Source of the DNA: Candidatus Latescibacterota bacterium
GTDB lineage: Bacteria > Latescibacterota > UBA2968 > GCA-2709665
Direction of reading: 5' to 3'
Assembly: GCA_963667175.2 (NCBI GenBank)
Contig: CAXXXF010000008.1
Location: 1-51,623 of the forward strand
DNA: 51,623 nucleotides
Shown here: one piece after another, positions 1 to 51,623 of the stretch
Numbering within the stretch: position 1 is the stretch's first letter
Layout: every line of letters begins with the position of its first letter
Made by a program: the position numbers and the translations under genes
The notes under the pieces: model-generated
Database searches by the model: none
What the model was told of the DNA's origin: nothing
Seen by the model: the letters and a program-made list of their open reading frames with translations, nothing else

Positions 1-129
1 AGGCGACCCGTCCGGGGTCACCGAGCGAAGGCAACGCCGCCAGACGGGATGAATCGGCGGATGAATGGTGACATATTTCCGGGACGGGACACCATGCCTC
101 GCCTGCAGAGCGACTTTTTCAACGGACTG
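1..129. mobile_element. Partial MITE (one end only), same family as the MITE at 17228-17406
   Basis: Positions 96-129 are the exact reverse complement of the first 34 bp of the 17228 element (CAGTCCGTTGAAAAAGTCGCTCTGCAGGCGAGGC). They are followed by CTAA (130-133). The other end is not in the window. Confidence 0.7.
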
Positions 130-257
130 CTAACTGCTTGCTATGGTTTAATTTTCTTGTGTCAAACTCCCCATGGGGGTATATTTCGCGTTCCGCCCGG
201 AGGGGATCCGGGGGCATGAAGACAGAACACTGCGGGACCTTACAGGGAAACTCCATC

Positions 258-1133
258 GTGAATTGGTTCGATCGATTGAAATCCGGCATTCAGACGCTTG
301 TCCGGCGGACGATGCCCGACAATCTGTGGATCAAGTGCGAACGTTGCCACCAGACGCTCTACAGCAAGCAAGTGCGGCAGGAATACGGAATCTGTCCCCA
401 TTGCGGCGCGCATTTCAGAATAGGCTACAAAGAGTATCTGGACCACATCCTGGATCCGGGCTCTTTCGAGGAGATCGCCACGGAGGTGAAGGCCGCCGAT
501 CCCCTGAATTTCGAAGACAGAAAACGATATGCCGATCGGATCCGGGAGGGTCGCAAGGCCACGGGACTGGATGCGGCGGTCTGTGTCGGCATCGGTACGC
601 TCGATGGCTGGCGCGTGGGCGTGGGCATCCACGAGCCGTCGTTCATCATGGGTACCCTGTCTTCGGCGGAGGGCGAACGGTTCTGCCGGCTGATCGACCG
701 CTGCATCGTCGAGCGCCTGCCGCTGGTCCTGATCTGTCGCTCGGGTGGCGCGAGGATGATGGAAAGCGCGCTCTCCCTGATGCAGCTGGCAAAAATCAAC
801 GCCCGGCTGGCCCGGTTTGCAGACGAGGAACTCCTGTTCATTTCCATCCTGACCGATCCGACGACGGCAGGAGTGTCGGCCAGCTATGCGCTGATCGGCG
901 ATATCAACATCGCGGAACCCAACGCGCTGATCGGCTTTACGGGGGAGCGGATAACCGGAAGTTCGGTGGGAGAGGAGGAACTGGAAGCCCTTCGTCGCGC
1001 ACAGCGCGCGGAGAAAGTACTGGAGCATGGATTTGTCGATATGATCGTGCCGCGCAGCGAAATGCGCCAGATGCTGGCCAGGCTGTTTTCCCTTTTGCTG
1101 AACCCGCGATCCGGCGCGGACGTGCGCGCCTGA
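258..1133 (+). CDS. accD: Acetyl-CoA carboxylase carboxyltransferase beta subunit
   Basis: LWIKC-x2-C...C-x2-C zinc ribbon, DPLNFED, SGGARM, ILTDPTTAGV, AEPNALIGF and EHGFVDMIVPR. GTG start at 258 preferred over the ORF-track start at 138. Confidence 0.93.
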   Translation: MNWFDRLKSGIQTLVRRTMPDNLWIKCERCHQTLYSKQVRQEYGICPHCGAHFRIGYKEYLDHILDPGSFEEIATEVKAADPLNFEDRKRYADRIREGRKATGLDAAVCVGIGTLDGWRVGVGIHEPSFIMGTLSSAEGERFCRLIDRCIVERLPLVLICRSGGARMMESALSLMQLAKINARLARFADEELLFISILTDPTTAGVSASYALIGDINIAEPNALIGFTGERITGSSVGEEELEALRRAQRAEKVLEHGFVDMIVPRSEMRQMLARLFSLLLNPRSGADVRA

Positions 1134-1220
1134 CCGTGGGACCCGCCCGAGTCCGGCACGACCGCGACCCCGTCGCCCCGCTGTTCCGGCGCCCGGACGG
1201 CGGTTTTCCTTGAGGCGGAA

Positions 1221-1754
1221 ATGGGCACGGGTCTGAACGTCTACGTGGCGGTTTTTCTCTTTCGGAAAAACCGTGTTTTGTTACTTGAGCGTGCGTCTCA
1301 CAAGGTCTTTGCGCCGGGCCGCTGGACAGGGGTCGGCGGTCGGGTGGAACCGGAGGAGACGGGGGATCTGGAAGCGGCGGTGCTCCGCGAGGTGGGCGAG
1401 GAAACCGGAATCGGAGCGGCCGACGTCGAGAACCTCGAGATGCGCGTCGTGCTCACGAGGCCGGAACGCGGAGACGTCGCCACCGTGGTGTTTTTTACAG
1501 GGCAAACCGGCTGTGAGACATTGACGCCCTGTACCGAAGGCCGGCTGCAGTGGGTTGCGCTGGACCGCGTGGGCGACCTGGATCTCGTCGAAAACGCCGG
1601 ATACGCGCTGAATCTGGCGCTTGCGGCGGCGGAGTCCGGTTCTTCAGACGTGTATTTTGCGGTAGAAGAAGCGACGACGTGCGGCGCCATCAGTATTGTA
1701 AGAGTGAGTCGGCCGGGAATCGGGGGATTGTCCGGACAACGGGAAGACCAATGA
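1221..1754 (+). CDS. NUDIX hydrolase
   Basis: Nudix box GGRVEPEETGDLEAAVLREVGEETG. Confidence 0.85.
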   Translation: MGTGLNVYVAVFLFRKNRVLLLERASHKVFAPGRWTGVGGRVEPEETGDLEAAVLREVGEETGIGAADVENLEMRVVLTRPERGDVATVVFFTGQTGCETLTPCTEGRLQWVALDRVGDLDLVENAGYALNLALAAAESGSSDVYFAVEEATTCGAISIVRVSRPGIGGLSGQREDQ

Positions 1755-2824
1755 AATTCGTGATTCGAGCCGGCGGCTTCGGCACCCGTCTGTGGCCCTT
1801 CAGTCGGACGACGCGCCCCAAGCAGTTCCACAGAATGGTCGGCGAACGGACCATGCTGCAGGAGGCCGTGCACCGGATCCGGCCGCTGGTCGGCGTCCGC
1901 GATCTCCTCGTTTCAACGGGTAACGAACTGGTTGCGCTGGTTCGGGAACAGCTCCCCGAACTTCCACCGACCGGACTGGTCGTCGAACCGGCGTTACGCA
2001 ATACGGGGCCGGCCGTGGGGCTCGAGTGCGTGCTTCTCGAGAGCCGGTACCCGGGCTGTACGGTGGCCAGCCTTGGTTCCGACCACCACATCGGAAAGCC
2101 GGAGGAATTCTGCCGTCTGCTCCGTACGGCCGGGGAAGCCGCGGAGGAGGACCCCGATACCCTGTTTACGCTGGGGGTGAAGCCCACCCGCGTGGAAACG
2201 GGATACGGCTACATTCAGAAGGGCGGCGTTGCAAGGCGGGTCAATGGCGTTCCGGTGTACGGCGTGGCCCGGTTCAGGGAGAAACCCGACGAAACGACCG
2301 CAAGGGCGTACGTGGAAAGTGGCGACTTTCTCTGGAACAGCAACATGTTCGTCTGGAAGGCGAGGACGGTTCTGGCGCTGTTCGAGCAGTTCGAACCCGA
2401 TCTTCACCGCATTCTGATGCGTATTCAGGCAGCGGTAGGCACCGGAGCGGAGAGAGCCGCGATCGAACGGGAATATCCCCGTATGAAGGAGGTGGCCATT
2501 GACAATGCCATCATCGAAAAAGCCCCCAGTGTGGCCACCCTCGAAGCCGATATAGACTGGAACGACATCGGCAGCTGGGGCGCGTTGTCGGACGTCCTTC
2601 CCGTCGACGCCGACGGCAATCTGATTGCCGGCGACGTGCTGAATCTTGACTCGCGGGATGTCACCGCCTTTGGGGTCGAGGGCAAGCTGATCGCCCTCGT
2701 GGACGTGGAGGGTCTGGTCGTCGTCGATACGCCGGATGCGTTATTGATCTGTCGGCGTGACCGTGCCCAGCGCGTCAGAGACGTGGTCGCGGCCCTGCGG
2801 GATGGCCGCGCGGGATATCTTTAG
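1751..2824 (+). CDS. Mannose-1-phosphate guanylyltransferase (ManC-like, GMP domain only)
   Basis: AGGFGTRLWPFSR..RPKQF, EPALRNTGPA, SDH, ETGYGYI, FREKPD, WNSNMF and WNDIGSW. The ATG at 1751 overlaps the upstream stop (ATGA). Confidence 0.9.
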   Translation: MKFVIRAGGFGTRLWPFSRTTRPKQFHRMVGERTMLQEAVHRIRPLVGVRDLLVSTGNELVALVREQLPELPPTGLVVEPALRNTGPAVGLECVLLESRYPGCTVASLGSDHHIGKPEEFCRLLRTAGEAAEEDPDTLFTLGVKPTRVETGYGYIQKGGVARRVNGVPVYGVARFREKPDETTARAYVESGDFLWNSNMFVWKARTVLALFEQFEPDLHRILMRIQAAVGTGAERAAIEREYPRMKEVAIDNAIIEKAPSVATLEADIDWNDIGSWGALSDVLPVDADGNLIAGDVLNLDSRDVTAFGVEGKLIALVDVEGLVVVDTPDALLICRRDRAQRVRDVVAALRDGRAGYL

Positions 2825-2960
2825 CGGTCGATTGTGTCGCCGGATCCGAACGCCGGATCGACGGCGCCGGGCGGACGTCGGAATGTTTTCCGGACGCGCT
2901 GGCCGAAATGGACCGTGAACGCGGCCTCGGGGCGTTTCGAACCGGAACGGAGAAGTCGAC

Positions 2961-3401
2961 ATGAGAATACTGGTACTCCAGGGACCCAATCTGAATATGC
3001 TCGGAAAGCGGAAGGCCGCCTATTACGGGCGTATCACGCTGGACGAGATTCACCGCCGGCTCCAGGAACGGGCGCGAGCGCTGGACTGCGAGCTGGAGTT
3101 CCTGCAGTCCAACCATGAGGGCGTCCTCGTCGACAAGGTCCAGGTGGAACGGGACCGTGTCCGGGGGATCATTCTCAACCCCGGGGGGCTGACCGGTTTC
3201 GGTTACTCGCTGCGCGATGCGATCGAAGACAGCCGGCTGCCCGCGGTGGAGGTGCACCTGTCCAATATCCATGCGCGGGAAGCGTTCCGGAGCCGGTCCT
3301 GCTTTTCGGCGATCGTGGTGGGGCAGGTTGCGGGTTTCAAATGGCGGGGCTACGTCGCGGCGTTGGAGATGCTGGCGGAGATGCTCGCGGAAGAAGCTTG
3401 A
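2961..3401 (+). CDS. aroQ: Type II 3-dehydroquinate dehydratase
   Basis: GPNLNMLGKR, QSNHEG, LNPGGLT, SLRDA and EVHLSNIHAREAFR. Confidence 0.95.
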   Translation: MRILVLQGPNLNMLGKRKAAYYGRITLDEIHRRLQERARALDCELEFLQSNHEGVLVDKVQVERDRVRGIILNPGGLTGFGYSLRDAIEDSRLPAVEVHLSNIHAREAFRSRSCFSAIVVGQVAGFKWRGYVAALEMLAEMLAEEA

Positions 3402-3491
3402 GCCCGTGCAGGATCGGTTCGCAAAGAAGACGCCCCGGAGGGACCCCCGGGGCATCTTTGTGCGTTCTCCGGACGTCCGGACCGCGCGCGG

Positions 3492-4184
3492 TCAGTTTTG
3501 CCGCGACTTCACCATATACCGCATGGCTTCGGCGACGATGCTGGCGGCGCCCTCGACGCCGGTCTGGCTGGTATTTAGCGTCAGGTGGTAATTTTCCGCG
3601 GTGCTCCAGGCAATTCCGTAGTGCCTCTTGAGATAGCGTCTCCGGTATTCGTCCATTTTTCGAATGCGTTTGGCCGCGGCGTCGGCATCCAGTTCTTCCC
3701 GCTTCATCACCACCTGAATCCGAAAGTCGATCGCGGCGACCACCCGCAGATGCAGCGTGGCGGGTCGATCTCTCAGCAGGGCCTGCCCGCCCCGACCCAC
3801 CAGGACCACGTTGTCCCGCTCGGCCAGGCGCGTGACGACTTCTCGCGTGATGTTCACAAACGCCTCTTCATCCGGTAGAGGCAGACCGGAATCGCTTCGC
3901 CCGGTCAGTTCGGGGACGGTGGCGGTTGCCCACCATTCGTACTCCGAGAGACCGGTGACGGCTTCCGGGTGCCCGGGCGTGAGGAATTTTCTGATCACGC
4001 GCATCGCGGGATGTTCGGGACGCTCGTCGAAACGTTCGGCCTCCGAGACCGGGACCTGGGCTTCGTTGGCCACTTCCACGAGCAGGTCTTTGTTCATGCA
4101 AAGATAGCCCAGCAGATCGGCGGCTTTCTGCGCGACCGATCGTCCGTCGCTGCCGTATTCTCTTGATACGGTGATCACACCCAT
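3492..4184 (-). CDS. Cytidylate kinase-like family protein
   Basis: ITVSREYGSDG P-loop variant, VVLVGRGG, R.RY...YG and YHLTLNT. Confidence 0.85.
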   Translation of the reverse strand: MGVITVSREYGSDGRSVAQKAADLLGYLCMNKDLLVEVANEAQVPVSEAERFDERPEHPAMRVIRKFLTPGHPEAVTGLSEYEWWATATVPELTGRSDSGLPLPDEEAFVNITREVVTRLAERDNVVLVGRGGQALLRDRPATLHLRVVAAIDFRIQVVMKREELDADAAAKRIRKMDEYRRRYLKRHYGIAWSTAENYHLTLNTSQTGVEGAASIVAEAMRYMVKSRQN

Positions 4185-4249
4185 GGTGAGCCTCGCTGAC
4201 GTGAGACGTCGTCATACAGCGGATGGTGACGAGATTTGAAGATCGGCAA

Positions 4250-4277
4250 AAGTTAGTGAGTATTTTCGGTTTGTCAA
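4250..4277 (-). promoter_or_regulatory. Putative sigma70 promoter of the cytidylate kinase-like gene
   Basis: TTGACA (4277-4272), 16 bp spacer, TAACTT (4255-4250) on the minus strand. Confidence 0.45.
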
Positions 4278-4371
4278 CGGATTTAACGGCCGGTGCCTCC
4301 TGCCGGCCGCCGCGCGCCCCGTTCCCGATCGGGGGTTTCGGCCGGCACTGCGGCGAACAAGGGGTCTATCG

Positions 4372-6480
4372 ATGAGCGACCAGGTGTGGTTGTACAGACA
4401 CGACGAAATCCAGACCGGAAGGCCGTACGGCGTGGACGTGGACGCCGCGGACTGGCTTTGGGAGGGATGTGGTCGCAACCGATTGACGGGCCATAATTTA
4501 CGTACCGCGCAGACGGTCCGGATTTCCGTGCCCGAGATGGCGGGCAGATCGGTGGTCCAGGTCATTTCCTGGAACGAGAAGCTGGTGCTCACCCTTGGGG
4601 ACGTTCCGTACTACCTGGTTTTCGACCCTGAACGACGCACCTGTGAAAAACGGGGAATCCCGGGCGCCAGGCCCATCGTCTGGTATGGATTGAAGACGCC
4701 CGGTGGTAAGGTGCTGCTGTTCGAGCGGTCGGAATCCAGGATTCTGATTCTGGACGGCCCGCTGGCTGAACCGCGCGTTGCGGTCTGTCCGTTTCACGGG
4801 CAGTTGGCGGGCGGATGGTGTGTTGAGGGGATGGTTTATTTCCCGGTGTGCGACCCGTCGCGAATCATCAGGTTCGATCCCGGCACGGAACGATTCATAG
4901 ACGAGCGCCCGGGGCCCTGCCCGGAGGCCGCTCTGTCGGGTCACCTCCTGCATCGCGGCGTGCTCTATGTATGGGATGTCTCGAAGGGACGGATCTTTCC
5001 GTTGGAACCGGATCGGGGTCGTTGGGGAGACGGGATTTCGACGCCGGACCATGGGAAAACCTACGGCTTCATGGGAGGGGGCTTCGGTTACGGGGGCCGC
5101 GCCTATATCTGCCTGAGCACCTATATGCATCCGAGTCGTCTGGACCCCAAAACCGGCCGGATTGTGGTCCCCGACGGACCGTTGACGATCGACGGCAGGC
5201 CGCCCAGGTTTCTGGACCGCTTTCTCGTATATGACCCGGACGCCGGGACCTTCGACTACCTGGCGGCGCCGGAACAGCCGGACGGCGCTGCCCTGCTTTG
5301 TTATCACTGGACGGACGGCGATCGGTTCGCCATTACGGGCACGACGGTCCCGTACGCGCAACCCGGCACACCAGGCGAGATCTTCGGGTCCTGGCTTGTG
5401 ATACAGAGCGAACCGGCCGCGCAGGAGCCGGGATTCGGCCTTCCGGACGTGGCTTTCGACAGGCAGGCGCATCTGAGCCGGTACCGGCGGACCTACGGCG
5501 CGAAAAGGTCGCTGTATCTGCCGCATGTGCCGTGGACGCCGCCCACTGTGAATATGGAGGGTCCCGCAACGGATTACCCGCCCGGGATGGAAGCCGAGTT
5601 GATCCGCCGCGCCGCCGCAACCGACCGGGCGGAATACTTCGGGCATCTTGCGGAGACCATCACCGGCGGTGCTTCTACGGATGCGGAGGCCGTCAGGCAG
5701 GTTGCGGGTTACGTGAACCGGACACTGTACTACAATCCGATTCAGATTCCCGCCACGAAGGATCCGGTGGCCATTCTGGAGGGGCACGACGCGCGGTGCG
5801 GGCAGGGCGTTACGGTCACGGTGGCCATTCTGGAGGCCCTCGGCATTCCGGTGCGATCAGTTGGGCTCTCCCACCACGTGGTCGCGGAGGCCACGTACAA
5901 CGGCAGCGACCATGTCGTGGACGCGCTGTTCTTCGGCGCCAACCAGCCGCACAAAGCAGGCCGCGTGTTGTCCGTGGCCGAGCTGAAGTCGGACGTTTAT
6001 TTCGCCGACGGCTTTGCGCAGGAGTGTTTCGCGTATGATCCCGAACTGCTCGAAAGCGAGGACCGGTTCTGGGTTCTGGGGTACGTTTTCGGCATCTGGG
6101 GGTCGGAACCGTATTACTCGTATTATCTCGGGGCCGAAAAGGCGCATCCGCCAACGTTCCCTCTGCCGCTGCCCGCGCAGCGCGCCGGCCGGCAGGAGGT
6201 CCGGTTGAACTGGGCGCGGTCCATAAAGATGGGCGGCGGCAGGATCGAGTACGACGTCCGCGTGTTCTCGGATCGGGCGTGTCGCGAGGAAGTGATGTCC
6301 GTTACGACCGGTGACACGTCGGTTGTCTGGAAGGCGCCGGAGGCCAATCGGATGTACTACGTGGAGGTCCGCGCCGTGGACGATCATCGGCAGAAGAACC
6401 CGAACACCTGGTATCCCGCGGCGCGGTCCAATTTCGTGCTGGTACCGGAAGATCAGTACGGCTGGTACGGCGTCATGTGA
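4372..6480 (+). CDS. Transglutaminase-like domain protein with beta-rich N-terminus and FN3-like C-terminus
   Basis: Putative Cys-His-Asp triad (ARCGQ, HHVVAE, VVDAL). The C-terminus has FN3-like LNW...Y.V...YYVEVRAVD. Confidence 0.65.
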   Translation: MSDQVWLYRHDEIQTGRPYGVDVDAADWLWEGCGRNRLTGHNLRTAQTVRISVPEMAGRSVVQVISWNEKLVLTLGDVPYYLVFDPERRTCEKRGIPGARPIVWYGLKTPGGKVLLFERSESRILILDGPLAEPRVAVCPFHGQLAGGWCVEGMVYFPVCDPSRIIRFDPGTERFIDERPGPCPEAALSGHLLHRGVLYVWDVSKGRIFPLEPDRGRWGDGISTPDHGKTYGFMGGGFGYGGRAYICLSTYMHPSRLDPKTGRIVVPDGPLTIDGRPPRFLDRFLVYDPDAGTFDYLAAPEQPDGAALLCYHWTDGDRFAITGTTVPYAQPGTPGEIFGSWLVIQSEPAAQEPGFGLPDVAFDRQAHLSRYRRTYGAKRSLYLPHVPWTPPTVNMEGPATDYPPGMEAELIRRAAATDRAEYFGHLAETITGGASTDAEAVRQVAGYVNRTLYYNPIQIPATKDPVAILEGHDARCGQGVTVTVAILEALGIPVRSVGLSHHVVAEATYNGSDHVVDALFFGANQPHKAGRVLSVAELKSDVYFADGFAQECFAYDPELLESEDRFWVLGYVFGIWGSEPYYSYYLGAEKAHPPTFPLPLPAQRAGRQEVRLNWARSIKMGGGRIEYDVRVFSDRACREEVMSVTTGDTSVVWKAPEANRMYYVEVRAVDDHRQKNPNTWYPAARSNFVLVPEDQYGWYGVM

Positions 6481-6602
6481 ATCAGCAGATCCGCGCCGTT
6501 CATGTACGGTCCTCCAATGAGTCCTTGCAGGGATTTTCAGGTTCGAGATGATCGGCGCACGAAGAGGCACCGAGGTCGTTCGCCGGCGCAAGCGGCGCTC
6601 CC

Positions 6603-7340
6603 TCAGGCGCGATACAGATGCAGCGCATCGATGGAGTCCCCGATGCGGGACGGTACCATGTGACCGATTGCGCCGCCTGTTGCTTTCATCGCCCGAACTT
6701 CGGTGGAGGATATCCGCGAATGCGCGCCGCCCAGGCCGATGAAGTGGATTCTGTCCGAAAATGCGCCGTATTCCGGACTGGTCTTCAGCCTTCGCATGGC
6801 GTCCGGGTCGGTATTTGCCCGGTTGGCCGCGACGACGCGTGCACTGGCGAAGAACGCGGACAGTTCATCCCTGAAGTTGCCGTAATACCGGGGCTCGAAC
6901 AGCCTCAGCAGGGTGTCGTACCCGACCACGAAAAACAGACGGGTCGATTTCGGGTAGAGGGGGGCAAGGGCGCGCGACTTATCGACGAACCTGGCATGGC
7001 TGCAACCGGCAACGGAGAGGTTTCGAAATGATTCCGCGTAATGGTCGAGCATGGCCAGGCGCTGCGCCAGCGTCGCCCCGTAGACGTTCTTGTCCACGTT
7101 TGCGTGAGACAGCAGCAGGAGGGCTTCGCCGGCCCTGCAGACGTCGGAAGCGCAATTCAGCATGGCTTCGTGGGCAACCGTCATGGGATTGAACGAGGCA
7201 TCCATCACAACCAGGTTGCGGCCGGGACGGGTGAGACGGCTCGCCGCCCTGCGGAGAAACGCCGCCCGCGGTGGACCGTCGGGCTCGAGCGCGGCCATGA
7301 AGGCGTGGAGCTCACGAAGTCTTTTCGGATCGATCCGCAT
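6603..7340 (-). CDS. Nucleotidyltransferase of the HIGH superfamily (NadD-like)
   Basis: DASFNPMTVAH, VVGYDTLLRLF and ISSTEVR. Start uncertain (7340 or 7403). Confidence 0.8.
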   Translation of the reverse strand: MRIDPKRLRELHAFMAALEPDGPPRAAFLRRAASRLTRPGRNLVVMDASFNPMTVAHEAMLNCASDVCRAGEALLLLSHANVDKNVYGATLAQRLAMLDHYAESFRNLSVAGCSHARFVDKSRALAPLYPKSTRLFFVVGYDTLLRLFEPRYYGNFRDELSAFFASARVVAANRANTDPDAMRRLKTSPEYGAFSDRIHFIGLGGAHSRISSTEVRAMKATGGAIGHMVPSRIGDSIDALHLYRA

Positions 7341-7433
7341 GGGTTCGCGACAAGTGGCGTTCGGGTCCGTGGAATGGATATGGTAGGTTGGGGTCCGGGG
7401 CAAGTCAATCGAAATATCACGGGGATTTTCCGC

Positions 7434-7461
7434 TTGACATCTGGCCTCTCCGCCTTACCAT
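7434..7461 (+). promoter_or_regulatory. Putative sigma70 promoter of the DapA-like operon
   Basis: TTGACA (7434-7439), 16 bp spacer, TACCAT (7456-7461). Confidence 0.5.
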
Positions 7462-7510
7462 TGAATGGGGTGTCGGGTCAGTCGCAAAATCCCGATTGAA
7501 AGGGCGATGA

Positions 7511-8416
7511 ATGGCGGGGCGGCCGTTTCGGGGGGTGTTCGTCATCCTGGCAACGCCGTTTTCGGACGATGGTTCGCTCGACGAAGACGGGTTGAAAAAC
7601 GTCGTGGAGTTCTCGATCGCGGCGGGGGCGCACGGATTGGTCTCGCCGGCGAACGCGAGCGAATTCAACGCGCTGTCCGATCCCGAACGATTGCGGGTGA
7701 TCGAGGTCATAGGACGGGCGGTGGGGGGGCGGCTGCCCTTCGTCGCCGGCGTGTCCGGGGTGAGCGCCCCGGTGGCCGTGTGGTTCGCGAAACACGCCGA
7801 GGCCGAGGGGGCGGACGCCGTGATCGCGTTGCCGCCGTATATTTCCAAGCCCCCTGCCGATGGCGTGAGGGCATATTACGGGGCGATCGCGGGAGCGACG
7901 GGTCTGCCGGTCTTCATACAGAACTATCCGTTGCCGATCGGGGTTCCGATGTCGCCCGCGCTGTTGGGCCAACTTGCCCGCGAGATCGAACGCGTGCGCT
8001 ACGTCAAGGAGGAAGTCCCCCCGGTCACACATTCGGTTTCGGCCGATATCGCGGCCTGCGGAGAGTCGGTGGAGGGCGTGTTCGGCGGCGCCGCTGGCCG
8101 GTTCATACTGGATGAGATGAGACGGGGCGCCGCGGGTACGATGCCCGCCTGCGACGTTCCCGACGTGCACGCCGCGGTCTGGAATGCCTGGCAGGCGGGC
8201 GACGTGTCCGGCGCCAGGGAAGTCTTCAACCGCCTGTTGCCGCTGTTGAATTTCGAAATGCTTCACAGCGTGCACGCGTACAAGGAAGTGCTGCGCCGCC
8301 GCGGGGTGATTCGCTCGGCATACGTAAGGACGGCGGCGACCCGCCCGCTGGATGCGCACGATCACGCCGAACTGGACGCCATCCTGTCCGACGTCGCGGA
8401 ACTCTGGAAGGTTTAG
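7511..8416 (+). CDS. Dihydrodipicolinate synthase family aldolase/lyase
   Basis: TPF..DG.LD, GAHGLVSPANASEF..LS..ER, FIQNYP and YVKEE (Schiff-base Lys). Confidence 0.88.
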   Translation: MAGRPFRGVFVILATPFSDDGSLDEDGLKNVVEFSIAAGAHGLVSPANASEFNALSDPERLRVIEVIGRAVGGRLPFVAGVSGVSAPVAVWFAKHAEAEGADAVIALPPYISKPPADGVRAYYGAIAGATGLPVFIQNYPLPIGVPMSPALLGQLAREIERVRYVKEEVPPVTHSVSADIAACGESVEGVFGGAAGRFILDEMRRGAAGTMPACDVPDVHAAVWNAWQAGDVSGAREVFNRLLPLLNFEMLHSVHAYKEVLRRRGVIRSAYVRTAATRPLDAHDHAELDAILSDVAELWKV

Positions 8417-8486
8417 GCGGGTTCCGTCAGACCGGGTCCGGGCGGGGTTCAGTGGAGATCTTCTCACGTTCTTACGGGAGGGCAAT

Positions 8487-9350
8487 ATGCACGTTGGGAT
8501 GCGGATTCCACCCATGGGAAGGGAATTGGGCCTCGAGGGTGTAGTGGCCTGGGCGGGCGAGTGCGGATTCGGATCGGTGGACGTCCCGGAGGTCGATGGG
8601 AGAATTCGAAAGGTTTTCGACGATGCAGGTCTGGCAATCGGAACGGTAGACTGGGGCGTGGGGGGGGCCCTGTTGAGCAAGGACGCGCAGGCGCGAAGCG
8701 GGGCGGTCTCGGCCATGAAGGATCGCATCAGGGCCACGGGCGCCCACGGTTCCGGCGTGGTCTTCCTGTGTCTGGCGCCGGACGACCCGATGCAGTCCCG
8801 ATCCGAAAGTTTCGAGGTCTTCAAGGAGGTCTATCCCGGCGTGGTCGAATTCGCGGAACAGCTGGACGTGCACCTTGCCATCGAACCCTATCCGGGCGGC
8901 GCCCCGGGATACGGCAATCTGGGATGTACCCCCGAGACGCTCCGGGCGGTATTCGAGGTTGTACCCTCGCCTCATCTGGGGATCTGCTACGATCCCTCCC
9001 ATTTCATTCGGATCGGCGTGGACTATCAGCGCCTGTTGATGGAATTCGGAGATCGCGTCCGGCACGTGCACGCCAAGGATACGGAACTGCTGGCTGACGG
9101 CCTGTATCTGTACGGCAGCCTGGGCCAGAGTTTCGGCAAGCGGTACGGCCACGGGGAAGGCTGGTGGCGCTACTGCATTCCCGGTTGGGGCGAAGCCGAC
9201 TGGATATGGATTGTGGCGCGGCTCGAGGAATTCGGCTACGACGGGCCGCTGGCAATCGAGCTGGAAGACGACCGGTATATGGGCAGCACGGCTCTGAATC
9301 AGGAGGGCCTGCTTGCGGCCAAGACGTATCTGGAGGAAGTCATACGTTAA
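8487..9350 (+). CDS. Sugar phosphate isomerase/epimerase (xylose isomerase-like TIM barrel)
   Basis: AIEP, YDPSH, HVHAKD and IELED metal-binding motifs; GGGAGG RBS upstream. Confidence 0.85.
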   Translation: MHVGMRIPPMGRELGLEGVVAWAGECGFGSVDVPEVDGRIRKVFDDAGLAIGTVDWGVGGALLSKDAQARSGAVSAMKDRIRATGAHGSGVVFLCLAPDDPMQSRSESFEVFKEVYPGVVEFAEQLDVHLAIEPYPGGAPGYGNLGCTPETLRAVFEVVPSPHLGICYDPSHFIRIGVDYQRLLMEFGDRVRHVHAKDTELLADGLYLYGSLGQSFGKRYGHGEGWWRYCIPGWGEADWIWIVARLEEFGYDGPLAIELEDDRYMGSTALNQEGLLAAKTYLEEVIR

Positions 9351-9395
9351 CGACGTCTCGAATTTCATGAACGACAACGGTTCCGGAGGTGCGCG

Positions 9396-9797
9396 ATGAG
9401 GAGGTTTCTTCCGCTCTCAATTGTCGTGGCACTGTTTCTGATGTCCTGCGGTGAAGACAGTCCGCTGAATTACGATACGCTGGCAGGGACGTATACGTTG
9501 CGTGAAATACAGTTGGCTGGCGGTTCACAAACACAGACACTCCGTCCGCCGGAAGCAACCGGCACGCTTGTTCTGTCCACAACGGGCGACTTTTCGATGA
9601 GTCTGAGCATTCCGACGCTTCAGCTTGAAGACCGGTACTCCGACGGAACCTACACCATACAGGATTCAAGCATTCTGTTCCAGGAGTCGGCGACACTGGG
9701 CCTGATCGGTACCAATGCCACCGTCGACGGGAATGAACTGACATTGACCTCGAGTCTTGGCGGGTCGCAGGTGACAATGGTCTTCGTCAAGGTCTGA
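9396..9797 (+). CDS. Lipoprotein, lipocalin-like beta barrel
   Basis: Signal peptide with lipobox LMSC, LAGTYTL, GTYTI and a beta-rich body; GGAGG RBS. Confidence 0.65.
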   Translation: MRRFLPLSIVVALFLMSCGEDSPLNYDTLAGTYTLREIQLAGGSQTQTLRPPEATGTLVLSTTGDFSMSLSIPTLQLEDRYSDGTYTIQDSSILFQESATLGLIGTNATVDGNELTLTSSLGGSQVTMVFVKV

Positions 9798-9837
9798 CCG
9801 GTGTCGCCGGGGTTGACGAGCCGGCATTTTGGGCGAC

Positions 9838-9852
9838 TTTTTCAACGGACTG
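9838..9852. repeat. Solo terminal inverted repeat of the IS/MITE family
   Basis: TTTTTCAACGGACTG followed by TTAA, identical to the right end of the IS at 21282-21296. Confidence 0.6.
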
Positions 9853-9872
9853 TTAAGGGTGGCGCGGGAGCA

Positions 9873-11048
9873 ATGCGAATGGGTAAGACAGCAGACGCCG
9901 TGGTGATCGGCGGAGGCATCATGGGGGCCAGCGCGGCCCATTTTCTGGCGAAGAAGGGCCTCGGCGACGTCGTGCTCCTCGAAAAACGGTCGCTGGCGGC
10001 CGTGAGTACGGGGCATTCGGCCGCTGTGATCCGCACGTTTTACTCGAATGACCTGACCATTCGGACGTCCGCGACGGCGCTGCAGATGTTCGCGAACGGG
10101 GAGGAAGCGCTGGGAGGTGACTGCGACTTTCGCAATACGGGATATGTCTGTCTTCTGGGCGAGCATACTGCCGCGGCGGGACGGGCGGTGCTCGAGGCGG
10201 AGCGGCGGAACGGCACCGGCGCCGTGGAGGTGGACAGGGACGAGATCGGGGAACTGATTCCCGGTGTGAACACGGACGGGATCGTCGCGGGCATCTACGA
10301 ACCTGCTTCCGGGTACGCGGACCCCGTCAAGACGGTCCGGAACCTGGTGACGCGGGCGCAGGAATGGGGTCTGGCGTGTTGCGAGGGGGTGGAGGCAACG
10401 CGGATTCGCCTGTCCGGCAATCGGGTGACCGGCGTGGAAACCGAGGCCGGCGAAATCCGGACCGGTCTGGTGATCAACGCCGCGGGTCCCTGGGGCAGAC
10501 GGATGGGCTTGTCCGCGGGGCTGAATTATTCGCTGCGATGGAGCCGGGAGAGCGATCTGGTCTTGCGCCTGCCGGATGGATACGGGCCCCTTCCGGTCGT
10601 TTCCGATCCCAATCTGAGGGTCTACTTCCGTCCCGACGGCGACAACGGGCTGCTGGCCGGCCTGAGTTTTCCCAAAGAGGTGGAGCCGATGGACGTCGAC
10701 GCGTACGATCCGGACCTGGATGAACCCACGCGCCGCCGCATCGAGAACGGGACCTTCGAACGGGTGCCGGCGTTCCGTGAGTGCGAATACCTGAAGGGGT
10801 GGGCGTCGGTCTATACGATTACCGACGACTGGCATCCGCTGGTGGGACCCGAACCGGGGCTGGAGGGATACTATGCCTTCTTCGGCGGGAGCGGACACGG
10901 GTTCAAGCTGGGGCCGCCCATCGCCGATTCGCTGAGCGACGTGATCCTCGGCCGGACGCCGGCGTTCGACCTGCACCCGTTCCGTCCCTCCAGATTCATC
11001 GAGGGGGAACAGTTCTCGTCCGCATGGGGAGGGGGAAACCGGGGGTGA
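9873..11048 (+). CDS. FAD-dependent oxidoreductase (DAO/sarcosine oxidase beta-like)
   Basis: VIGGGIMG, LLEK, STGHSA, VINAAGPW, TDDWHPLVG and GGSGHGFKLGP. Confidence 0.9.
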   Translation: MRMGKTADAVVIGGGIMGASAAHFLAKKGLGDVVLLEKRSLAAVSTGHSAAVIRTFYSNDLTIRTSATALQMFANGEEALGGDCDFRNTGYVCLLGEHTAAAGRAVLEAERRNGTGAVEVDRDEIGELIPGVNTDGIVAGIYEPASGYADPVKTVRNLVTRAQEWGLACCEGVEATRIRLSGNRVTGVETEAGEIRTGLVINAAGPWGRRMGLSAGLNYSLRWSRESDLVLRLPDGYGPLPVVSDPNLRVYFRPDGDNGLLAGLSFPKEVEPMDVDAYDPDLDEPTRRRIENGTFERVPAFRECEYLKGWASVYTITDDWHPLVGPEPGLEGYYAFFGGSGHGFKLGPPIADSLSDVILGRTPAFDLHPFRPSRFIEGEQFSSAWGGGNRG

Positions 11049-11124
11049 GGGAAGCGGAAATTGATCTCGAGGGAACGAGTCCAACCAAGGCGGCGCTCAA
11101 CGGGCGATTCGCCTTCGTTTCGTT
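10971..11124 (+). repeat. Copy A of the duplicated oxidoreductase 3' end plus terminator-like hairpin
   Basis: Homologous to 12625-12764; core GAACAGTTCTCGTCCGCRTGGGGAGGGGGAAACCGGGGGTGAGGGAAGCGGAA. Confidence 0.9.
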
Positions 11125-11350
11125 TGAGGCGGGATAAACTTGTTCAGACTTTTCCGAGAGACCTTTCTTGCGATCCCACTTTTGCACGACCGTCGCGTCA
11201 AATTCCGAAATCGCTATTCCATTAGACACCAAATGCCGTATATTGAGAAAACTGCCGCAGGTGGTCCGAAATGCTCGTGCTGGATAAGGGAGCAGTTGTG
11301 CAGTTGTGCTGCCCCGGTAAAGCCATGAGCTGAACATCGGGAGTACCGCA

Positions 11351-11806
11351 ATGCCCTTGTCCGATGGCGAATTTGCCTCAATCCTGAATGACGATACGAA
11401 GCGGATTGATGGTGACGTTAACTGGGTTGAGGACGAGGATCACTCCCCTGCATTTGAATTCCGCGTCAACGTCACGTCGGAGAGTGGTTGGCCGCTGTTC
11501 GTCAATGGACGTTTCAATTCGCTCGCAGGTACGCTGACCTACGCGCTAATTCTGACAACCGTGGGCCGCATCTATGGTCTTGACCTCGGAAAGGATCATC
11601 ACAATCCGCAATGTGAACAGGTTGGGGAAAAGCACAAGCATAGGTGGTCAGAACGTTACAGTGATAATGAAGCATATGTACCGCGCGACGTTAAAGCACT
11701 TGTTTCGGATCCCGTGTCGGTTTGGCAGGAGTTCTGCATTGAAGCAGGCATTCGACACGATGGCGTGATGAGTAGACCGCCTGCTATTCAAGGAGAACTG
11801 TGGTAA
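11351..11806 (+). CDS. Conserved hypothetical protein, His-rich, probably DUF6978-like partner of DUF1828 proteins
   Basis: KDHHNP-C-x2-VGEKHKHRW motif; overlaps the downstream gene. Family name is from recall only. Confidence 0.55.
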   Translation: MPLSDGEFASILNDDTKRIDGDVNWVEDEDHSPAFEFRVNVTSESGWPLFVNGRFNSLAGTLTYALILTTVGRIYGLDLGKDHHNPQCEQVGEKHKHRWSERYSDNEAYVPRDVKALVSDPVSVWQEFCIEAGIRHDGVMSRPPAIQGELW

Positions 11807-12597
11807 TGGACAGCAAGGATCTGTGTCAGAAATTGGAACGGGAGATCGGCGTCTTGTTTACGTGCTCGGAACAAGGTGAATTTCACCGTATTCGAACGCC
11901 ATTTCTCTATCCGGATGGCGACAATATCGACCTCTTCTGTAAGGTCTCCAACGATTTGTTGACGATAACCGACCTTGCGGAAACCACCGGTTGGCTCCGA
12001 ATGCAGTCGTCGACTCTTCGTCGTTCCCCGAAGCAGAGACGGCTGATTGAAGATGCGTGTTTGACCCATGGGATAGAGTTCTATCGCGGCATGCTTCAAG
12101 CCCGGTGTCGACCTGGTGATCAGTTGGCGAACGTTGTAACGCGTGTAGCTCAGGCGGCGCTTCGGGTATCCGATTTGTGGTTCACGTTTCGTACACAGTC
12201 CGTGCAATCCGTTACGGATGAAGTTGCGGATATCCTCTCAGAGCGGGAGCTGGGTTACGAGCGTTCCGAAAGGCTTGCCGGCCGATCCGGACGTGGGTGG
12301 ACGGTCGACTTCCACGTCCGGGCGGAGTACAGGAGTTCTCTCGTACAGGTGTTGAGCACCGGGAATCGTGCTGCAGCGCACAGAGTTTCCGAGCACGTGT
12401 TGGCTGCCTGGCACGATCTGAATCACCTTGCATCAGGGCCGGAGGCACTGACTTTCGTCTCCTTGTTCGACGATACTGCCGACGTCTGGGCAGATGAGGA
12501 CTTTCGGTTGGTTGAACCGCTATCTATGGTGTCGCGCTGGTCGAGGCCGGACGAGTTTATCGCTGTTGTCAGTGGAGAGACCCAGAGTTTGCCATGA
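11800..12597 (+). CDS. DUF1828 domain protein
   Basis: IRTPFLYPDGDNIDLF, ITDLAET and a C-terminal GRSG..W.VDF. Confidence 0.75.
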   Translation: MVMDSKDLCQKLEREIGVLFTCSEQGEFHRIRTPFLYPDGDNIDLFCKVSNDLLTITDLAETTGWLRMQSSTLRRSPKQRRLIEDACLTHGIEFYRGMLQARCRPGDQLANVVTRVAQAALRVSDLWFTFRTQSVQSVTDEVADILSERELGYERSERLAGRSGRGWTVDFHVRAEYRSSLVQVLSTGNRAAAHRVSEHVLAAWHDLNHLASGPEALTFVSLFDDTADVWADEDFRLVEPLSMVSRWSRPDEFIAVVSGETQSLP

Positions 12598-12624
12598 AGC
12601 CGCGCCACGGCCGGGAAGCCTGAA

Positions 12625-12764
12625 CTGCGCCCGTTCCGTCCCGATAGGTTCGTTGAGTCCGAACAGTTCTCGTCCGCGTGGGGAGGGGGAAACCGGGGGT
12701 GAGGGAAGCGGAAGCCATCTTCGAGGAAGGCGACTCGCCACCGGTGATTCGCCTTTCTTTCGTT
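12625..12764 (+). pseudogene. Copy B: orphan 3' end of the FAD oxidoreductase plus terminator-like hairpin
   Basis: Translates LRPFRPDRFVESEQFSSAWGGGNRG*, against LHPFRPSRFIEGEQFSSAWGGGNRG* in the intact gene. Confidence 0.85.
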
Positions 12765-12797
12765 AGTGCAGAGGCCAACCGGGCGTCTTGATTACCA

Positions 12798-12825
12798 ATA
12801 GGGGCGAGCGGCCGGTCGCCCCTGC
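12798..12825. repeat. REP palindrome (degenerate) upstream of hsdM
   Basis: ATAGGGGCGAGCGGCCGGTCGCCCCTGC. Confidence 0.75.
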
Positions 12826-12836
12826 AAGGAATTCCG

Positions 12837-15284
12837 ATGACAACCAACGCCAACCTGAACTGGATTGTCAACTACATATGGGGAATCGCCGATGACGTCC
12901 TCCGCGACATGTACGTGCGCGGCAAGTACCGCGACGTGATCCTGCCGATGACCGTGCTGCGCCGGCTGGACGCGGTTCTGGAGGAAAGCAAGCAGGCGGT
13001 CCTGGACATGAAGACCAACCTCGACAAGGCCGGGGTTATCGAGCAGGACGCAACCCTGCGACAAGTCGCGGGACAGGCCTTTTACAATACATCAAAGTTC
13101 ACCCTGCGCGACCTGCGCGCCCGCGCCAATCGCCAGCAGCTCGAGGCCGACTTCAGGGCGTGGCTGGACGGGTTTTCGCCGAACGTCCAGGACATCCTTG
13201 AAAACTTCGAGTTCCGAAACCAGGTCTCCCGGCTATCCAGGGCCGATGCATTGGGCACGCTCATCGAAAAGCTCACGTCACCTGACGTCAACCTGAGCCC
13301 GGACCCGGTGCACAACGCCGACGGAACGGTCAGGCACGCCGGCCTGGACAACCATGGCATGGGCACGATCTTCGAGGAACTGATCCGGCGTTTCAACGAG
13401 GAGAACAACGAAGAGGCGGGAGAACACTGGACCCCGCGCGACGCCGTCACGCTGATGGCGAAGCTGGTCTTTCTGCCCGTCGCTGACGAGATCACATCCA
13501 GCACCTACCTGATCTACGACGGCGCATGCGGTACAGGCGGCATGTTGACCGTGGCCGAAGAGGTACTTCAGCAACTCGCCGCCGAGCGCGGCGAACAGGT
13601 CTCCACCCATCTGTACGGACAGGAAATCAACGCAGAGACCTACGCGATTTGCAAGGCCGACCTTCTGTTGAAGGGAGAAGGAGACGCCGCCGACAACATC
13701 GTGGGCGGTCCGGAGCATTCCACCCTGGCCAACGACGCGTTCCCGTCCCAGGAGTTCGACTTCATGCTCTCCAATCCGCCCTATGGGAAGAGCTGGAAGA
13801 CCGATCTGGAGCGCATGGGCGGTAAGAAGGAAATGCGGGACCCGCGTTTCGTGATCGAGCACGCGGAGGATCCCGAATATTCGCTGGTCACACGTTCCAG
13901 CGACGGCCAGATGCTCTTCCTCGCCAACAAGCTTTCCAAGATGAAGGAGGGCGGCAGTCGCATCGCCGAGGTGCACAACGGCAGTTCGCTGTTCACAGGC
14001 GACGCCGGCCAGGGCGAGAGCAACATCCGCCGCTGGATCATCGAGAATGACTGGCTGGAGGCGATCGTCGCTCTGCCGCATAATATGTTCTACAACACCG
14101 GCATCGCGACCTACGTGTGGGTGATCACCAACCGAAAGCCGGAGCACCGCCGGGGCATGGTGCAGTTGATCGATGCCACGGAGTGGTACCGGCCGCTGCG
14201 CAAGAACCTGGGCAAGAAGAACTGCGAACTCGGCGAGGAAAACGTCCGGCGCATCTGCGACACGTTCCTGGCCTTCGAGGAAACCGAGCAGAGCAAGATC
14301 TTCGACAACGCCGCCTTCGGCTACTGGAAGGTGACGGTCGAACGGCCGCTGCGGCTCGAAGGGATTGACCCCGACCGCGTCTATAAGGCCTCCGAAATCA
14401 AGAAGCTGAAGGAGAGTTGCGAGCGAAGCGAAACCGCGCCCCCTGTCATCAAGAAAATCCACAAAAAGGGCACGGAAGCCGACCCGCTTTGCGGCAGGTT
14501 CGAGGCGAGTGTCGACGGCAAGCCAACCGTCGTCGAGTACGAGCCGGACACCGACCTGCGCGACACCGAGCAGATTCAGCTTCAGGAGGAAGGCGGCATC
14601 GAAGCGTTCCTGAAGCGGGAGGTCCTGCCCTACGCGCCCGACGCTTGGTTCCGACCGGACAGTGTCAGGATCGGCTACGAGATAAGCTTTACGCGATACT
14701 TCTACAAACCCCAGCCGATGCGGACCCTGGAGGAAATCGGGGCGGATATCAGAGCGCTGGAGAAAGAGACCGAGGGGTTACTCGGCGACCTGCCGATGGT
14801 ACGCGAGGCCAAACCCGCCTACACGACCAGGCCCAGGGTTTACGTGGACACCTCGGTCATCGGCGGCTGCCATGACGATGAGTTTCGCGAAGCCTCATTG
14901 CGCCTGTTCGAGCTTTTTCGCCGAGGCGACGCAACGCTGGTCATTTCGGAAGTGACACTCGCGGAATTGAAGATCGCGCCACCCGATGTAACTGCCATTT
15001 TCAATCAGGTTCCCGATCCTCACGTGGAGACACTTCCGGAATCTGCAGAGGCGTCAAGACTTGCTGACGCTTACATTACATCCGGTGCGATAGGCCCCGC
15101 CCAATACAATGATGCCCTGCACGTGGCGATCGCCAGCCTGGGCAAAGTCGACGTCATCGCAAGCTGGAACTTCAGGCACATGGTAAACTGGGGCCGCATT
15201 CAGGTCTATAACAGAGTCAATCAGGAGCTCGGCTATCCGGCTATAGACATTCGATCCCCGGAGGTATTTACTCATGAGCAGTAA
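12837..15284 (+). CDS. hsdM: Type I R-M methyltransferase subunit M fused to a C-terminal PIN domain
   Basis: IWGIADDVLRD, YRDVILPMTVLRR, AGEHWTPRD, YDGACGTGGML (SAM binding), NPPY and IGYEISFTRYFY. It continues in frame into YVDTSVIGG...E...DALHVA..SWNFRH (PIN). Confidence 0.92.
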   Translation: MTTNANLNWIVNYIWGIADDVLRDMYVRGKYRDVILPMTVLRRLDAVLEESKQAVLDMKTNLDKAGVIEQDATLRQVAGQAFYNTSKFTLRDLRARANRQQLEADFRAWLDGFSPNVQDILENFEFRNQVSRLSRADALGTLIEKLTSPDVNLSPDPVHNADGTVRHAGLDNHGMGTIFEELIRRFNEENNEEAGEHWTPRDAVTLMAKLVFLPVADEITSSTYLIYDGACGTGGMLTVAEEVLQQLAAERGEQVSTHLYGQEINAETYAICKADLLLKGEGDAADNIVGGPEHSTLANDAFPSQEFDFMLSNPPYGKSWKTDLERMGGKKEMRDPRFVIEHAEDPEYSLVTRSSDGQMLFLANKLSKMKEGGSRIAEVHNGSSLFTGDAGQGESNIRRWIIENDWLEAIVALPHNMFYNTGIATYVWVITNRKPEHRRGMVQLIDATEWYRPLRKNLGKKNCELGEENVRRICDTFLAFEETEQSKIFDNAAFGYWKVTVERPLRLEGIDPDRVYKASEIKKLKESCERSETAPPVIKKIHKKGTEADPLCGRFEASVDGKPTVVEYEPDTDLRDTEQIQLQEEGGIEAFLKREVLPYAPDAWFRPDSVRIGYEISFTRYFYKPQPMRTLEEIGADIRALEKETEGLLGDLPMVREAKPAYTTRPRVYVDTSVIGGCHDDEFREASLRLFELFRRGDATLVISEVTLAELKIAPPDVTAIFNQVPDPHVETLPESAEASRLADAYITSGAIGPAQYNDALHVAIASLGKVDVIASWNFRHMVNWGRIQVYNRVNQELGYPAIDIRSPEVFTHEQ

Positions 15285-15480
15285 ATCCACCCCGAAGGAA
15301 TTCGACTGCGTGAAGTTCACGCGCGAAGTACGTGCGCAGTTGTACAAGGAAACCGCGCATATGACTGTAGAGGAGAAGGTGGACTATTATCGAAACCAGA
15401 CGTACACCGACCCGGTGCTGGCCCGTCTGGCGTCCAAGGCCCGTCCACCCAAGGAAACAGATCCTGCTCTCCGCGACTGA
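15274..15480 (+). CDS. Small PIN-associated putative antitoxin
   Basis: FDCVKFTREVR...MT.EE...YYR; overlaps the PIN stop; paralog of 16110-16307. Confidence 0.65.
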   Translation: MSSKSTPKEFDCVKFTREVRAQLYKETAHMTVEEKVDYYRNQTYTDPVLARLASKARPPKETDPALRD

Positions 15481-16120
15481 TGCCTGGTATCGACCCGATA
15501 GCGTGCGGACCGGCTACGAGATCAGCTTTACGCGATACTTCTACAAACCCCAGCCGATGCGGACGTTAGAGGAAATAGGGGCGGATATCAAAGCGCTGGA
15601 GAAAGAGACCGAAGGGCTGCTCGGCGACCTGCCGTTGGTGCGCGAACCGCCGGCTGTGTACGGCAAACCGCGCATCTACGTAGACACCTCGGTGATCGGC
15701 GGGTGTCTGGACGAGGAGGTCCGTGAGGCATCCATGGAGTTGTTTGATAAGTTCAAGCACGGAGATGCTATCCTCATTTATTCAGAAGTCATTCTCAGGG
15801 AACTGGCGGGGGCACCGGAAAGCGTGCGCAATGTGATCGATCAGATTCCCGCTGCGAACAAAGAGATGCTCTTTCTCACAGATGAGGCAGAACGGCTTGC
15901 GGACGCATACATTGGTTCCGGGGCTCTGGGCCTTGCGAACCGCGCCGACGCGGAGCATATCGCCCTGGCAACCCTGGCTGAGGCCGACGTTTTGGCAAGC
16001 TGGAATTTCAGGCACATGGTGAACTGGCGACGAAACCGGTTGTACAACGCAGTCAACCGGCAAATGGGGTACGAGGAATTGAACGTCCTATCCCCGGAGG
16101 CGATCAGCTATGACAAATGA
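15479..16120 (+). CDS. Orphan cassette: duplicated HsdM C-terminal tail fused to a second PIN domain
   Basis: DAWYRPDSVRTGYEISFTRYFYKPQPMRTLEEIGADIKALEKETEGLLGDLP followed by IYVDTSVIGG..DAEHIA..SWNFRH. No clear RBS, so it may be silent. Confidence 0.8.
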   Translation, partial: DAWYRPDSVRTGYEISFTRYFYKPQPMRTLEEIGADIKALEKETEGLLGDLPLVREPPAVYGKPRIYVDTSVIGGCLDEEVREASMELFDKFKHGDAILIYSEVILRELAGAPESVRNVIDQIPAANKEMLFLTDEAERLADAYIGSGALGLANRADAEHIALATLAEADVLASWNFRHMVNWRRNRLYNAVNRQMGYEELNVLSPEAISYDK

Positions 16121-16307
16121 TACCGCAACCGAGAGGTTCGACTGCATCCGCTTTGTGCGTGAGGTTCGTGCGAGGATTGCCGCAGAAACAGCCGGCATGA
16201 GCCCTGCAGAGCGCATCCAGTACTATCGCACGTATCGCTATGAAGATCCTGTTCTGGAACGACTGGCGGCGCCATTGCGCGAATCGGACACGGACATAAG
16301 AGGGTGA
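16110..16307 (+). CDS. Small PIN-associated putative antitoxin (paralog 2)
   Basis: FDCIRFVREVR...MS..E.IQYYR..Y.DPVL.RLA. Confidence 0.65.
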   Translation: MTNDTATERFDCIRFVREVRARIAAETAGMSPAERIQYYRTYRYEDPVLERLAAPLRESDTDIRG

Positions 16308-16399
16308 ACCCTGATATTTACCCGGTCGTGCAGCCTGCAAGAGACAGGGTTTGCACGTTAATTCATATAAATCCGCCGCAACTAGACACGTCAAAGCCA

Positions 16400-16516
16400 A
16401 ATCGGATTCGGCGATACATCGCGGATCACCCGGCCCAATGGTCGAAGGAATGGTAGAATTCTGCCGTTAGGTATGGCCAGGATCCTATCGCCGTCGGGGC
16501 GACCGGCCGGTCGCCT
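16400..16516 (+). pseudogene. Degenerate RAYT 3' end remnant followed by a degenerate REP
   Basis: ATCGGATTCGGCGATACATCGCGGA...CTGCCGTTAGG resembles 18080-18151; it is followed by GTCGGGGCGACCGGCCGGTCGCC. Confidence 0.65.
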
Positions 16517-16559
16517 GCGCCTGCATTGACGCTGTGACAGCCGCCGAATTCGGGAGGAG

Positions 16560-16889
16560 ATGGAAATGACAACGGAAACCCTGAATCAGCATATTGAGAT
16601 CACCCCGGGCATTTCAGGTGGCAAACCGCGCATTGTCGGTCGTCGAATTGCCGTCGAGAATATCGTCATCTGGCACGAGCGCCTGGGCAAGAGCGCCGAC
16701 GAAATCGCCAGTGATTACGACGTTTCCCTGGCGGATGTGTACGCGGCACTGGCTTACTATTTCGATCATCAGAATGAGATTGACCGATCGCTTGAGGAGA
16801 GTCGAGCATTTGTAGATTCCTTGCGTCAGAAGTTTTCTTCGAAGATTTCCCAAAAGATCCAAGACTCGACCCAACATGGCAACGATTAA
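16560..16889 (+). CDS. DUF433 antitoxin (VapB45-like)
   Basis: ITPGISGGKPRI.GRRI.V and EIA.DY.VSLADVYAALAYY. Confidence 0.88.
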   Translation: MEMTTETLNQHIEITPGISGGKPRIVGRRIAVENIVIWHERLGKSADEIASDYDVSLADVYAALAYYFDHQNEIDRSLEESRAFVDSLRQKFSSKISQKIQDSTQHGND

Positions 16890-17205
16890 GTTTTTGACCG
16901 ATGAGAATGTCTCCAGAGCAGTTGTAATGGGACTCCGTCGGAGAGGCGTGGACGTACTGACTGTTGCCGAAGCCGGGAATCTTGGTGCGTCAGACGAGGC
17001 AATCCTTGGAATTGCCAGGGAAACAGAACGAGTCATCTTCACGCAGGACGATGACTTTCTTCGTCTTGCAGCGTTTGTACCTGACCACAGAGGAATTGTC
17101 TACACGTCTCAAGAAAACACGGTTGGTGAGATAATTCGTGGCTTGATGTTGAACTATCAGGTTTTGGAAGCCGAAGAGATGGCCGGGCATGTTGAATACC
17201 TGTAG
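16876..17205 (+). CDS. DUF5615 PIN-like toxin (VapC45-like)
   Basis: FLTDENV, DEAIL, IFTQDDDF and HRGIV. Confidence 0.85.
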   Translation: MATIKFLTDENVSRAVVMGLRRRGVDVLTVAEAGNLGASDEAILGIARETERVIFTQDDDFLRLAAFVPDHRGIVYTSQENTVGEIIRGLMLNYQVLEAEEMAGHVEYL

Positions 17206-17227
17206 AACACAAGGAAGTCGTGGCTAA

Positions 17228-17406
17228 CAGTCCGTTGAAAAAGTCGCTCTGCAGGCGAGGCCGAGTCATTGTGGCCGAAGACAAGGCGCGCGACCGACGC
17301 GCATCCCTGGATTCGGGGAGGGAGCGCCTGCCTGCTGCAGGCAGGCAACGCAGTAACTCGGCCACAAGGGCCGGACGCAGACCGGATGGACTTTTTCAAC
17401 GGGCTG
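17228..17406. mobile_element. 179 bp MITE with IS-like termini and CTAA target duplication
   Basis: Left end CAGTCCGTTGAAAAAGTC, right end GACTTTTTCAACGGGCTG, CTAA at 17224-17227 and 17407-17410. Confidence 0.85.
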
Positions 17407-17481
17407 CTAACTCAGACCCATGAATTCTGACCACGCCCGGGTCTGGCCTCTGCTGCTCACACCTGGGACCTGACCACCCTC

Positions 17482-17600
17482 AAGATCGGCTATGAAATCA
17501 GCTTCACGCGATACTTCTACAAACCCCAGCCGATGCGGACGTTGGAAGAAATTCGTGCCGATATTTCGTCAGTGGAGAGAGAGGCCAGAGGGGTATTTGG
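17482..17600 (+). repeat. Third copy of the hsdM 3' tail, in frame with RAYT
   Basis: KIGYEISFTRYFYKPQPMRTLEEIRADISSVEREARG. Confidence 0.85.
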
Positions 17601-17619
17601 ACGAAAATCTGAAGGAAAA

Positions 17620-18174
17620 ATGAACCCCTCCTGCGATCTGGAGAAATATCACCGTCGGTCGATCCGATTGCGTGACTACGATTATTCGCGATCTGGCGCA
17701 TACTTTGTCACTGTCTGCACGAAGGGGCAGGAACTACTGTTTGGCAATGTGAGTGATGGTGACGTGGAACTAAACGAATTTGGTCGTATTGCAGCAGAGG
17801 AATGGCTGCAATCTGCACGGATCCGCGACGAGATCGAACTGGACGCCTGGATTGTCATGCCCAACCATGTCCATGGTATCGTCATCATTACCGACGAACA
17901 CAGCAGGGGCGACCGGCCGGTCGCCCCAAGCGGACCACGATCGAGGTCTCTCGGCGCGATGATGGCAGGATTCAAATCTGCTGCAACCAAACGCATCAAC
18001 TCGATTCGTTGCGCGCCCGGTGCATCCGTTTGGCAACGCAATTACTACGAACACGTTATCAGAAACCAATCCGTGCTTTATCGGATTCGACAATACATCG
18101 CGGAGAACCCTGCCGGATGGCCGGAAGACCCGGAGAATCCTGCCGTGAGGGGCCGTAGGGATACATTTGGCTGA
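17620..18174 (+). CDS. REP-associated tyrosine transposase (RAYT, Y1 HUH)
   Basis: HRRSIRL..YDYS..GAYFVT.CT, MPNHVHGI (HUH), FKS, WQRNYYEHVIR and YIAENP. Contains an in-frame REP at 17903-17927. Confidence 0.93.
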   Translation: MNPSCDLEKYHRRSIRLRDYDYSRSGAYFVTVCTKGQELLFGNVSDGDVELNEFGRIAAEEWLQSARIRDEIELDAWIVMPNHVHGIVIITDEHSRGDRPVAPSGPRSRSLGAMMAGFKSAATKRINSIRCAPGASVWQRNYYEHVIRNQSVLYRIRQYIAENPAGWPEDPENPAVRGRRDTFG

Positions 18175-18319
18175 TTAGAGACCGGCCTTAACGTCGAACG
18201 AACGGTCCATCTAATCGCCGTAGGGGCGACCGAACAGGACGCGACAAGCGATCGATGCGGCCATTCGGCGTCGGGACGACCGAACAGGGCCTGACACACA
18301 CCCGATTCAACCATACGGT

Positions 18320-18347
18320 GTAGGGGCGACCGGCCGGTCGCCCCTAC
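18320..18347. repeat. REP type 1 (also at 18772-18798, 19217-19244 and 22112-22139)
   Basis: Perfect palindrome GTAGGGGCGACCGGCCGGTCGCCCCTAC. Confidence 0.92.
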
Positions 18348-18468
18348 AATGGTGAATGTGATCATGACCACAGATCTCAATTCCTATCCTGCCTATATGG
18401 ACTCTGGCGTAGAATGGCTGGGGAAGGTGCCGGCGCAGGAGCATCGGGCCGTCGAATGTTTGAAGGAT

Positions 18469-18497
18469 GTAGGGGCAGGTTTGAAACCTGCCCCTAC
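18469..18497. repeat. REP type 2 (also at 18914-18942)
   Basis: GTAGGGGCAGGTTTGAAACCTGCCCCTAC hairpin. Confidence 0.9.
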
Positions 18498-19744
18498 TAC
18501 GAACGTGTTATCAGCAAGGAATGCGAGTTGGATCAGATTCGGCAATACATCGCGGAGAACCCTGCCGGATGGTCGGAAGACCCGGAGAATCTCGCCGTCA
18601 GGGGCCGTAGGGATACATTTGGCTGATTAGAGACCGGCCTTAACGTCGAACGAACGGTCCATCTATTCGCCGCAGGGGCGACCGAACAGGACGCGACAAG
18701 CGATTGATGCGGCCATTCGGCGTCGGGACGACCGAACAGGGCCTGACACACACCTGATTCAACCATTCGGTTTAGGGCGACCGGCCGGTCGCCCCTACAA
18801 TGGTGAATGTGATCATGACCCCAGATCTCAAATCCTATCCTGCCTATATGGACTCCGGCGTAGAATGGCTGGGGCGAGTGCCGGCGCATCGGGCCGTCGG
18901 ATGTTTGAATGATGTAGGGGCAGGTTTGAAACCTGCCCCTACTACGAACGTGTTATCAGCAAGGAATCCGAGTTGGATCAGATTCGGCAATGCATCGCGG
19001 AGAACCCTGCCGGATGGTCGGAAGACCCGGAGAATCCTGCCGTGAGGGGCCGTAGGGATACATTTGGCTGATTAGAGACCGGCCTTAACGTCGAACGAAC
19101 GGTCCATCTAATCGCCGTAGGGGCGACCGAACAGGACGCGACAAGCGATTGATGCGGCCATTCGGCGTCGGGACGACCGAACAGGGCCTGACACACACCC
19201 GATTCAACCATTCGGTGTAGGGGCGACCGGCCGGTCGCCCCTACAATGGTGAATGTGATCATGACCCCAGATCTCAAATCCTATTCGACCTATAAGGACT
19301 CCGGCGTAGAATGGCTGGGTGAGGTACCCGCTCATTGGGACCTCAGGAGAACCAAGAGTCTCCTACGCGAACGAAGCGAAAAGGGATTTCCGAATGAACC
19401 ATTACTGGCAGCGACTCAATCAAAGGGGGTTGTTCGCAAGGAAAAATATGAGAACCGGACAGTTCTGGCAACGAAGGATCTGGATCTGCTCAAAATCGTG
19501 CGCGTCAGCGACTTTGTAATCAGCCTTAGGTCCTTTCAGGGCGGTATCGAGTATGCACGGGAACAAGGGATAATCAGTCCTGCATACACGATACTGTATC
19601 CAATCGAACCAAATCACCAAGCTTATCTTGCCAGAATCTTCAAATCACGTCCCTACATCGAGAATCTATCGCTATTTGTGACGGGTATTCGTCAGGGTCA
19701 AAACATAGATTACGAGAGACTCACCCGTTCCTATCTGCCCCTAC

Positions 19745-21296
19745 CAGCCTGTTGAAAAAGTATGAATTTTCGAAGTCATGGTCAAAAAAGTATTGTTTGT
19801 GTCATGTGTTTGTTGGTAAGATAGAGGAAACGTGCAGTAAGCAGAGAAGTCGAGTGTTGAAGGAGGTCGGTGATGTCGATGAGCAGGCGTCAAGAAAGTC
19901 ATCAGGAGGAAATGTGGGTGCCTTCCAGCACGCTGTCCGAGGGTCCTGGGCATCCGTTTTACACGCGCCTGAACAGGCTGCTGTCCGAGGGTGGTTTCGA
20001 TCCCTTTGTGGAAGGGCAGTGCGCGCCGTATTACGCGGAGACGTTGGGGCGTCCCAGTATCGCTCCCGGGGTGTATTTCCGCATGCTGATGATCGGCTAT
20101 TTCGAGGGTTTGAGCTCGGAGCGGGGCATCGCCTGGCGTGTTGCCGATTCGCTTTGTCTGCGCCGCTTTCTGGGTATTCCCTTGAGCGAATCGCCGCCGG
20201 ATCACTCGAGTCTGTCGCGCATAAGGCAGCGCTTGCCGGTGGAGGTGCACGAAGCGGTCTTCACGTTTGTGCTGAAGGTGTTGGTCGGCCACGACCTGCT
20301 CAAGGGCAAGACGGTGGCGGTGGACGCCACCACGCTGGAAGCCAACGCGGCGATGAAAAGCATCGTGCGGCGGGACACGGGCAAAGCCTACCACGAGTAT
20401 CTGGAAGGGCTGGCCCGGGCCGAAGGCATCCCAACCCCGACGAAGCAGGACCTGGCCCGGCTCGACAAGAAGCGCACGAATAAGGCTTCCAACAAGGACT
20501 GGGAACATCCCCATGATGCGGATGCCCGCGTTACCAAGATGAAGGACGGACGCACGCATTTGGCTCACAAGGCCGAGCATACGGTCGATCTGGACACTCA
20601 GGCGCTGGTGGCCATAACGGTATGTGGCGCCGATAAAGGGGACACCGAGTCGCTGGGCGGGAGTTTGGACCAAGCCGACCGGAATCTGCAAGCGGTCGGG
20701 GACATCGATGACAAGACGGCACTTCGCGAAGTGGTGGCGGATAAGGGATATCACAGCAATCACACCATGAAGACCTTGAAGACGGCAAAGATCCGCAGCT
20801 ACGTCTCGGAACCGGATCGCGGACGGCGAAACTGGAAAAAGGATGCGGCGGCCAAGATGGCGGTGTATGCAAATCGCCGGCGCATACGAGGCGTCCGTGG
20901 GCGCGCCCTGCAGCGGCAGCGCGCCGAGGTGGCAGAACGCAGTTTTGCGCACACCTATGAAACCGGGGGGATGCGTCGCACGCACCTGCGCGGCCACACC
21001 AACATCTACAAACGGCTGTGTATACACGGCGGCGCTTTCAATCTCTCCCTCGTGATGCGACAGATCACCGGCAAGGGCACCCCGAGGGCGTTGCATGGGT
21101 TGCTATCGGCATTCGGCACCTTTGTTCATCGCCTCAAACGCGCTCTCGAGGCCCGTAAAACAATTTCACGGCGTCTTTCCGCATTCTTTCCCTATTTGAA
21201 AACTTAGTGCCCATTGCCGACACGCAACACACATCAAACATACCCTACCCTCTTTTCCACGATTCTTCGCTGAAATCCCGTTTTTTCAACGGACTG
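19745..21296 (+). mobile_element. Insertion sequence, IS5/IS1182-like, 1552 bp
   Basis: IRs CAGCCTGTTGAAAAA and TTTTTCAACGGACTG; CTAC target duplication at 19741-19744 and 21297-21300. Confidence 0.92.
19870..21207 (+). CDS. DDE transposase (DUF772 + DDE_Tnp_1 type)
   Basis: GRPSIAP, PDHSSLSR.RQR, AVDATTLEANA, VVADKGYHS and ERSFAH. Confidence 0.92.
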   Translation: MMSMSRRQESHQEEMWVPSSTLSEGPGHPFYTRLNRLLSEGGFDPFVEGQCAPYYAETLGRPSIAPGVYFRMLMIGYFEGLSSERGIAWRVADSLCLRRFLGIPLSESPPDHSSLSRIRQRLPVEVHEAVFTFVLKVLVGHDLLKGKTVAVDATTLEANAAMKSIVRRDTGKAYHEYLEGLARAEGIPTPTKQDLARLDKKRTNKASNKDWEHPHDADARVTKMKDGRTHLAHKAEHTVDLDTQALVAITVCGADKGDTESLGGSLDQADRNLQAVGDIDDKTALREVVADKGYHSNHTMKTLKTAKIRSYVSEPDRGRRNWKKDAAAKMAVYANRRRIRGVRGRALQRQRAEVAERSFAHTYETGGMRRTHLRGHTNIYKRLCIHGGAFNLSLVMRQITGKGTPRALHGLLSAFGTFVHRLKRALEARKTISRRLSAFFPYLKT

Positions 21297-22185
21297 CTAC
21301 CACCTGCCTCAGAACAAGCCGCCATCGTCCGCTTCCTTGATCACGCCGACAGGCGCATCCAGCGCTACATCCGCGCCAAGCAGAAGCTGATTGCGCTGAT
21401 GGAGGAGCAGCGCAAGGCCACTACACAAGAAGTGATTCAATCACGGAGTGTTACCTCGAATAAGATTGAGGTCGTTGCAGACTTGGTCGAAAGGCCGGTT
21501 CACCGAGTCGCCACCGACACATACACCCCGATTGGTCTTTACAACCGAGGACGAGGAATCTTTAAAAAGGAACCTCGTAACGGCAGTGAACTGGGAGATT
21601 CCGATTTCTTCTGGATCGAAAAAGGTGATTTGGTTCTCAGCGGACAGTTTGCTTGGGAAGGGGCAATCGCACTAGCAGATGACACTGAGTCCGGGTGCGT
21701 TGCAAGTCACCGCTATCCTATCCTACGGGGTAGGCAGGACGTTTTGGATTCGGGATTCTTGATGGCGTTTTTCCAGACAGACTGGGGCCAGCTTCTTCTT
21801 GATCACCATTCGAGAGGTGCCGCGGGACGGAACAAGCCTCTCAATGCAAGAACCCTTCTGAAAGAGAAGATACCTCTGCCGCGTCCTCGCCAGCAATCGG
21901 ATATAGTAGAAATGCTGCAACGCGAGAAGTTCGTTCGCCAACAGGCAGAAGACCTTAAAAGACTGTTGAGCGAATACCGCACCCGCCTGATCGCCGATGT
22001 CGTCACCGGAAAGCTGGACGTGCGCGAAGCGGCGGCTGACCTGCCTAAGGAAGACGTGACCGGCGATGAGGAAGAATCGGCGGAAGGCAACATGATCGAT
22101 CATCCAATGATGTAGGGGCGACCGGCCGGTCGCCCCTACCGCGAACCGGCGCCGACCGCACTGTTGCCCGTCGACCGATTGTTGG

Positions 22186-22352
22186 GTATATTGTGGCACA
22201 CAGAAACTGTGAGACTGTGACTATAAAGAACATCACCGTATCCGTCGACGAGCAGACCCACCGGCAACGGCGATGGATTCGATTGTGGTGAACCACTACA
22301 CGGTTACGGTTTGACCACAGACGCCTGGCGGACGCAGGAGAATCGGCAGAAG
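22186..22352 (+). pseudogene. Internally deleted copy of the RHH antitoxin 5' region with promoter/operator
   Basis: Matches 23818-23885 and 24912-24990, then jumps to sequence matching 24059-24147. Confidence 0.75.
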
Positions 22353-22380
22353 AGTACCCGGTTGCAGAGGAGGAGTGGAC

Positions 22381-22629
22381 ATGATTGATTGGTCGAAGTG
22401 CCCTGGGGTGGAGCGAATCCCGGGCAAGGTCAGCGGCGCCTGGCTCTTCACCGACACCAGACTGCCCGTATCGGCCCTGTTTGAGAACCTGGAGGCCGGC
22501 GCCACCGTGGAGGAATTCATGGAGTGGTTCCAAATGGAGGATGAATGGAAGGTAAGTGCGGTCCTCAAGCACGTGGCCGCCTCCCTGAAGGCGCCTGTGC
22601 CGGTGACCAGCCTTGAAGATTCTGTTTGA
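22381..22629 (+). CDS. DUF433 antitoxin
   Basis: WSKCPGVERIPGKVSGAWLF..TRLPVSALFENLE.GATVEEF.EWF; GGAGGAG RBS. Confidence 0.85.
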   Translation: MIDWSKCPGVERIPGKVSGAWLFTDTRLPVSALFENLEAGATVEEFMEWFQMEDEWKVSAVLKHVAASLKAPVPVTSLEDSV

Positions 22630-22945
22630 CCACGGAACTCCTGCGCCACTCCGAAGGGACCTCCACGGCCACGCGGTCGATACTGCGAAAGAGAGAGGTT
22701 GGGACAGGCTTGGCAACGGTGAGCTTCTGGACGTTGCGAACAGTGAGGGATACGAACTGCTTGTCACTACCGACCAGAGCATGAGGCATCAGCAGAACCT
22801 TGTCGATCGGCCTCTGTCTGTGATCGTACTGCTCTCCACCACTTGGCCCTATCCCTTGGAGGGAACGGAAGCCATCCAGGCTGCTATCGACGGGATTCAG
22901 CCCGGAGAAGTCCGCGAAGTCCCCATCCCGATGAGAAGCGAGTGA
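22613..22945 (+). CDS. DUF5615-like PIN toxin
   Basis: ILFDHGTP..LR, GW..L.NGELL and VTTDQSMRHQQN. Confidence 0.82.
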   Translation: MKILFDHGTPAPLRRDLHGHAVDTAKERGWDRLGNGELLDVANSEGYELLVTTDQSMRHQQNLVDRPLSVIVLLSTTWPYPLEGTEAIQAAIDGIQPGEVREVPIPMRSE

Positions 22946-22975
22946 GGTCATGAACAGCAGGAGGCACTGCGTCAT

Positions 22976-23401
22976 ATGAACGACTCAACGCCGCGGTGGC
23001 GGTACAGGTTCTCCAACTACAAGCGGGCGTTTACGCTGCTTCGGGAGGCGATTGAGGCGCTGAGTGAGAGCGGACTGAGCCAGCTTGAAAAGGAAGGAAC
23101 CATCCAGAGGTTTGAATACACGATGGAACTTGCGTGGAACGTCATGAAGGACTATCTGGAGCACGAAGGCGTCGTTTTTGGACAAACCACGCCGAGGAGC
23201 GTCATCAGGAAGGCGTTCGAGACCAACCTGACCGAGCACGGGAGGGTATGGATGGACGCGCTCGATGCGAGAAACAGGATGTCTCACACGTACGATTTCC
23301 AGAAATTCGAAGTCGTGATAGAAAATATCCGCAGCACGTATCTTGCCGCGATGGAAGACCTTTACATGTTTCTCCTGGAGAAGGAGGCGGACAATGCCTG
23401 A
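22976..23401 (+). CDS. HEPN nucleotidyltransferase substrate-binding protein (HI0074 family)
   Basis: RW.YRF.NY, EG.IQRFEYT.ELAW..MKDYL and RNRMSH (Rx4H). Confidence 0.88.
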   Translation: MNDSTPRWRYRFSNYKRAFTLLREAIEALSESGLSQLEKEGTIQRFEYTMELAWNVMKDYLEHEGVVFGQTTPRSVIRKAFETNLTEHGRVWMDALDARNRMSHTYDFQKFEVVIENIRSTYLAAMEDLYMFLLEKEADNA

Positions 23402-23735
23402 ACACGGACTCTTGGATGAAGACGTCGAAACGATCCGGGACGTCCTGGCCAACTTCGCCGATGAGATCACACGGGTTGATCTGTTCGGATCCAGAGCCAC
23501 GGGAAACCACCGGGGGAATTCGGACGTCGATCTCGCGGTTCATGGAGACGTCAAGGATACAACGATCGACAGGCTGTCGACTTTGTTCAACGAAAGCAGC
23601 CTGCCGTTCTCGGTTGACGTCGCCAGCTATAATAGCCTGACGTCTCGTCCCCTGAAGTCGCACATCGATGCCGTTGGACAATGCCTGTTTACCGCTCAAG
23701 AGATCCGGATGGGCAGAAAATTCCGGCGGGGATAG
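23394..23735 (+). CDS. Minimal nucleotidyltransferase (MNT antitoxin)
   Basis: LFGSRATG.HR.NSDVDLAV and LPF.VDV. Confidence 0.88.
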   Translation: MPEHGLLDEDVETIRDVLANFADEITRVDLFGSRATGNHRGNSDVDLAVHGDVKDTTIDRLSTLFNESSLPFSVDVASYNSLTSRPLKSHIDAVGQCLFTAQEIRMGRKFRRG

Positions 23736-23836
23736 AATCCTTTTAGCGGGATTCAGCTATCCCCCTCCTCATCGACGAAGTTGTTGCCGTTCGGCCAATT
23801 ATTACCAGAACCGTTGGACACAGAAACCGTGAGGCT

Positions 23837-24013
23837 GTGACTATGAAGAACATTACCGTATCCGTCGACGAGCAGACCCACCGGCTCGCACGAATCCGTG
23901 CGGCGGAATTGGATACGTCGGTATCGGCCCTCGTGCGAGACTACCTGAAGAGTCTGGCAGCGGACCGCGCCAGCGCAATGGCCAGAGGGCCGAGAGTAGA
24001 GGAGGAGGTTTAA
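23837..24013 (+). pseudogene. Truncated RHH antitoxin with no PIN partner
   Basis: MKNITVSVDEQTHRLARIRAAELDTSVSALVRDYLKSLA; TAA at 24011 while homology to 24942-25289 continues past it. Confidence 0.75.
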
Positions 24014-24173
24014 CTCCATTGCTGGATGTTGCGAGAGGTCATTGAAAAGCTCACGGCCAACGGCGGCCGATTCGGTTGTGGTGAAAGGCGACACGGTTAC
24101 GGTTTGACCACAGACGCCTGGCGGACGCAGAAGAATCGGCTGAAGAGCACACAATCGAAAAGGAGGTGACCGT

Positions 24174-24422
24174 TTGACGGACTGGAGCAAGTGCCCGGCG
24201 GTGGAGAGCGTGCCTGGCAGGGTTAGCGGGGCCTGGGTGTTCACCGGGACCCGGCTGCCTGTGTCGGCCCTTTTCGGCAACCTTGCGGAGGGCGCAACGG
24301 TCGACGACTTTATCGAATGGTTCGGCGGGGTAGACGAAGCACAGGTCCGTGCGGTTCTGGAATTCGTAGCGGAAGAACTTGATGCCAGGGTCGCCGGGGT
24401 CTCGCATGCGAATCCTGTTTGA
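24174..24422 (+). CDS. DUF433 antitoxin
   Basis: WSKCPAVESVPGRVSGAWVFTGTRLPV; AAGGAGG RBS, TTG start. Confidence 0.85.
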   Translation: MTDWSKCPAVESVPGRVSGAWVFTGTRLPVSALFGNLAEGATVDDFIEWFGGVDEAQVRAVLEFVAEELDARVAGVSHANPV

Positions 24423-24738
24423 CCACAATGCGCCACGGCAGCTTCGGCGTCACCTCGTCGACCACGATGTTGACGTGGCTGAAGAGCGCGGGTGGGCAAC
24501 GCTCGACAATGGCGAATTGCTGGATCGGGCGGAAGAAGCCGGATATGGAGTTGTCATTACTGCGGACAGGAACATGCCAAACCAACAGAATATCGGAAGC
24601 CGTAGCTTCGCACTAATCGTTCTTGGGGCGAACCGGTGGCCGCTCATCGAGCCCAGGATTGAGGATATTCGCACCGTCCTTGACGGGATTCAGCCCGGAG
24701 AAGTCCGGGAAGTCCCCATCCCGATGAGAAGCGAGTGA
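24406..24738 (+). CDS. DUF5615-like PIN toxin
   Basis: ILFDHNAP..LRR, GW.TL.NGELL and ITADRNMPNQQN. Confidence 0.82.
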   Translation: MRILFDHNAPRQLRRHLVDHDVDVAEERGWATLDNGELLDRAEEAGYGVVITADRNMPNQQNIGSRSFALIVLGANRWPLIEPRIEDIRTVLDGIQPGEVREVPIPMRSE

Positions 24739-24941
24739 CACAAAGAACAGCGACAACTCCGAATACGACCTTGAACCGAAGCAGTGCGAAAACCGTCAGA
24801 TCGGAGCCGCCAACTGGCTGGGTCAATCTGCTGATCCACCGTACCCAACCTCAACCTTGACGATTTGAGCTCCCTTGCCACCTCTGTTGTTATCCATCGG
24901 CCGGCTAATGCGTATATTGTGATACACAGAACTGTGAGGCT

Positions 24942-25289
24942 GTGACTATGAGAAACATCACCGTATCCGTCGACGAAGAGACACATCGGCTCGCGCGCAT
25001 CCGTGCGGCAGAATTGGACACGTCGGTATCGGCCCTCGTGCGAGACTACCTGAAGAGTCTGGCATCGGACCGCGCAGGCGGCGCAGCCGACAACGGGACG
25101 GTTACGGAGCCAGAGGCCAAGCGTCGGCGTAGGATGTTGAGCGAGGTCATTGAGAAAATTCGCACCACTTCACCCGGATTCAGGGCCGCCGACAACCTGT
25201 CTCGAGAGGAGCTGTACGACCGGGCCAGGGCAAGGGCCGAAGCCGAGGCAGCGGCCGTTGTCGAACGCCAGGATCCCAGGGGCGGGTGA
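24942..25289 (+). CDS. RHH-type antitoxin (VapB-like)
   Basis: NITVSVDEE..R.ARIRAAE.DTSVSALVR.YL and LSREELYDR. Confidence 0.8.
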   Translation: MTMRNITVSVDEETHRLARIRAAELDTSVSALVRDYLKSLASDRAGGAADNGTVTEPEAKRRRRMLSEVIEKIRTTSPGFRAADNLSREELYDRARARAEAEAAAVVERQDPRGG

Positions 25290-25708
25290 GCGCCGTGCGC
25301 TTTGTCGATACGAACGTCCTGATATACGCGGCCAGCCCCGCTCCTGATGAAGCCGGCAAGCAGCGTTCGGCTCAACGGCTGCTGGAAGAGGGAGATCTTG
25401 CGTTGTCCGTCCAGGTACTCCAGGAGTTCTATCACCAGTCTACGCGCTCCAGCCGTCCTGGAGCGATCACCCAGGACCACGCGCTGCAATTCATCGAGAG
25501 CATTAGTCACTTTCCGGTGCAGGACATCACTCTCAGTTTGTTCATTGCAGCAATCGCCATCAGCCAACGTTTCGGGCTGTCCTACTGGGACGGCGCAATT
25601 CTCGCCGCAGCCCGTGCCATGGGCTGCGATGACGTGTACACCGAGGATTTGAGCACGGATCAGGACTACGACGGCCTCCGGATTATAAACCCGTTCACGA
25701 ACGTGTAG
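25286..25708 (+). CDS. PIN domain toxin (VapC-like)
   Basis: FVDTNVLIYA, SVQVLQEF, SYWDGAI, YTEDL and INPF. Confidence 0.9.
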   Translation: MSAVRFVDTNVLIYAASPAPDEAGKQRSAQRLLEEGDLALSVQVLQEFYHQSTRSSRPGAITQDHALQFIESISHFPVQDITLSLFIAAIAISQRFGLSYWDGAILAAARAMGCDDVYTEDLSTDQDYDGLRIINPFTNV

Positions 25709-25856
25709 GTTCTGAAATCCGCGGTCAGAAACGCCGTTCATTGCTGTCGAAAATCACCGGAATTGCATCAGAGGGACTAAACAAGCCAAAAGCGCACTTT
25801 CCTACCACCCCCTCGTCGAGGGCGTATAAATCACAGCATCAGACAAATATAACTCC

Positions 25857-26124
25857 ATGACAATATCCCTATCCGAGCTTCAAACCTGGATTGGACCGTC
25901 GGACGAATAAGATGTTGCTGCTGAAGCACATTCAAGATAACCGGAAAGAAGGGAGCCGATTACGTGAACTCGTTCAAGTACTGCCAGCTCTTTCGTATGT
26001 TCAGGTCCAGAGGTTGATCCAGGATTTAAGGGTTGAAGGACAGATCCACAAAAAAGGAAACACCAGTTCCGCTCGCTGGTTCCCGGGACGCACCCCAATT
26101 GACATTATGCCTGAAGAAGTTTAA
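25857..26124 (+). pseudogene. Internally deleted remnant, probably of an AlbA/Schlafen-type ATP-binding winged-helix protein
   Basis: Short N-terminal MTISLSELQTW is joined out of frame to a wHTH-like C-terminus (NKMLLLKHI...LVQVLP.LS..QVQ.LI..L..EG.I...G....ARW). Family is from recall. Confidence 0.45.
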
Positions 26125-26287
26125 AACGCAATTACGTTATAAGTTCTACATAAGTTTGGAATTTGTATATTTCGTAAGCATCTGAATTTACTAACGTTAT
26201 TTGTCAACAACTTATGTCGGTTTTGTTCGTATTTCATATAATACAGTCGGAACGTGTCAATAGAAATGAGACACCTCCCGTTGGAAT

Positions 26288-27301
26288 TTAGTGAAGCAAC
26301 TGATGGCATTCGATGGTGTTCTGTGGTTGGTTAATCCAGACTTGGTCTGGAACGCGTGGTGGACGAGGATGCCCCTTAACAAATCGTTCAGGGTGGTTGT
26401 GATAGGCCTGGTCCAGCACCGATTGTCTGGCGGCTTGAAACTGCTGTGTCAGCCCGTGGTGGACGGTATCGGGCGTGAGTAAGCCCAGTCCGCTGTGCCG
26501 GTGTTGTGTGTTGTACCAGGGAAAGAAGGCCTGTAAATAGGTGCGTGCTTCTTGCGGGTTGGTGAAGCGCCCGGGGTATGAAGGCGCGTATTTGAGCGTC
26601 TTGAATTGGCTTTCGGAATACGGGTTGTCATCGGACACACGGGGTCGAGAGTAGCTGGCCAGGATGTCGAGGTCCATCAGCAACTGCGAAAAGGTCTTGG
26701 CCGTCATGGGTGCGCCGCGGTCCTGGTGCAGCGTCAGTTGTCGGGGTTGAATGCCCTGTTTCTGGCATGCGTTGGCAATCAGGCGCTTGGCGTATGTGGC
26801 GCTCTCCCTTGTGGCGACCGTCCAGGCCACGACATAGCGTGAGAACAGATCCAGTACAACGTAGAGGGGATAGGTCACCCACTTGCGTGGTCCTGGCAGC
26901 CGCGTGATATCCCACGTCCAGACCTGGTTGGGCGCATCCGCCATCAAGCGGGGCGGTTCCAGACGTGGATGACGGAGCTGGTGTCTCCGCTGGCGCACTT
27001 CCCCTGCGTCGTGAAGCAGACGGTACATGGTCCGGATCGAGCAGACATACCGCCCTTCCTCCAGCAACGCGGCGTAGACTGCCGGTGGCGCCTGGTCTGC
27101 GAAGCGGTCCTCGTGCAGGATGTCCAGCACGGCGGCGCGCTCGTTTTGGGAAAGCGCACGTGGCGACGAGGACCGCGCGCCACGAGGCGTGCGTGGGGCT
27201 GGCTGACGCGCACGGTAGACCGAAGCCCGCGCCACACCCAGGGCCCGGCACGCGGAAGCCAAGCCCACCTTCGGGGCCAGTTGTTCTGCCGCACGGATCA
27301 T
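26288..27301 (-). CDS. IS3 transposase OrfB (rve integrase core)
   Basis: PNQVWTWDIT, LDLFSRYVVAW, HQDRG, DNPYSESQFKTLK and YN.QHRHSGLG. Confidence 0.92.
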   Translation of the reverse strand: MIRAAEQLAPKVGLASACRALGVARASVYRARQPAPRTPRGARSSSPRALSQNERAAVLDILHEDRFADQAPPAVYAALLEEGRYVCSIRTMYRLLHDAGEVRQRRHQLRHPRLEPPRLMADAPNQVWTWDITRLPGPRKWVTYPLYVVLDLFSRYVVAWTVATRESATYAKRLIANACQKQGIQPRQLTLHQDRGAPMTAKTFSQLLMDLDILASYSRPRVSDDNPYSESQFKTLKYAPSYPGRFTNPQEARTYLQAFFPWYNTQHRHSGLGLLTPDTVHHGLTQQFQAARQSVLDQAYHNHPERFVKGHPRPPRVPDQVWINQPQNTIECHQLLH

Positions 27302-27798
27302 ACGTCGTCGTCGCCTGCTGGCCGGTTCAGGGGGACACCCAGGATCTCGGAGGCTTTTTTTTGGATCTCGAGGATCGTGTTCGCCTGTTCCAATCGTCGA
27401 CGCAAACGGGCGTTCTCCTTGCGCAGGTGCTGGTTCTCGACGGCCACCTCGTCGCGGCGATGTCCCTTGGGTCCCCGCAGCTTCGACAGCGCCTTGAGCG
27501 ACCCCTCACGACGCGCACGACGCCACTGCGTCAACTGCGAGGAATACAACCCCTCCCGGCGCAGCAGCGCGCCCACTTCGCCAGGGGCACGGCACGCATC
27601 CGCCGCTTCCAGGATGCGAAGCTTGTACTTTGCCGTGAACCGGCGACGCTTCGCACGCGCCGGCACCTCCGGATCCGGCCTCGTGGTTGTGGAGGTCCCG
27701 CGCGGGACCTCCACAACCAGAGACCCCTTGCTGCCGTTGCCTACAACATCGGTTCTTGACCTCATCTCTTGTTCTCCTCTCCGCCCATGATACGACAT
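27298..27798 (-). CDS. IS3 transposase OrfA (HTH)
   Basis: RRRFTAKYKLRIL and GALLRREGLYSSQL..WR; A8 slippery run near 27355-27362; ATGA overlap with orfB. Confidence 0.88.
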   Translation of the reverse strand: MSYHGRRGEQEMRSRTDVVGNGSKGSLVVEVPRGTSTTTRPDPEVPARAKRRRFTAKYKLRILEAADACRAPGEVGALLRREGLYSSQLTQWRRARREGSLKALSKLRGPKGHRRDEVAVENQHLRKENARLRRRLEQANTILEIQKKASEILGVPLNRPAGDDDV

Positions 27799-27997
27799 TA
27801 ATCTCGAAGGGGGAGTTGTCTCACTCTATATTGGCACGTAGGGTTTTCCTCTGACTCATTTAGCCCAATATTATAGGTACGGTAAAAAGTAGGCAAAGCG
27901 CGACTCGCCCGATTTTTTGTCTACAAAAACCGCTTAGGTCAGGACCCCCAACCCCGCCAGGGACGTAAGCCGGTAAGGTTATAGTGCCCGCTTTTCT

Positions 27998-29287
27998 TTA
28001 TGTCCGGGTTGACAAGACCTGTTCTTCGTAGGCTTCCATTTCCGGAATCCACGCGGCGCCGGGGGGGACGCCGGATGCCAGGCAGGCCATGTCCCACACG
28101 GCGGCAAACGGCATGGTTTTCATGTCTTCCATCAGGCCGAGCTTCTGCGCCAGTTTTCCTTCCCGTTCGAGTTCCTTCAGACTTTCCGTAGGATCCAGCA
28201 GCGCGTAGAGGATGGCTTTTCTGGTCGCGCGGGTGCCGATCACGTAGGCGCCGATGCGGTTGATGCTGGCGTCGAAGAAGTCCAGGGCCACGTACACGCG
28301 GTCCAGCGCGCCGCATCGCACCACTTCCAGAAAGACGTCTCGCACGTCGTCGCCGAAGAGCACGACGTGGTCCGAGTCCCAGCGGATGGGCCGGCTGGTG
28401 TGGATGAGCAGCTTCTCGTGGAAGGGAAGGTGTGCCGAGATCTTGTCGGCGATGGATTCCGTCGGGTGGAAGTGGCCCATGTCCAGGCACGGAACTACGC
28501 CCCGCGACAGGGCGTAGTTCGCATAGAAGTCATTGGACCCCGCCGTGTAGTCTTCCACGCCCAGGCCGAAGAGCTTGCCCTCCACGGCGTCCACGCAGGC
28601 CGGCCCGATGCCCAGGGCGGGGTCCAGGACGGCGTCGAGCGACGCTACCAGGCGTTCGCGAGGCCCGAGGCGGTCCGCGGGATGGTCCTTGGCGCCGTCG
28701 GGGATCCAGTGGTTGTTCACGCATTCGTCTGCCAGCGCAATCCCGATGACCTCCGCGATTCGCCGGCTGGCCACACCGTGCCGGATCCAGAATTCCCGGA
28801 TATCCTTGTCAGGATGGGCCAGGGTGTACCCGTCGTTCGCCTTCGGATGGGCAAAATACGTGGGGTTGAAGTCCAGCCCGACGTCATTTTCTTTCGCCCA
28901 GCCAATCCATCCGGCGAAGTGTACGGGTTCCAGACGGTCCCGGTCCACGACCTTGCCGCCCGTATCGCCGTAGGACGCGTGGACGTTCGCGCGGTGCCGG
29001 CCGGGCAACAGGCCGATGACCTGCTTCAGGTCGCCGCGAAGCTCCTCGCCGTCTCGCGCTCTGCCCGGGTAGTTCCCGGTGGCCATGATGCCGCCGCCTT
29101 CCACGGCTTCATCCTTCGTCTCGAACCCCGCCACGTCGTCGGCCTGCCAGCAGTGAAGCGAAATGGGCACGCCCAGCGCTCTGTCAACGGCTTCGTGCGC
29201 GTTCACGCCGAAGGAGGCATACTGTTCGGCAGCCTCCTGGAAGGCGGCCTCGATCTGCCCGTCGGTCCGCGTCGTCTGGTATTGCAT
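27998..29287 (-). CDS. rhaA: L-rhamnose isomerase
   Basis: ISLHCWQADDVAGFE, ATGNYPGRAR, LDFNPTYFAHP, WIPDG.KD, EGKLFG.G.E.YT.GS, DMGHFHPTE, RWDSDHVV and DFFDASINRI. Confidence 0.95.
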   Translation of the reverse strand: MQYQTTRTDGQIEAAFQEAAEQYASFGVNAHEAVDRALGVPISLHCWQADDVAGFETKDEAVEGGGIMATGNYPGRARDGEELRGDLKQVIGLLPGRHRANVHASYGDTGGKVVDRDRLEPVHFAGWIGWAKENDVGLDFNPTYFAHPKANDGYTLAHPDKDIREFWIRHGVASRRIAEVIGIALADECVNNHWIPDGAKDHPADRLGPRERLVASLDAVLDPALGIGPACVDAVEGKLFGLGVEDYTAGSNDFYANYALSRGVVPCLDMGHFHPTESIADKISAHLPFHEKLLIHTSRPIRWDSDHVVLFGDDVRDVFLEVVRCGALDRVYVALDFFDASINRIGAYVIGTRATRKAILYALLDPTESLKELEREGKLAQKLGLMEDMKTMPFAAVWDMACLASGVPPGAAWIPEMEAYEEQVLSTRT

Positions 29288-29403
29288 CCGGTTTCTCCCT
29301 GACGGTTTACCGGGAAACTGGGGCGTTCCCTGGTACCTGCCGTTCTTCGCCCGATTCCCGCATGGAACAGACAGACAGTGACATCGCGTGGTGTCCTGGA
29401 TGG

Positions 29404-29793
29404 CTATCGAACACCCGGCAGCGCTGCGACCATATCCTGAAGCCATGCCTTCAACTCAGCGAACCGGAATGAACCGGCCTCCAGCATCCCGACGATAAAC
29501 GCGTATGCCTCATCGTCGTCGCAATCGATGAAGCGGCCGTTCATGCGCAGGAAGGTGTCGGTGACGAAGAAGGCCGCCCGTTTGTTCCCGTCTACAAAGG
29601 GATGGTTGTTGGCCAGGCTTTCCATGAGCGCGGCCGCCTGCTCGATCAGACCTTCGTAGTATCCAAGCTGGGGGCGCATCAGCGCCGACGCGAGGGCGCC
29701 TTCGTCGCGAATGCCCGGCGGCCCGCCAAACGTCTCGATCAGGACGCCGTGGATGACGATGACTTCCTGTATGGTGGGGAAGTCACGGGTCAT
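29404..29793 (-). CDS. Death-on-curing (Doc/Fic) toxin
   Basis: GIRDEGAL.SAL.RP and NHPFVDGNKR. Confidence 0.9.
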   Translation of the reverse strand: MTRDFPTIQEVIVIHGVLIETFGGPPGIRDEGALASALMRPQLGYYEGLIEQAAALMESLANNHPFVDGNKRAAFFVTDTFLRMNGRFIDCDDDEAYAFIVGMLEAGSFRFAELKAWLQDMVAALPGVR

Positions 29794-30017
29794 CTGGCCA
29801 GCATTTCACCCAGCTGGCGGTTTCGCTCAACGCTGGCCTGAAAGTGCGCCATGACCTCGGCGCGGGGCTTCTGCCGGGACCGGTTGTCGATGTATTCCCG
29901 CATGGCCTCTTCCAACACCGCCTGAAAGTGACGCCCCTCCTCACGGGCAATCTCCCGCATTGTACACAGCAACTCCGGCGCCACCTGGCTCGAGAATTTT
30001 TCCCGCGGCGAATTCAT
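29790..30017 (-). CDS. Putative RHH antitoxin of the Doc toxin
   Basis: KFSSQV.PELL..MREIAREEGR..QAVLEEAMREY; overlaps the toxin start. Confidence 0.75.
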   Translation of the reverse strand: MNSPREKFSSQVAPELLCTMREIAREEGRHFQAVLEEAMREYIDNRSRQKPRAEVMAHFQASVERNRQLGEMLAR

Positions 30018-30065
30018 AGCGCAGAACCCCGTTTTTTCAGTGAAATTGAGGCATTTTGCTGCATC

Positions 30066-30085
30066 TGTCAAGATTTATCTTGACA
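30066..30085. promoter_or_regulatory. Palindromic operator overlapping -35 boxes upstream of the Doc TA operon
   Basis: TGTCAAGAT-TT-ATCTTGACA, a perfect inverted repeat with 9 bp arms. Confidence 0.6.
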
Positions 30086-30194
30086 AAGATGGGTAACGAA
30101 TCCGCGTTGACGTCCAAGGGACTGTTCTCCCTCGATCCTTGTGTTTTGTACCGGGCCTGTCTCCATTCCCGCGACCGGATACACAGGCAGCCGG

Positions 30195-31127
30195 TCAACC
30201 GATTATCGCCTGCAATTCGGGCAGGAGGTAGGCGAGGGCGACGCTTACGATGAGCCCGCCGGTAATTTTCGCGAAATCCATCAATACCAGGCGCGTGACC
30301 TCCGGGCGGCTGCGGTGACGCTGATTCCAGGCGACCGCAATCTCGCGGCCGGCGAGGAGACCCACAAAGACCCAGGTCGTGCTCATCGGAAGCTTGGAGA
30401 CCTCCTTGAACAGGAACAGTACGATCCCGTAGATCAGATCGACGAACGTCGCCGAACGGATGTCGGTCGTGTTCGTCTTGGTCAGCACCACCCTCTGTAT
30501 CGCGCCGCCGTGGGTATAGAAGATCGCGGCGTGCAGAACCAGCATGACGACCATCGCCAGAAGGAAGTACTCCGTTGAAAGGTCGCGCGGAAGGAAAACG
30601 AATATGTTGGCCAGGTCCTGTATCAGCCATTGGCTCCATAGAAAACCGGTCGAACACCACTGCGCCACCACCCACCAGCCGCTGCTGGGCCCTTCGCTTT
30701 TGTGGAAGCGGGACTCGAGGCGCCCCGTCACCCATCGGTAGATCAGGATGGCCGCTACGAAGGCCGTCGCATAGCCGCTCAACGACTTGATCAGCATGCT
30801 CGGCAACGCCTTGGGCGCAAAGATCGTCAGGGTGAGGAAGGTGGTGCTGACCGGGATGCCCGAGCGAGTCAGCAGAAGCAGGACGAACGGCGGCACGCAG
30901 TAGATCCACGTCCATTGTTCGGGTTCCGGGATCGTCTCCAATCTGCCATAAGAGACGTCGTGGTGAATCCACCATCCGTAAGACAGGACGGCAACCAGAA
31001 TGGCGCAGGCGAAGATCCAGAGCACCCACCACGGGCGCCTGGCATTGGAACTGAGGAAGGTCCCCAGGGTTTGAATGGCGTCGTTGCCGACGATCGAATA
31101 CGAAGCGAGCAGAAACCCGCCGATCAT
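30195..31127 (-). CDS. Integral membrane protein, distantly PiT-like
   Basis: Many hydrophobic helices; GNDAIQTLGTF, GIPVSTT, QDLAN and PMSTTW. Confidence 0.65.
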   Translation of the reverse strand: MIGGFLLASYSIVGNDAIQTLGTFLSSNARRPWWVLWIFACAILVAVLSYGWWIHHDVSYGRLETIPEPEQWTWIYCVPPFVLLLLTRSGIPVSTTFLTLTIFAPKALPSMLIKSLSGYATAFVAAILIYRWVTGRLESRFHKSEGPSSGWWVVAQWCSTGFLWSQWLIQDLANIFVFLPRDLSTEYFLLAMVVMLVLHAAIFYTHGGAIQRVVLTKTNTTDIRSATFVDLIYGIVLFLFKEVSKLPMSTTWVFVGLLAGREIAVAWNQRHRSRPEVTRLVLMDFAKITGGLIVSVALAYLLPELQAIIG

Positions 31128-31211
31128 GATGACTTCCTGACTGATAGGGACCTCCTTTGATTGATGGGATGCTGACGGCCTGGACCCTGTCGCTCACGGG
31201 TGTTCGGCCGT

Positions 31212-32351
31212 TCAGTCCTGATTCACAAGTTCTCCGGATTTCACGGTCGCCAGCGGTTCCCACGACCCGCCCGGGCGTTCCACGCCCAGCACGTCGTACA
31301 GACGTCCATCGGGGTTCCACTGGAGGATGGCCAGGTCGGCACATGCGCCCGGCGCCAGTGTGCCGACCTCGCCCTTCAGCCCCAGCAACTCGGCGGGTCT
31401 CGCCGTCGCCCGCGCGAAGACTTCCCCTTCGGGCATGCCGGCGGCGATGTACTTCGACATCGTTCTTGGAAGGTGGTGGGGCGGATCGGCCCCGACGTGA
31501 GCGATGTACTGGTCGGTGGAAACCGTGTCGGGGTAGAATCCTTCCGCGATGGCCGGCTCCGCGTGGGCGAAACTGAACGATTGCGCCCCGTGGCATCCGT
31601 CGAACAGGACGCCCCGGTCCCTGGCCTCGCGGACGGCCCGTCGCACCCTTCCGTCTGCGATGACGTTATCGGGACGGGGGCTGAACGTGTAGGTGAAAAC
31701 GTCTCCCGACCGCAGGTGCGCCAGCTGTTCCGCGAGGGGAAAATCCACGTTGAAGCGCGGCCCGTACAGGATGGGGCGTCCACTGCGTTCGGCGGCATCC
31801 ACGCCGCGGCGCATGATCTCTTTCGGGTCGTGGGCAAGCCTGGGTTCGAGCACGGTGTTGAACGCGATCCCCCAGATCTCGTCCCCGGCTGCGGCGACGG
31901 TTTCCGCGCAGAGGCCGACGTCGGCGGTCTCGAGCTGTTCGAAGCAGTGATCCGGCGGCGTTTCGCCGGTTTTCGAGAGGTGCAGGGCCAGTTTCACCCG
32001 GGTGCGGCATCCATGCAAGACTTTCTCCCGATACGCAGGCCAGTTGAGGGCGCCCGCGTCGCCCTGCGACATGCAGGTGGTGACCCCGCACGGAAGAAAG
32101 TGCGCGTCGGGATCGACGCCGAACCGCGAGCCGCCCCGGGACGGGTGCGCGTGCATATCCACCAGCCCCGGCAGAAGCAGGGCATCGGGAAAGTCGAGGG
32201 CGCGGGACGCGGCGCCGCTCACGTCCGGGCCTGAGGCGACGATGCGGTCGCCGCGGACAGCGACCGCGCCGGGCCCGTCCAGGCCGGTTTCGGCACAGAA
32301 GACGCGGCCGGCCCTAATCAGCAGATCAAAGGCGTCGGTTGTTGTGGACAT
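31212..32351 (-). CDS. Metal-dependent amidohydrolase (dihydroorotase/deacetylase-like)
   Basis: PGLVDMHAH, GVTT, HG..SF, STD and GTLAPG..ADLA. Confidence 0.85.
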   Translation of the reverse strand: MSTTTDAFDLLIRAGRVFCAETGLDGPGAVAVRGDRIVASGPDVSGAASRALDFPDALLLPGLVDMHAHPSRGGSRFGVDPDAHFLPCGVTTCMSQGDAGALNWPAYREKVLHGCRTRVKLALHLSKTGETPPDHCFEQLETADVGLCAETVAAAGDEIWGIAFNTVLEPRLAHDPKEIMRRGVDAAERSGRPILYGPRFNVDFPLAEQLAHLRSGDVFTYTFSPRPDNVIADGRVRRAVREARDRGVLFDGCHGAQSFSFAHAEPAIAEGFYPDTVSTDQYIAHVGADPPHHLPRTMSKYIAAGMPEGEVFARATARPAELLGLKGEVGTLAPGACADLAILQWNPDGRLYDVLGVERPGGSWEPLATVKSGELVNQD

Positions 32352-32537
32352 CAATCGCTCCTGTTGGGTTGAAATCGCGTTCCCTCTCATCGACGCACAT
32401 CAATCCGCGTTCCGCCGATGTACGACGACCGGGAAAGCCAGCCCTTTCCATCTGCCTCGATTCTCATTACCATGGCACGGCGCAGACCGACCGAATATCT
32501 CATTCATCTACGATCCTGCACACCAGGGAGAAGCCCG

Positions 32538-32855
32538 ATGATCTACGAACACCGTACCTACCGAATCCCTGAAGGCCGGATGCCGGATATCCTCGACCGG
32601 TTCAATAATACGACGTTTGGTATCTTTGACCGGCACGGCATTCAGGTCGTCGGTTTCTGGACCCGAAGGGATGCCAACGAGTAGATCTACCTCTGTGCAT
32701 TCGAAAGCGAAGAAGCGATGGAAACCGCGTGGGATTCATTTCGCGCGGACCCCGAATGGATCGCGGCCCGGGAACGGACCGAAGCCAACGGGCCCATCGT
32801 GGACGAGGTGGTCTCCCACGTGCTCGTCCCGACTTCCTTCTCGCCGTTGCAATAG
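32538..32855 (+). pseudogene. NIPSNAP family protein with an in-frame TAG at 32682-32684
   Basis: MIYEHRTY...F.RHGI.VVGFW..ANE*IYL..F...AW..FRADPEW...L.PT.FSPLQ. Confidence 0.82.
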
Positions 32856-32895
32856 CGGCGCCTCGCTAAGCTGTTTCGAATCAATGCCGTCCCCG

Positions 32896-33225
32896 TCATT
32901 TGGGCGGGAGCGTCCGGACGAAGTCGACCGCCCGGTACACCCATTCCTCAAGACTTTCATCCGATACGATCGCGGGCGGCCCTACCATCGCCCACCCTCT
33001 CATGACCCGGCCCGTGACGTCGAACGCCTTCACGTGCGGCTGCGCAAGCGTCTCGTCGTGATCGGCTCTGTCGAGCCGGACGATCAGCGAACCCTTCCAC
33101 GTCCCCGCGCACATGTTCCCCTCGATCATGAAACAGACCCCGCCGAACATCCTTCTCTCGGAGAATCCCTCCTCTTGAGAAAGAATCGAACGGATCCGCC
33201 CGGTAAGTTTTTCGTCGCCGGCCAT
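32896..33225 (-). CDS. TfoX/Sxy N-terminal domain protein
   Basis: ERRMFGG.CFM..GNM, M.GW..V and FVRTLPPK. Confidence 0.85.
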   Translation of the reverse strand: MAGDEKLTGRIRSILSQEEGFSERRMFGGVCFMIEGNMCAGTWKGSLIVRLDRADHDETLAQPHVKAFDVTGRVMRGWAMVGPPAIVSDESLEEWVYRAVDFVRTLPPK

Positions 33226-33229
33226 CTGT

Positions 33230-33796
33230 TTAGATTTCCTCGAAGAGTTCTCTCAGTTTGAACACCGTATTGTGATTTCGGGCGGTGACCTGCTTGTATT
33301 CCTGTGACGCCGGCAGCTTCACCCAGGTCGCCCGGGTCGGGTGCGCCCTGGACACCGACCAGTAGATCACCCCGGGCCCGGCGCTAACGGTTTCCCACGC
33401 CGGTTTCGGGGTCCGGAGTCTGGTAATAATCCGATCGGGCGCGGCGCCCGCCAGTGTGAACAGCGCATGGTGCATGCGGTCATCGTCGCGTCCCCAGTCT
33501 TCCGGCGCCGAATCGACCGCGGTTCGAAATGAACGGCGCGACAGGACGACGGCGCGGGCATCGTATGAAAATCGAACCGAAAGGGCTCGTTCGATCTCGT
33601 CCGTCAGCGCGACGACGTCGTTTTCGGAGGACCGGAAGAGGATGTTGCCGCTCTGGATGTATGTTCGGACGCTGCGGTGCCCCAGGGTCTTGAAGCACTC
33701 GCGGAGCGCGTCCTTTGGCACGATGTTCTTTCCGCCCACGTTGATCCCCCGGAGGAGCGCGAGGAATCGAGGTTGTGTTTCGGTCTTGTCCGACAT
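33230..33796 (-). CDS. DUF1697 family protein
   Basis: ALLRGINVGG.N, V.TYIQSGN..F and TARN.NTV.KL. Confidence 0.88.
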   Translation of the reverse strand: MSDKTETQPRFLALLRGINVGGKNIVPKDALRECFKTLGHRSVRTYIQSGNILFRSSENDVVALTDEIERALSVRFSYDARAVVLSRRSFRTAVDSAPEDWGRDDDRMHHALFTLAGAAPDRIITRLRTPKPAWETVSAGPGVIYWSVSRAHPTRATWVKLPASQEYKQVTARNHNTVFKLRELFEEI

Positions 33797-33844
33797 GTGC
33801 AACCGTGTCTCCGTTTCCGGTTGATCGGATTGACTCCGGTCCGA

Positions 33845-35506
33845 CTACCGCGCGCCCCCGTCCCTGAGCATCTTCGCGATCTCCGCATGCCCGCGGCGTT
33901 CCGCCCAGGCCATGGGCGCTGCCCACTCGGCGCCGGCAGCGTTCGGGTCGGCGCCGCTTTCCAGCAGCAGCCCAACCAGCTCCGCGTTTCCCTCGCGGGC
34001 GGCGATCCCCAGCGGGGTGGACCGGTCTTCCTCGTCTATTGCGTTGATGTCCGCGCCGTACTCAAGGAACAAACGCACCATCGCGGCCGGGTCGGACACG
34101 GCACGGATGCCGCTGCAGAGGTCGTGTAGCGGGGTCCGCCGCTGCCAGTCGGGCAGGTCCGGGTCCAGGCCGTGTTCCAGGAGCCGGCGCGTCATACGCG
34201 GCACGTGGTACAGGTAGGTCTTGCATGCGGTAAGCACGTGCGGCATCGGGTGTTTGCGCTGCAGGAACATATTGAGCATGGCCTCGTGGGCGTCCGTGGA
34301 TTCTCCGTGGTCCTCCTTGCGCCCGCAGCCGCTGACGACGGCGGTGTAGGGCGTGGTCAGATACTCGGTCTCCTCATTGGAAAACGGATCGTCGGTGTAG
34401 CGCAGAATCGCCGCCACGGTTTCGAGCTCGCCGCGCTGCACGTAGCCCCACGCGCCTGAGGCGCGCCCTCCATAGCCGTACAGGAGACCCCGCATGGCGT
34501 CGGTACGGGCGCGGATCGCGGGGGAACCCGAGGAGTTGACGTGTCCGTTCGGATCGGCCCCGGCCTCCAGAAGCCACCTCGCGACTTCAAGGTCGTCCTC
34601 CACGGTGGCGCTCATCAGCGACGACCCGTAGGGGCACATGCGACCCTCCGGCAGGATGGGGTCCGCGCCGCTGTCCAGCAGAAATCGGACGATTTCGCGA
34701 TGACCGTGCTCCACGGCGGCCGAGAGCGGACGCTTCCGAATTCCGTCGCCGTCGTTCACGGCCGCGGGATCAGCCGCGACGAACGCGCGAACGGCATCCA
34801 GGTCGCCCCTCGCCGCGGCCAGCGTGGGGCTGTCGCGGGAGCCTGATTTTCGAAGCAGTTCAGCCAGTTCCGGGTTCACCCTTGAACGGTGCCACATCAG
34901 GTCGCGCCAACGGGCATAGTGGACGGCGCGAAACCCGGCATGGTCCGTCGCGTCGACCTCGATATTGCTCTTGAGAAGAATCTGAGCCGCTGTCTCGTCG
35001 TTCTCAACGACCGCAACGTGCAGCGCGGTCCTGCCTTCTGCGTCCCGTTGTGATGCGATCCCGTCCGAATCTTCGAGAAGGCGATGGATCTTCGCGTGAT
35101 CTCCGGCTTTCACGGCCTCGTGCAGCGGAAGATCCGACGCCTCGCCGGCGCCGACAGCCTTGCGGAGATAATCGGCCACTGCCGCGTGGCCGCGGTCGTC
35201 GGCCATGACAATCAGATCGGACACCTCGTCGTGTGCATAGGCTTCCCACAACACCCGTGTCGCGTCGAGATTGCCCTCCCGAACCGCGAAGTGGAGCGGC
35301 GGGGTATACCAGAACTGCAGTCTGGCGCGGTTCGGATCCTTGCGAAGGTGCTCGCGCAGGGCGTCGGCGTCATTCCGGATCGCGGCGCCGATGAGTTCCC
35401 AATACAGGCGCCCCGCCTCCGTTTCTACGCACCAGGACGGGCGATGCATGGCGTCGATGACGTCCTGCGGCGTTCGATCCGATTCGCCGGTTTTTTCGAT
35501 GTTCAT
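33845..35506 (-). CDS. Ankyrin repeat protein (C-terminal part of an in-frame read-through ORF)
   Basis: Repeated TPLH/TALH...LL..GADPN; own AAGGA RBS before MNIEK. Confidence 0.85.
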   Translation of the reverse strand: MNIEKTGESDRTPQDVIDAMHRPSWCVETEAGRLYWELIGAAIRNDADALREHLRKDPNRARLQFWYTPPLHFAVREGNLDATRVLWEAYAHDEVSDLIVMADDRGHAAVADYLRKAVGAGEASDLPLHEAVKAGDHAKIHRLLEDSDGIASQRDAEGRTALHVAVVENDETAAQILLKSNIEVDATDHAGFRAVHYARWRDLMWHRSRVNPELAELLRKSGSRDSPTLAAARGDLDAVRAFVAADPAAVNDGDGIRKRPLSAAVEHGHREIVRFLLDSGADPILPEGRMCPYGSSLMSATVEDDLEVARWLLEAGADPNGHVNSSGSPAIRARTDAMRGLLYGYGGRASGAWGYVQRGELETVAAILRYTDDPFSNEETEYLTTPYTAVVSGCGRKEDHGESTDAHEAMLNMFLQRKHPMPHVLTACKTYLYHVPRMTRRLLEHGLDPDLPDWQRRTPLHDLCSGIRAVSDPAAMVRLFLEYGADINAIDEEDRSTPLGIAAREGNAELVGLLLESGADPNAAGAEWAAPMAWAERRGHAEIAKMLRDGGAR

Positions 35507-36583
35507 CCCGATCCTTTCCGTGGATTCGCGTTGACTTCCGTTCGTCCGTTCTTCCTTCACGATTCTCTGTTCGAATCGGAACACGTTCTCGCTGGCGGGG
35601 TCCACCGTTACCTCGATCCAGTGTACGTCGGAGGCGCCGAACGTCTCCACGCGCGTGAAATTCGCAATGCGCTTCCCGCCCCCCTTGCGCCGAAGCGGCT
35701 TGTCGATCCGGAAATAATGGGAGTCGCCGTGCGCCAGCACCACGGGACGGCCGAATCGCGCCGTTTCCTCGCGCAACACGTCGAGGACCTCCTGAAAGTG
35801 GGGCGGGTCCGGTTTCGGCTTCTGCTCCAGGCCCATCGTGGCATGAAGGGTTAGAAAAAGACCCTTGCCAGATTCACCTGCCGCGGCGAAAGCTTCGCGA
35901 AGCCACGCGATACCGGCCCGGGTGCGCCGTTCGACCGCCGCGTCGTGCCGTTCCGTCCTCATCGGGATCGTGCCAACCTCGGTCGAGTCCCGGCGCTGAA
36001 ACGCAGCCAGCCCGTTCCTGCTACCCACAATATGAACGGTTGCAAAATGGACCCCGGCCCGTTCCCAGCGGACGTTCTCGATGAACTCGCTGTATTCCGG
36101 AAACGACGCCTGGGATTCAACTCGCATCGGACGCTTTCCGAGCGTCATCCCGGCGCGGGGATAGAACAGTGACCGCAGTTTCCGGAGGCGTTCCAGCGGA
36201 TCGAAGCGGCCGGCATTCTTCTTATGGCAGTCCGTCCATTCGTTGTCGCCCGGCGTGAGGATGAACGGGTACTCGAAGCGGTTGAATCTCTCCAGGCGTT
36301 CCGCAAGAAATGCGTCCGTGCAGGGTTGGCCGCCGCTTTTGACGTCGCCGGCGTGGATGACCCATTGAACGTCCCTATCGGCGTTGATCTGGTCGATCAC
36401 CCTTGCGAACCGCAGGCTGTCGCGGTGGGCGTAGGGCACGTCTCCGATCAGGGCAAAGGTAAACGTGTCACCGCCCGCCCGGCTTTGCGAGGGCGCGAAG
36501 GCGACCGCGGCGACAAGGGCCAGGACCCCGGCCGCCGCTGTGATTGACCGTACAACGTGGCTTGCGTGATCGTTCGAATTCAT
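35507..36583 (-). CDS. Secreted calcineurin-like metallophosphoesterase, with no stop before the ankyrin gene
   Basis: Signal peptide, IGDVPY, HAGDVKSG, PGDNEWTDC and HGDSH. Confidence 0.8.
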
Positions 36584-36698
36584 CAGATCTCCATCGTGTA
36601 AGTACGTCTCATTCCGATCCCCGTCCGGTTTCTGGGAACCATCGAAGGCGCCTGGCATCCGGTCGCCGGCCGGATATATTCCTGAGAAGAGTAAACCC

Positions 36699-37688
36699 TC
36701 ACCCGCCGGTTCCGCCATCCCCGAGATGCACGCGCCCGCCCCGGTTCGCGGCCTCCTCCGCACCCAGTCCGATGCGAATGGCGTCGAGGGCCGTGTCCAG
36801 GTCTGCTCGCCATCCGTCCCGTCCGCCGCGCACTTCTTCCAGAAAGAGGCTTTCCAGCGACGTCTCCGTTCCAGGTGACGAAAGCTGTGCCTCATTGCCG
36901 TCAGCGGTGGAACGCCGCCAGCCCCCGCCCTCGTGGCGCATCGTCCCGTTCTCCAGCACGATCCGCTGGTACTGTTCGGCCTTCCCGATTGATATTCCGC
37001 CGGCCCACGTCCATTCGGCCGTGCCTCCGCCCGAAAACCCAACGACGACCCGGTTCACGAAGCGTCTGTACGTTCCGGCGTCGTCCATTCCCTCGTAATG
37101 GGCGTACCCTTCCACCCACGACGCGGGGCCGAACAGGTCGACCAGCGGGTAGACCTGATAGACGAAGAAGAGACTCGGCGGCCCCGACGCGGGGAGGTTG
37201 AACAGCACTTCCGGCCGCGCCCCTCTCCCCGGCGTCAGGCGCGTAAAAACCGCCGCCAGCAGACCGCCCAGCGAACCGACGGTCTCTTTGAGTTGCCGGT
37301 GGACGCCGGATACGACCTCCGGATGGGCCACGCGAAGGACGGTGCCCGTCTCCCGAGCCTGTTCGACCAGACCTTCTCCCTCGTCTACGCGACGCGCAAC
37401 GGGATATTCCAGAAAGACGGGTTTGCCGGCCTCCAGGGCGGCCCGCGCGATCGGACCGTGGCTGTCGTTATTGGTGCAGACCGCCACGGCGTCCACGTCG
37501 GATCGGCCGATCAGGTCCTCCCAGTTTCCCAGCAGCGGCAGTGAATGCCGCTCGGCCAGTTCCGCGCCCGTGCGCGGGTTCCGGGCGGCCAGGGCGGTCA
37601 ACCGGCATCCCTGTGTTTCCGTGAAGGCCCGTGCCCGGCCGTGCGCCATGCCGCCCGAACCGACCAGTCCCAACCGAATCGAATCCAT
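36699..37688 (-). CDS. Gfo/Idh/MocA family oxidoreductase
   Basis: GLVGSGGMA, DAVAVCT...H and ALEAGKPVFLEYP. Confidence 0.85.
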   Translation of the reverse strand: MDSIRLGLVGSGGMAHGRARAFTETQGCRLTALAARNPRTGAELAERHSLPLLGNWEDLIGRSDVDAVAVCTNNDSHGPIARAALEAGKPVFLEYPVARRVDEGEGLVEQARETGTVLRVAHPEVVSGVHRQLKETVGSLGGLLAAVFTRLTPGRGARPEVLFNLPASGPPSLFFVYQVYPLVDLFGPASWVEGYAHYEGMDDAGTYRRFVNRVVVGFSGGGTAEWTWAGGISIGKAEQYQRIVLENGTMRHEGGGWRRSTADGNEAQLSSPGTETSLESLFLEEVRGGRDGWRADLDTALDAIRIGLGAEEAANRGGRVHLGDGGTGG

Positions 37689-37789
37689 GGTTATATATCC
37701 CGGTTTTCCAGTTATTTAGAAGTATATGACGTCGCCCTCGCACCACAGTCACGGGATTGCTGATCCCGCGCGGATCGAGACGGGATCGT

Positions 37790-38971
37790 TCATCCCTCGG
37801 TTCGATTGTCGAACCGCTCGAGCAGGTCGCCGACGTCGGTGAGCGTCACCACTTCAACGTCGCTCCGGGACTGCCGCGTCGCGCCTCCATAGACCAATCC
37901 TCTGTCGGAGACCTGCGACAGGAGTCTTGCGACCCGATTCAGCGCGTCGAAATAATCGGATGCCACGGTCGCGCCGGATTTGATTTCAATTGCGCCGATT
38001 CGACTGCCCCGCTCGTAGAGAAGGTCGCACTCCAGACCGCGGGAATCGCGAAAAAATGAGAGATTGGAACGGCGACCTCGATTGAACAGAAACTTCATTG
38101 CCTCTGAGACGACGGCGTTTTCGAACAGCGCGCCGCGCAGAGGGTGGGTTGCAATCTGCCCCGCATGTTCGATGCCGATCAAATAGCTCGCCAGACCGAC
38201 GTCGTAGAAATAGAGCTTGGGTGACTTCGTCAGGCGTTTGCGTATGTTGGCGTAGAATGGCGGGAGCTGAAAGACAACATAGCTGGCTTCCAGAATCGAA
38301 AGCCACTCCCGCGCCGTGGTGTGCGAAACGCCCGCGTCCGCCCCCAGGGACGAGACATTGAGAAGTTGACCGACGCGCCCGGCGCACAGCCGCGCGAATC
38401 GACGAAAGCCGGAGAGATTGCGGACCTCACCCATGCGGCGCACGTCTCGCTCGACATAGGTTTCGAAATAGTCGCCGAGCGCCTGCCTGGGTTCGAGTCT
38501 CTGATCGTGAATCCGGGGGTAGCATCCGGAGTACAGGATGTCGTCGACCTCGCCGCTGGCGCCCGCGCGTCTCCGTTCATCCAGAGAGAATGGCAGAAGG
38601 CAAAGCAGCGCCGTACGACCCGCCAGGGATTGACTGATCGTATCGGAAATCCTGAACTGCTCGCTGCCTGTCAGGACGAACAGACTGTTTCGGCCTGTTT
38701 CGTCTGCCAGGACCTGGAGGTAGGAAAGGAGTTGCGGAACGCGCTGGATCTCGTCCAGAATAACCCCATCGCCGACGTGGGAAAGAAAACCCCGTGGATC
38801 GGACTCGGCGAAGAGACGTCGATCCGGCGCTTCCAGGTTGACGTACTCAAGATGGGGAAACGCGGCGCGGCAGAGCGTGGTCTTGCCCGACTGCCGCGGG
38901 CCGGTCACGGTGACAAAGGGGTACTGTTTGAATAGTGCGACCAGCCTGTCTGTAATCTCTCGAGTAACCAT
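37790..38971 (-). CDS. AAA_14 ATPase with DUF4143 domain
   Basis: GPRQSGKTT, ILDEIQR, LTGS, TYVERD, KSPKLYF.D.G and ECDL...IEIK. Confidence 0.9.
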   Translation of the reverse strand: MVTREITDRLVALFKQYPFVTVTGPRQSGKTTLCRAAFPHLEYVNLEAPDRRLFAESDPRGFLSHVGDGVILDEIQRVPQLLSYLQVLADETGRNSLFVLTGSEQFRISDTISQSLAGRTALLCLLPFSLDERRRAGASGEVDDILYSGCYPRIHDQRLEPRQALGDYFETYVERDVRRMGEVRNLSGFRRFARLCAGRVGQLLNVSSLGADAGVSHTTAREWLSILEASYVVFQLPPFYANIRKRLTKSPKLYFYDVGLASYLIGIEHAGQIATHPLRGALFENAVVSEAMKFLFNRGRRSNLSFFRDSRGLECDLLYERGSRIGAIEIKSGATVASDYFDALNRVARLLSQVSDRGLVYGGATRQSRSDVEVVTLTDVGDLLERFDNRTEG

Positions 38972-39268
38972 AGTATCAGCGAATGTACTGCGAAGATGTT
39001 AAATTTGCAAGTGATACTTTCAAATCTACCCATCGACGTTCCGGTATCTGGGGAACAGTTTCCCTTCAACGTCTCCAACCGGCAGATCCAGCCTTTCGTC
39101 TGTCGTCCTGCCGAATCTGCCTAACCTTTGTATTCCCTTCCGCCAAAATACACAACAATTGTATTGCCAACGCGCCGGACGGAGCGTAAGTTACGTGGGC
39201 AGTGCAGGCCGCAGTCGAGTGTGTACACCTAGAGCCATTGCGCGATAACCGTCAAAGAGGAAAGCCGG

Positions 39269-41230
39269 ATGACTTACGTTGTGGAGCGCCCCGCGGGCGC
39301 GGACCGGATCGATCATGAGATGCCGCTTTCGTCGTTCGACCCGAAAGACATTCTTGAGAAACTGGAACTGACAGGCGCGGGGCTGGAGGCGGTGAAACAC
39401 GCGGCCGATGCGGGCGACCGGTTGGGCGCCCTCACCGCGCTGCTGGACTATTACCGGGCGAAATACCCGCTGGAAGAACCTCACGGAGGAGGCAATCATA
39501 CAGAGGCGGACAAGATCTGCCGCCGCATCTTCCAATGGGGGCCGTACGAAGAGGCGCAGTACGGCGAGGATATGGACTGGGAGTGGGACCCGCCCGGGGA
39601 TATCGAATGGGTATGCGTCCTCTATCGTTTCTATTGGGCCGCGCCGCTCGTCAACGCCTATGCGGCTACGCGCGATGAAAAGTACGCGCGGGCATTCGTC
39701 GAGCTGGCGACCGACTGGATATCGAGACATCCGCTCGAAAAACACACCAGAACCCATCCCGTTTACAAATTCTGGAAGGGATTCGCCTGGCTGGATCTGC
39801 AGACGGGCATCCGGGCGACGAATATCTGCGCGGCGTTTCGCGGCCTGGTGCAGGCCGAGGCGTTCACGCCGGAGTTTCTGGGCGTGCTGCTCGCGAGCCT
39901 GTACGACCACCAGACGAAGACAAAGCTGATTCCGATGGGCCTCATCCACAACAAGGCCGTGTTCGAGCAGCGCGGATTCATCAACGTCGCGTACACGTTC
40001 AGCGAGTTCCGGGAGTCTCGCGAGTGGATGGCGCTGGGGCTGGCGCGCGTCGAAGAAAACATCCTGGGGCAGACAACGGGGGACGGGGTGCAGAGAGAGT
40101 GGTCCTTCGGCTATCACCAGGGCGTTTTGAGGGACGCCGTGGAAATCTTCGGTCGCCTGGACGCGTTCGACATCGAGATCCCGGAGGCGTTCCTGGAGCG
40201 TGTCCGAAAGATGTACGACTACATCTTCTGGATCGCAACGCCGGACCTGGGTCCGCCCATGTTCGGGGACGGCTCGCGTCCGTTGATAACCACGGACGTC
40301 CGGACAGAGTGGCCGCTCTACGACGAACTGGTGAAGGCGACCGAATTGCTGGGCGATCCCAAATACGCGGCCCGTGCGAACCTGCACCGCGAAGCCCTGC
40401 CGGACCGAAAGAGCCACGCGTTCACGGAGGCCGGATTCTACGTGATGCGCAACGCCTGGGGACCCGACCAGATCTACGCGGCCCTGCACTGTTCTCCGTC
40501 CGCGATTTCGAGTCACGATCAGCCCGATAACGGAACTTTCGAATTGTACGCGTACGGCCGCTGGCTGATGCCCGACACGGGCTTCTATACCTATGGACGG
40601 GACGGGGAGGCGCGCGCCTGGCACCGGCGGACCTCGGTGCATCAGACCCTGACCCTGGATGGCGGGGATATCGCCGACGACGCGCGCCACCTGATGTGGG
40701 TCTCCGAAGGGTCCGGCTCAGACGTCCTGGCGGTGGAGAACGGGTCGTATCCCGGACTGACGCACCGTCGCTCGGTCTGGTTCGTGGACAGGTGTTTCTT
40801 CGTGTTGCTGGACGAGGCGATCGGTGGCGCGTCCGGTCAGCTGGATCTTCACTTTCAGTTCGCGCCGGGAGACGTCACGTTCGACAATGGGAGAAGCCGG
40901 GCGTTCACGGGATTTGACGACGCCAACGTTCTGGTGCAGGCCGCAGAGGGAGCTCCGGCGACCGTGGTCGAAGAGACTGGCTGGTTCGCCTGGGAGTACG
41001 GGTACCGCACGTCGCGCAAGGCGTTCCGGTTCGCGCTGGACAACCAGGCGCCCGCGGTTTTCGCGACGATGGTCGTTCCCTACCGCGGCACGGAGCCGCC
41101 GGCGGTTTCGGCCGAATTGCCCGCGGGCGTACGGGCTGGTGACGATCGCGTGGAAATGACGGTCACCGTGTCGGGAAAGACATGGCGGGTGGGAAGAGAC
41201 CTGGCTTCCGGCGAGGGGTGGGCGCGTTGA
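39269..41230 (+). CDS. Heparinase II/III-like polysaccharide lyase
   Basis: DG.QREWS.GYH, P.FGD, GFYVMR, H.QPDNGTFEL, D.G.Y.Y and H.TL. Confidence 0.85.
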   Translation: MTYVVERPAGADRIDHEMPLSSFDPKDILEKLELTGAGLEAVKHAADAGDRLGALTALLDYYRAKYPLEEPHGGGNHTEADKICRRIFQWGPYEEAQYGEDMDWEWDPPGDIEWVCVLYRFYWAAPLVNAYAATRDEKYARAFVELATDWISRHPLEKHTRTHPVYKFWKGFAWLDLQTGIRATNICAAFRGLVQAEAFTPEFLGVLLASLYDHQTKTKLIPMGLIHNKAVFEQRGFINVAYTFSEFRESREWMALGLARVEENILGQTTGDGVQREWSFGYHQGVLRDAVEIFGRLDAFDIEIPEAFLERVRKMYDYIFWIATPDLGPPMFGDGSRPLITTDVRTEWPLYDELVKATELLGDPKYAARANLHREALPDRKSHAFTEAGFYVMRNAWGPDQIYAALHCSPSAISSHDQPDNGTFELYAYGRWLMPDTGFYTYGRDGEARAWHRRTSVHQTLTLDGGDIADDARHLMWVSEGSGSDVLAVENGSYPGLTHRRSVWFVDRCFFVLLDEAIGGASGQLDLHFQFAPGDVTFDNGRSRAFTGFDDANVLVQAAEGAPATVVEETGWFAWEYGYRTSRKAFRFALDNQAPAVFATMVVPYRGTEPPAVSAELPAGVRAGDDRVEMTVTVSGKTWRVGRDLASGEGWAR

Positions 41231-41937
41231 CCGGCGGATTTCAGACGTTCGGGCCGCCGCATCTGGTTGCGATGGCGTTGACGGTGGCACTGCCGGCGCT
41301 GCTTTCGCTGATCGCGAAACGGACAGACCCACGGACGGCCGCCACCATCGGCTTTGTGCTGGCAGTCCTCCTCCTTGGCAACGAATTGATCCACTGGGGC
41401 TTCCGGATCACCGGCTATGGTCTCGATATCTTCCTTCGATATTTCCTGCCTCTCCATCTGTGCGGTATCGCGATCTTTCTGACGTCGATCACCCTGTTGT
41501 TTCGCAACCAGAAGGTGTACGAAATCGCCTACTTCTGGGGCCTGGTCGGGTCGGCGAACGCGGTGATCACGCCGGGCAACCTGGCGGTTGACTATCCACA
41601 GTACCGGTTCTTCCAGTATTTCATCTCGCATTCGGGCATTGTTGCGGGGGTCCTGTTCGCCACGTGGGGCCTGAACATGCGGCCGACGCTGAACGGGCTC
41701 TTCAGAGCGTTTGTCGGGCTTCACGTGTTGGCGGCGGTGGTCGCGGTTGTCAATTACCTATGCGTTTCGAATTACATGTACCTTTCCGAACCCCCATGGG
41801 GCACGGTATCGCCCTTCTTCTTCCTTCCTTGGCCCTGGTACCTCGTTGTGCTCGACGTCGTCGGACTGGCCATGTTTTCCCTTGTCTATGCTCCTTTTCC
41901 TATCGCCAGGTCGTGGGATTCCCGTAGACGACGCTGA
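41227..41937 (+). CDS. TIGR02206/YwaF-like integral membrane protein
   Basis: LPLHLC, YFWG..G...A.ITP, F.SH, NYMYL and PWPWY; TTG start overlaps the upstream stop. Confidence 0.8.
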   Translation: MTGGFQTFGPPHLVAMALTVALPALLSLIAKRTDPRTAATIGFVLAVLLLGNELIHWGFRITGYGLDIFLRYFLPLHLCGIAIFLTSITLLFRNQKVYEIAYFWGLVGSANAVITPGNLAVDYPQYRFFQYFISHSGIVAGVLFATWGLNMRPTLNGLFRAFVGLHVLAAVVAVVNYLCVSNYMYLSEPPWGTVSPFFFLPWPWYLVVLDVVGLAMFSLVYAPFPIARSWDSRRRR

Positions 41938-42003
41938 CCCGGGAGGTCGACCGGCCTTACGGCAAGCACGTCCGCCATCCTCTTCCAGGATAGATACATC
42001 CCG

Positions 42004-43674
42004 CTATCCGGTCCCGTGTGCCCGCAACGTCCCGGCAATCGCCGCGTGTCCCCGCTTCTCCGCCCACGCGAAAGGCCGCGCCCAGGGATGCTCGCGGGGC
42101 AGGCCGGCGTCCGCGCCGCGCGCGAGGAGAAACTCGACCATTGGCGCATGGCCCGCCCGGCACGCCAGGCCGAGGGGCGTCGCGCAGTATTCCGGTTCTA
42201 TTGCGTTGATTTTCGCGCCGTAGTCGAGCAGAAGGCCGGCTCTTTGAACGTCGCCCTCGTGCGCGATCATATGGAGAGACGAGATCCCCTGCCAGTTCCT
42301 GTGGTTGGGATCTGCCCCTTTATCGAGGAAGAATTTCGCGGTTTCGTAGACCCGGAAGAACCCTCCGTGATTCTCGTCGGTTACGGCGGCGCCGTGTTTC
42401 AGCAGAAGTTTCACCATCTTCAGCCTGCCGCGCCGAGCGGGATTTCCCAGCGGCGCGTTCGCGATCTCTTCAGGTTTTCGCGTGAGAATTTCGTCCACCG
42501 CTGCTAGGTCGTTGGCGTTTACCGCCCCGCGGATGGGCGGGATGATATCCGTCCTGCCCCCGTGTGATTTCATCAATTCATAGAGCTCCGGGTGCTTTCT
42601 TGCATGAACGAATGCCGTACCCGTCGAGTCCACGTTGCCGTTCGGGTCGGCGCCGTGTTGCAGGAGCAGTTCGGCGGTGGCGATATGGCCGTGAAATACG
42701 GCCTCCAGCAGGGCTTTGCCGCGGGGCGCATCCGGTTCCGGCGCGTTCGGATCGGCGCCTCTTTCAAGCAGAAGCTCCACGATATCGTGGTGGCCCCGGC
42801 CGGCTGCGATGGATATGGGCGGCCGGTCGCACGTGTCGCGAAAATTGGCAAGGGAGGGATCCGCGTCCAGAAACTCCCGGACGCGCCGGGTGTCGCCGAA
42901 CGCGGCGGCCACCAGAATATTGTAGTCCGCGCCCCGGCCGACCAGATAACCCGCCAGCGCCGCTTTTTTCCGTATCAGAATCCTGTCCCGCCATCCGGCG
43001 TAGAGCGCCACGTGGATTGGCTTCCGGCCTACGCTGAAACCCGTGCCGGCCTGGGCTTGAATTTCTGCGCCGTTGTCCAGGAGCAGTCGTGTTGCGTGGA
43101 AGTCGCCAATTTCAACCGCCTCGTGGAGGGCGGTGGTCCCGTTCGCGTTGCTCATTTTGACACGTTCGGGCGAACTCCGGACGATGCGCGCCGTTTTCTC
43201 GTAGTCGCGCGCGCGAACGGCATCGATGAGTTCGTTCGCGAGGGGCTCGGTCTCCCGGGTGTAACCCCCGCTCTTTCTGCTGATGGCCTCTTCGAGGATG
43301 CTGACGACTTCACCATGTTCCCGGTCCGCCGCCAGGTCGACCAGCGAATCGTGGAAGATCCGGGTCCGATAGAACGGGCTCGCGCCCTTATCCAGAAGGA
43401 AACGCACGACGTCCGCGTGTCCCTCTCGAACCGCGAACTTGATGGGCTGCGTGTAGTAGTGGACGCAGTGGACCAGGTCGGGGTTGCGCTCGACAAGCTT
43501 TCGAATCGAATTCAGTTCGCCCCGTATCGTCGCCATGAACATCGCCCACACCTCCGCGCCCGTGCCCTTCTTTCGCACGTCGTCGGCTGAAGCTTCCAGT
43601 TCCCGGGGCTTGTTCATTCGCGAAATGACCCATTCGGCATGGGCGCCATCCGGTTTAACGACGTTGTTCTTCAT
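42004..43674 (-). CDS. Ankyrin repeat protein (paralog of 33845-35506)
   Basis: Multiple ankyrin repeats; shared C-terminus W..P.AWAE.RGH..IA..LR. Confidence 0.88.
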   Translation of the reverse strand: MKNNVVKPDGAHAEWVISRMNKPRELEASADDVRKKGTGAEVWAMFMATIRGELNSIRKLVERNPDLVHCVHYYTQPIKFAVREGHADVVRFLLDKGASPFYRTRIFHDSLVDLAADREHGEVVSILEEAISRKSGGYTRETEPLANELIDAVRARDYEKTARIVRSSPERVKMSNANGTTALHEAVEIGDFHATRLLLDNGAEIQAQAGTGFSVGRKPIHVALYAGWRDRILIRKKAALAGYLVGRGADYNILVAAAFGDTRRVREFLDADPSLANFRDTCDRPPISIAAGRGHHDIVELLLERGADPNAPEPDAPRGKALLEAVFHGHIATAELLLQHGADPNGNVDSTGTAFVHARKHPELYELMKSHGGRTDIIPPIRGAVNANDLAAVDEILTRKPEEIANAPLGNPARRGRLKMVKLLLKHGAAVTDENHGGFFRVYETAKFFLDKGADPNHRNWQGISSLHMIAHEGDVQRAGLLLDYGAKINAIEPEYCATPLGLACRAGHAPMVEFLLARGADAGLPREHPWARPFAWAEKRGHAAIAGTLRAHGTG

Positions 43675-43715
43675 TTCATGAATCCTCCTGCGGGTTCAAT
43701 TCATCCGGCGTTCCG

Positions 43716-44252
43716 TTATTCTGTCTCCACGGTTCTCAGTTCCGGAACCAGCGCGCCGTCCGGGGATCGGGTGATGAAGCCCATGGACACCGGAAGCCTG
43801 AAACGTCGGGGCCCGATGCTGCCGGGATTCAGGCAGCAGGTCGATCCGGACATGCTGATTTTAGGGACGTGAGAATGGCCGCACACCACCAGATCGAAAC
43901 CCGCGACTTCCGCTTCTTGGAGAATGTGCGTCACGAGAATCCGGCGCATGCCGGCGGACAGCACGAGGTTTTCGGGCAGGTCGCTGCAAGGGGGCGCCAG
44001 GTCGACGTTGCCGCGCACCGCGTGCACCGGCGCGATTCGTTCCAATTGCTCCAGGACGGAAATCTTCCCCACGTCGCCGGCGTGGACGATCGCGTGGACG
44101 CCCTTGAGGAGTTCCAGCACTTCCGGTCTCATAAGTCCGTGGGAGTCGGCAACGACCCCCAGGCGATCGCCGGGCCGAAGCCGTGGATCGCCCGCGTGAG
44201 CCGGGCGCGATTGGGATTTCCCCGGGGGCGACGAAGGTGTATTTTGCATCAA
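43716..44252 (-). CDS. YfcE-like metallophosphoesterase
   Basis: ADSHG, HAGD, RGNVD, GHSH.P and NPGS. Confidence 0.88.
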   Translation of the reverse strand: MMQNTPSSPPGKSQSRPAHAGDPRLRPGDRLGVVADSHGLMRPEVLELLKGVHAIVHAGDVGKISVLEQLERIAPVHAVRGNVDLAPPCSDLPENLVLSAGMRRILVTHILQEAEVAGFDLVVCGHSHVPKISMSGSTCCLNPGSIGPRRFRLPVSMGFITRSPDGALVPELRTVETE

Positions 44253-44418
44253 AGGGTCGACCGCGTCAGGTTACAAACTTTCCGAAGTTCTTGAAACAGG
44301 ATCGTTTCCGCTGTCTTCGAAAACTATGGGGCGTCCCGTCCGCTGTCCAGTTGAATCTGGACGCATACCGGACGACTGCCCGGCTCATGTGACTTCGATA
44401 CAGGAGAGATAGGATACA

Positions 44419-45165
44419 ATGCCCGAAAACGCGCTCATGCAGCCGGCGCTGGAGGTTTTCGCCCGCGGCTTCAGCTTTACGAGGAGCTTTACGCATCCAT
44501 ATCCCGCGAGCCGGGAGGGTCCCGTCTGGGTGGTGAGGGATGCGCCCAGAAAACGAGGGACGTATCGCAGGGAGGAGTGGATCGCCCATGGCGTGGATGC
44601 CGGCGAGATCGACAGGGTGGCAAAGGAGAACACTCGCGGCCGGTTCGGCATCAGCGCGATCTGCGCCGAGGGTGAATCCGACGCAGGGATGCGGGCGGAC
44701 TTCAAAGCGCTCAACTACCGTCTGAATTCAACCGAACCGGTTATGGTGCATCGTCTGCGGCGCATACCCCGTGCCGTGGATCCACTGCCCATCGAGCGCG
44801 TTCTCACCGCCGAACTGGCGGACAGATTGAACCGTACCACCCGTGTCCGGCAGATTCTGCCGGAACATCTTTCCCCAGGCGCACCGCTCAGGCAATACGT
44901 CGCGCTCGAAGACAATGAGCCCGTGGGCTGGGTCCAGAGCATCGTCGTGGATTCCGCAACGTGGTGTTCGAACATGCACGTGGCCCCAGCGGCCCGGCGC
45001 AGGGGGATCGGCCGGGCATTGATGTGCAGAATGCTTCGCGACGACCGGTCGAACGGTTCGCAGCTGGCCGTTCTGACCGCGACCCACACGGGCGCATTGC
45101 TGTACGCGTCGATCGGCTACGAACAGATCGGGACCCTGCTGTTCTACACGCCGAAGAAGCGATAA
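44419..45165 (+). CDS. GNAT family acetyltransferase
   Basis: V.P..RRRGIGRAL and LY.SIGY. Confidence 0.82.
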   Translation: MPENALMQPALEVFARGFSFTRSFTHPYPASREGPVWVVRDAPRKRGTYRREEWIAHGVDAGEIDRVAKENTRGRFGISAICAEGESDAGMRADFKALNYRLNSTEPVMVHRLRRIPRAVDPLPIERVLTAELADRLNRTTRVRQILPEHLSPGAPLRQYVALEDNEPVGWVQSIVVDSATWCSNMHVAPAARRRGIGRALMCRMLRDDRSNGSQLAVLTATHTGALLYASIGYEQIGTLLFYTPKKR

Positions 45166-45195
45166 ACAGCCAGTCTCCAGACAGAAAGGGAACGG

Positions 45196-45735
45196 ATGAC
45201 AAGGAAGCAGAAAATCGCGCAATTGCTGGACGAGGCATGGAAGACGAGGGGAGACGCGGATTACGAACGCGGCAGGCGGCTCGTGGACGAAGCGGCGGGG
45301 CTCTGCCGCGAAGGCGACTACGAATCTCTGGGCAGGGTCGCGCACGTGTACGGGCAATTCGAGAGGGACCAGGGGAACCGGGAGGGCGCCCTCCACTTCT
45401 ACCAGGAGGGATACAACCACTACGTGGCAGGGAACCATGCCGAAAAGATGGCGCATTCGCTTCGTCACGTCGCGGACGTCCGCAGGGATCTCGGCGACGC
45501 GGCCGTTGCGGAACGGGATTTCCGGCTGGCAATACAGATGTACCGCGATCTCGACCCCACACCGGCGCACTCCCTCGCGAATGCGCTCCGTGGTTTCGCC
45601 ATGCTTCTTGAACGCATTGGCAAGAACGAGGAAGCGCTGCGCGCCTTCGAGGAAGCCCACCGGCGATACGTGCAGGTCGGCAACGCGCCGGGCATCGCAG
45701 AGATGGGGCGTAAAGTGAAGCAGTTTCGGGAATAG
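45196..45735 (+). CDS. Tetratricopeptide repeat protein
   Basis: Helical repeats such as G...EAL..FEEA...Y. Confidence 0.7.
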   Translation: MTRKQKIAQLLDEAWKTRGDADYERGRRLVDEAAGLCREGDYESLGRVAHVYGQFERDQGNREGALHFYQEGYNHYVAGNHAEKMAHSLRHVADVRRDLGDAAVAERDFRLAIQMYRDLDPTPAHSLANALRGFAMLLERIGKNEEALRAFEEAHRRYVQVGNAPGIAEMGRKVKQFRE

Positions 45736-45800
45736 AGAATCACCACCGCGTTCACGGCGCCAAATTACGCATCTTCATTTCCGAATACCTCGCTGGCCGT

Positions 45801-45861
45801 GTAGGGGCGTCCCTTGTTGGCCTGCCTACAGCGCAGTACGCTACGCAGGCAGGCGCCCTTC
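45801..45861. repeat. REP-like hairpin between convergent genes
   Basis: GTAGGGGCG...CCTGCCTAC..GCAGGCAGG-CGCCCTTC. Confidence 0.45.
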
Positions 45862-45904
45862 TTTGCTCAGCCACGTCATCTCCCGTTGCCGCTCCGCATC
45901 CGCG

Positions 45905-47287
45905 TCAAATGACCGTCTGCTTCCACGCGCCCTTCCGATATCGAGTCCAGGCCAGGATTCCCTGTGCGACCCCGCCGATGAACCAGGCGATCCAGATACC
46001 TGCGGCATCCATATCCACCAGAAACGCCAGGACGTAAGAGAGCGGCAGCATCACCATCCACTGCGCCACAATCGTATAGTAGAGCAGGGGCTTGGTCTCA
46101 CCGCCGCCGGCCAGGACGCCCCCGGCGACGATGGACAGCGCGGAGAAGACCTGTGCGACCGTAAAATACAGGAGCATCACGGTTCCCATGTCGATCACCG
46201 CCGCGGAATCCGTGAACAGGTCGACGATCTCCCGGGCGAAGACGCAGATGAGGACGGCGCAGACGGTGATGAACGTCATGCACAGCCGGATCGTGTTTGA
46301 TGCGAAGCGCTCGGCTTCGCGGATCTGACTCGCGCCCAATCGTTGCCCGACCAGCGCGGTGCCCGCCACGGAAAACGCCAGGGCCGGCATGATGCCGATC
46401 ATTCGCATCTGCAGGCCGATGGTGAGCGCGGCCGTTGCAGCGGTGGGCCGGCTCGTCCATCCCACGACGCGATAGATCAGAATCCGCGCGCCGTTGCGGA
46501 AGAAGCCCTGAACCCCCGTCGGCACGCCAATGCGCATCATCCGACCGATGATGTCCCGGTTGAACGGCAGCCGCCAGTTCCAACGCATATGGACCCGCGC
46601 CCGTCCGGACGTGAGCAGGTACACGCCGATGGCGCAGCCGACGGCCCGACAGACGACACTGCCGAGCGCCGCGCCTGTCACGCCCAGTTGCGGCAGTCCC
46701 CACGCCCCGAAGATCAGACCGTAGGAGAGCGGAATCTTCAGACAGATGATGAGACACGAGATCTTCAACGGCGTCCGGGTATCCCCCGCGCCGCCGAAGA
46801 TTCCGGCGATGATGAAGTTGGGCATCATGAAGACGATGCCGGCGAAGTAGACGCGCATGAACGGCACGGCGTGGGCGAGCACGTCCTCCTGCGCGCCCAG
46901 CAGCACCAGGGCCGGCCGGGCGATTGCGCTCCCGGCGAGAGCCAGCCCCCCCGAAAGCAGGACGCCCATGAGGATAGCCTGCTGTGCCGTATGGCTGAGG
47001 TCGGCGTGCCTGCCCGCGCCGTAGAATTGCGCGACCAGGGTGCGGGACCCGGTGCTGACCGATATCGCCATGACCATGATCACGAACAGGATCTGCCGAC
47101 TCAGCCCCACCGCTGATATCGCGGCCGGACCCAGTTGCCCTACCATGGAAATGTCGACGAGCCCCTCCATGGCGTCCAGCATCGACGCCGCCACCACCGG
47201 CCACGCGATCGCCCAGACCTGCGGGAGCACCGGCGCCGGGTCGGGTGGGTCGGTATCGGGATGGGAGGGTGATTGCGGGCGGGACAT
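45905..47287 (-). CDS. MATE family efflux transporter
   Basis: D..MVGQLG..AI.AVG, VAQFYGAG, GDTRTPL, LGV.GAA and VGQRLGA. Confidence 0.92.
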   Translation of the reverse strand: MSRPQSPSHPDTDPPDPAPVLPQVWAIAWPVVAASMLDAMEGLVDISMVGQLGPAAISAVGLSRQILFVIMVMAISVSTGSRTLVAQFYGAGRHADLSHTAQQAILMGVLLSGGLALAGSAIARPALVLLGAQEDVLAHAVPFMRVYFAGIVFMMPNFIIAGIFGGAGDTRTPLKISCLIICLKIPLSYGLIFGAWGLPQLGVTGAALGSVVCRAVGCAIGVYLLTSGRARVHMRWNWRLPFNRDIIGRMMRIGVPTGVQGFFRNGARILIYRVVGWTSRPTAATAALTIGLQMRMIGIMPALAFSVAGTALVGQRLGASQIREAERFASNTIRLCMTFITVCAVLICVFAREIVDLFTDSAAVIDMGTVMLLYFTVAQVFSALSIVAGGVLAGGGETKPLLYYTIVAQWMVMLPLSYVLAFLVDMDAAGIWIAWFIGGVAQGILAWTRYRKGAWKQTVI

Positions 47288-47307
47288 AGGTGGGTTGGGG
47301 ACGTCGC

Positions 47308-48651
47308 CTATTCGATAGCCTTCTCTACGGGCTGTACGTGAATCGTGATATCCGGCCAGTGTTTTTCCAGAATTTCGACAATGTGGTCCTTCGGCCCGAA
47401 AAGCATCAAAACCATATTCTCCGCGACGAAGTATTTCTCGATGAATGACCGTACCTCTGCATTCGTGACGGATCTAATTCCACCTTCCCGTCTTGGAAAG
47501 TTGTAGATTGCCCGGTCGACCGCACTGTTCAGTTTGCGCCGCGGAGTATACTCGCCATGTATATGGGCTTCGATGGCGTCCTGGTTTTCGCGCAACTGCG
47601 CTATAGAGGTCCAGAAGTCAGGTCTGTCGGCAAGCCCGACGATCATCTCCTGCACGCTTGTCAACAGTTTCTCGCTGTTTTCGAGCCGCGGATCAGCGGA
47701 AATCTCCAGAACCCTGACGTCGTCTTCGTTTCGAAAGGAGCAGGAAGTCCCGTAAACAAGCCCCAACTTTTCTCGCAGATATTCATAGAGCAAGCCCCGG
47801 TTGGTGCCGCGCCCAAGCGTCCAGGACACCATATTGGGAACATAATTGTCCTCGCCGACGGTTCCAATTGGGATGAGCCAGTAACAGTAGACGTTTTTCA
47901 GATGAGAGTAACGCTCGAAGACAAATGCGGAGTGTCGCGGAATACGGTCGTTTTTCGGCGTTGGCGGTGACCGGAAGAAACCCCCTCGCTGGCGGTTTTC
48001 CGTGATCGGTAGGAGCGCTTTCTCGATTGCCGTGGAATCAAGGTCGGAAATTGCCTTGAAGAACACCACTTCCGCGTTTAGAAATCTCTCACAGTTCCGC
48101 CTGACTTCCTCTTCCGTGATTCGCTTCACGGCTTCCCGTGAGTACCATCTATCCACCCCAACCGACCGGGCAAGCGCGTAGTTTCTCAGAAGACCGTGGT
48201 CTCCTCTATCGGCGGCATTCTCGTAAGTCTCTTGCAACTTTCGCTTTGCCGCGTCCAGGTCCAGATCAGCAGCGCTCATCCGACGCATCAGGTCCTTCAC
48301 GATAATTACCGATCTGGAGAAATTCGTCGACAGTGCGGATATGGAAATCACCTGGTATCCAAAGTACGTATCGACGTCGAACTCCGTGCCTAAGGCATCC
48401 AGTTTAGCAGTATACCCGTGCTTTTTCGAATAGTCATTCAACAGTCTGGCGGACGTAACCGCAAGACCGGCCCTTGACGTATCGTCCCGGATGCTTCCGG
48501 CGCCAAGAAAGACGATGTCCAACATCGTCAGCGGCGCCCGGCTATCGTGCTGATAGAATACCCGGTGATTGGGAATCTCCGCAGAAGCCGGCAGCGCGAA
48601 AAGAACACAGAATACCGCGATCCTAAGAGTCGAATTTGCGTGTGGCGTCAT
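47308..48651 (-). CDS. M16 peptidase-like subunit lacking HxxEH (probably non-catalytic)
   Basis: AGSIRD...GLA and LREKLGLVYG; signal peptide-like N-terminus. Confidence 0.72.
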   Translation of the reverse strand: MTPHANSTLRIAVFCVLFALPASAEIPNHRVFYQHDSRAPLTMLDIVFLGAGSIRDDTSRAGLAVTSARLLNDYSKKHGYTAKLDALGTEFDVDTYFGYQVISISALSTNFSRSVIIVKDLMRRMSAADLDLDAAKRKLQETYENAADRGDHGLLRNYALARSVGVDRWYSREAVKRITEEEVRRNCERFLNAEVVFFKAISDLDSTAIEKALLPITENRQRGGFFRSPPTPKNDRIPRHSAFVFERYSHLKNVYCYWLIPIGTVGEDNYVPNMVSWTLGRGTNRGLLYEYLREKLGLVYGTSCSFRNEDDVRVLEISADPRLENSEKLLTSVQEMIVGLADRPDFWTSIAQLRENQDAIEAHIHGEYTPRRKLNSAVDRAIYNFPRREGGIRSVTNAEVRSFIEKYFVAENMVLMLFGPKDHIVEILEKHWPDITIHVQPVEKAIE

Positions 48652-50137
48652 CCTTGACAGTCTCACGGGTAGATATCTGGATACACTTTCTGACAATCCA
48701 GACGAAGACAAATAAGATCCCACCAAGAACAGCAATGATGAAAACAACTGCAACGATCTGAGCCCACAGCGGGTGTTTCTTTTTTATTGTCCACGAGAGC
48801 GTGATGGAGTTTTCTCTAATCAGGTGTTCACTAATGATCCGTTGAATGTCGTCGTCGTTGACCCGCTGGATCTGACGGATCAACCTCGGATATAGGAGTG
48901 GGTCGCTGCCCCGGACAAAAGCCGCGGCGAATCTCCACGCCATAGCAGACCGGTCATAAAGCCGCGAATACTGTTTGCGCAGTTGAATATTCCTGCCTGC
49001 CGCGAGCTCACTTTCGGTGATGCCTTGCGTCCTTATCTCATCTAATCTTGAACGTATGGCGTTCTCTACGGTGTTTATGGATCGGACCGGAACCATCTCG
49101 GCATTACATCCCATGAGACCGAATCCCTTATGGCTACTTGCCCACACGCGAAACGAACTCACGACTTGAGAATCCAATAGAGAGGAACGGAGCGAGTTTG
49201 AAGGTCTCGCCAGGATGGATGTGAGAACACAGAAACTCGCGTAGTCCGGATGGCCAAGGGCCGGTATGCGCCAGGCTTTCTTGAACCGGGACTTGCTCAG
49301 TCTTTCGTGTTTCACTTGAAATCTCTCGCCAAGCGCATCGGGATCTGGAAACACGGGTAGAGGCGACCTATCTTCCTGTCGCCTGTCCCCGCCAGGGAAT
49401 GCATCGGCCAATTTCGTGACGACGTTGTCCAGTTCTACATCTCCGATGACGACAACCAGTCGCTTCTTGCGGCGCAGAACGTTGTGGAAGAGTTGTTTTA
49501 GATCCCCGGGTTCGGTTCTTTTAATCAACGCGGCGGTGCCCAACCCATCGAAGTTCTCCCGTCCGTAGACCAACCCCCAGAACTGCTTGGAAAATCTCCG
49601 CGTCGAACGGGTGCTGCTTCCACTGAGTTCCGTCAATACAACCTGTTTTTCGTTTGCTATAAATTCTGCGTCAAACAACGTACGGTAGAATCTGTCACGG
49701 TCGATCTCGACTGCGAGAGCCAATTTATCGTTGGGAAATCTCATCGTGAAATACGTCATGTCTGCGCCAGTCCGGGCGTTTGAATTCCCGCCGTTCTTGC
49801 CCATCAACTCCGCCTGCGCACCCGGCGGGTAGCCACCCATACCCCCGATAACATGCTCGAGAAAGTGCAGCTTTCCCAGTTCGCCTTCCGGTTCATCGGC
49901 GTAACCCATGGCATAGAACGTCTGGTATTCGAACGTAGGCATGGTACGATCAACTACAATCACCGCGTCGAGAGTGGCGTTGATCGTATAATGATGTGCG
50001 ACGAGGGCATCTGACAGCGCTTCCGACCCGACGAGCCGGTACGCGAGGCACGGGTCCGTGCATATGCCGATGCCGATTGCTGATAGGATGAATATTCTTG
50101 CTGACTGTCGCGTTAGACGAGATCGTGGGAGGGACAT
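48623..50137 (-). CDS. M16 (insulinase) zinc peptidase with C-terminal membrane anchor
   Basis: HFLEH, NART..D.T.F and E..VV..E; hydrophobic C-terminal helix. Confidence 0.82.
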   Translation of the reverse strand: MSLPRSRLTRQSARIFILSAIGIGICTDPCLAYRLVGSEALSDALVAHHYTINATLDAVIVVDRTMPTFEYQTFYAMGYADEPEGELGKLHFLEHVIGGMGGYPPGAQAELMGKNGGNSNARTGADMTYFTMRFPNDKLALAVEIDRDRFYRTLFDAEFIANEKQVVLTELSGSSTRSTRRFSKQFWGLVYGRENFDGLGTAALIKRTEPGDLKQLFHNVLRRKKRLVVVIGDVELDNVVTKLADAFPGGDRRQEDRSPLPVFPDPDALGERFQVKHERLSKSRFKKAWRIPALGHPDYASFCVLTSILARPSNSLRSSLLDSQVVSSFRVWASSHKGFGLMGCNAEMVPVRSINTVENAIRSRLDEIRTQGITESELAAGRNIQLRKQYSRLYDRSAMAWRFAAAFVRGSDPLLYPRLIRQIQRVNDDDIQRIISEHLIRENSITLSWTIKKKHPLWAQIVAVVFIIAVLGGILFVFVWIVRKCIQISTRETVKDDATRKFDS

Positions 50138-50341
50138 GGATCGGTTGCCGTCAGCATCGGGATGGATCTCAGGTGGGATTTAAGTTACAAGCAAAGCTTG
50201 AGAATGATCGCGGCCATCGAGTGGAATACCCAGGCGTTGCGTCCGGCGAATCTCACGCTAAGGGTATTTGGATGCGCGCGTTCATTTCGGCAAGTTCACC
50301 ATTCCCTTCCAACGTCAAGTTGCTCGCAGCCGTGACTCCCA

Positions 50342-50914
50342 TCACGTTCCAGTTGCGCCGCGCAGAAGCAAATCGAATGGAATTCTCGGTCCTACATACG
50401 TATGCACTTCCATACCCTTATATGTTTCCTTTTGAACGACTCCCGGTTGTGGTCTAACAGGCTGTTTGTCGAATCGTCGATGGTATTTTTCGCCGATTAT
50501 GAAATTAAGAACGTTCATGCCCGTACGCTTTAATTCGTGGCCAGTGTGTATCTCGTAAATTGCACAAAGATACCTGTAAATCGGCAGTGACCACCGAAGT
50601 TGCTCCTCGGGCTCTCCGTCGCCGCGTATCGTCTTTTTCAAATCGATGAATATCGCAAAACACGAACTTTCGTCCTCACGGACCAACAGGTAATCGCATC
50701 TCTTCGTCCATTCACCGTCCTTTACGCCCGAAAACTTACCGATTCTTTCTATATGAATCCCCACGATGCATGTCGGGGTGTTGGCTACTTCGACTTTCAT
50801 TATTCCCTCTTCTTGAAGAATCATGCTCCCATCGTGTCTTCTCGAAACCAGAATCTTGGAATCGAGGATTCTCTTCAGAAAAGCAGCAAACCCCACTTCA
50901 ACCCTCCGAGTCAT
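50342..50914 (-). CDS. Hypothetical protein coupled to the AAA ATPase, possible PD-(D/E)XK fold
   Basis: KRCDYLLV...IFIDLKK...EQL; overlaps the ATPase stop. Confidence 0.5.
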   Translation of the reverse strand: MTRRVEVGFAAFLKRILDSKILVSRRHDGSMILQEEGIMKVEVANTPTCIVGIHIERIGKFSGVKDGEWTKRCDYLLVREDESSCFAIFIDLKKTIRGDGEPEEQLRWSLPIYRYLCAIYEIHTGHELKRTGMNVLNFIIGEKYHRRFDKQPVRPQPGVVQKETYKGMEVHTYVGPRIPFDLLLRGATGT

Positions 50915-51623
50915 CCGAAAGTCGAGATGCCAGTTCGTTTGCGACCTTGTTTATCTCGTCGATGGTTTGATCGAAAACCGGCATATCGATGCCGAGTTCA
51001 TCAACGTCACACCTCGTTAACCCATTGTTCTCAGCGACGTATGCACGAATTGATTCCGGTTCCAGCGCATCGTCCGATTGATACTTTAGTTTTTTCACAA
51101 GCGATTCTTTTTCGGCGAATGTGCTGTTCAGCATGACGAGGTTGTTGATCTCCTTGATTAGGTAGTCGCTGTGGGTCGTGATGAGCACTTTCAACCCAGT
51201 GCGTACGAATCGCGCCAACAATCGCGCCAATAGAATCTGGTTCGCCGTGTCGAGATGGCTTTCCGGCTCGTCAATGACAAGAAGGTGGCCGTTGCTTGCA
51301 ACATGACGCAGGAAAAAGTAGAAATCCGATAAACCGCGGGCGGATGACGAGGCGGCGTGCAGCGGTATGTTGAAGCTGCGGCCCTTTCCCCTAGCCTTGG
51401 ATATAAACCGTATATCGTCTCCTGACGCACGGTAATAGCCGCCCATCATGTCCTTGATACCGTCATGTAGCTTGTGGGCTTGAAGTTCGCTGTCTTTTGC
51501 TCGTAGGTCCGGAATACTTCGAGTGTAGTCAATATTGTGTTTTATCGGAAGTGCGTACCGGCTGGTGGCGCCGTCAATGAACATAAATTTGGAACTTCGC
51601 CCCCCACGCCTTGTCGTCGCTCA
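50898..51623 (-). CDS. AAA_21/ABC-type ATPase, 5' truncated by the window edge
   Basis: ASSS, LVIDEPESHL..NQ, ITTHSDY and F...IDE. Confidence 0.82.

Follow-up and report, generated by a model that had tools for sequence, protein, structure and literature searches.

In the displacement of Rhs C-terminal tips, as set out in the sections of Jackson et al. (2009, PMC2935791) on this subject, a constant core carries a variable in-frame C-terminal tip, displaced tips lie downstream together with core fragments of variable length, and a tip may be joined to the core in one strain and separate from it in another; homologous recombination via circles was the proposed route. The corresponding part of the work on Vibrio T6SS effector-immunity displacement (Kirchberger et al. 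2017, PMC5361080) describes integrase-free, integron-like arrays in which immunity genes are retained and effectors cut, and proposes homology-facilitated illegitimate recombination, finished arrays being spread by homologous recombination. Restriction-modification (R-M) insertion with long target duplication, in the portion of Furuta et al. (2010, PMC2853133) that deals with it, involves imperfect direct repeats of more than 30 nt and inserts without another mobile element. The units of the staphylococcal lpl cluster, in the passages concerned of Tsuru and Kobayashi (2008, PMC2568036), consist of a gene 3' part, a spacer and the next 5' part, and recombine at a conserved segment. PIN toxins, including DUF433-PIN pairs, are described as recently rearranged members of type I R-M loci in the pertinent section of Matelska et al. 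(2017, PMC5499597). Finally, many defence hotspots lack integrases and hold variable genes between two core genes, as does E. coli hotspot 37; their route of gene gain is treated as an open question, and double homologous recombination at the flanks is proposed, in the relevant parts of Oliveira et al. (2017, PMC5635113) and Hochhauser et al. (2023, PMC10121019).

The locus described here, a type I R-M/toxin-antitoxin hotspot between an oxidoreductase gene and rhaA, shares the structural traits listed above. It differs from the same descriptions in that (i) its core, unlike that of Rhs, is the type I methyltransferase HsdM and its tip an intracellular VapC-like PIN, three further anchors behave likewise, and exchange spans large taxonomic distances, whereas Rhs displacement is described as confined to one clade (PMC2935791), (ii) unlike the T6SS arrays (PMC5361080), it has no secretion system and carries toxin-antitoxin and anti-phage cargo inside an R-M operon, (iii) its inserts, unlike those of PMC2853133, hold PDC-M24, toxin-antitoxin pairs or hsd fragments but not R together with M, and one of its junctions at least moved in with the cargo and was not formed at the target, (iv) its internal repeats allow additive, piecewise exchange, whereas the flank model (PMC5635113, PMC10121019) replaces the whole interval, (v) its units are gene stubs around unrelated cargo, whereas lpl units are whole paralogues (PMC2568036), and (vi) HsdM and PIN are fused in frame, whereas transcriptional coupling is described in PMC5499597. 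Neither an Rhs core nor a secretion-system carrier was found among the window or congener ORFs scanned.

Variable content between two core genes

The window, i.e. the whole stretch of 51,623 nucleotides analysed, comes from a sponge-associated genus of Ca. Latescibacterota. The hotspot is bounded by two genes:

9801..11048, + strand: FAD-dependent oxidoreductase (DAO family, Pfam PF01266), left core anchor, in 14/14 congeners
27998..29446, - strand: rhaA, right core anchor, in 14/14 congeners

The interval was compared across 14 congeners, each the representative of a separate species, so that within-species steps are not seen. It is empty in two (G004 and G010), about 4 kb long in one and 12-22 kb long in 11. 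Content is different in each of the 12 occupied congeners, and each of 11 cargo modules was found, at 78% identity or more, in at most 4 of the 14. Content thus varies from relative to relative, as expected under the original prediction of a platform accreting cargo at duplicated gene ends, and it is at the repeats that gain and loss are placed. In total, 92 repeat pairs were counted in 13 islands (194 kb) against one in 12 flanks (175 kb), the 92 including ordinary ones such as the internal repeat of hsdS and the tandem island of G007 counted in pieces. G007 contains two tandem islands about 90% alike, and congeners assembled as single contigs carry the same kind of arrays.

Repeated gene ends and the cargo between them

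Using self-BLASTN and a repeat search, we found all four predicted repeat sets at their given places. Repeat pairs of 50 nt or more number 15 in the island, compared with none in 30/30 codon-block shuffles and none in both window flanks; the repeats are 68-278 nt long and their copies differ from one another by 6-25%. The gene ends and cargo outside the hsd genes are as follows:

10968..11124, + strand: oxidoreductase 3' end copy 1 and island leader hairpin (repeat search, self-BLASTN)
11351..12597, + strand: DUF6978/DUF1828 pair, candidate PDC-M24A/B according to PADLOC
12622..12764, + strand: oxidoreductase 3' end copy 2 (87%) and second leader, same junction in G009
16560..17205, + strand: DUF433/DUF5615 toxin-antitoxin-type pair a
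22111..22265, + strand: REP followed by the first copy of the RHH promoter/5' end, which lacks its start codon and has an internal deletion
22375..23735, + strand: DUF433/DUF5615 pair b and HEPN/MNT-type pair
23782..24738, + strand: second RHH copy, with a premature stop, and pair c of DUF433/DUF5615, 94-95% to G006, G011 and G013
24888..25708, + strand: RHH copy 3 and VapC, lineage switch at 24896-24899

The oxidoreductase 3' ends (10968-11059 and 12622-12713, 87% by self-BLASTN) are each followed by the leader, which is also doubled (11087-11124 and 12727-12764). One pair of hsdM 3' ends (14620-14896 and 15459-15732, 79%) extends into the PIN start, and another joins 14665-14778 with 17480-17594 (81%). 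Three copies of the RAYT-3'/REP/hsdS-5' unit, 93-94% alike, lie within 18043-19334, a remnant (77%) lies at 16401-16471, and the RHH promoter/5' end has copies at 22162, 23782-23818 and 24888 (81-94%), the first with a promoter-like site at 22164-22192. The PDC-M24 pair is the terminal island cargo in G003 and in the first island of G007, and its DUF1828 part alone is terminal in G006. The features of a long target duplication are present, namely a duplication above 30 nt, an insert below 20 kb and a single copy in the empty allele.

Two claims were narrowed. The four sets are real but not all independent insertions, since the recurrence of one junction type makes the RAYT/hsdS triplet a single join with tandem amplification. 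Likewise, different cargo lies between the copies except in two cases, where one family supplies the cargo twice, as two alleles (PIN1/PIN2, 53% of residues identical; DUF433/DUF5615 twice, 76% of nucleotides over 272 nt).

Search for recombinases and integron features

As predicted, there is no tyrosine or serine recombinase among the 31 window ORFs, nor in any of the 15 intervals, where PF00589 had no match. The three tyrosine recombinases of the genome are all on other contigs, and a resolvase search of the genome found none. If the repeats were att sites for a site-specific recombinase supplied in trans (XerC/D, the integrase of an integron or the enzyme of a helper element), tyrosine recombinases located elsewhere in 15/15 genomes could provide it, and the hsdS-5'/hsdM-3' junction that appears three times, always at the same position, in G015 and G016 would suit such a reading. 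We regard this as very improbable, given four unrelated anchor sequences, orphan starts that differ between genomes over about 100 nt, 10 of 13 occupied islands devoid of the oxidoreductase duplicate, and no tRNA in the window. TIGR02249 (IntI) scored above cut-off in 0/1 genome, and a simple attC scan with a consensus gave one weak hairpin in 15 kb, inside a gene (none in a control stretch); neither this hairpin nor the one XerD-like arm, with two mismatches, lies at a repeat. The island is not an integron, and "integron-like" stands as an analogy only, gene order polarity not being strict either.

The HsdM core, its PIN tips and their small partners

12837..15284, + strand: hsdM with PIN1 fused to it in frame (815 aa), changing lineage at 14798-14804
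15274..15480, + strand: small partner gene 1, probable antitoxin, 3' end overlapping the hsdM repeat
15459..15640, + strand: second orphan copy of the hsdM 3' end, a chimera that switches at about 15529-15532
15503..16120, + strand: displaced PIN2 tip, ORF including HsdM C-terminal residues
16110..16307, + strand: small partner gene 2, probable antitoxin of PIN2 according to modelling
17480..17600, + strand: third orphan copy of the hsdM 3' end, matching G009 without a difference as far as 17552 and resembling hsdM-RAYT alleles from there on

Three features of Rhs- and T6SS-type displacement are found together here: a constant core with a variable in-frame tip, displaced tips downstream with core fragments of variable length, and partner (putative immunity) genes retained where toxins are cut. 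Among 80 HsdM loci, which were gathered with the fusion as query, HsdM-PIN forms one ORF in 48 of the 49 with an adjacent PIN, and orphan hsdM ends are present in 6. PIN2, displaced in the window, is joined to full-length hsdM in G008, G009 and G012. Partners outnumber full PINs in 17/55 loci, the reverse being seen in 0/80, and a partner gene abuts or overlaps PIN in 91 loci. The PIN model (pLDDT 92) had VapC toxins as its best Foldseek matches (E 1e-4); in the acidic active site D8 and E47 are invariant, D96 is nearly so, and N115 takes the fourth place. The modelled PIN2-partner complex scored 0.86 versus 0.22 for the best control, with runs agreeing in at least 97% of contacts and a partner pLDDT of at least 80; the mark used is passed by 116/157 solved and 2/215 mismatched pairs, and the score may reflect likeness to solved VapBC. 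This supports, but does not show, binding of PIN by the small partner as a VapBC-like antitoxin.

In the tree, four PIN clades occupy the same locus within one genus and the two PINs of the window are not sisters: PIN1 clusters with L061 and a gammaproteobacterial locus (0.986), and PIN2 with congener alleles and a Rhodothermales locus (0.982). These placements bear on whether the repeats are in-place tandem duplications, diverged and decayed, for which no incoming DNA would be needed. Such amplification fits the RAYT/hsdS triplet with its one junction, and the two islands of G007 and the same-family cargo in two cases speak for it as well. Against it, PIN1 and PIN2 group with different bacteria, they share 53% of residues versus 86-90% of bases in the flanking repeats, and adjacent pieces match different relatives. 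The mosaics refute tandem duplication for the hsdM and RHH sets; it holds for the triplet only, and as an account of the repeats in general it is distinctly unlikely.

Lineage switches at the repeats

Four lineage switches sit inside or at the edges of repeats, and the cargo they join matches different relatives. Informative sites change from 44:4 to 2:26 at 14798-14804, from 13:7 to 1:20 at 15529-15532, from 15:2 to 0:5 at 17589-17599, and from 11:1 to 1:32 (G011-like to G009/G012-like) at 24896-24899; their Fisher values are the best of many splits among relatives that are not independent. In orphan 2 the sites of the 5' half (13:7) give a mixture and no clean likeness to the donor. The PIN1-toxin/antitoxin patch is 95.2% identical over 643 nt, with the junction identical in place, to L061, a distant sponge-type bacterium whose RpoB is 64.8% identical and whose locus adjoins gatAB. 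In repeat coordinates the left switch at PIN1 is placed some 100 nt further downstream than the right one, an arrangement that would fit a single circle integration or a single linear double crossover only if conversion followed. An order with the newest cassette proximal holds for PIN1 and for RHH unit c versus G009/G012, and fails behind hsdM orphan 3, where a foreign piece lies downstream.

Alleles without three of the cassettes were seen in metagenome contigs with joints inside repeats, X3 skipping 14796-15636 and 23817-24924, and X16 skipping 23816-24930 and 11048-12703. The one back-joint listed from such contigs (17552 to 15999) corresponds to the linear gene order of G009, and these contigs showed neither a circle nor another intermediate of recombination. 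Switches and cassette-free contigs bear out the predicted integration, by homology, of DNA carrying a gene end plus cargo, and the mapped breakpoints and contig joints lie at the repeats. ComEC and DprA genes are present in the genome.

As the genome is a metagenome assembly, no run compared spans the whole stretch and the triplet linker occurs in 0/27 stretches from related genomes, we considered whether the repeats are artefacts stitching together alleles of co-occurring strains. This is hardly credible: four junctions recur in other assemblies (DUF1828/oxidoreductase and MITE/hsdM in G009, partner-1/hsdM in L061, the DUF5615c spacer in G011), the copies differ from one another by 6-25%, and like arrays exist in single-contig congeners.

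RAYT, REPs and insertion sequences

12797..12825, no strand: REP hairpin upstream of hsdM
16401..16520, + strand: RAYT 3' remnant and degenerate REP
17228..17406, no strand: MITE whose ends resemble those of IS1182, with a target duplication of 4 nt, matched about 100 times across the genome
17620..18174, + strand: gene of a RAYT-like Y1/HUH transposase, containing a REP and sharing the reading frame of the hsdM remnant from 17533
18043..19334, + strand: three units of RAYT 3' end, spacer, REP and hsdS 5' end, joined via a second REP family
19246..22115, + strand: hsdS split by IS1182-like element, TRD1 like G003/G005, TRD2 like G007/G013
19745..21296, + strand: IS1182-like insertion sequence, 4-nt target duplication, 3 more copies at 98-99.7%
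26248..27843, - strand: IS3-family element at the hsdR place of congeners

In the original prediction integration was possibly initiated by RAYT nicking at REPs; in a fuller form of this reading, cuts by RAYT in single-stranded DNA at REP hairpins or close to them would start the joins and make the island a RAYT/REP gene-capture platform. REPs do flank hsdM-hsdS at conserved places, the RAYT gene looks intact with a visible HUH motif (NF047646 61.5 bits, below the cut-off of 80, PF01797 likewise below cut-off), the triplet junction joins a REP end to the RAYT gene via a 3-4 nt overlap, RAYT-3' arrays in G007 and G013 are built by REP-to-REP joins, and at a second locus (C2) REP or REP-like hairpins follow Nmad3 3' repeats. 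A REP-like pattern has 42 matches genome-wide. As an island-wide trigger, however, nicking was not upheld: among the 78 5' edges of repeats, four have a REP no more than 30 nt away, where 2.1 would be expected, all four belong to RAYT-3' repeats, and no REP occurs at any of the four mapped switches or at the oxidoreductase or partner-1 junctions. RAYT was not found at E<=1e-10 in 4/15 genomes, two of them, G003 (15 pairs) and G009 (7 pairs), being repeat-rich, though it was possibly lost there; L061 has three hsdM orphans and no REP/RAYT match in 17 kb. RAYT initiation is therefore unlikely, and RAYT and REPs are mostly passengers, REPs giving local homology for RAYT-3' arrays only.

The MITE, the splitting of hsdS by IS1182 and the missing hsdR had been overlooked, and the IS3 element lies just outside the predicted extent (10971..25708). 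With hsdS split and hsdR absent from the contig (C8), the type I R-M system of the window is not intact; the rhaA-side hairpin is also missing in the genome. An hsdR-type ORF is found in 11/14 congeners, shortened in G007 and G008.

Formation of the island and its meaning

Overall, the island is probably an integrase-free defence hotspot around a type I R-M operon, formed by illegitimate joins followed by exchange through homologous recombination. A rare illegitimate join of incoming DNA from another cell, either a recircularised fragment entering via one crossover or homology-facilitated illegitimate recombination, would leave a conserved gene end duplicated in short form, the new cargo lying ahead of the extra copy. 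Each copy, as the mosaics show, is then a portable crossover site at which host homologous recombination with DNA of congeners, and at least once of a distant sponge-type bacterium, inserts a cassette with its ready-made junction, swaps downstream content or loops a cassette out. Toxin genes, once displaced, would be shortened by deletions and antitoxin genes would mostly be kept, so that orphan tips accumulate. At hsdM, a constant methyltransferase core would thus have its in-frame C-terminal PIN ribonuclease tip displaced by new tips.

The circle idea being the Rhs model published in PMC2935791, as far as that source sets it out, the mechanism is not new in kind: it is a known type in a new setting with crossover points visible, and it agrees with displacement as proposed for Rhs and T6SS arrays. 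What is new is that HsdM is a constant core on which in-frame PIN tips can be swapped, and that this spans phyla of sponge symbionts. In the island the adding of cargo can be seen as crossovers at gene-end repeats, and a pre-formed junction moves with its cargo between very distant bacteria, which makes the displacement models testable on a different gene class; the prediction is that any conserved defence-gene end can turn into a landing pad. The HsdM-PIN fusion with its probable antitoxin is a candidate direct link from R-M to toxin-antitoxin defence. More tentatively, and with considerable doubt on our part, the hsdM 3' end may be a landing pad of the sponge microbiome at which several phyla swap PIN/antitoxin tips by homology, probably via small circles, HsdM-PIN acting as a guarded restriction system whose ribonuclease would fire when a phage disables or degrades the methyltransferase. 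If true, an R-M gene would here be the basis of a polymorphic defence system that is integron-like and works without an enzyme of its own for exchange.

Repeated gene ends and cargo of the island

All four sets of repeated gene ends named in the original prediction were found where it had placed them: the oxidoreductase 3' end in two copies (87% identity), the hsdM 3' end in three (79-90%), the RAYT-3'/REP/hsdS-5' unit in three (93-94%) plus one remnant, and the RHH promoter/5' end in three (81-94%). Repeat pairs of 50 nt or more number 15 in the island, while none occurred in 30 of 30 shuffles or in either flank. Across the whole genome, cut into 15-kb tiles, at least six such repeat families were present in 12 of 367 tiles, so that the repeat density of the island is high, not unique. 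The feature is real and the observation is confirmed; its earlier interpretation is supported in part.

In the densest repeat tiles of the genome (C3:272500-296800 and C15:585000-610500), long paralogues that have their N-termini in common are arrayed in tandem, comprising six repeat-rich proteins and genes of ABC-permease-like appearance. A further locus, C2:281400-293000 (L242), has the same look as the window island: three copies of the Nmad3 3' end (about 250 nt, 83-91%) are separated by PemK, DUF2335 and HTH cargo, and a REP or REP-like hairpin comes after the copies. The pieces of this locus are found in altered order in the congeners G009 and G012.

The defence-type cargo of the island consists of the PDC-M24A/B pair, HsdM-PIN, three DUF433/DUF5615 pairs, HEPN/MNT and RHH/VapC. 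The following features are referred to below:

12837..15284, hsdM fused in frame to PIN1
15274..15480, partner 1
15503..16120, PIN2
16110..16307, partner 2
17228-17406, MITE related to the IS1182-like element
19745-21296, IS1182-like element interrupting hsdS
25720-26240, remnant matching a RecG-C-terminal ATPase gene found ahead of hsdR in G012, truncated by IS3

Because hsdS is split and an IS3 element occupies the position that hsdR has in the congeners, the restriction-modification (R-M) system of the window is probably inactive. The MITE has about 100 genomic matches and has its terminal repeats and CTA-N target in common with the IS1182-like element. A promoter scan performed at chance level, with 8 sites where 7.2 were expected; for this reason a single promoter-like site, within RHH copy 1, is recorded for its position alone.

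Variability of the interval among congeners

The oxidoreductase-rhaA interval, which the original prediction proposed to compare for cassette gain and loss at the repeats, does differ in cargo among congeners. Both genes are syntenic in 14/14 congeners. G004 and G010 have an empty interval (about 100 nt, without the oxidoreductase duplicate), G001 has one of about 4 kb, and in the other 11 it spans 12-22 kb; these all carry hsdM, each with cargo of its own. Each of 11 window modules was present at 78% identity or more in at most 4 of the 14 congeners. Two or more anchor copies were seen for the oxidoreductase in 2/14 congeners, for hsdM in 5/14, and for the RAYT 3' end and RHH in 7/14 each. 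The 13 occupied islands (194 kb) contain 92 repeat pairs, a count that includes ordinary hsdS repeats and pieces of the G007 tandem island, versus 1 in 12 flanks (175 kb). In G007 (L027), two whole islands, about 90% alike where shared, stand in tandem with an oxidoreductase stub between them; the first has internal deletions of hsdM and hsdS, lacks a full hsdR, and terminates in the PDC-M24 pair, which in the window lies between the oxidoreductase stubs. As this stub is present in only 3 of the 13 occupied islands, it is no att site of the island. Records of related loci bear the labels of Ca. Latescibacterota and of other symbiont-type MAGs, and pieces of the island were found in sponge and coral metagenomes.

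At the same slot, other congeners (G009, G003, G011 and G013; L029, L023, L031 and L033, respectively) carry ThsB-TIR with 8xMP genes, GmrSD, Mrr, HNH, AbiU2-HEPN, AAA/AbiEii ATPases and a methylase with a MORC-like ATPase, together with many ORFs without a Pfam match (73 of 119 cluster representatives of congener cargo were scanned); this alternative cargo possibly includes new defence genes.

Mosaic structure and travelling junctions

The window island is a patchwork of segments matching different relatives. G009 and G012 match PIN2 with its partner, and likewise the last RHH-VapC, at 95-100% identity; DUF433a is 98-99% identical to G009 only, and the middle DUF433c unit is 94-95% identical to G006, G011 and G013; the flanking core of G009 and G012 is mostly 88-92% identical to that of the window genome. 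Third codon positions concur, with 91-97% for PIN2, partner 2, RHH and VapC as against 86-90% for the oxidoreductase and 77-79% for hsdM. The lineage switches, at 14798-14804, about 15530, 17553-17599 and 24896-24899, all map within repeats or to their margins. Among the joints listed for metagenome contigs that lack cassettes, those of run X3 (14796 to 15636; 23817 to 24924) and run X16 (23816 to 24930; 11048 to 12703) also lie inside repeats; such contigs, from relatives and not the same strain, were found in 2 of the 4 runs compared, which were taken from 20 listed, the other 16 having small word shares.

None of the 14 congeners has a close allele of PIN1 and its partner. For PIN1, a sample of 150 further genomes of the phylum gave no allele above 69%, and of 172 metagenome loci the best 80 gave none above 58% (amino acids). 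The pair is 95.2% identical over 643 nt to L061, from a distant sponge-type bacterium, including the same partner/hsdM-stub junction; there the operon adjoins gatAB. RpoB identity to the window genome is 64.8% for the L061 genome, 80.7% for another genus of the family and 97.9% for G009, which places the L061 genome far outside the family and probably in another phylum; its RpoB cluster bears the NCBI label Gemmatimonadota, a name loosely applied in these records. Because L061 shares the junction despite this distance, the stub is not just a duplication of the target formed on arrival, and the junction, once formed, moves along with its cargo. Rows with L095 (many, from a short and maybe misbinned contig) were excluded from the cross-taxon comparison, and MNT hits obtained with an out-of-frame protein query were likewise left aside. 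A 4.2 kb hsdM-PIN-partner block is 91.6% identical between L086 and L094, labelled Gemmatimonadota and Bryobacterales.

A junction moving with its cargo is also seen in G015 and G016, which have one and two copies, respectively, of a single hsdS-5'/hsdM-3' join (L038:6993-7181; L040). This head-to-tail join is the junction that would be expected from a circle holding the cargo that lies between hsdM and hsdS.

Recombinases, integrons and RAYT

In agreement with the reported absence of tyrosine and serine recombinases, the 15 intervals are free of tyrosine recombinases and none of the 15 genomes yielded a resolvase, as established by separate searches of these genomes and not by the Pfam scan of congener cargo. 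There is no tRNA in the window. As to the integron-like platform, with no IntI found in the genome and no convincing attC or dif arm in a motif scan, integron identity was ruled out.

RAYT nicking at REPs had been put forward as a possible trigger. Of 78 repeat edges, 4 are close to a REP, versus 2.1 expected, which is no enrichment; all four belong to RAYT-3' repeats, and no RAYT was detected at E<=1e-10 in G003 and G009, both repeat-rich. RAYT is not supported as an island-wide trigger; a local role is possible at the triplet of RAYT-3'/REP/hsdS-5' units, where the junction is a REP, and at the second locus on C2. The portion consulted of a RAYT survey reports no such cassette role (PMC5581495). 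In G002, G003, G005, G011 and G014, a PIN 3' end is fused at the identical place to a RAYT 3' end at chance similarity, both encoding RIRxY.

Proposed mechanism of accretion

Homology-driven accretion stands in so far as variable content, chimeric repeats, a travelling junction and alleles without cassettes have been demonstrated, without the RAYT/REP trigger and the integron identity. The mechanism put forward in the original prediction is that of the published Rhs displacement model (PMC2935791). A repeat would be born from a rare illegitimate join; the start positions of the orphan, the displaced hsdM 3' end, vary. Of 60 events of this kind described for conjugation in E. coli, 56 were single crossovers of recircularised, trimmed DNA, leaving duplications of 109-950 nt, and the remaining 4 were homology-facilitated illegitimate events (PMC3240628). 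RecA-type recombination would then spread the repeat with its cargo, for which ComEC and DprA, whose genes are present in the genome, are a possible entry route, and antitoxins would be retained. When the two switches around PIN1 are placed on repeat coordinates, the left one is located some 100 nt downstream of the right one, so that a circular and a linear route alike would call for subsequent conversion or for unequal sister exchange (PMC3784515).

Earlier publications describe integrase-free, integron-like T6SS arrays keeping immunity genes (PMC5361080), long imperfect repeats around R-M inserts (PMC2853133), integrase-free hotspots (PMC5635113; PMC10121019) and PIN genes within type I operons (PMC5499597). 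Literature searches by title or abstract gave no account of the window island and, subject to supplements, none of displacement on an hsdM core, of four anchors in one island, or of an in-frame HsdM-PIN fusion.

The HsdM-PIN fusion and its partner

Where a PIN adjoins hsdM, the two make up a single reading frame in 48 of 49 loci (80 of 243 loci, fusion query), with records labelled Latescibacterota, Gammaproteobacteria, Gemmatimonadota, Rhodothermales and Acidobacteriota. With PIN1 alone as query, hsdM adjoins the homologue in only 5 of the best 80 metagenome loci, hence the family is mostly stand-alone elsewhere. PIN1 and PIN2 fall into different clades, and four PIN clades occur at the hsdM locus of the congeners (quick FastTree, 59 PIN rows). 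The predicted PIN fold resembles VapC, and the PIN profile matched no solved structure by sequence.

A small overlapping gene follows PIN in 91 loci. The in-frame fusion with this conserved partner gene behind it (window 12837-15480; L061-L109) is present in sponge-type MAGs of several phyla, and the partner has no Pfam or NCBIfam match. In 17/55 loci there are more partners than full PINs, and the reverse holds in 0/80. The modelled PIN-partner complex scored 0.86 (best control 0.22), the mark being reached by 116/157 solved and 2/215 mismatched pairs. At least 97% of contacts recur between runs, the pLDDT of the partner is 80 or higher, and the modelled partner covers the acidic residues of PIN. 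The model supports PIN-partner binding, and may reflect likeness to solved VapBC pairs.

The HsdM-PIN fusion and its partner are a candidate for a guarded type I R-M system. More tentatively, and on balance doubtfully, hsdM might serve as a community-wide landing pad carrying a guarded HsdM-PIN toxin.

Follow-up and report, generated by a model that had tools for sequence, protein, structure and literature searches.

HsdM-PIN fusion in a type I restriction-modification locus with repeated hsdM tails and putative cassette turnover

Why would a gene for a type I DNA methylase subunit (hsdM) be followed by two further copies of its own 3' tail, each in front of a different gene? We addressed this question in a 51,623-nt stretch of a Candidatus Latescibacterota contig (the window; all coordinates refer to it unless stated otherwise). 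An earlier note on this DNA had proposed that three tails lie in direct orientation, that they read into two different PIN domains and a RAYT ORF, and that recombination between them exchanges the effector carried by the methylase. The reading that we consider probable is that the locus belongs to an HsdM-PIN subfamily of restriction-modification (R-M) systems with a PIN inhibitor gene downstream, and that the stretch from the hsdM tail to hsdS is a recombination hotspot at which cassettes are swapped. Table 1 lists the features of the locus.

Table 1. Features of the locus, with positions in the window and the evidence for each
Feature	Position	Strand	Evidence and remarks
hsdM::PIN1 fusion gene, 815 aa	12837..15284	+	ORF; Pfam HsdM_N, N6_Mtase, weak PIN
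Parts of the fusion gene	HsdM core 12837-14603, tail 14604-14789, PIN1 14790-15284	+	
hsdM tail copy 1	14620..14806	+	L025-like up to ~14790; repeat families D3/D5, alignments, sliding identity
Partner 1, 68 aa	15274..15480	+	ORF, partner HMM match; 11-nt overlap with PIN1 end
Partner 1 last codons and stop			within hsdM-derived (tail 2) sequence
hsdM tail copy 2	15459..15645	+	hybrid: L012-tail2-like to ~15515, L025-like beyond; repeats and alignments
Displaced tail+PIN2 ORF, 205 aa from GTG, intact	15503..16120	+	frame open upstream as far as 15371
Partner 2, 65 aa	16110..16307	+	ORF, partner HMM; 11-nt overlap with PIN2 end
RAYT 3'-end fragment and REP palindrome, between cassettes	16401..16522	+	repeat families D4, D6
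DUF433 / DUF5615 (PIN_10) two-gene module, separate	16560..17205	+	Pfam
Short repeated element, inverted ends, MITE-like	17228..17406	.	inverted repeats I18, I22
hsdM tail copy 3	17480..17600	+	putative remnant of the 3' end of an unfused hsdM; repeats and alignments
RAYT-like gene	17617..18174	+	own start ~17617; ORF finder extends to 17533 via tail 3
Three tandem ~450 bp units: RAYT 3' end, REP, hsdS 5' head	18043..19344	+	repeat families D1, D2, D4, D6
hsdS interrupted by IS	19246..22115	+	N part 19246-19755, transposase 19870-21207, C part 21207-22115

The hsdM product matches the Pfam families HsdM_N and N6_Mtase (E-values 1.2e-20 and 2.4e-52, respectively), its translation contains the NPPY and DGACGTGG motifs, and residues 668-774 of the 815-aa protein give a weak match to PIN; tail copy 1 runs in frame into PIN1 within this ORF. 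Out of 80 loci fetched with PIN1, 36 have an uninterrupted frame of HsdM core, tail and PIN (814-939 aa), always in the order HsdM-tail-PIN, partner and hsdS, and 5 further fused-type loci are frameshifted or truncated at a contig end. The intact in-frame fusion is thus found in 36 of 41 fused-type loci, from several phyla and with PIN identity as low as 44%; an hsdR-like gene lies 3' of hsdS in 32 of the 41. N6_Mtase is present on 103 of the 110 long proteins bearing this PIN. On comparative sequence grounds, the HsdM-PIN fusion is a conserved architecture. The earlier note had treated the system as one standing alone, which does not hold, since the fused form is frequent in public data (annotated there as methylase only) and tails also flank non-fused cassettes; we found no published account of an HsdM-PIN tail cassette system.

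The model of PIN1 (pLDDT 88.2) has VapC toxins as its best Foldseek matches (probability 1.00; target-normalised TM-score 0.59-0.68; top match 6ifc_A, E-value 2.7e-5); the full-length 815-aa model is poor (pLDDT 63). Across 25 sequences the acidic residues D20, E59 and D108 never vary; a fourth canonical acidic PIN residue is not evident, its place being occupied by N127 and H130, both invariant. Each PIN is followed by its own small overlapping partner gene, as had been noticed before. All 41 fused loci have a partner ORF directly 3' of the PIN, and 19 of the 39 non-fused loci have one after it; since the latter also pair the two, PIN and partner form an independent module. For PIN1 and partner 1, complex prediction gave an ipSAE of 0.88 as compared to 0.00 for the best control, and three runs share at least 95% of contacts (partner pLDDT at least 79); 58 of 80 solved complexes attain this ipSAE mark, as against 2 of 110 mismatched pairs, which are rough counts, since the alignments here were self-made. 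With an interface on the PIN at D20-G26, S53-E59, D108 and W126-N127, the partner is modelled as lying across the active site of the PIN. The partner has no family in Pfam, PADLOC or NCBIfam and matches only unnamed clusters in the Atlas; family searches recognised no DNA-binding domain in it, and its gene sits downstream of the PIN.

A repeat search of the window confirmed the three direct tails. They form a 121-nt repeat family with members at 14665-14785, 15504-15624 (90%) and 17480-17600 (78%), of which the first two stretch to 187 nt (86% identity), and an exact 35-nt core occurs at 14691, 15530 and 17506 (expectation 0.00 from 100 shuffles). A fourth, decayed tail is found in the same genome outside the window (G000:C2:3859-3981). 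Tail copy 2 heads the ORF of PIN2, which is indeed a different PIN paralog (63% identical to PIN1). This copy had been thought to begin inside the stop codon of the preceding gene; its homology in fact begins at 15459, upstream of the partner 1 stop (15478-15480), so partner 1 terminates within hsdM-derived sequence, and the GTG start lies 23 nt past that stop. Promoter-like signals were not above chance (3 found vs 3.1 expected), and within hsdM, conservation at the DNA level does not peak in the tail.

Tail copy 3 is 91% identical to the tail of L025, a same-genus relative, which ends in '...EGLLDEIIGDGRRS*'. In the window it does read into the RAYT ORF without an intervening stop, as claimed. 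That tail-RAYT frame is not conserved, which is why we rejected RAYT as a third effector: a stop divides the homologous junction in L016, and RAYT has its own start. Orphan tails at other loci terminate like normal unfused HsdM. The RAYT-like gene itself scores below the cut-offs of NCBIfam REP_Tyr_transpos (62.1 bits, cut-off 80) and Pfam Y1_Tnp (20.9, cut-off 23), and it has REP palindromes on both sides.

The relatives show where the parts of the window differ in origin. L025 carries HsdM fused to PIN2, and the hsdM of the window is ~90% identical to it; sliding identity of hsdM up to ~14790 is 0.79-0.98 to L025 and 0.61-0.92 to another genome, L012. From ~14840 to 15459 these values are 0.91-0.99 to L012 and 0.47-0.70 to L025, PIN1 and partner 1 are 91-99% identical to L012, and the joint between partner 1 and tail 2 is common to the window and L012. 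Near 15515, tail 2 turns from L012-like to L025-like. One switch point falls where tail 1 ends, the other within tail 2. Further downstream, the displaced PIN2 shares 98.75% amino acid identity with the HsdM-fused PIN of L025, partner 2 shares 97% with the L025 partner, and the DUF433 / DUF5615 module is 97.6-97.9% identical. Between the window and L025, dS is 0.456 for the HsdM core vs 0.046 for PIN2; the 7 nucleotide differences over the 160 codons of PIN2 (5 synonymous and 2 non-synonymous) are too few for gauging selection. PIN1 has a dN/dS of 0.17 vs L012.

HsdM cores and PINs are also discordant across loci. Among the eight HsdM cores at least 89.7% identical to that of the window, seven carry fused PINs only 50-63% identical to PIN1 (the eighth locus is frameshifted and gave no PIN1 figure), and the closest PIN1 match (93.7%) is borne by an HsdM core of 82%. 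HsdM-PIN2 fusions are found in L025, L024 and L103 (91-99% amino acid identity). The window reads as a mosaic, as would be expected if homologous recombination had inserted a tail-flanked cassette and displaced PIN2.

Multi-tail loci, which the earlier note had suggested counting, exist elsewhere: in a search of 151 genomes, at least two tails within 10 kb were observed in 9 of 68 tail-bearing relatives, including single-contig assemblies (G009, G015, G016 and G130). The cassettes 3' of the extra tails are variable (HicAB, Fic, GmrSD, TIGR02391 and AAA_13 ATPase genes), and the same tail repeats also border cassettes that are not fused to HsdM. L100 and L101 have an hsdS head joined straight to the hsdM tail. 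Many orphan units elsewhere are PIN 3' fragments that begin near an SWNFRHMVN motif rather than at the tail, so the tail is not the sole breakpoint.

We propose that this type I R-M operon belongs to a subfamily in which HsdM continues in translation, right past the helix of its C-terminal tail, into a VapC-like PIN nuclease, with a putative small PIN-inhibiting protein encoded right after the PIN. In the hotspot from the hsdM tail to hsdS, homologous recombination of the ends-in or Campbell type would take place between the resident tail and an incoming tail-flanked cassette; the new cassette would land beside HsdM, and the old one would be shifted downstream together with its copy of the tail. 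In the window, an L012-like PIN1-partner1 cassette may have entered an L025-like hsdM::PIN2 locus and left PIN2-partner2 as a displaced ('orphan') unit; tail 3 may be the remnant of an even older unfused hsdM end. The PIN would be a toxin restrained by its partner and tethered to the R-M complex, where it could serve as an addiction or abortive-infection back-up by analogy with PrrC/EcoprrI or Ronin, and cassette turnover might be powered by phage conflict or post-segregational killing.

A programmed or high-frequency switch, in which tail recombination within a population swaps PIN1, PIN2 and RAYT on HsdM in phase-variable style, is in our view highly improbable. The exact core in direct repeats would suffice for RecA-dependent deletion, and the hsdM::PIN2 deletion product envisaged in the earlier note is known from relatives and from Logan contigs, where one contig of an X2 run joins 14796 to 15636. 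That contig, however, differs at 23 of 260 hsdM positions (91% identity), so the joined form is that of a relative from another lineage, and no within-strain recombinant was seen in the Logan contigs, which drop rare variants. Direct-repeat deletion is moreover irreversible, with neither a recombinase nor inverted repeats present (the only transposase-type genes in the window are the RAYT-like gene, the DDE IS and an rve gene at 26288-27301, and there is no dedicated site-specific recombinase); the L016 stop breaks the tail3-RAYT frame, orphan tails elsewhere finish as usual HsdM termini, and hsdS is disrupted in the window. Effector exchange through the tails stands as a difference between genomes (L025, L024, L103 and the X2 contig), with no ongoing switching seen within a population; turnover proceeds between lineages over evolutionary time and is not a programmed switch.

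Could the tandem array instead have arisen in assembly, with co-occurring hsdM::PIN1 and hsdM::PIN2 strains merged via the tail and no such array on one molecule? Both forms are found in the same kind of metagenomes, the mosaic switches fall at or in the repeated tail, and no listed contig bridges partner1-tail2-PIN2 (15480-15540), so this junction rests on the window assembly and the L012 partner1-tail2 joint. However, L012 has that joint independently, the left switch lies at ~14790-14800, where the L025-like and L012-like sequences lack any long identical word, an X1 contig (14619-14890) crosses it (X1 could itself be the source sample), and other genomes hold multi-tail arrays, also on single contigs; we regard such a merger as quite improbable. 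It is likewise unlikely that tails and orphans are passive scars of illegitimate insertion and REP/RAYT/IS rearrangement in a 'genomic sink', with fusion and turnover both functionless. REP palindromes and RAYT 3' fragments do lie between the units, the locus also holds a MITE-like element and an IS, and numerous orphans elsewhere are fragmentary. The R-M part is also decaying in this genome: hsdS, whole in most related loci, is IS-split here (Pfam DUF772/DDE and weak Methylase_S; tblastn matches to related-locus hsdS), and hsdR is not nearby (none of the genome's 10 HSDR_N matches is on the window's contig, and the HsdR domain is absent from all 10 large window ORFs checked). Against functionless scarring speak the in-frame fusion that 36 of 41 fused-type loci from several phyla retain, with PIN identity as low as 44%, the dN/dS of PIN1 vs L012, the intact displaced PIN2 and partner 2, and breakpoints in homologous sequence with hybrid tails, as homologous recombination predicts.

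The likeness to polymorphic toxin orphan arrays, drawn earlier, is apt for the gene layout. Polymorphic toxin loci (Rhs, CdiA) combine a conserved body and box with a variable C-terminal nuclease and a small cognate binding protein; displaced units retain a piece of the box, and recombination at the box exchanges them. The window shares the variable C-terminal domain behind a conserved box, the predicted binding partner and the orphan units. Unlike in Rhs/CdiA, a cytoplasmic DNA methylase subunit carries the variable domain here, rather than a secreted or contact-delivered protein (Pfam shows HsdM_N, N6_Mtase and PIN only on it, and no secretion or trafficking domain), and the repeated box also precedes unfused cassettes (HicAB, Fic, GmrSD, AAA_13). 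Phase-variable type I R-M systems, e.g. the pneumococcal tvr hsdS shufflon, use inverted hsdS repeats and a site-specific recombinase for a reversible change of specificity. The window resembles them in having repeats in the hsd operon and alternative gene products via recombination, whereas it has direct repeats, located in hsdM, and no dedicated recombinase. As in VapBC, the predicted PIN fold is nearest to VapC structures and the putative inhibitor is modelled over the acidic active site; unlike in VapBC, where the antitoxin is upstream and has a DNA-binding domain, the order is toxin-first, the downstream partner belongs to no recognised family, and the putative toxin forms part of a methylase of 815 aa.

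Closer to R-M itself, the relevant parts of two reports describe PrrC/EcoprrI and Ronin (HsdMS + RonA), in which a toxic effector is bound genetically and physically to type I HsdM/HsdS and is proposed to fire once anti-restriction proteins strike the complex (10.1101/2023.04.06.535777; 10.1101/2024.01.29.577857). The window likewise has a putative effector tied to type I HsdM, which differs in being a PIN covalently fused to HsdM, with its own predicted protein inhibitor. Matelska et al. (2017, PMC5499597) and the 2024 preprint of Payne et al. deal with PIN-type TA, DUF433-PIN_10, GmrSD and ABC ATPase genes that lie between hsd genes and are co-oriented with them; in the sections of these two sources on such R-M-embedded PIN and defence genes, they are separate genes, and a mechanism of entry is not given. 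The window differs from the operons in those sections by its in-frame PIN fusion and by duplicated hsdM tails and hsdS heads that mark cassette entry.

Two smaller features lie towards hsdS. ORFs of the tandem units with an MVNVIMT...GVEWLG start are found at 18349, 18800 and 19246. The MITE-like element is missing from the corresponding L025 site (the alignment skips it), has contig depths of 174-1053 in its bin, and shows loose ends at 17224-17228 and 17406.

The window carries a type I restriction-modification (R-M) locus on the + strand (12837-22115, delimited by ORFs, domains and repeats; see the table), in which the hsdM 3' tail (…GYEISFTRYFYKPQPMRTLEEI…) occurs in three direct copies. 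Tails 1 and 2 align over 187 nt, and a 35-nt core is identical in all three copies (0.00 expected by chance), so the threefold direct tail described in the earlier note is confirmed. A fourth, decayed hsdM 3' fragment lies on another contig of the window's own genome (G000:C2:3799-3981; L003 1300-1700), distant from any intact hsdM; its 97-aa open frame ends in ...LEKETEGLLGKSSVSNVKGRGY and a stop, and an hsdS-like fragment follows. hsdR is absent from the window's contig (10 HSDR_N matches are found elsewhere in the genome), and in this genome the R-M portion of the locus is in decay.

Features of the R-M locus and segments aligned to L025, the syntenic locus of a same-genus species
Feature	Window position	Strand	Remarks
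hsdM::PIN1 ORF	12837-15284	+	815 aa; HsdM_N, N6_Mtase, weak PIN match at residues 668-774
Tail 1	14665-14785		
Partner 1 ORF	15274-15480	+	68 aa; overlaps the end of the 815-aa ORF
Tail 2 + PIN2 ORF	15503-16120	+	205 aa
Tail 2	15504-15624		90%
Partner 2 ORF	16110-16307	+	65 aa; overlaps the 205-aa ORF
DUF433/DUF5615 gene pair	16560-17205	+	97.6-97.9% identity to L025
Tail 3	17480-17600		78%; 91% identity to L025
RAYT-like gene	ORF from 17533	+	start likely 17617
Three tandem units	18043-19344	+	~450 bp each; three hsdS heads among them
hsdS, first part	19246-19755	+	split by DDE transposase gene
DDE transposase gene	19870-21207	+	
hsdS, second part	21207-22115	+	
Aligned segment	11001-14896		L025 6210-10104; 90.5% identity
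Aligned segment	15459-16315		L025 9831-10686; 95.6% identity

The HsdM-PIN fusion is a conserved architecture. Using the PIN1 part as query against one genome per species, we kept the best 80 of 101 confirmed loci, and in 36 of these 80 the HsdM core, tail and PIN form a single uninterrupted frame of 814-939 aa; 5 further loci of the fused type (L020, L021, L030, L045 and L068) have a frameshift or are truncated where the contig ends. The common gene order in fused loci among these 80 is hsdM::PIN, partner, hsdS, with an hsdR-like gene next in 32 of the 41. The loci come from Latescibacterota, Gemmatimonadota, Rhodothermales, Gammaproteobacteria, Bryobacterales and others. In a collection of 5.8 billion proteins, 110 proteins of at least 288 aa contain this PIN, 103 of them together with N6_Mtase, and the few named ones among these long carriers go by 'N-6 DNA methylase' or 'type I restriction enzyme M protein'. 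Most members of the PIN family are stand-alone proteins of ~150-160 aa (2145 matches in one search, 3099 representatives in another). The model of full-length HsdM::PIN1 (pLDDT 63, pTM 0.33; low-confidence linker at residues 646-661) is too poor to position the PIN.

PIN and partner make up a two-gene module: among the best 80 of 101 loci, an ORF detected by the partner HMM lies directly 3' of the PIN in 41/41 fused loci and in 19/39 others. No Pfam, PADLOC or NCBIfam family matches the partner, which in the Atlas falls into unnamed clusters only. VapC toxins are the nearest structural matches of the PIN model (pLDDT 88), and residues D20, E59 and D108 are invariant. The predicted PIN-partner complex scores 0.88 (best control 0.00), with at least 95% of contacts shared by three runs and a partner pLDDT of at least 79; the mark used for such scores is attained by 58 of 80 solved complexes and 2 of 110 mismatched pairs, counts that are rough as custom alignments were used. 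The predicted interface on the PIN (D20-G26, S53-E59, D108, W126-N127) coincides with the active site, which supports the partner as a putative inhibitor of the PIN.

Comparison with L025 and with L012 (from a genome with a PIN1-like cassette) indicates how the window's array was assembled. HsdM of L025 carries PIN2 (98.75% aa identity) as its fused end, with partner 2 (97%) next in line; L024 and L103 have this hsdM::PIN2 fusion too. Sliding identity along hsdM up to ~14790 is L025-like (0.79-0.98) and less L012-like (0.61-0.92), whereas PIN1 and partner 1 (~14840-15459) are L012-like (0.91-0.99) and unlike L025 (0.47-0.70). A five-way tail alignment places the left switch point at ~14790-14800, and shows that tail 2 resembles tail 2 of L012 until ~15515 and the L025 tail beyond; the partner 1-tail 2 joint is common to the window and L012, and the partner 1 stop falls within hsdM-derived sequence. 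These alignments show the window to be recombinant. Both of its tails are L025-like in the stretch that separates the switch points, as would result from ends-in (gap-repair) or Campbell-type integration of a tail-PIN1-partner 1 molecule into the resident tail. Because hsdM::PIN2 is present in three species of the clade and PIN1 stands ahead of PIN2 only in the window, the parsimonious direction is insertion of the PIN1 cassette into the window's lineage.

Divergence is uneven as well. Between window and L025, dS is 0.456 for the HsdM core and 0.046 for PIN2 (rows for tail 1 and for tail 2 + PIN2 are excluded as misframed), so the region behind the tail was exchanged later than the gene body. 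A tract of ~1.6 kb (15640-17228: PIN2, partner 2, DUF433 and DUF5615) is 97.6-98.5% identical to L025, while the flanking genes are 87-91% identical, which suggests a recent transfer between species. Of the 8 loci whose HsdM core shares at least 89.7% identity with that of the window, 7 have fused PINs only 50-63% identical to PIN1 (the eighth, the frameshifted L068, has no identity figure), and the nearest PIN1 relative (93.7%) is carried by a core of just 82% identity.

Repeated tails are found beyond the window. Among the 41 fused loci (from the best 80 of 101), extra tails occur in 5 (L012, L016, L017, L025, L053), extra partner copies in 10 (L013, L015, L016, L017, L024, L025, L029, L030, L053, L056), and PIN 3' fragments beginning near the SWNFRHMVN motif in 7. 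The tail is present in 68 of 151 relatives, and at least two tails lie within 10 kb in 9 of these 68 genomes (G000, G003, G005, G007, G009, G012, G015, G016, G130). The earlier note's picture of several tails with interchangeable effectors stands in part: multi-tail loci exist and varied genes follow the tails, but the orphan tails terminate as ordinary unfused HsdM (…EGLL.EIIG…, then a stop). Behind such orphan tails are GmrSD and a TIGR02391 protein (L012), HicAB and Fic (L100), or an AAA_13 ATPase (L102). L100 and L101 each have an hsdS head (…PSGVEWLG…) that continues without a frame change into hsdM tail sequence (…GIEGFLRREVLPYA…), the joint expected of a head-to-tail duplication or a circle of the segment running from hsdM tail to hsdS head. 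Given these joints and the varied genes behind the tails, the repeated tail generally marks where cassettes have entered between hsdM and hsdS, and the PIN cassette is a special case that became fused in frame.

In the window no stop interrupts the reading from tail 3 into the RAYT ORF, and the earlier note took RAYT for a third HsdM-borne effector; in the homologous tail-RAYT junction of L016 (78% identity) a stop separates the two, and this reading is rejected on that ground. The proposed ongoing switching of effectors found no support either. The single clear joined form, a contig of run X2 linking 14796 to 15636, departs from the window's hsdM at 23 of 260 nt and therefore comes from an L025-like relative; assembled contigs cannot show rare variants. 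Further tail-tail joints (e.g. 14572 to 17482, shorter side 26 letters) have short sides or foreign letters between and are read as other hsdM alleles, not recombinants. Insertion by an integron-like or integrase-driven process was rejected, as no integrase adjoins the array.

Type I R-M operons that harbour PIN toxin-antitoxin genes and further defence genes have been described (PMC5499597; 10.1101/2024.01.29.577857); the available portions of these sources treat the embedded genes as separate and give no entry route, whereas here the PIN is fused to HsdM. We found no account of HsdM fused to a PIN, or of hsdM tails present in several copies, in the literature outside supplementary files (these include Figure S7 of PMC5499597). 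Effectors tied to type I R-M, as far as the available portions describe them, include PrrC/EcoprrI and RonA/HsdMS (10.1101/2023.04.06.535777; 10.1101/2024.01.29.577857).

The architecture, its conservation, the recombinant structure and the exchange of cassettes between lineages are observed; the working of the module can be proposed. The partner, modelled as covering the PIN active site, would silence a PIN toxin tethered to the R-M complex, and by comparison with PrrC/EcoprrI or RonA/HsdMS the tethered PIN may be an addiction module or an abortive-infection back-up. An old partner gene retained downstream when a new cassette enters would protect the recombinant from the old, still present toxin, which would explain the partner-gene arrays. 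Phage-encoded inhibitors could drive cassette diversity. More doubtfully, PIN2 and other displaced tail-PIN units could still be made and attach to HsdM/HsdS via the tail helix. A promoter scan of the displaced PIN2 cassette gave 3 sites (3.1 expected), none above chance, and its dN/dS comparison has only 7 differences, too few for a selection test.

Secreted polymorphic toxins are known to come with arrays of orphan toxin/immunity units; in the present locus a cytoplasmic methylase takes the place of the carrier. A joint reading, which we consider tentative and rather doubtful, likens the locus to a cytoplasmic counterpart of polymorphic toxin loci: the hsdM tail would be a site of entry and exchange by homologous recombination that diversifies a methylase-tethered PIN toxin and its inhibitor in a phage arms race, with HsdM::PIN standing guard and firing upon an attack on the R-M complex. 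On this reading the tail would also be the general route by which other defence and toxin-antitoxin genes enter type I R-M operons. Such embedded genes now serve the discovery of defence systems while their route of entry is unexplained, and duplicated hsdM tails, hsdS-head-to-hsdM-tail joints and mosaic breakpoints offer a concrete, testable mechanism. HsdM::PIN is frequent in public data (103 protein clusters) but carries no annotation beyond 'N-6 DNA methylase', so that nucleases tethered to a methylase, with predicted inhibitors of their own, have escaped notice as a class. Triggering of the PIN through the R-M complex, if it occurs, would make the fusion a covalent form of the PrrC/Ronin logic, and cassette polymorphism a readable record of phage conflict.

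Other arrangements were seen in related genomes. L059 (9968-14127) has a stand-alone PIN and four partner-like ORFs immediately 5' of an hsdM that looks unfused; behind the tail of this hsdM comes a partner-like ORF that lacks a PIN. G058 has three hsdM copies with identical tail matches (658-aa frames) and a 90-aa orphan scattered along one contig (C2), which hints at a mobile element carrying hsdM.

Within the window, REP-like palindromes (GGGGCGACCGGCCGGTCGCCCC) flank the locus and its units (12799-12832, 16494-16522, 17904-17932, 18321-18349, 18772-18800, 19218-19246), one lies inside the RAYT-like ORF (translated as ...GDRPVAP...), and fragments of the RAYT 3' end recur four times (repeat families D4 and D6). 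A MITE-like element of ~180 bp (17228-17406), whose terminal inverted repeats resemble an end of the DDE IS that splits hsdS (19741-21207; I18, I22), is missing at this site in L025 and very abundant in metagenome contigs (depth 174-1053). The two genes just upstream of hsdM (11351-12597) match the PADLOC phage-defence candidates PDC-M24A (E 4.1e-66) and PDC-M24B (E 1.5e-102), a pair that is syntenic in L025 and L053. On the - strand, 33845-37042 encodes a protein of 1065 aa that combines numerous ankyrin repeats with a calcineurin-like phosphoesterase domain.
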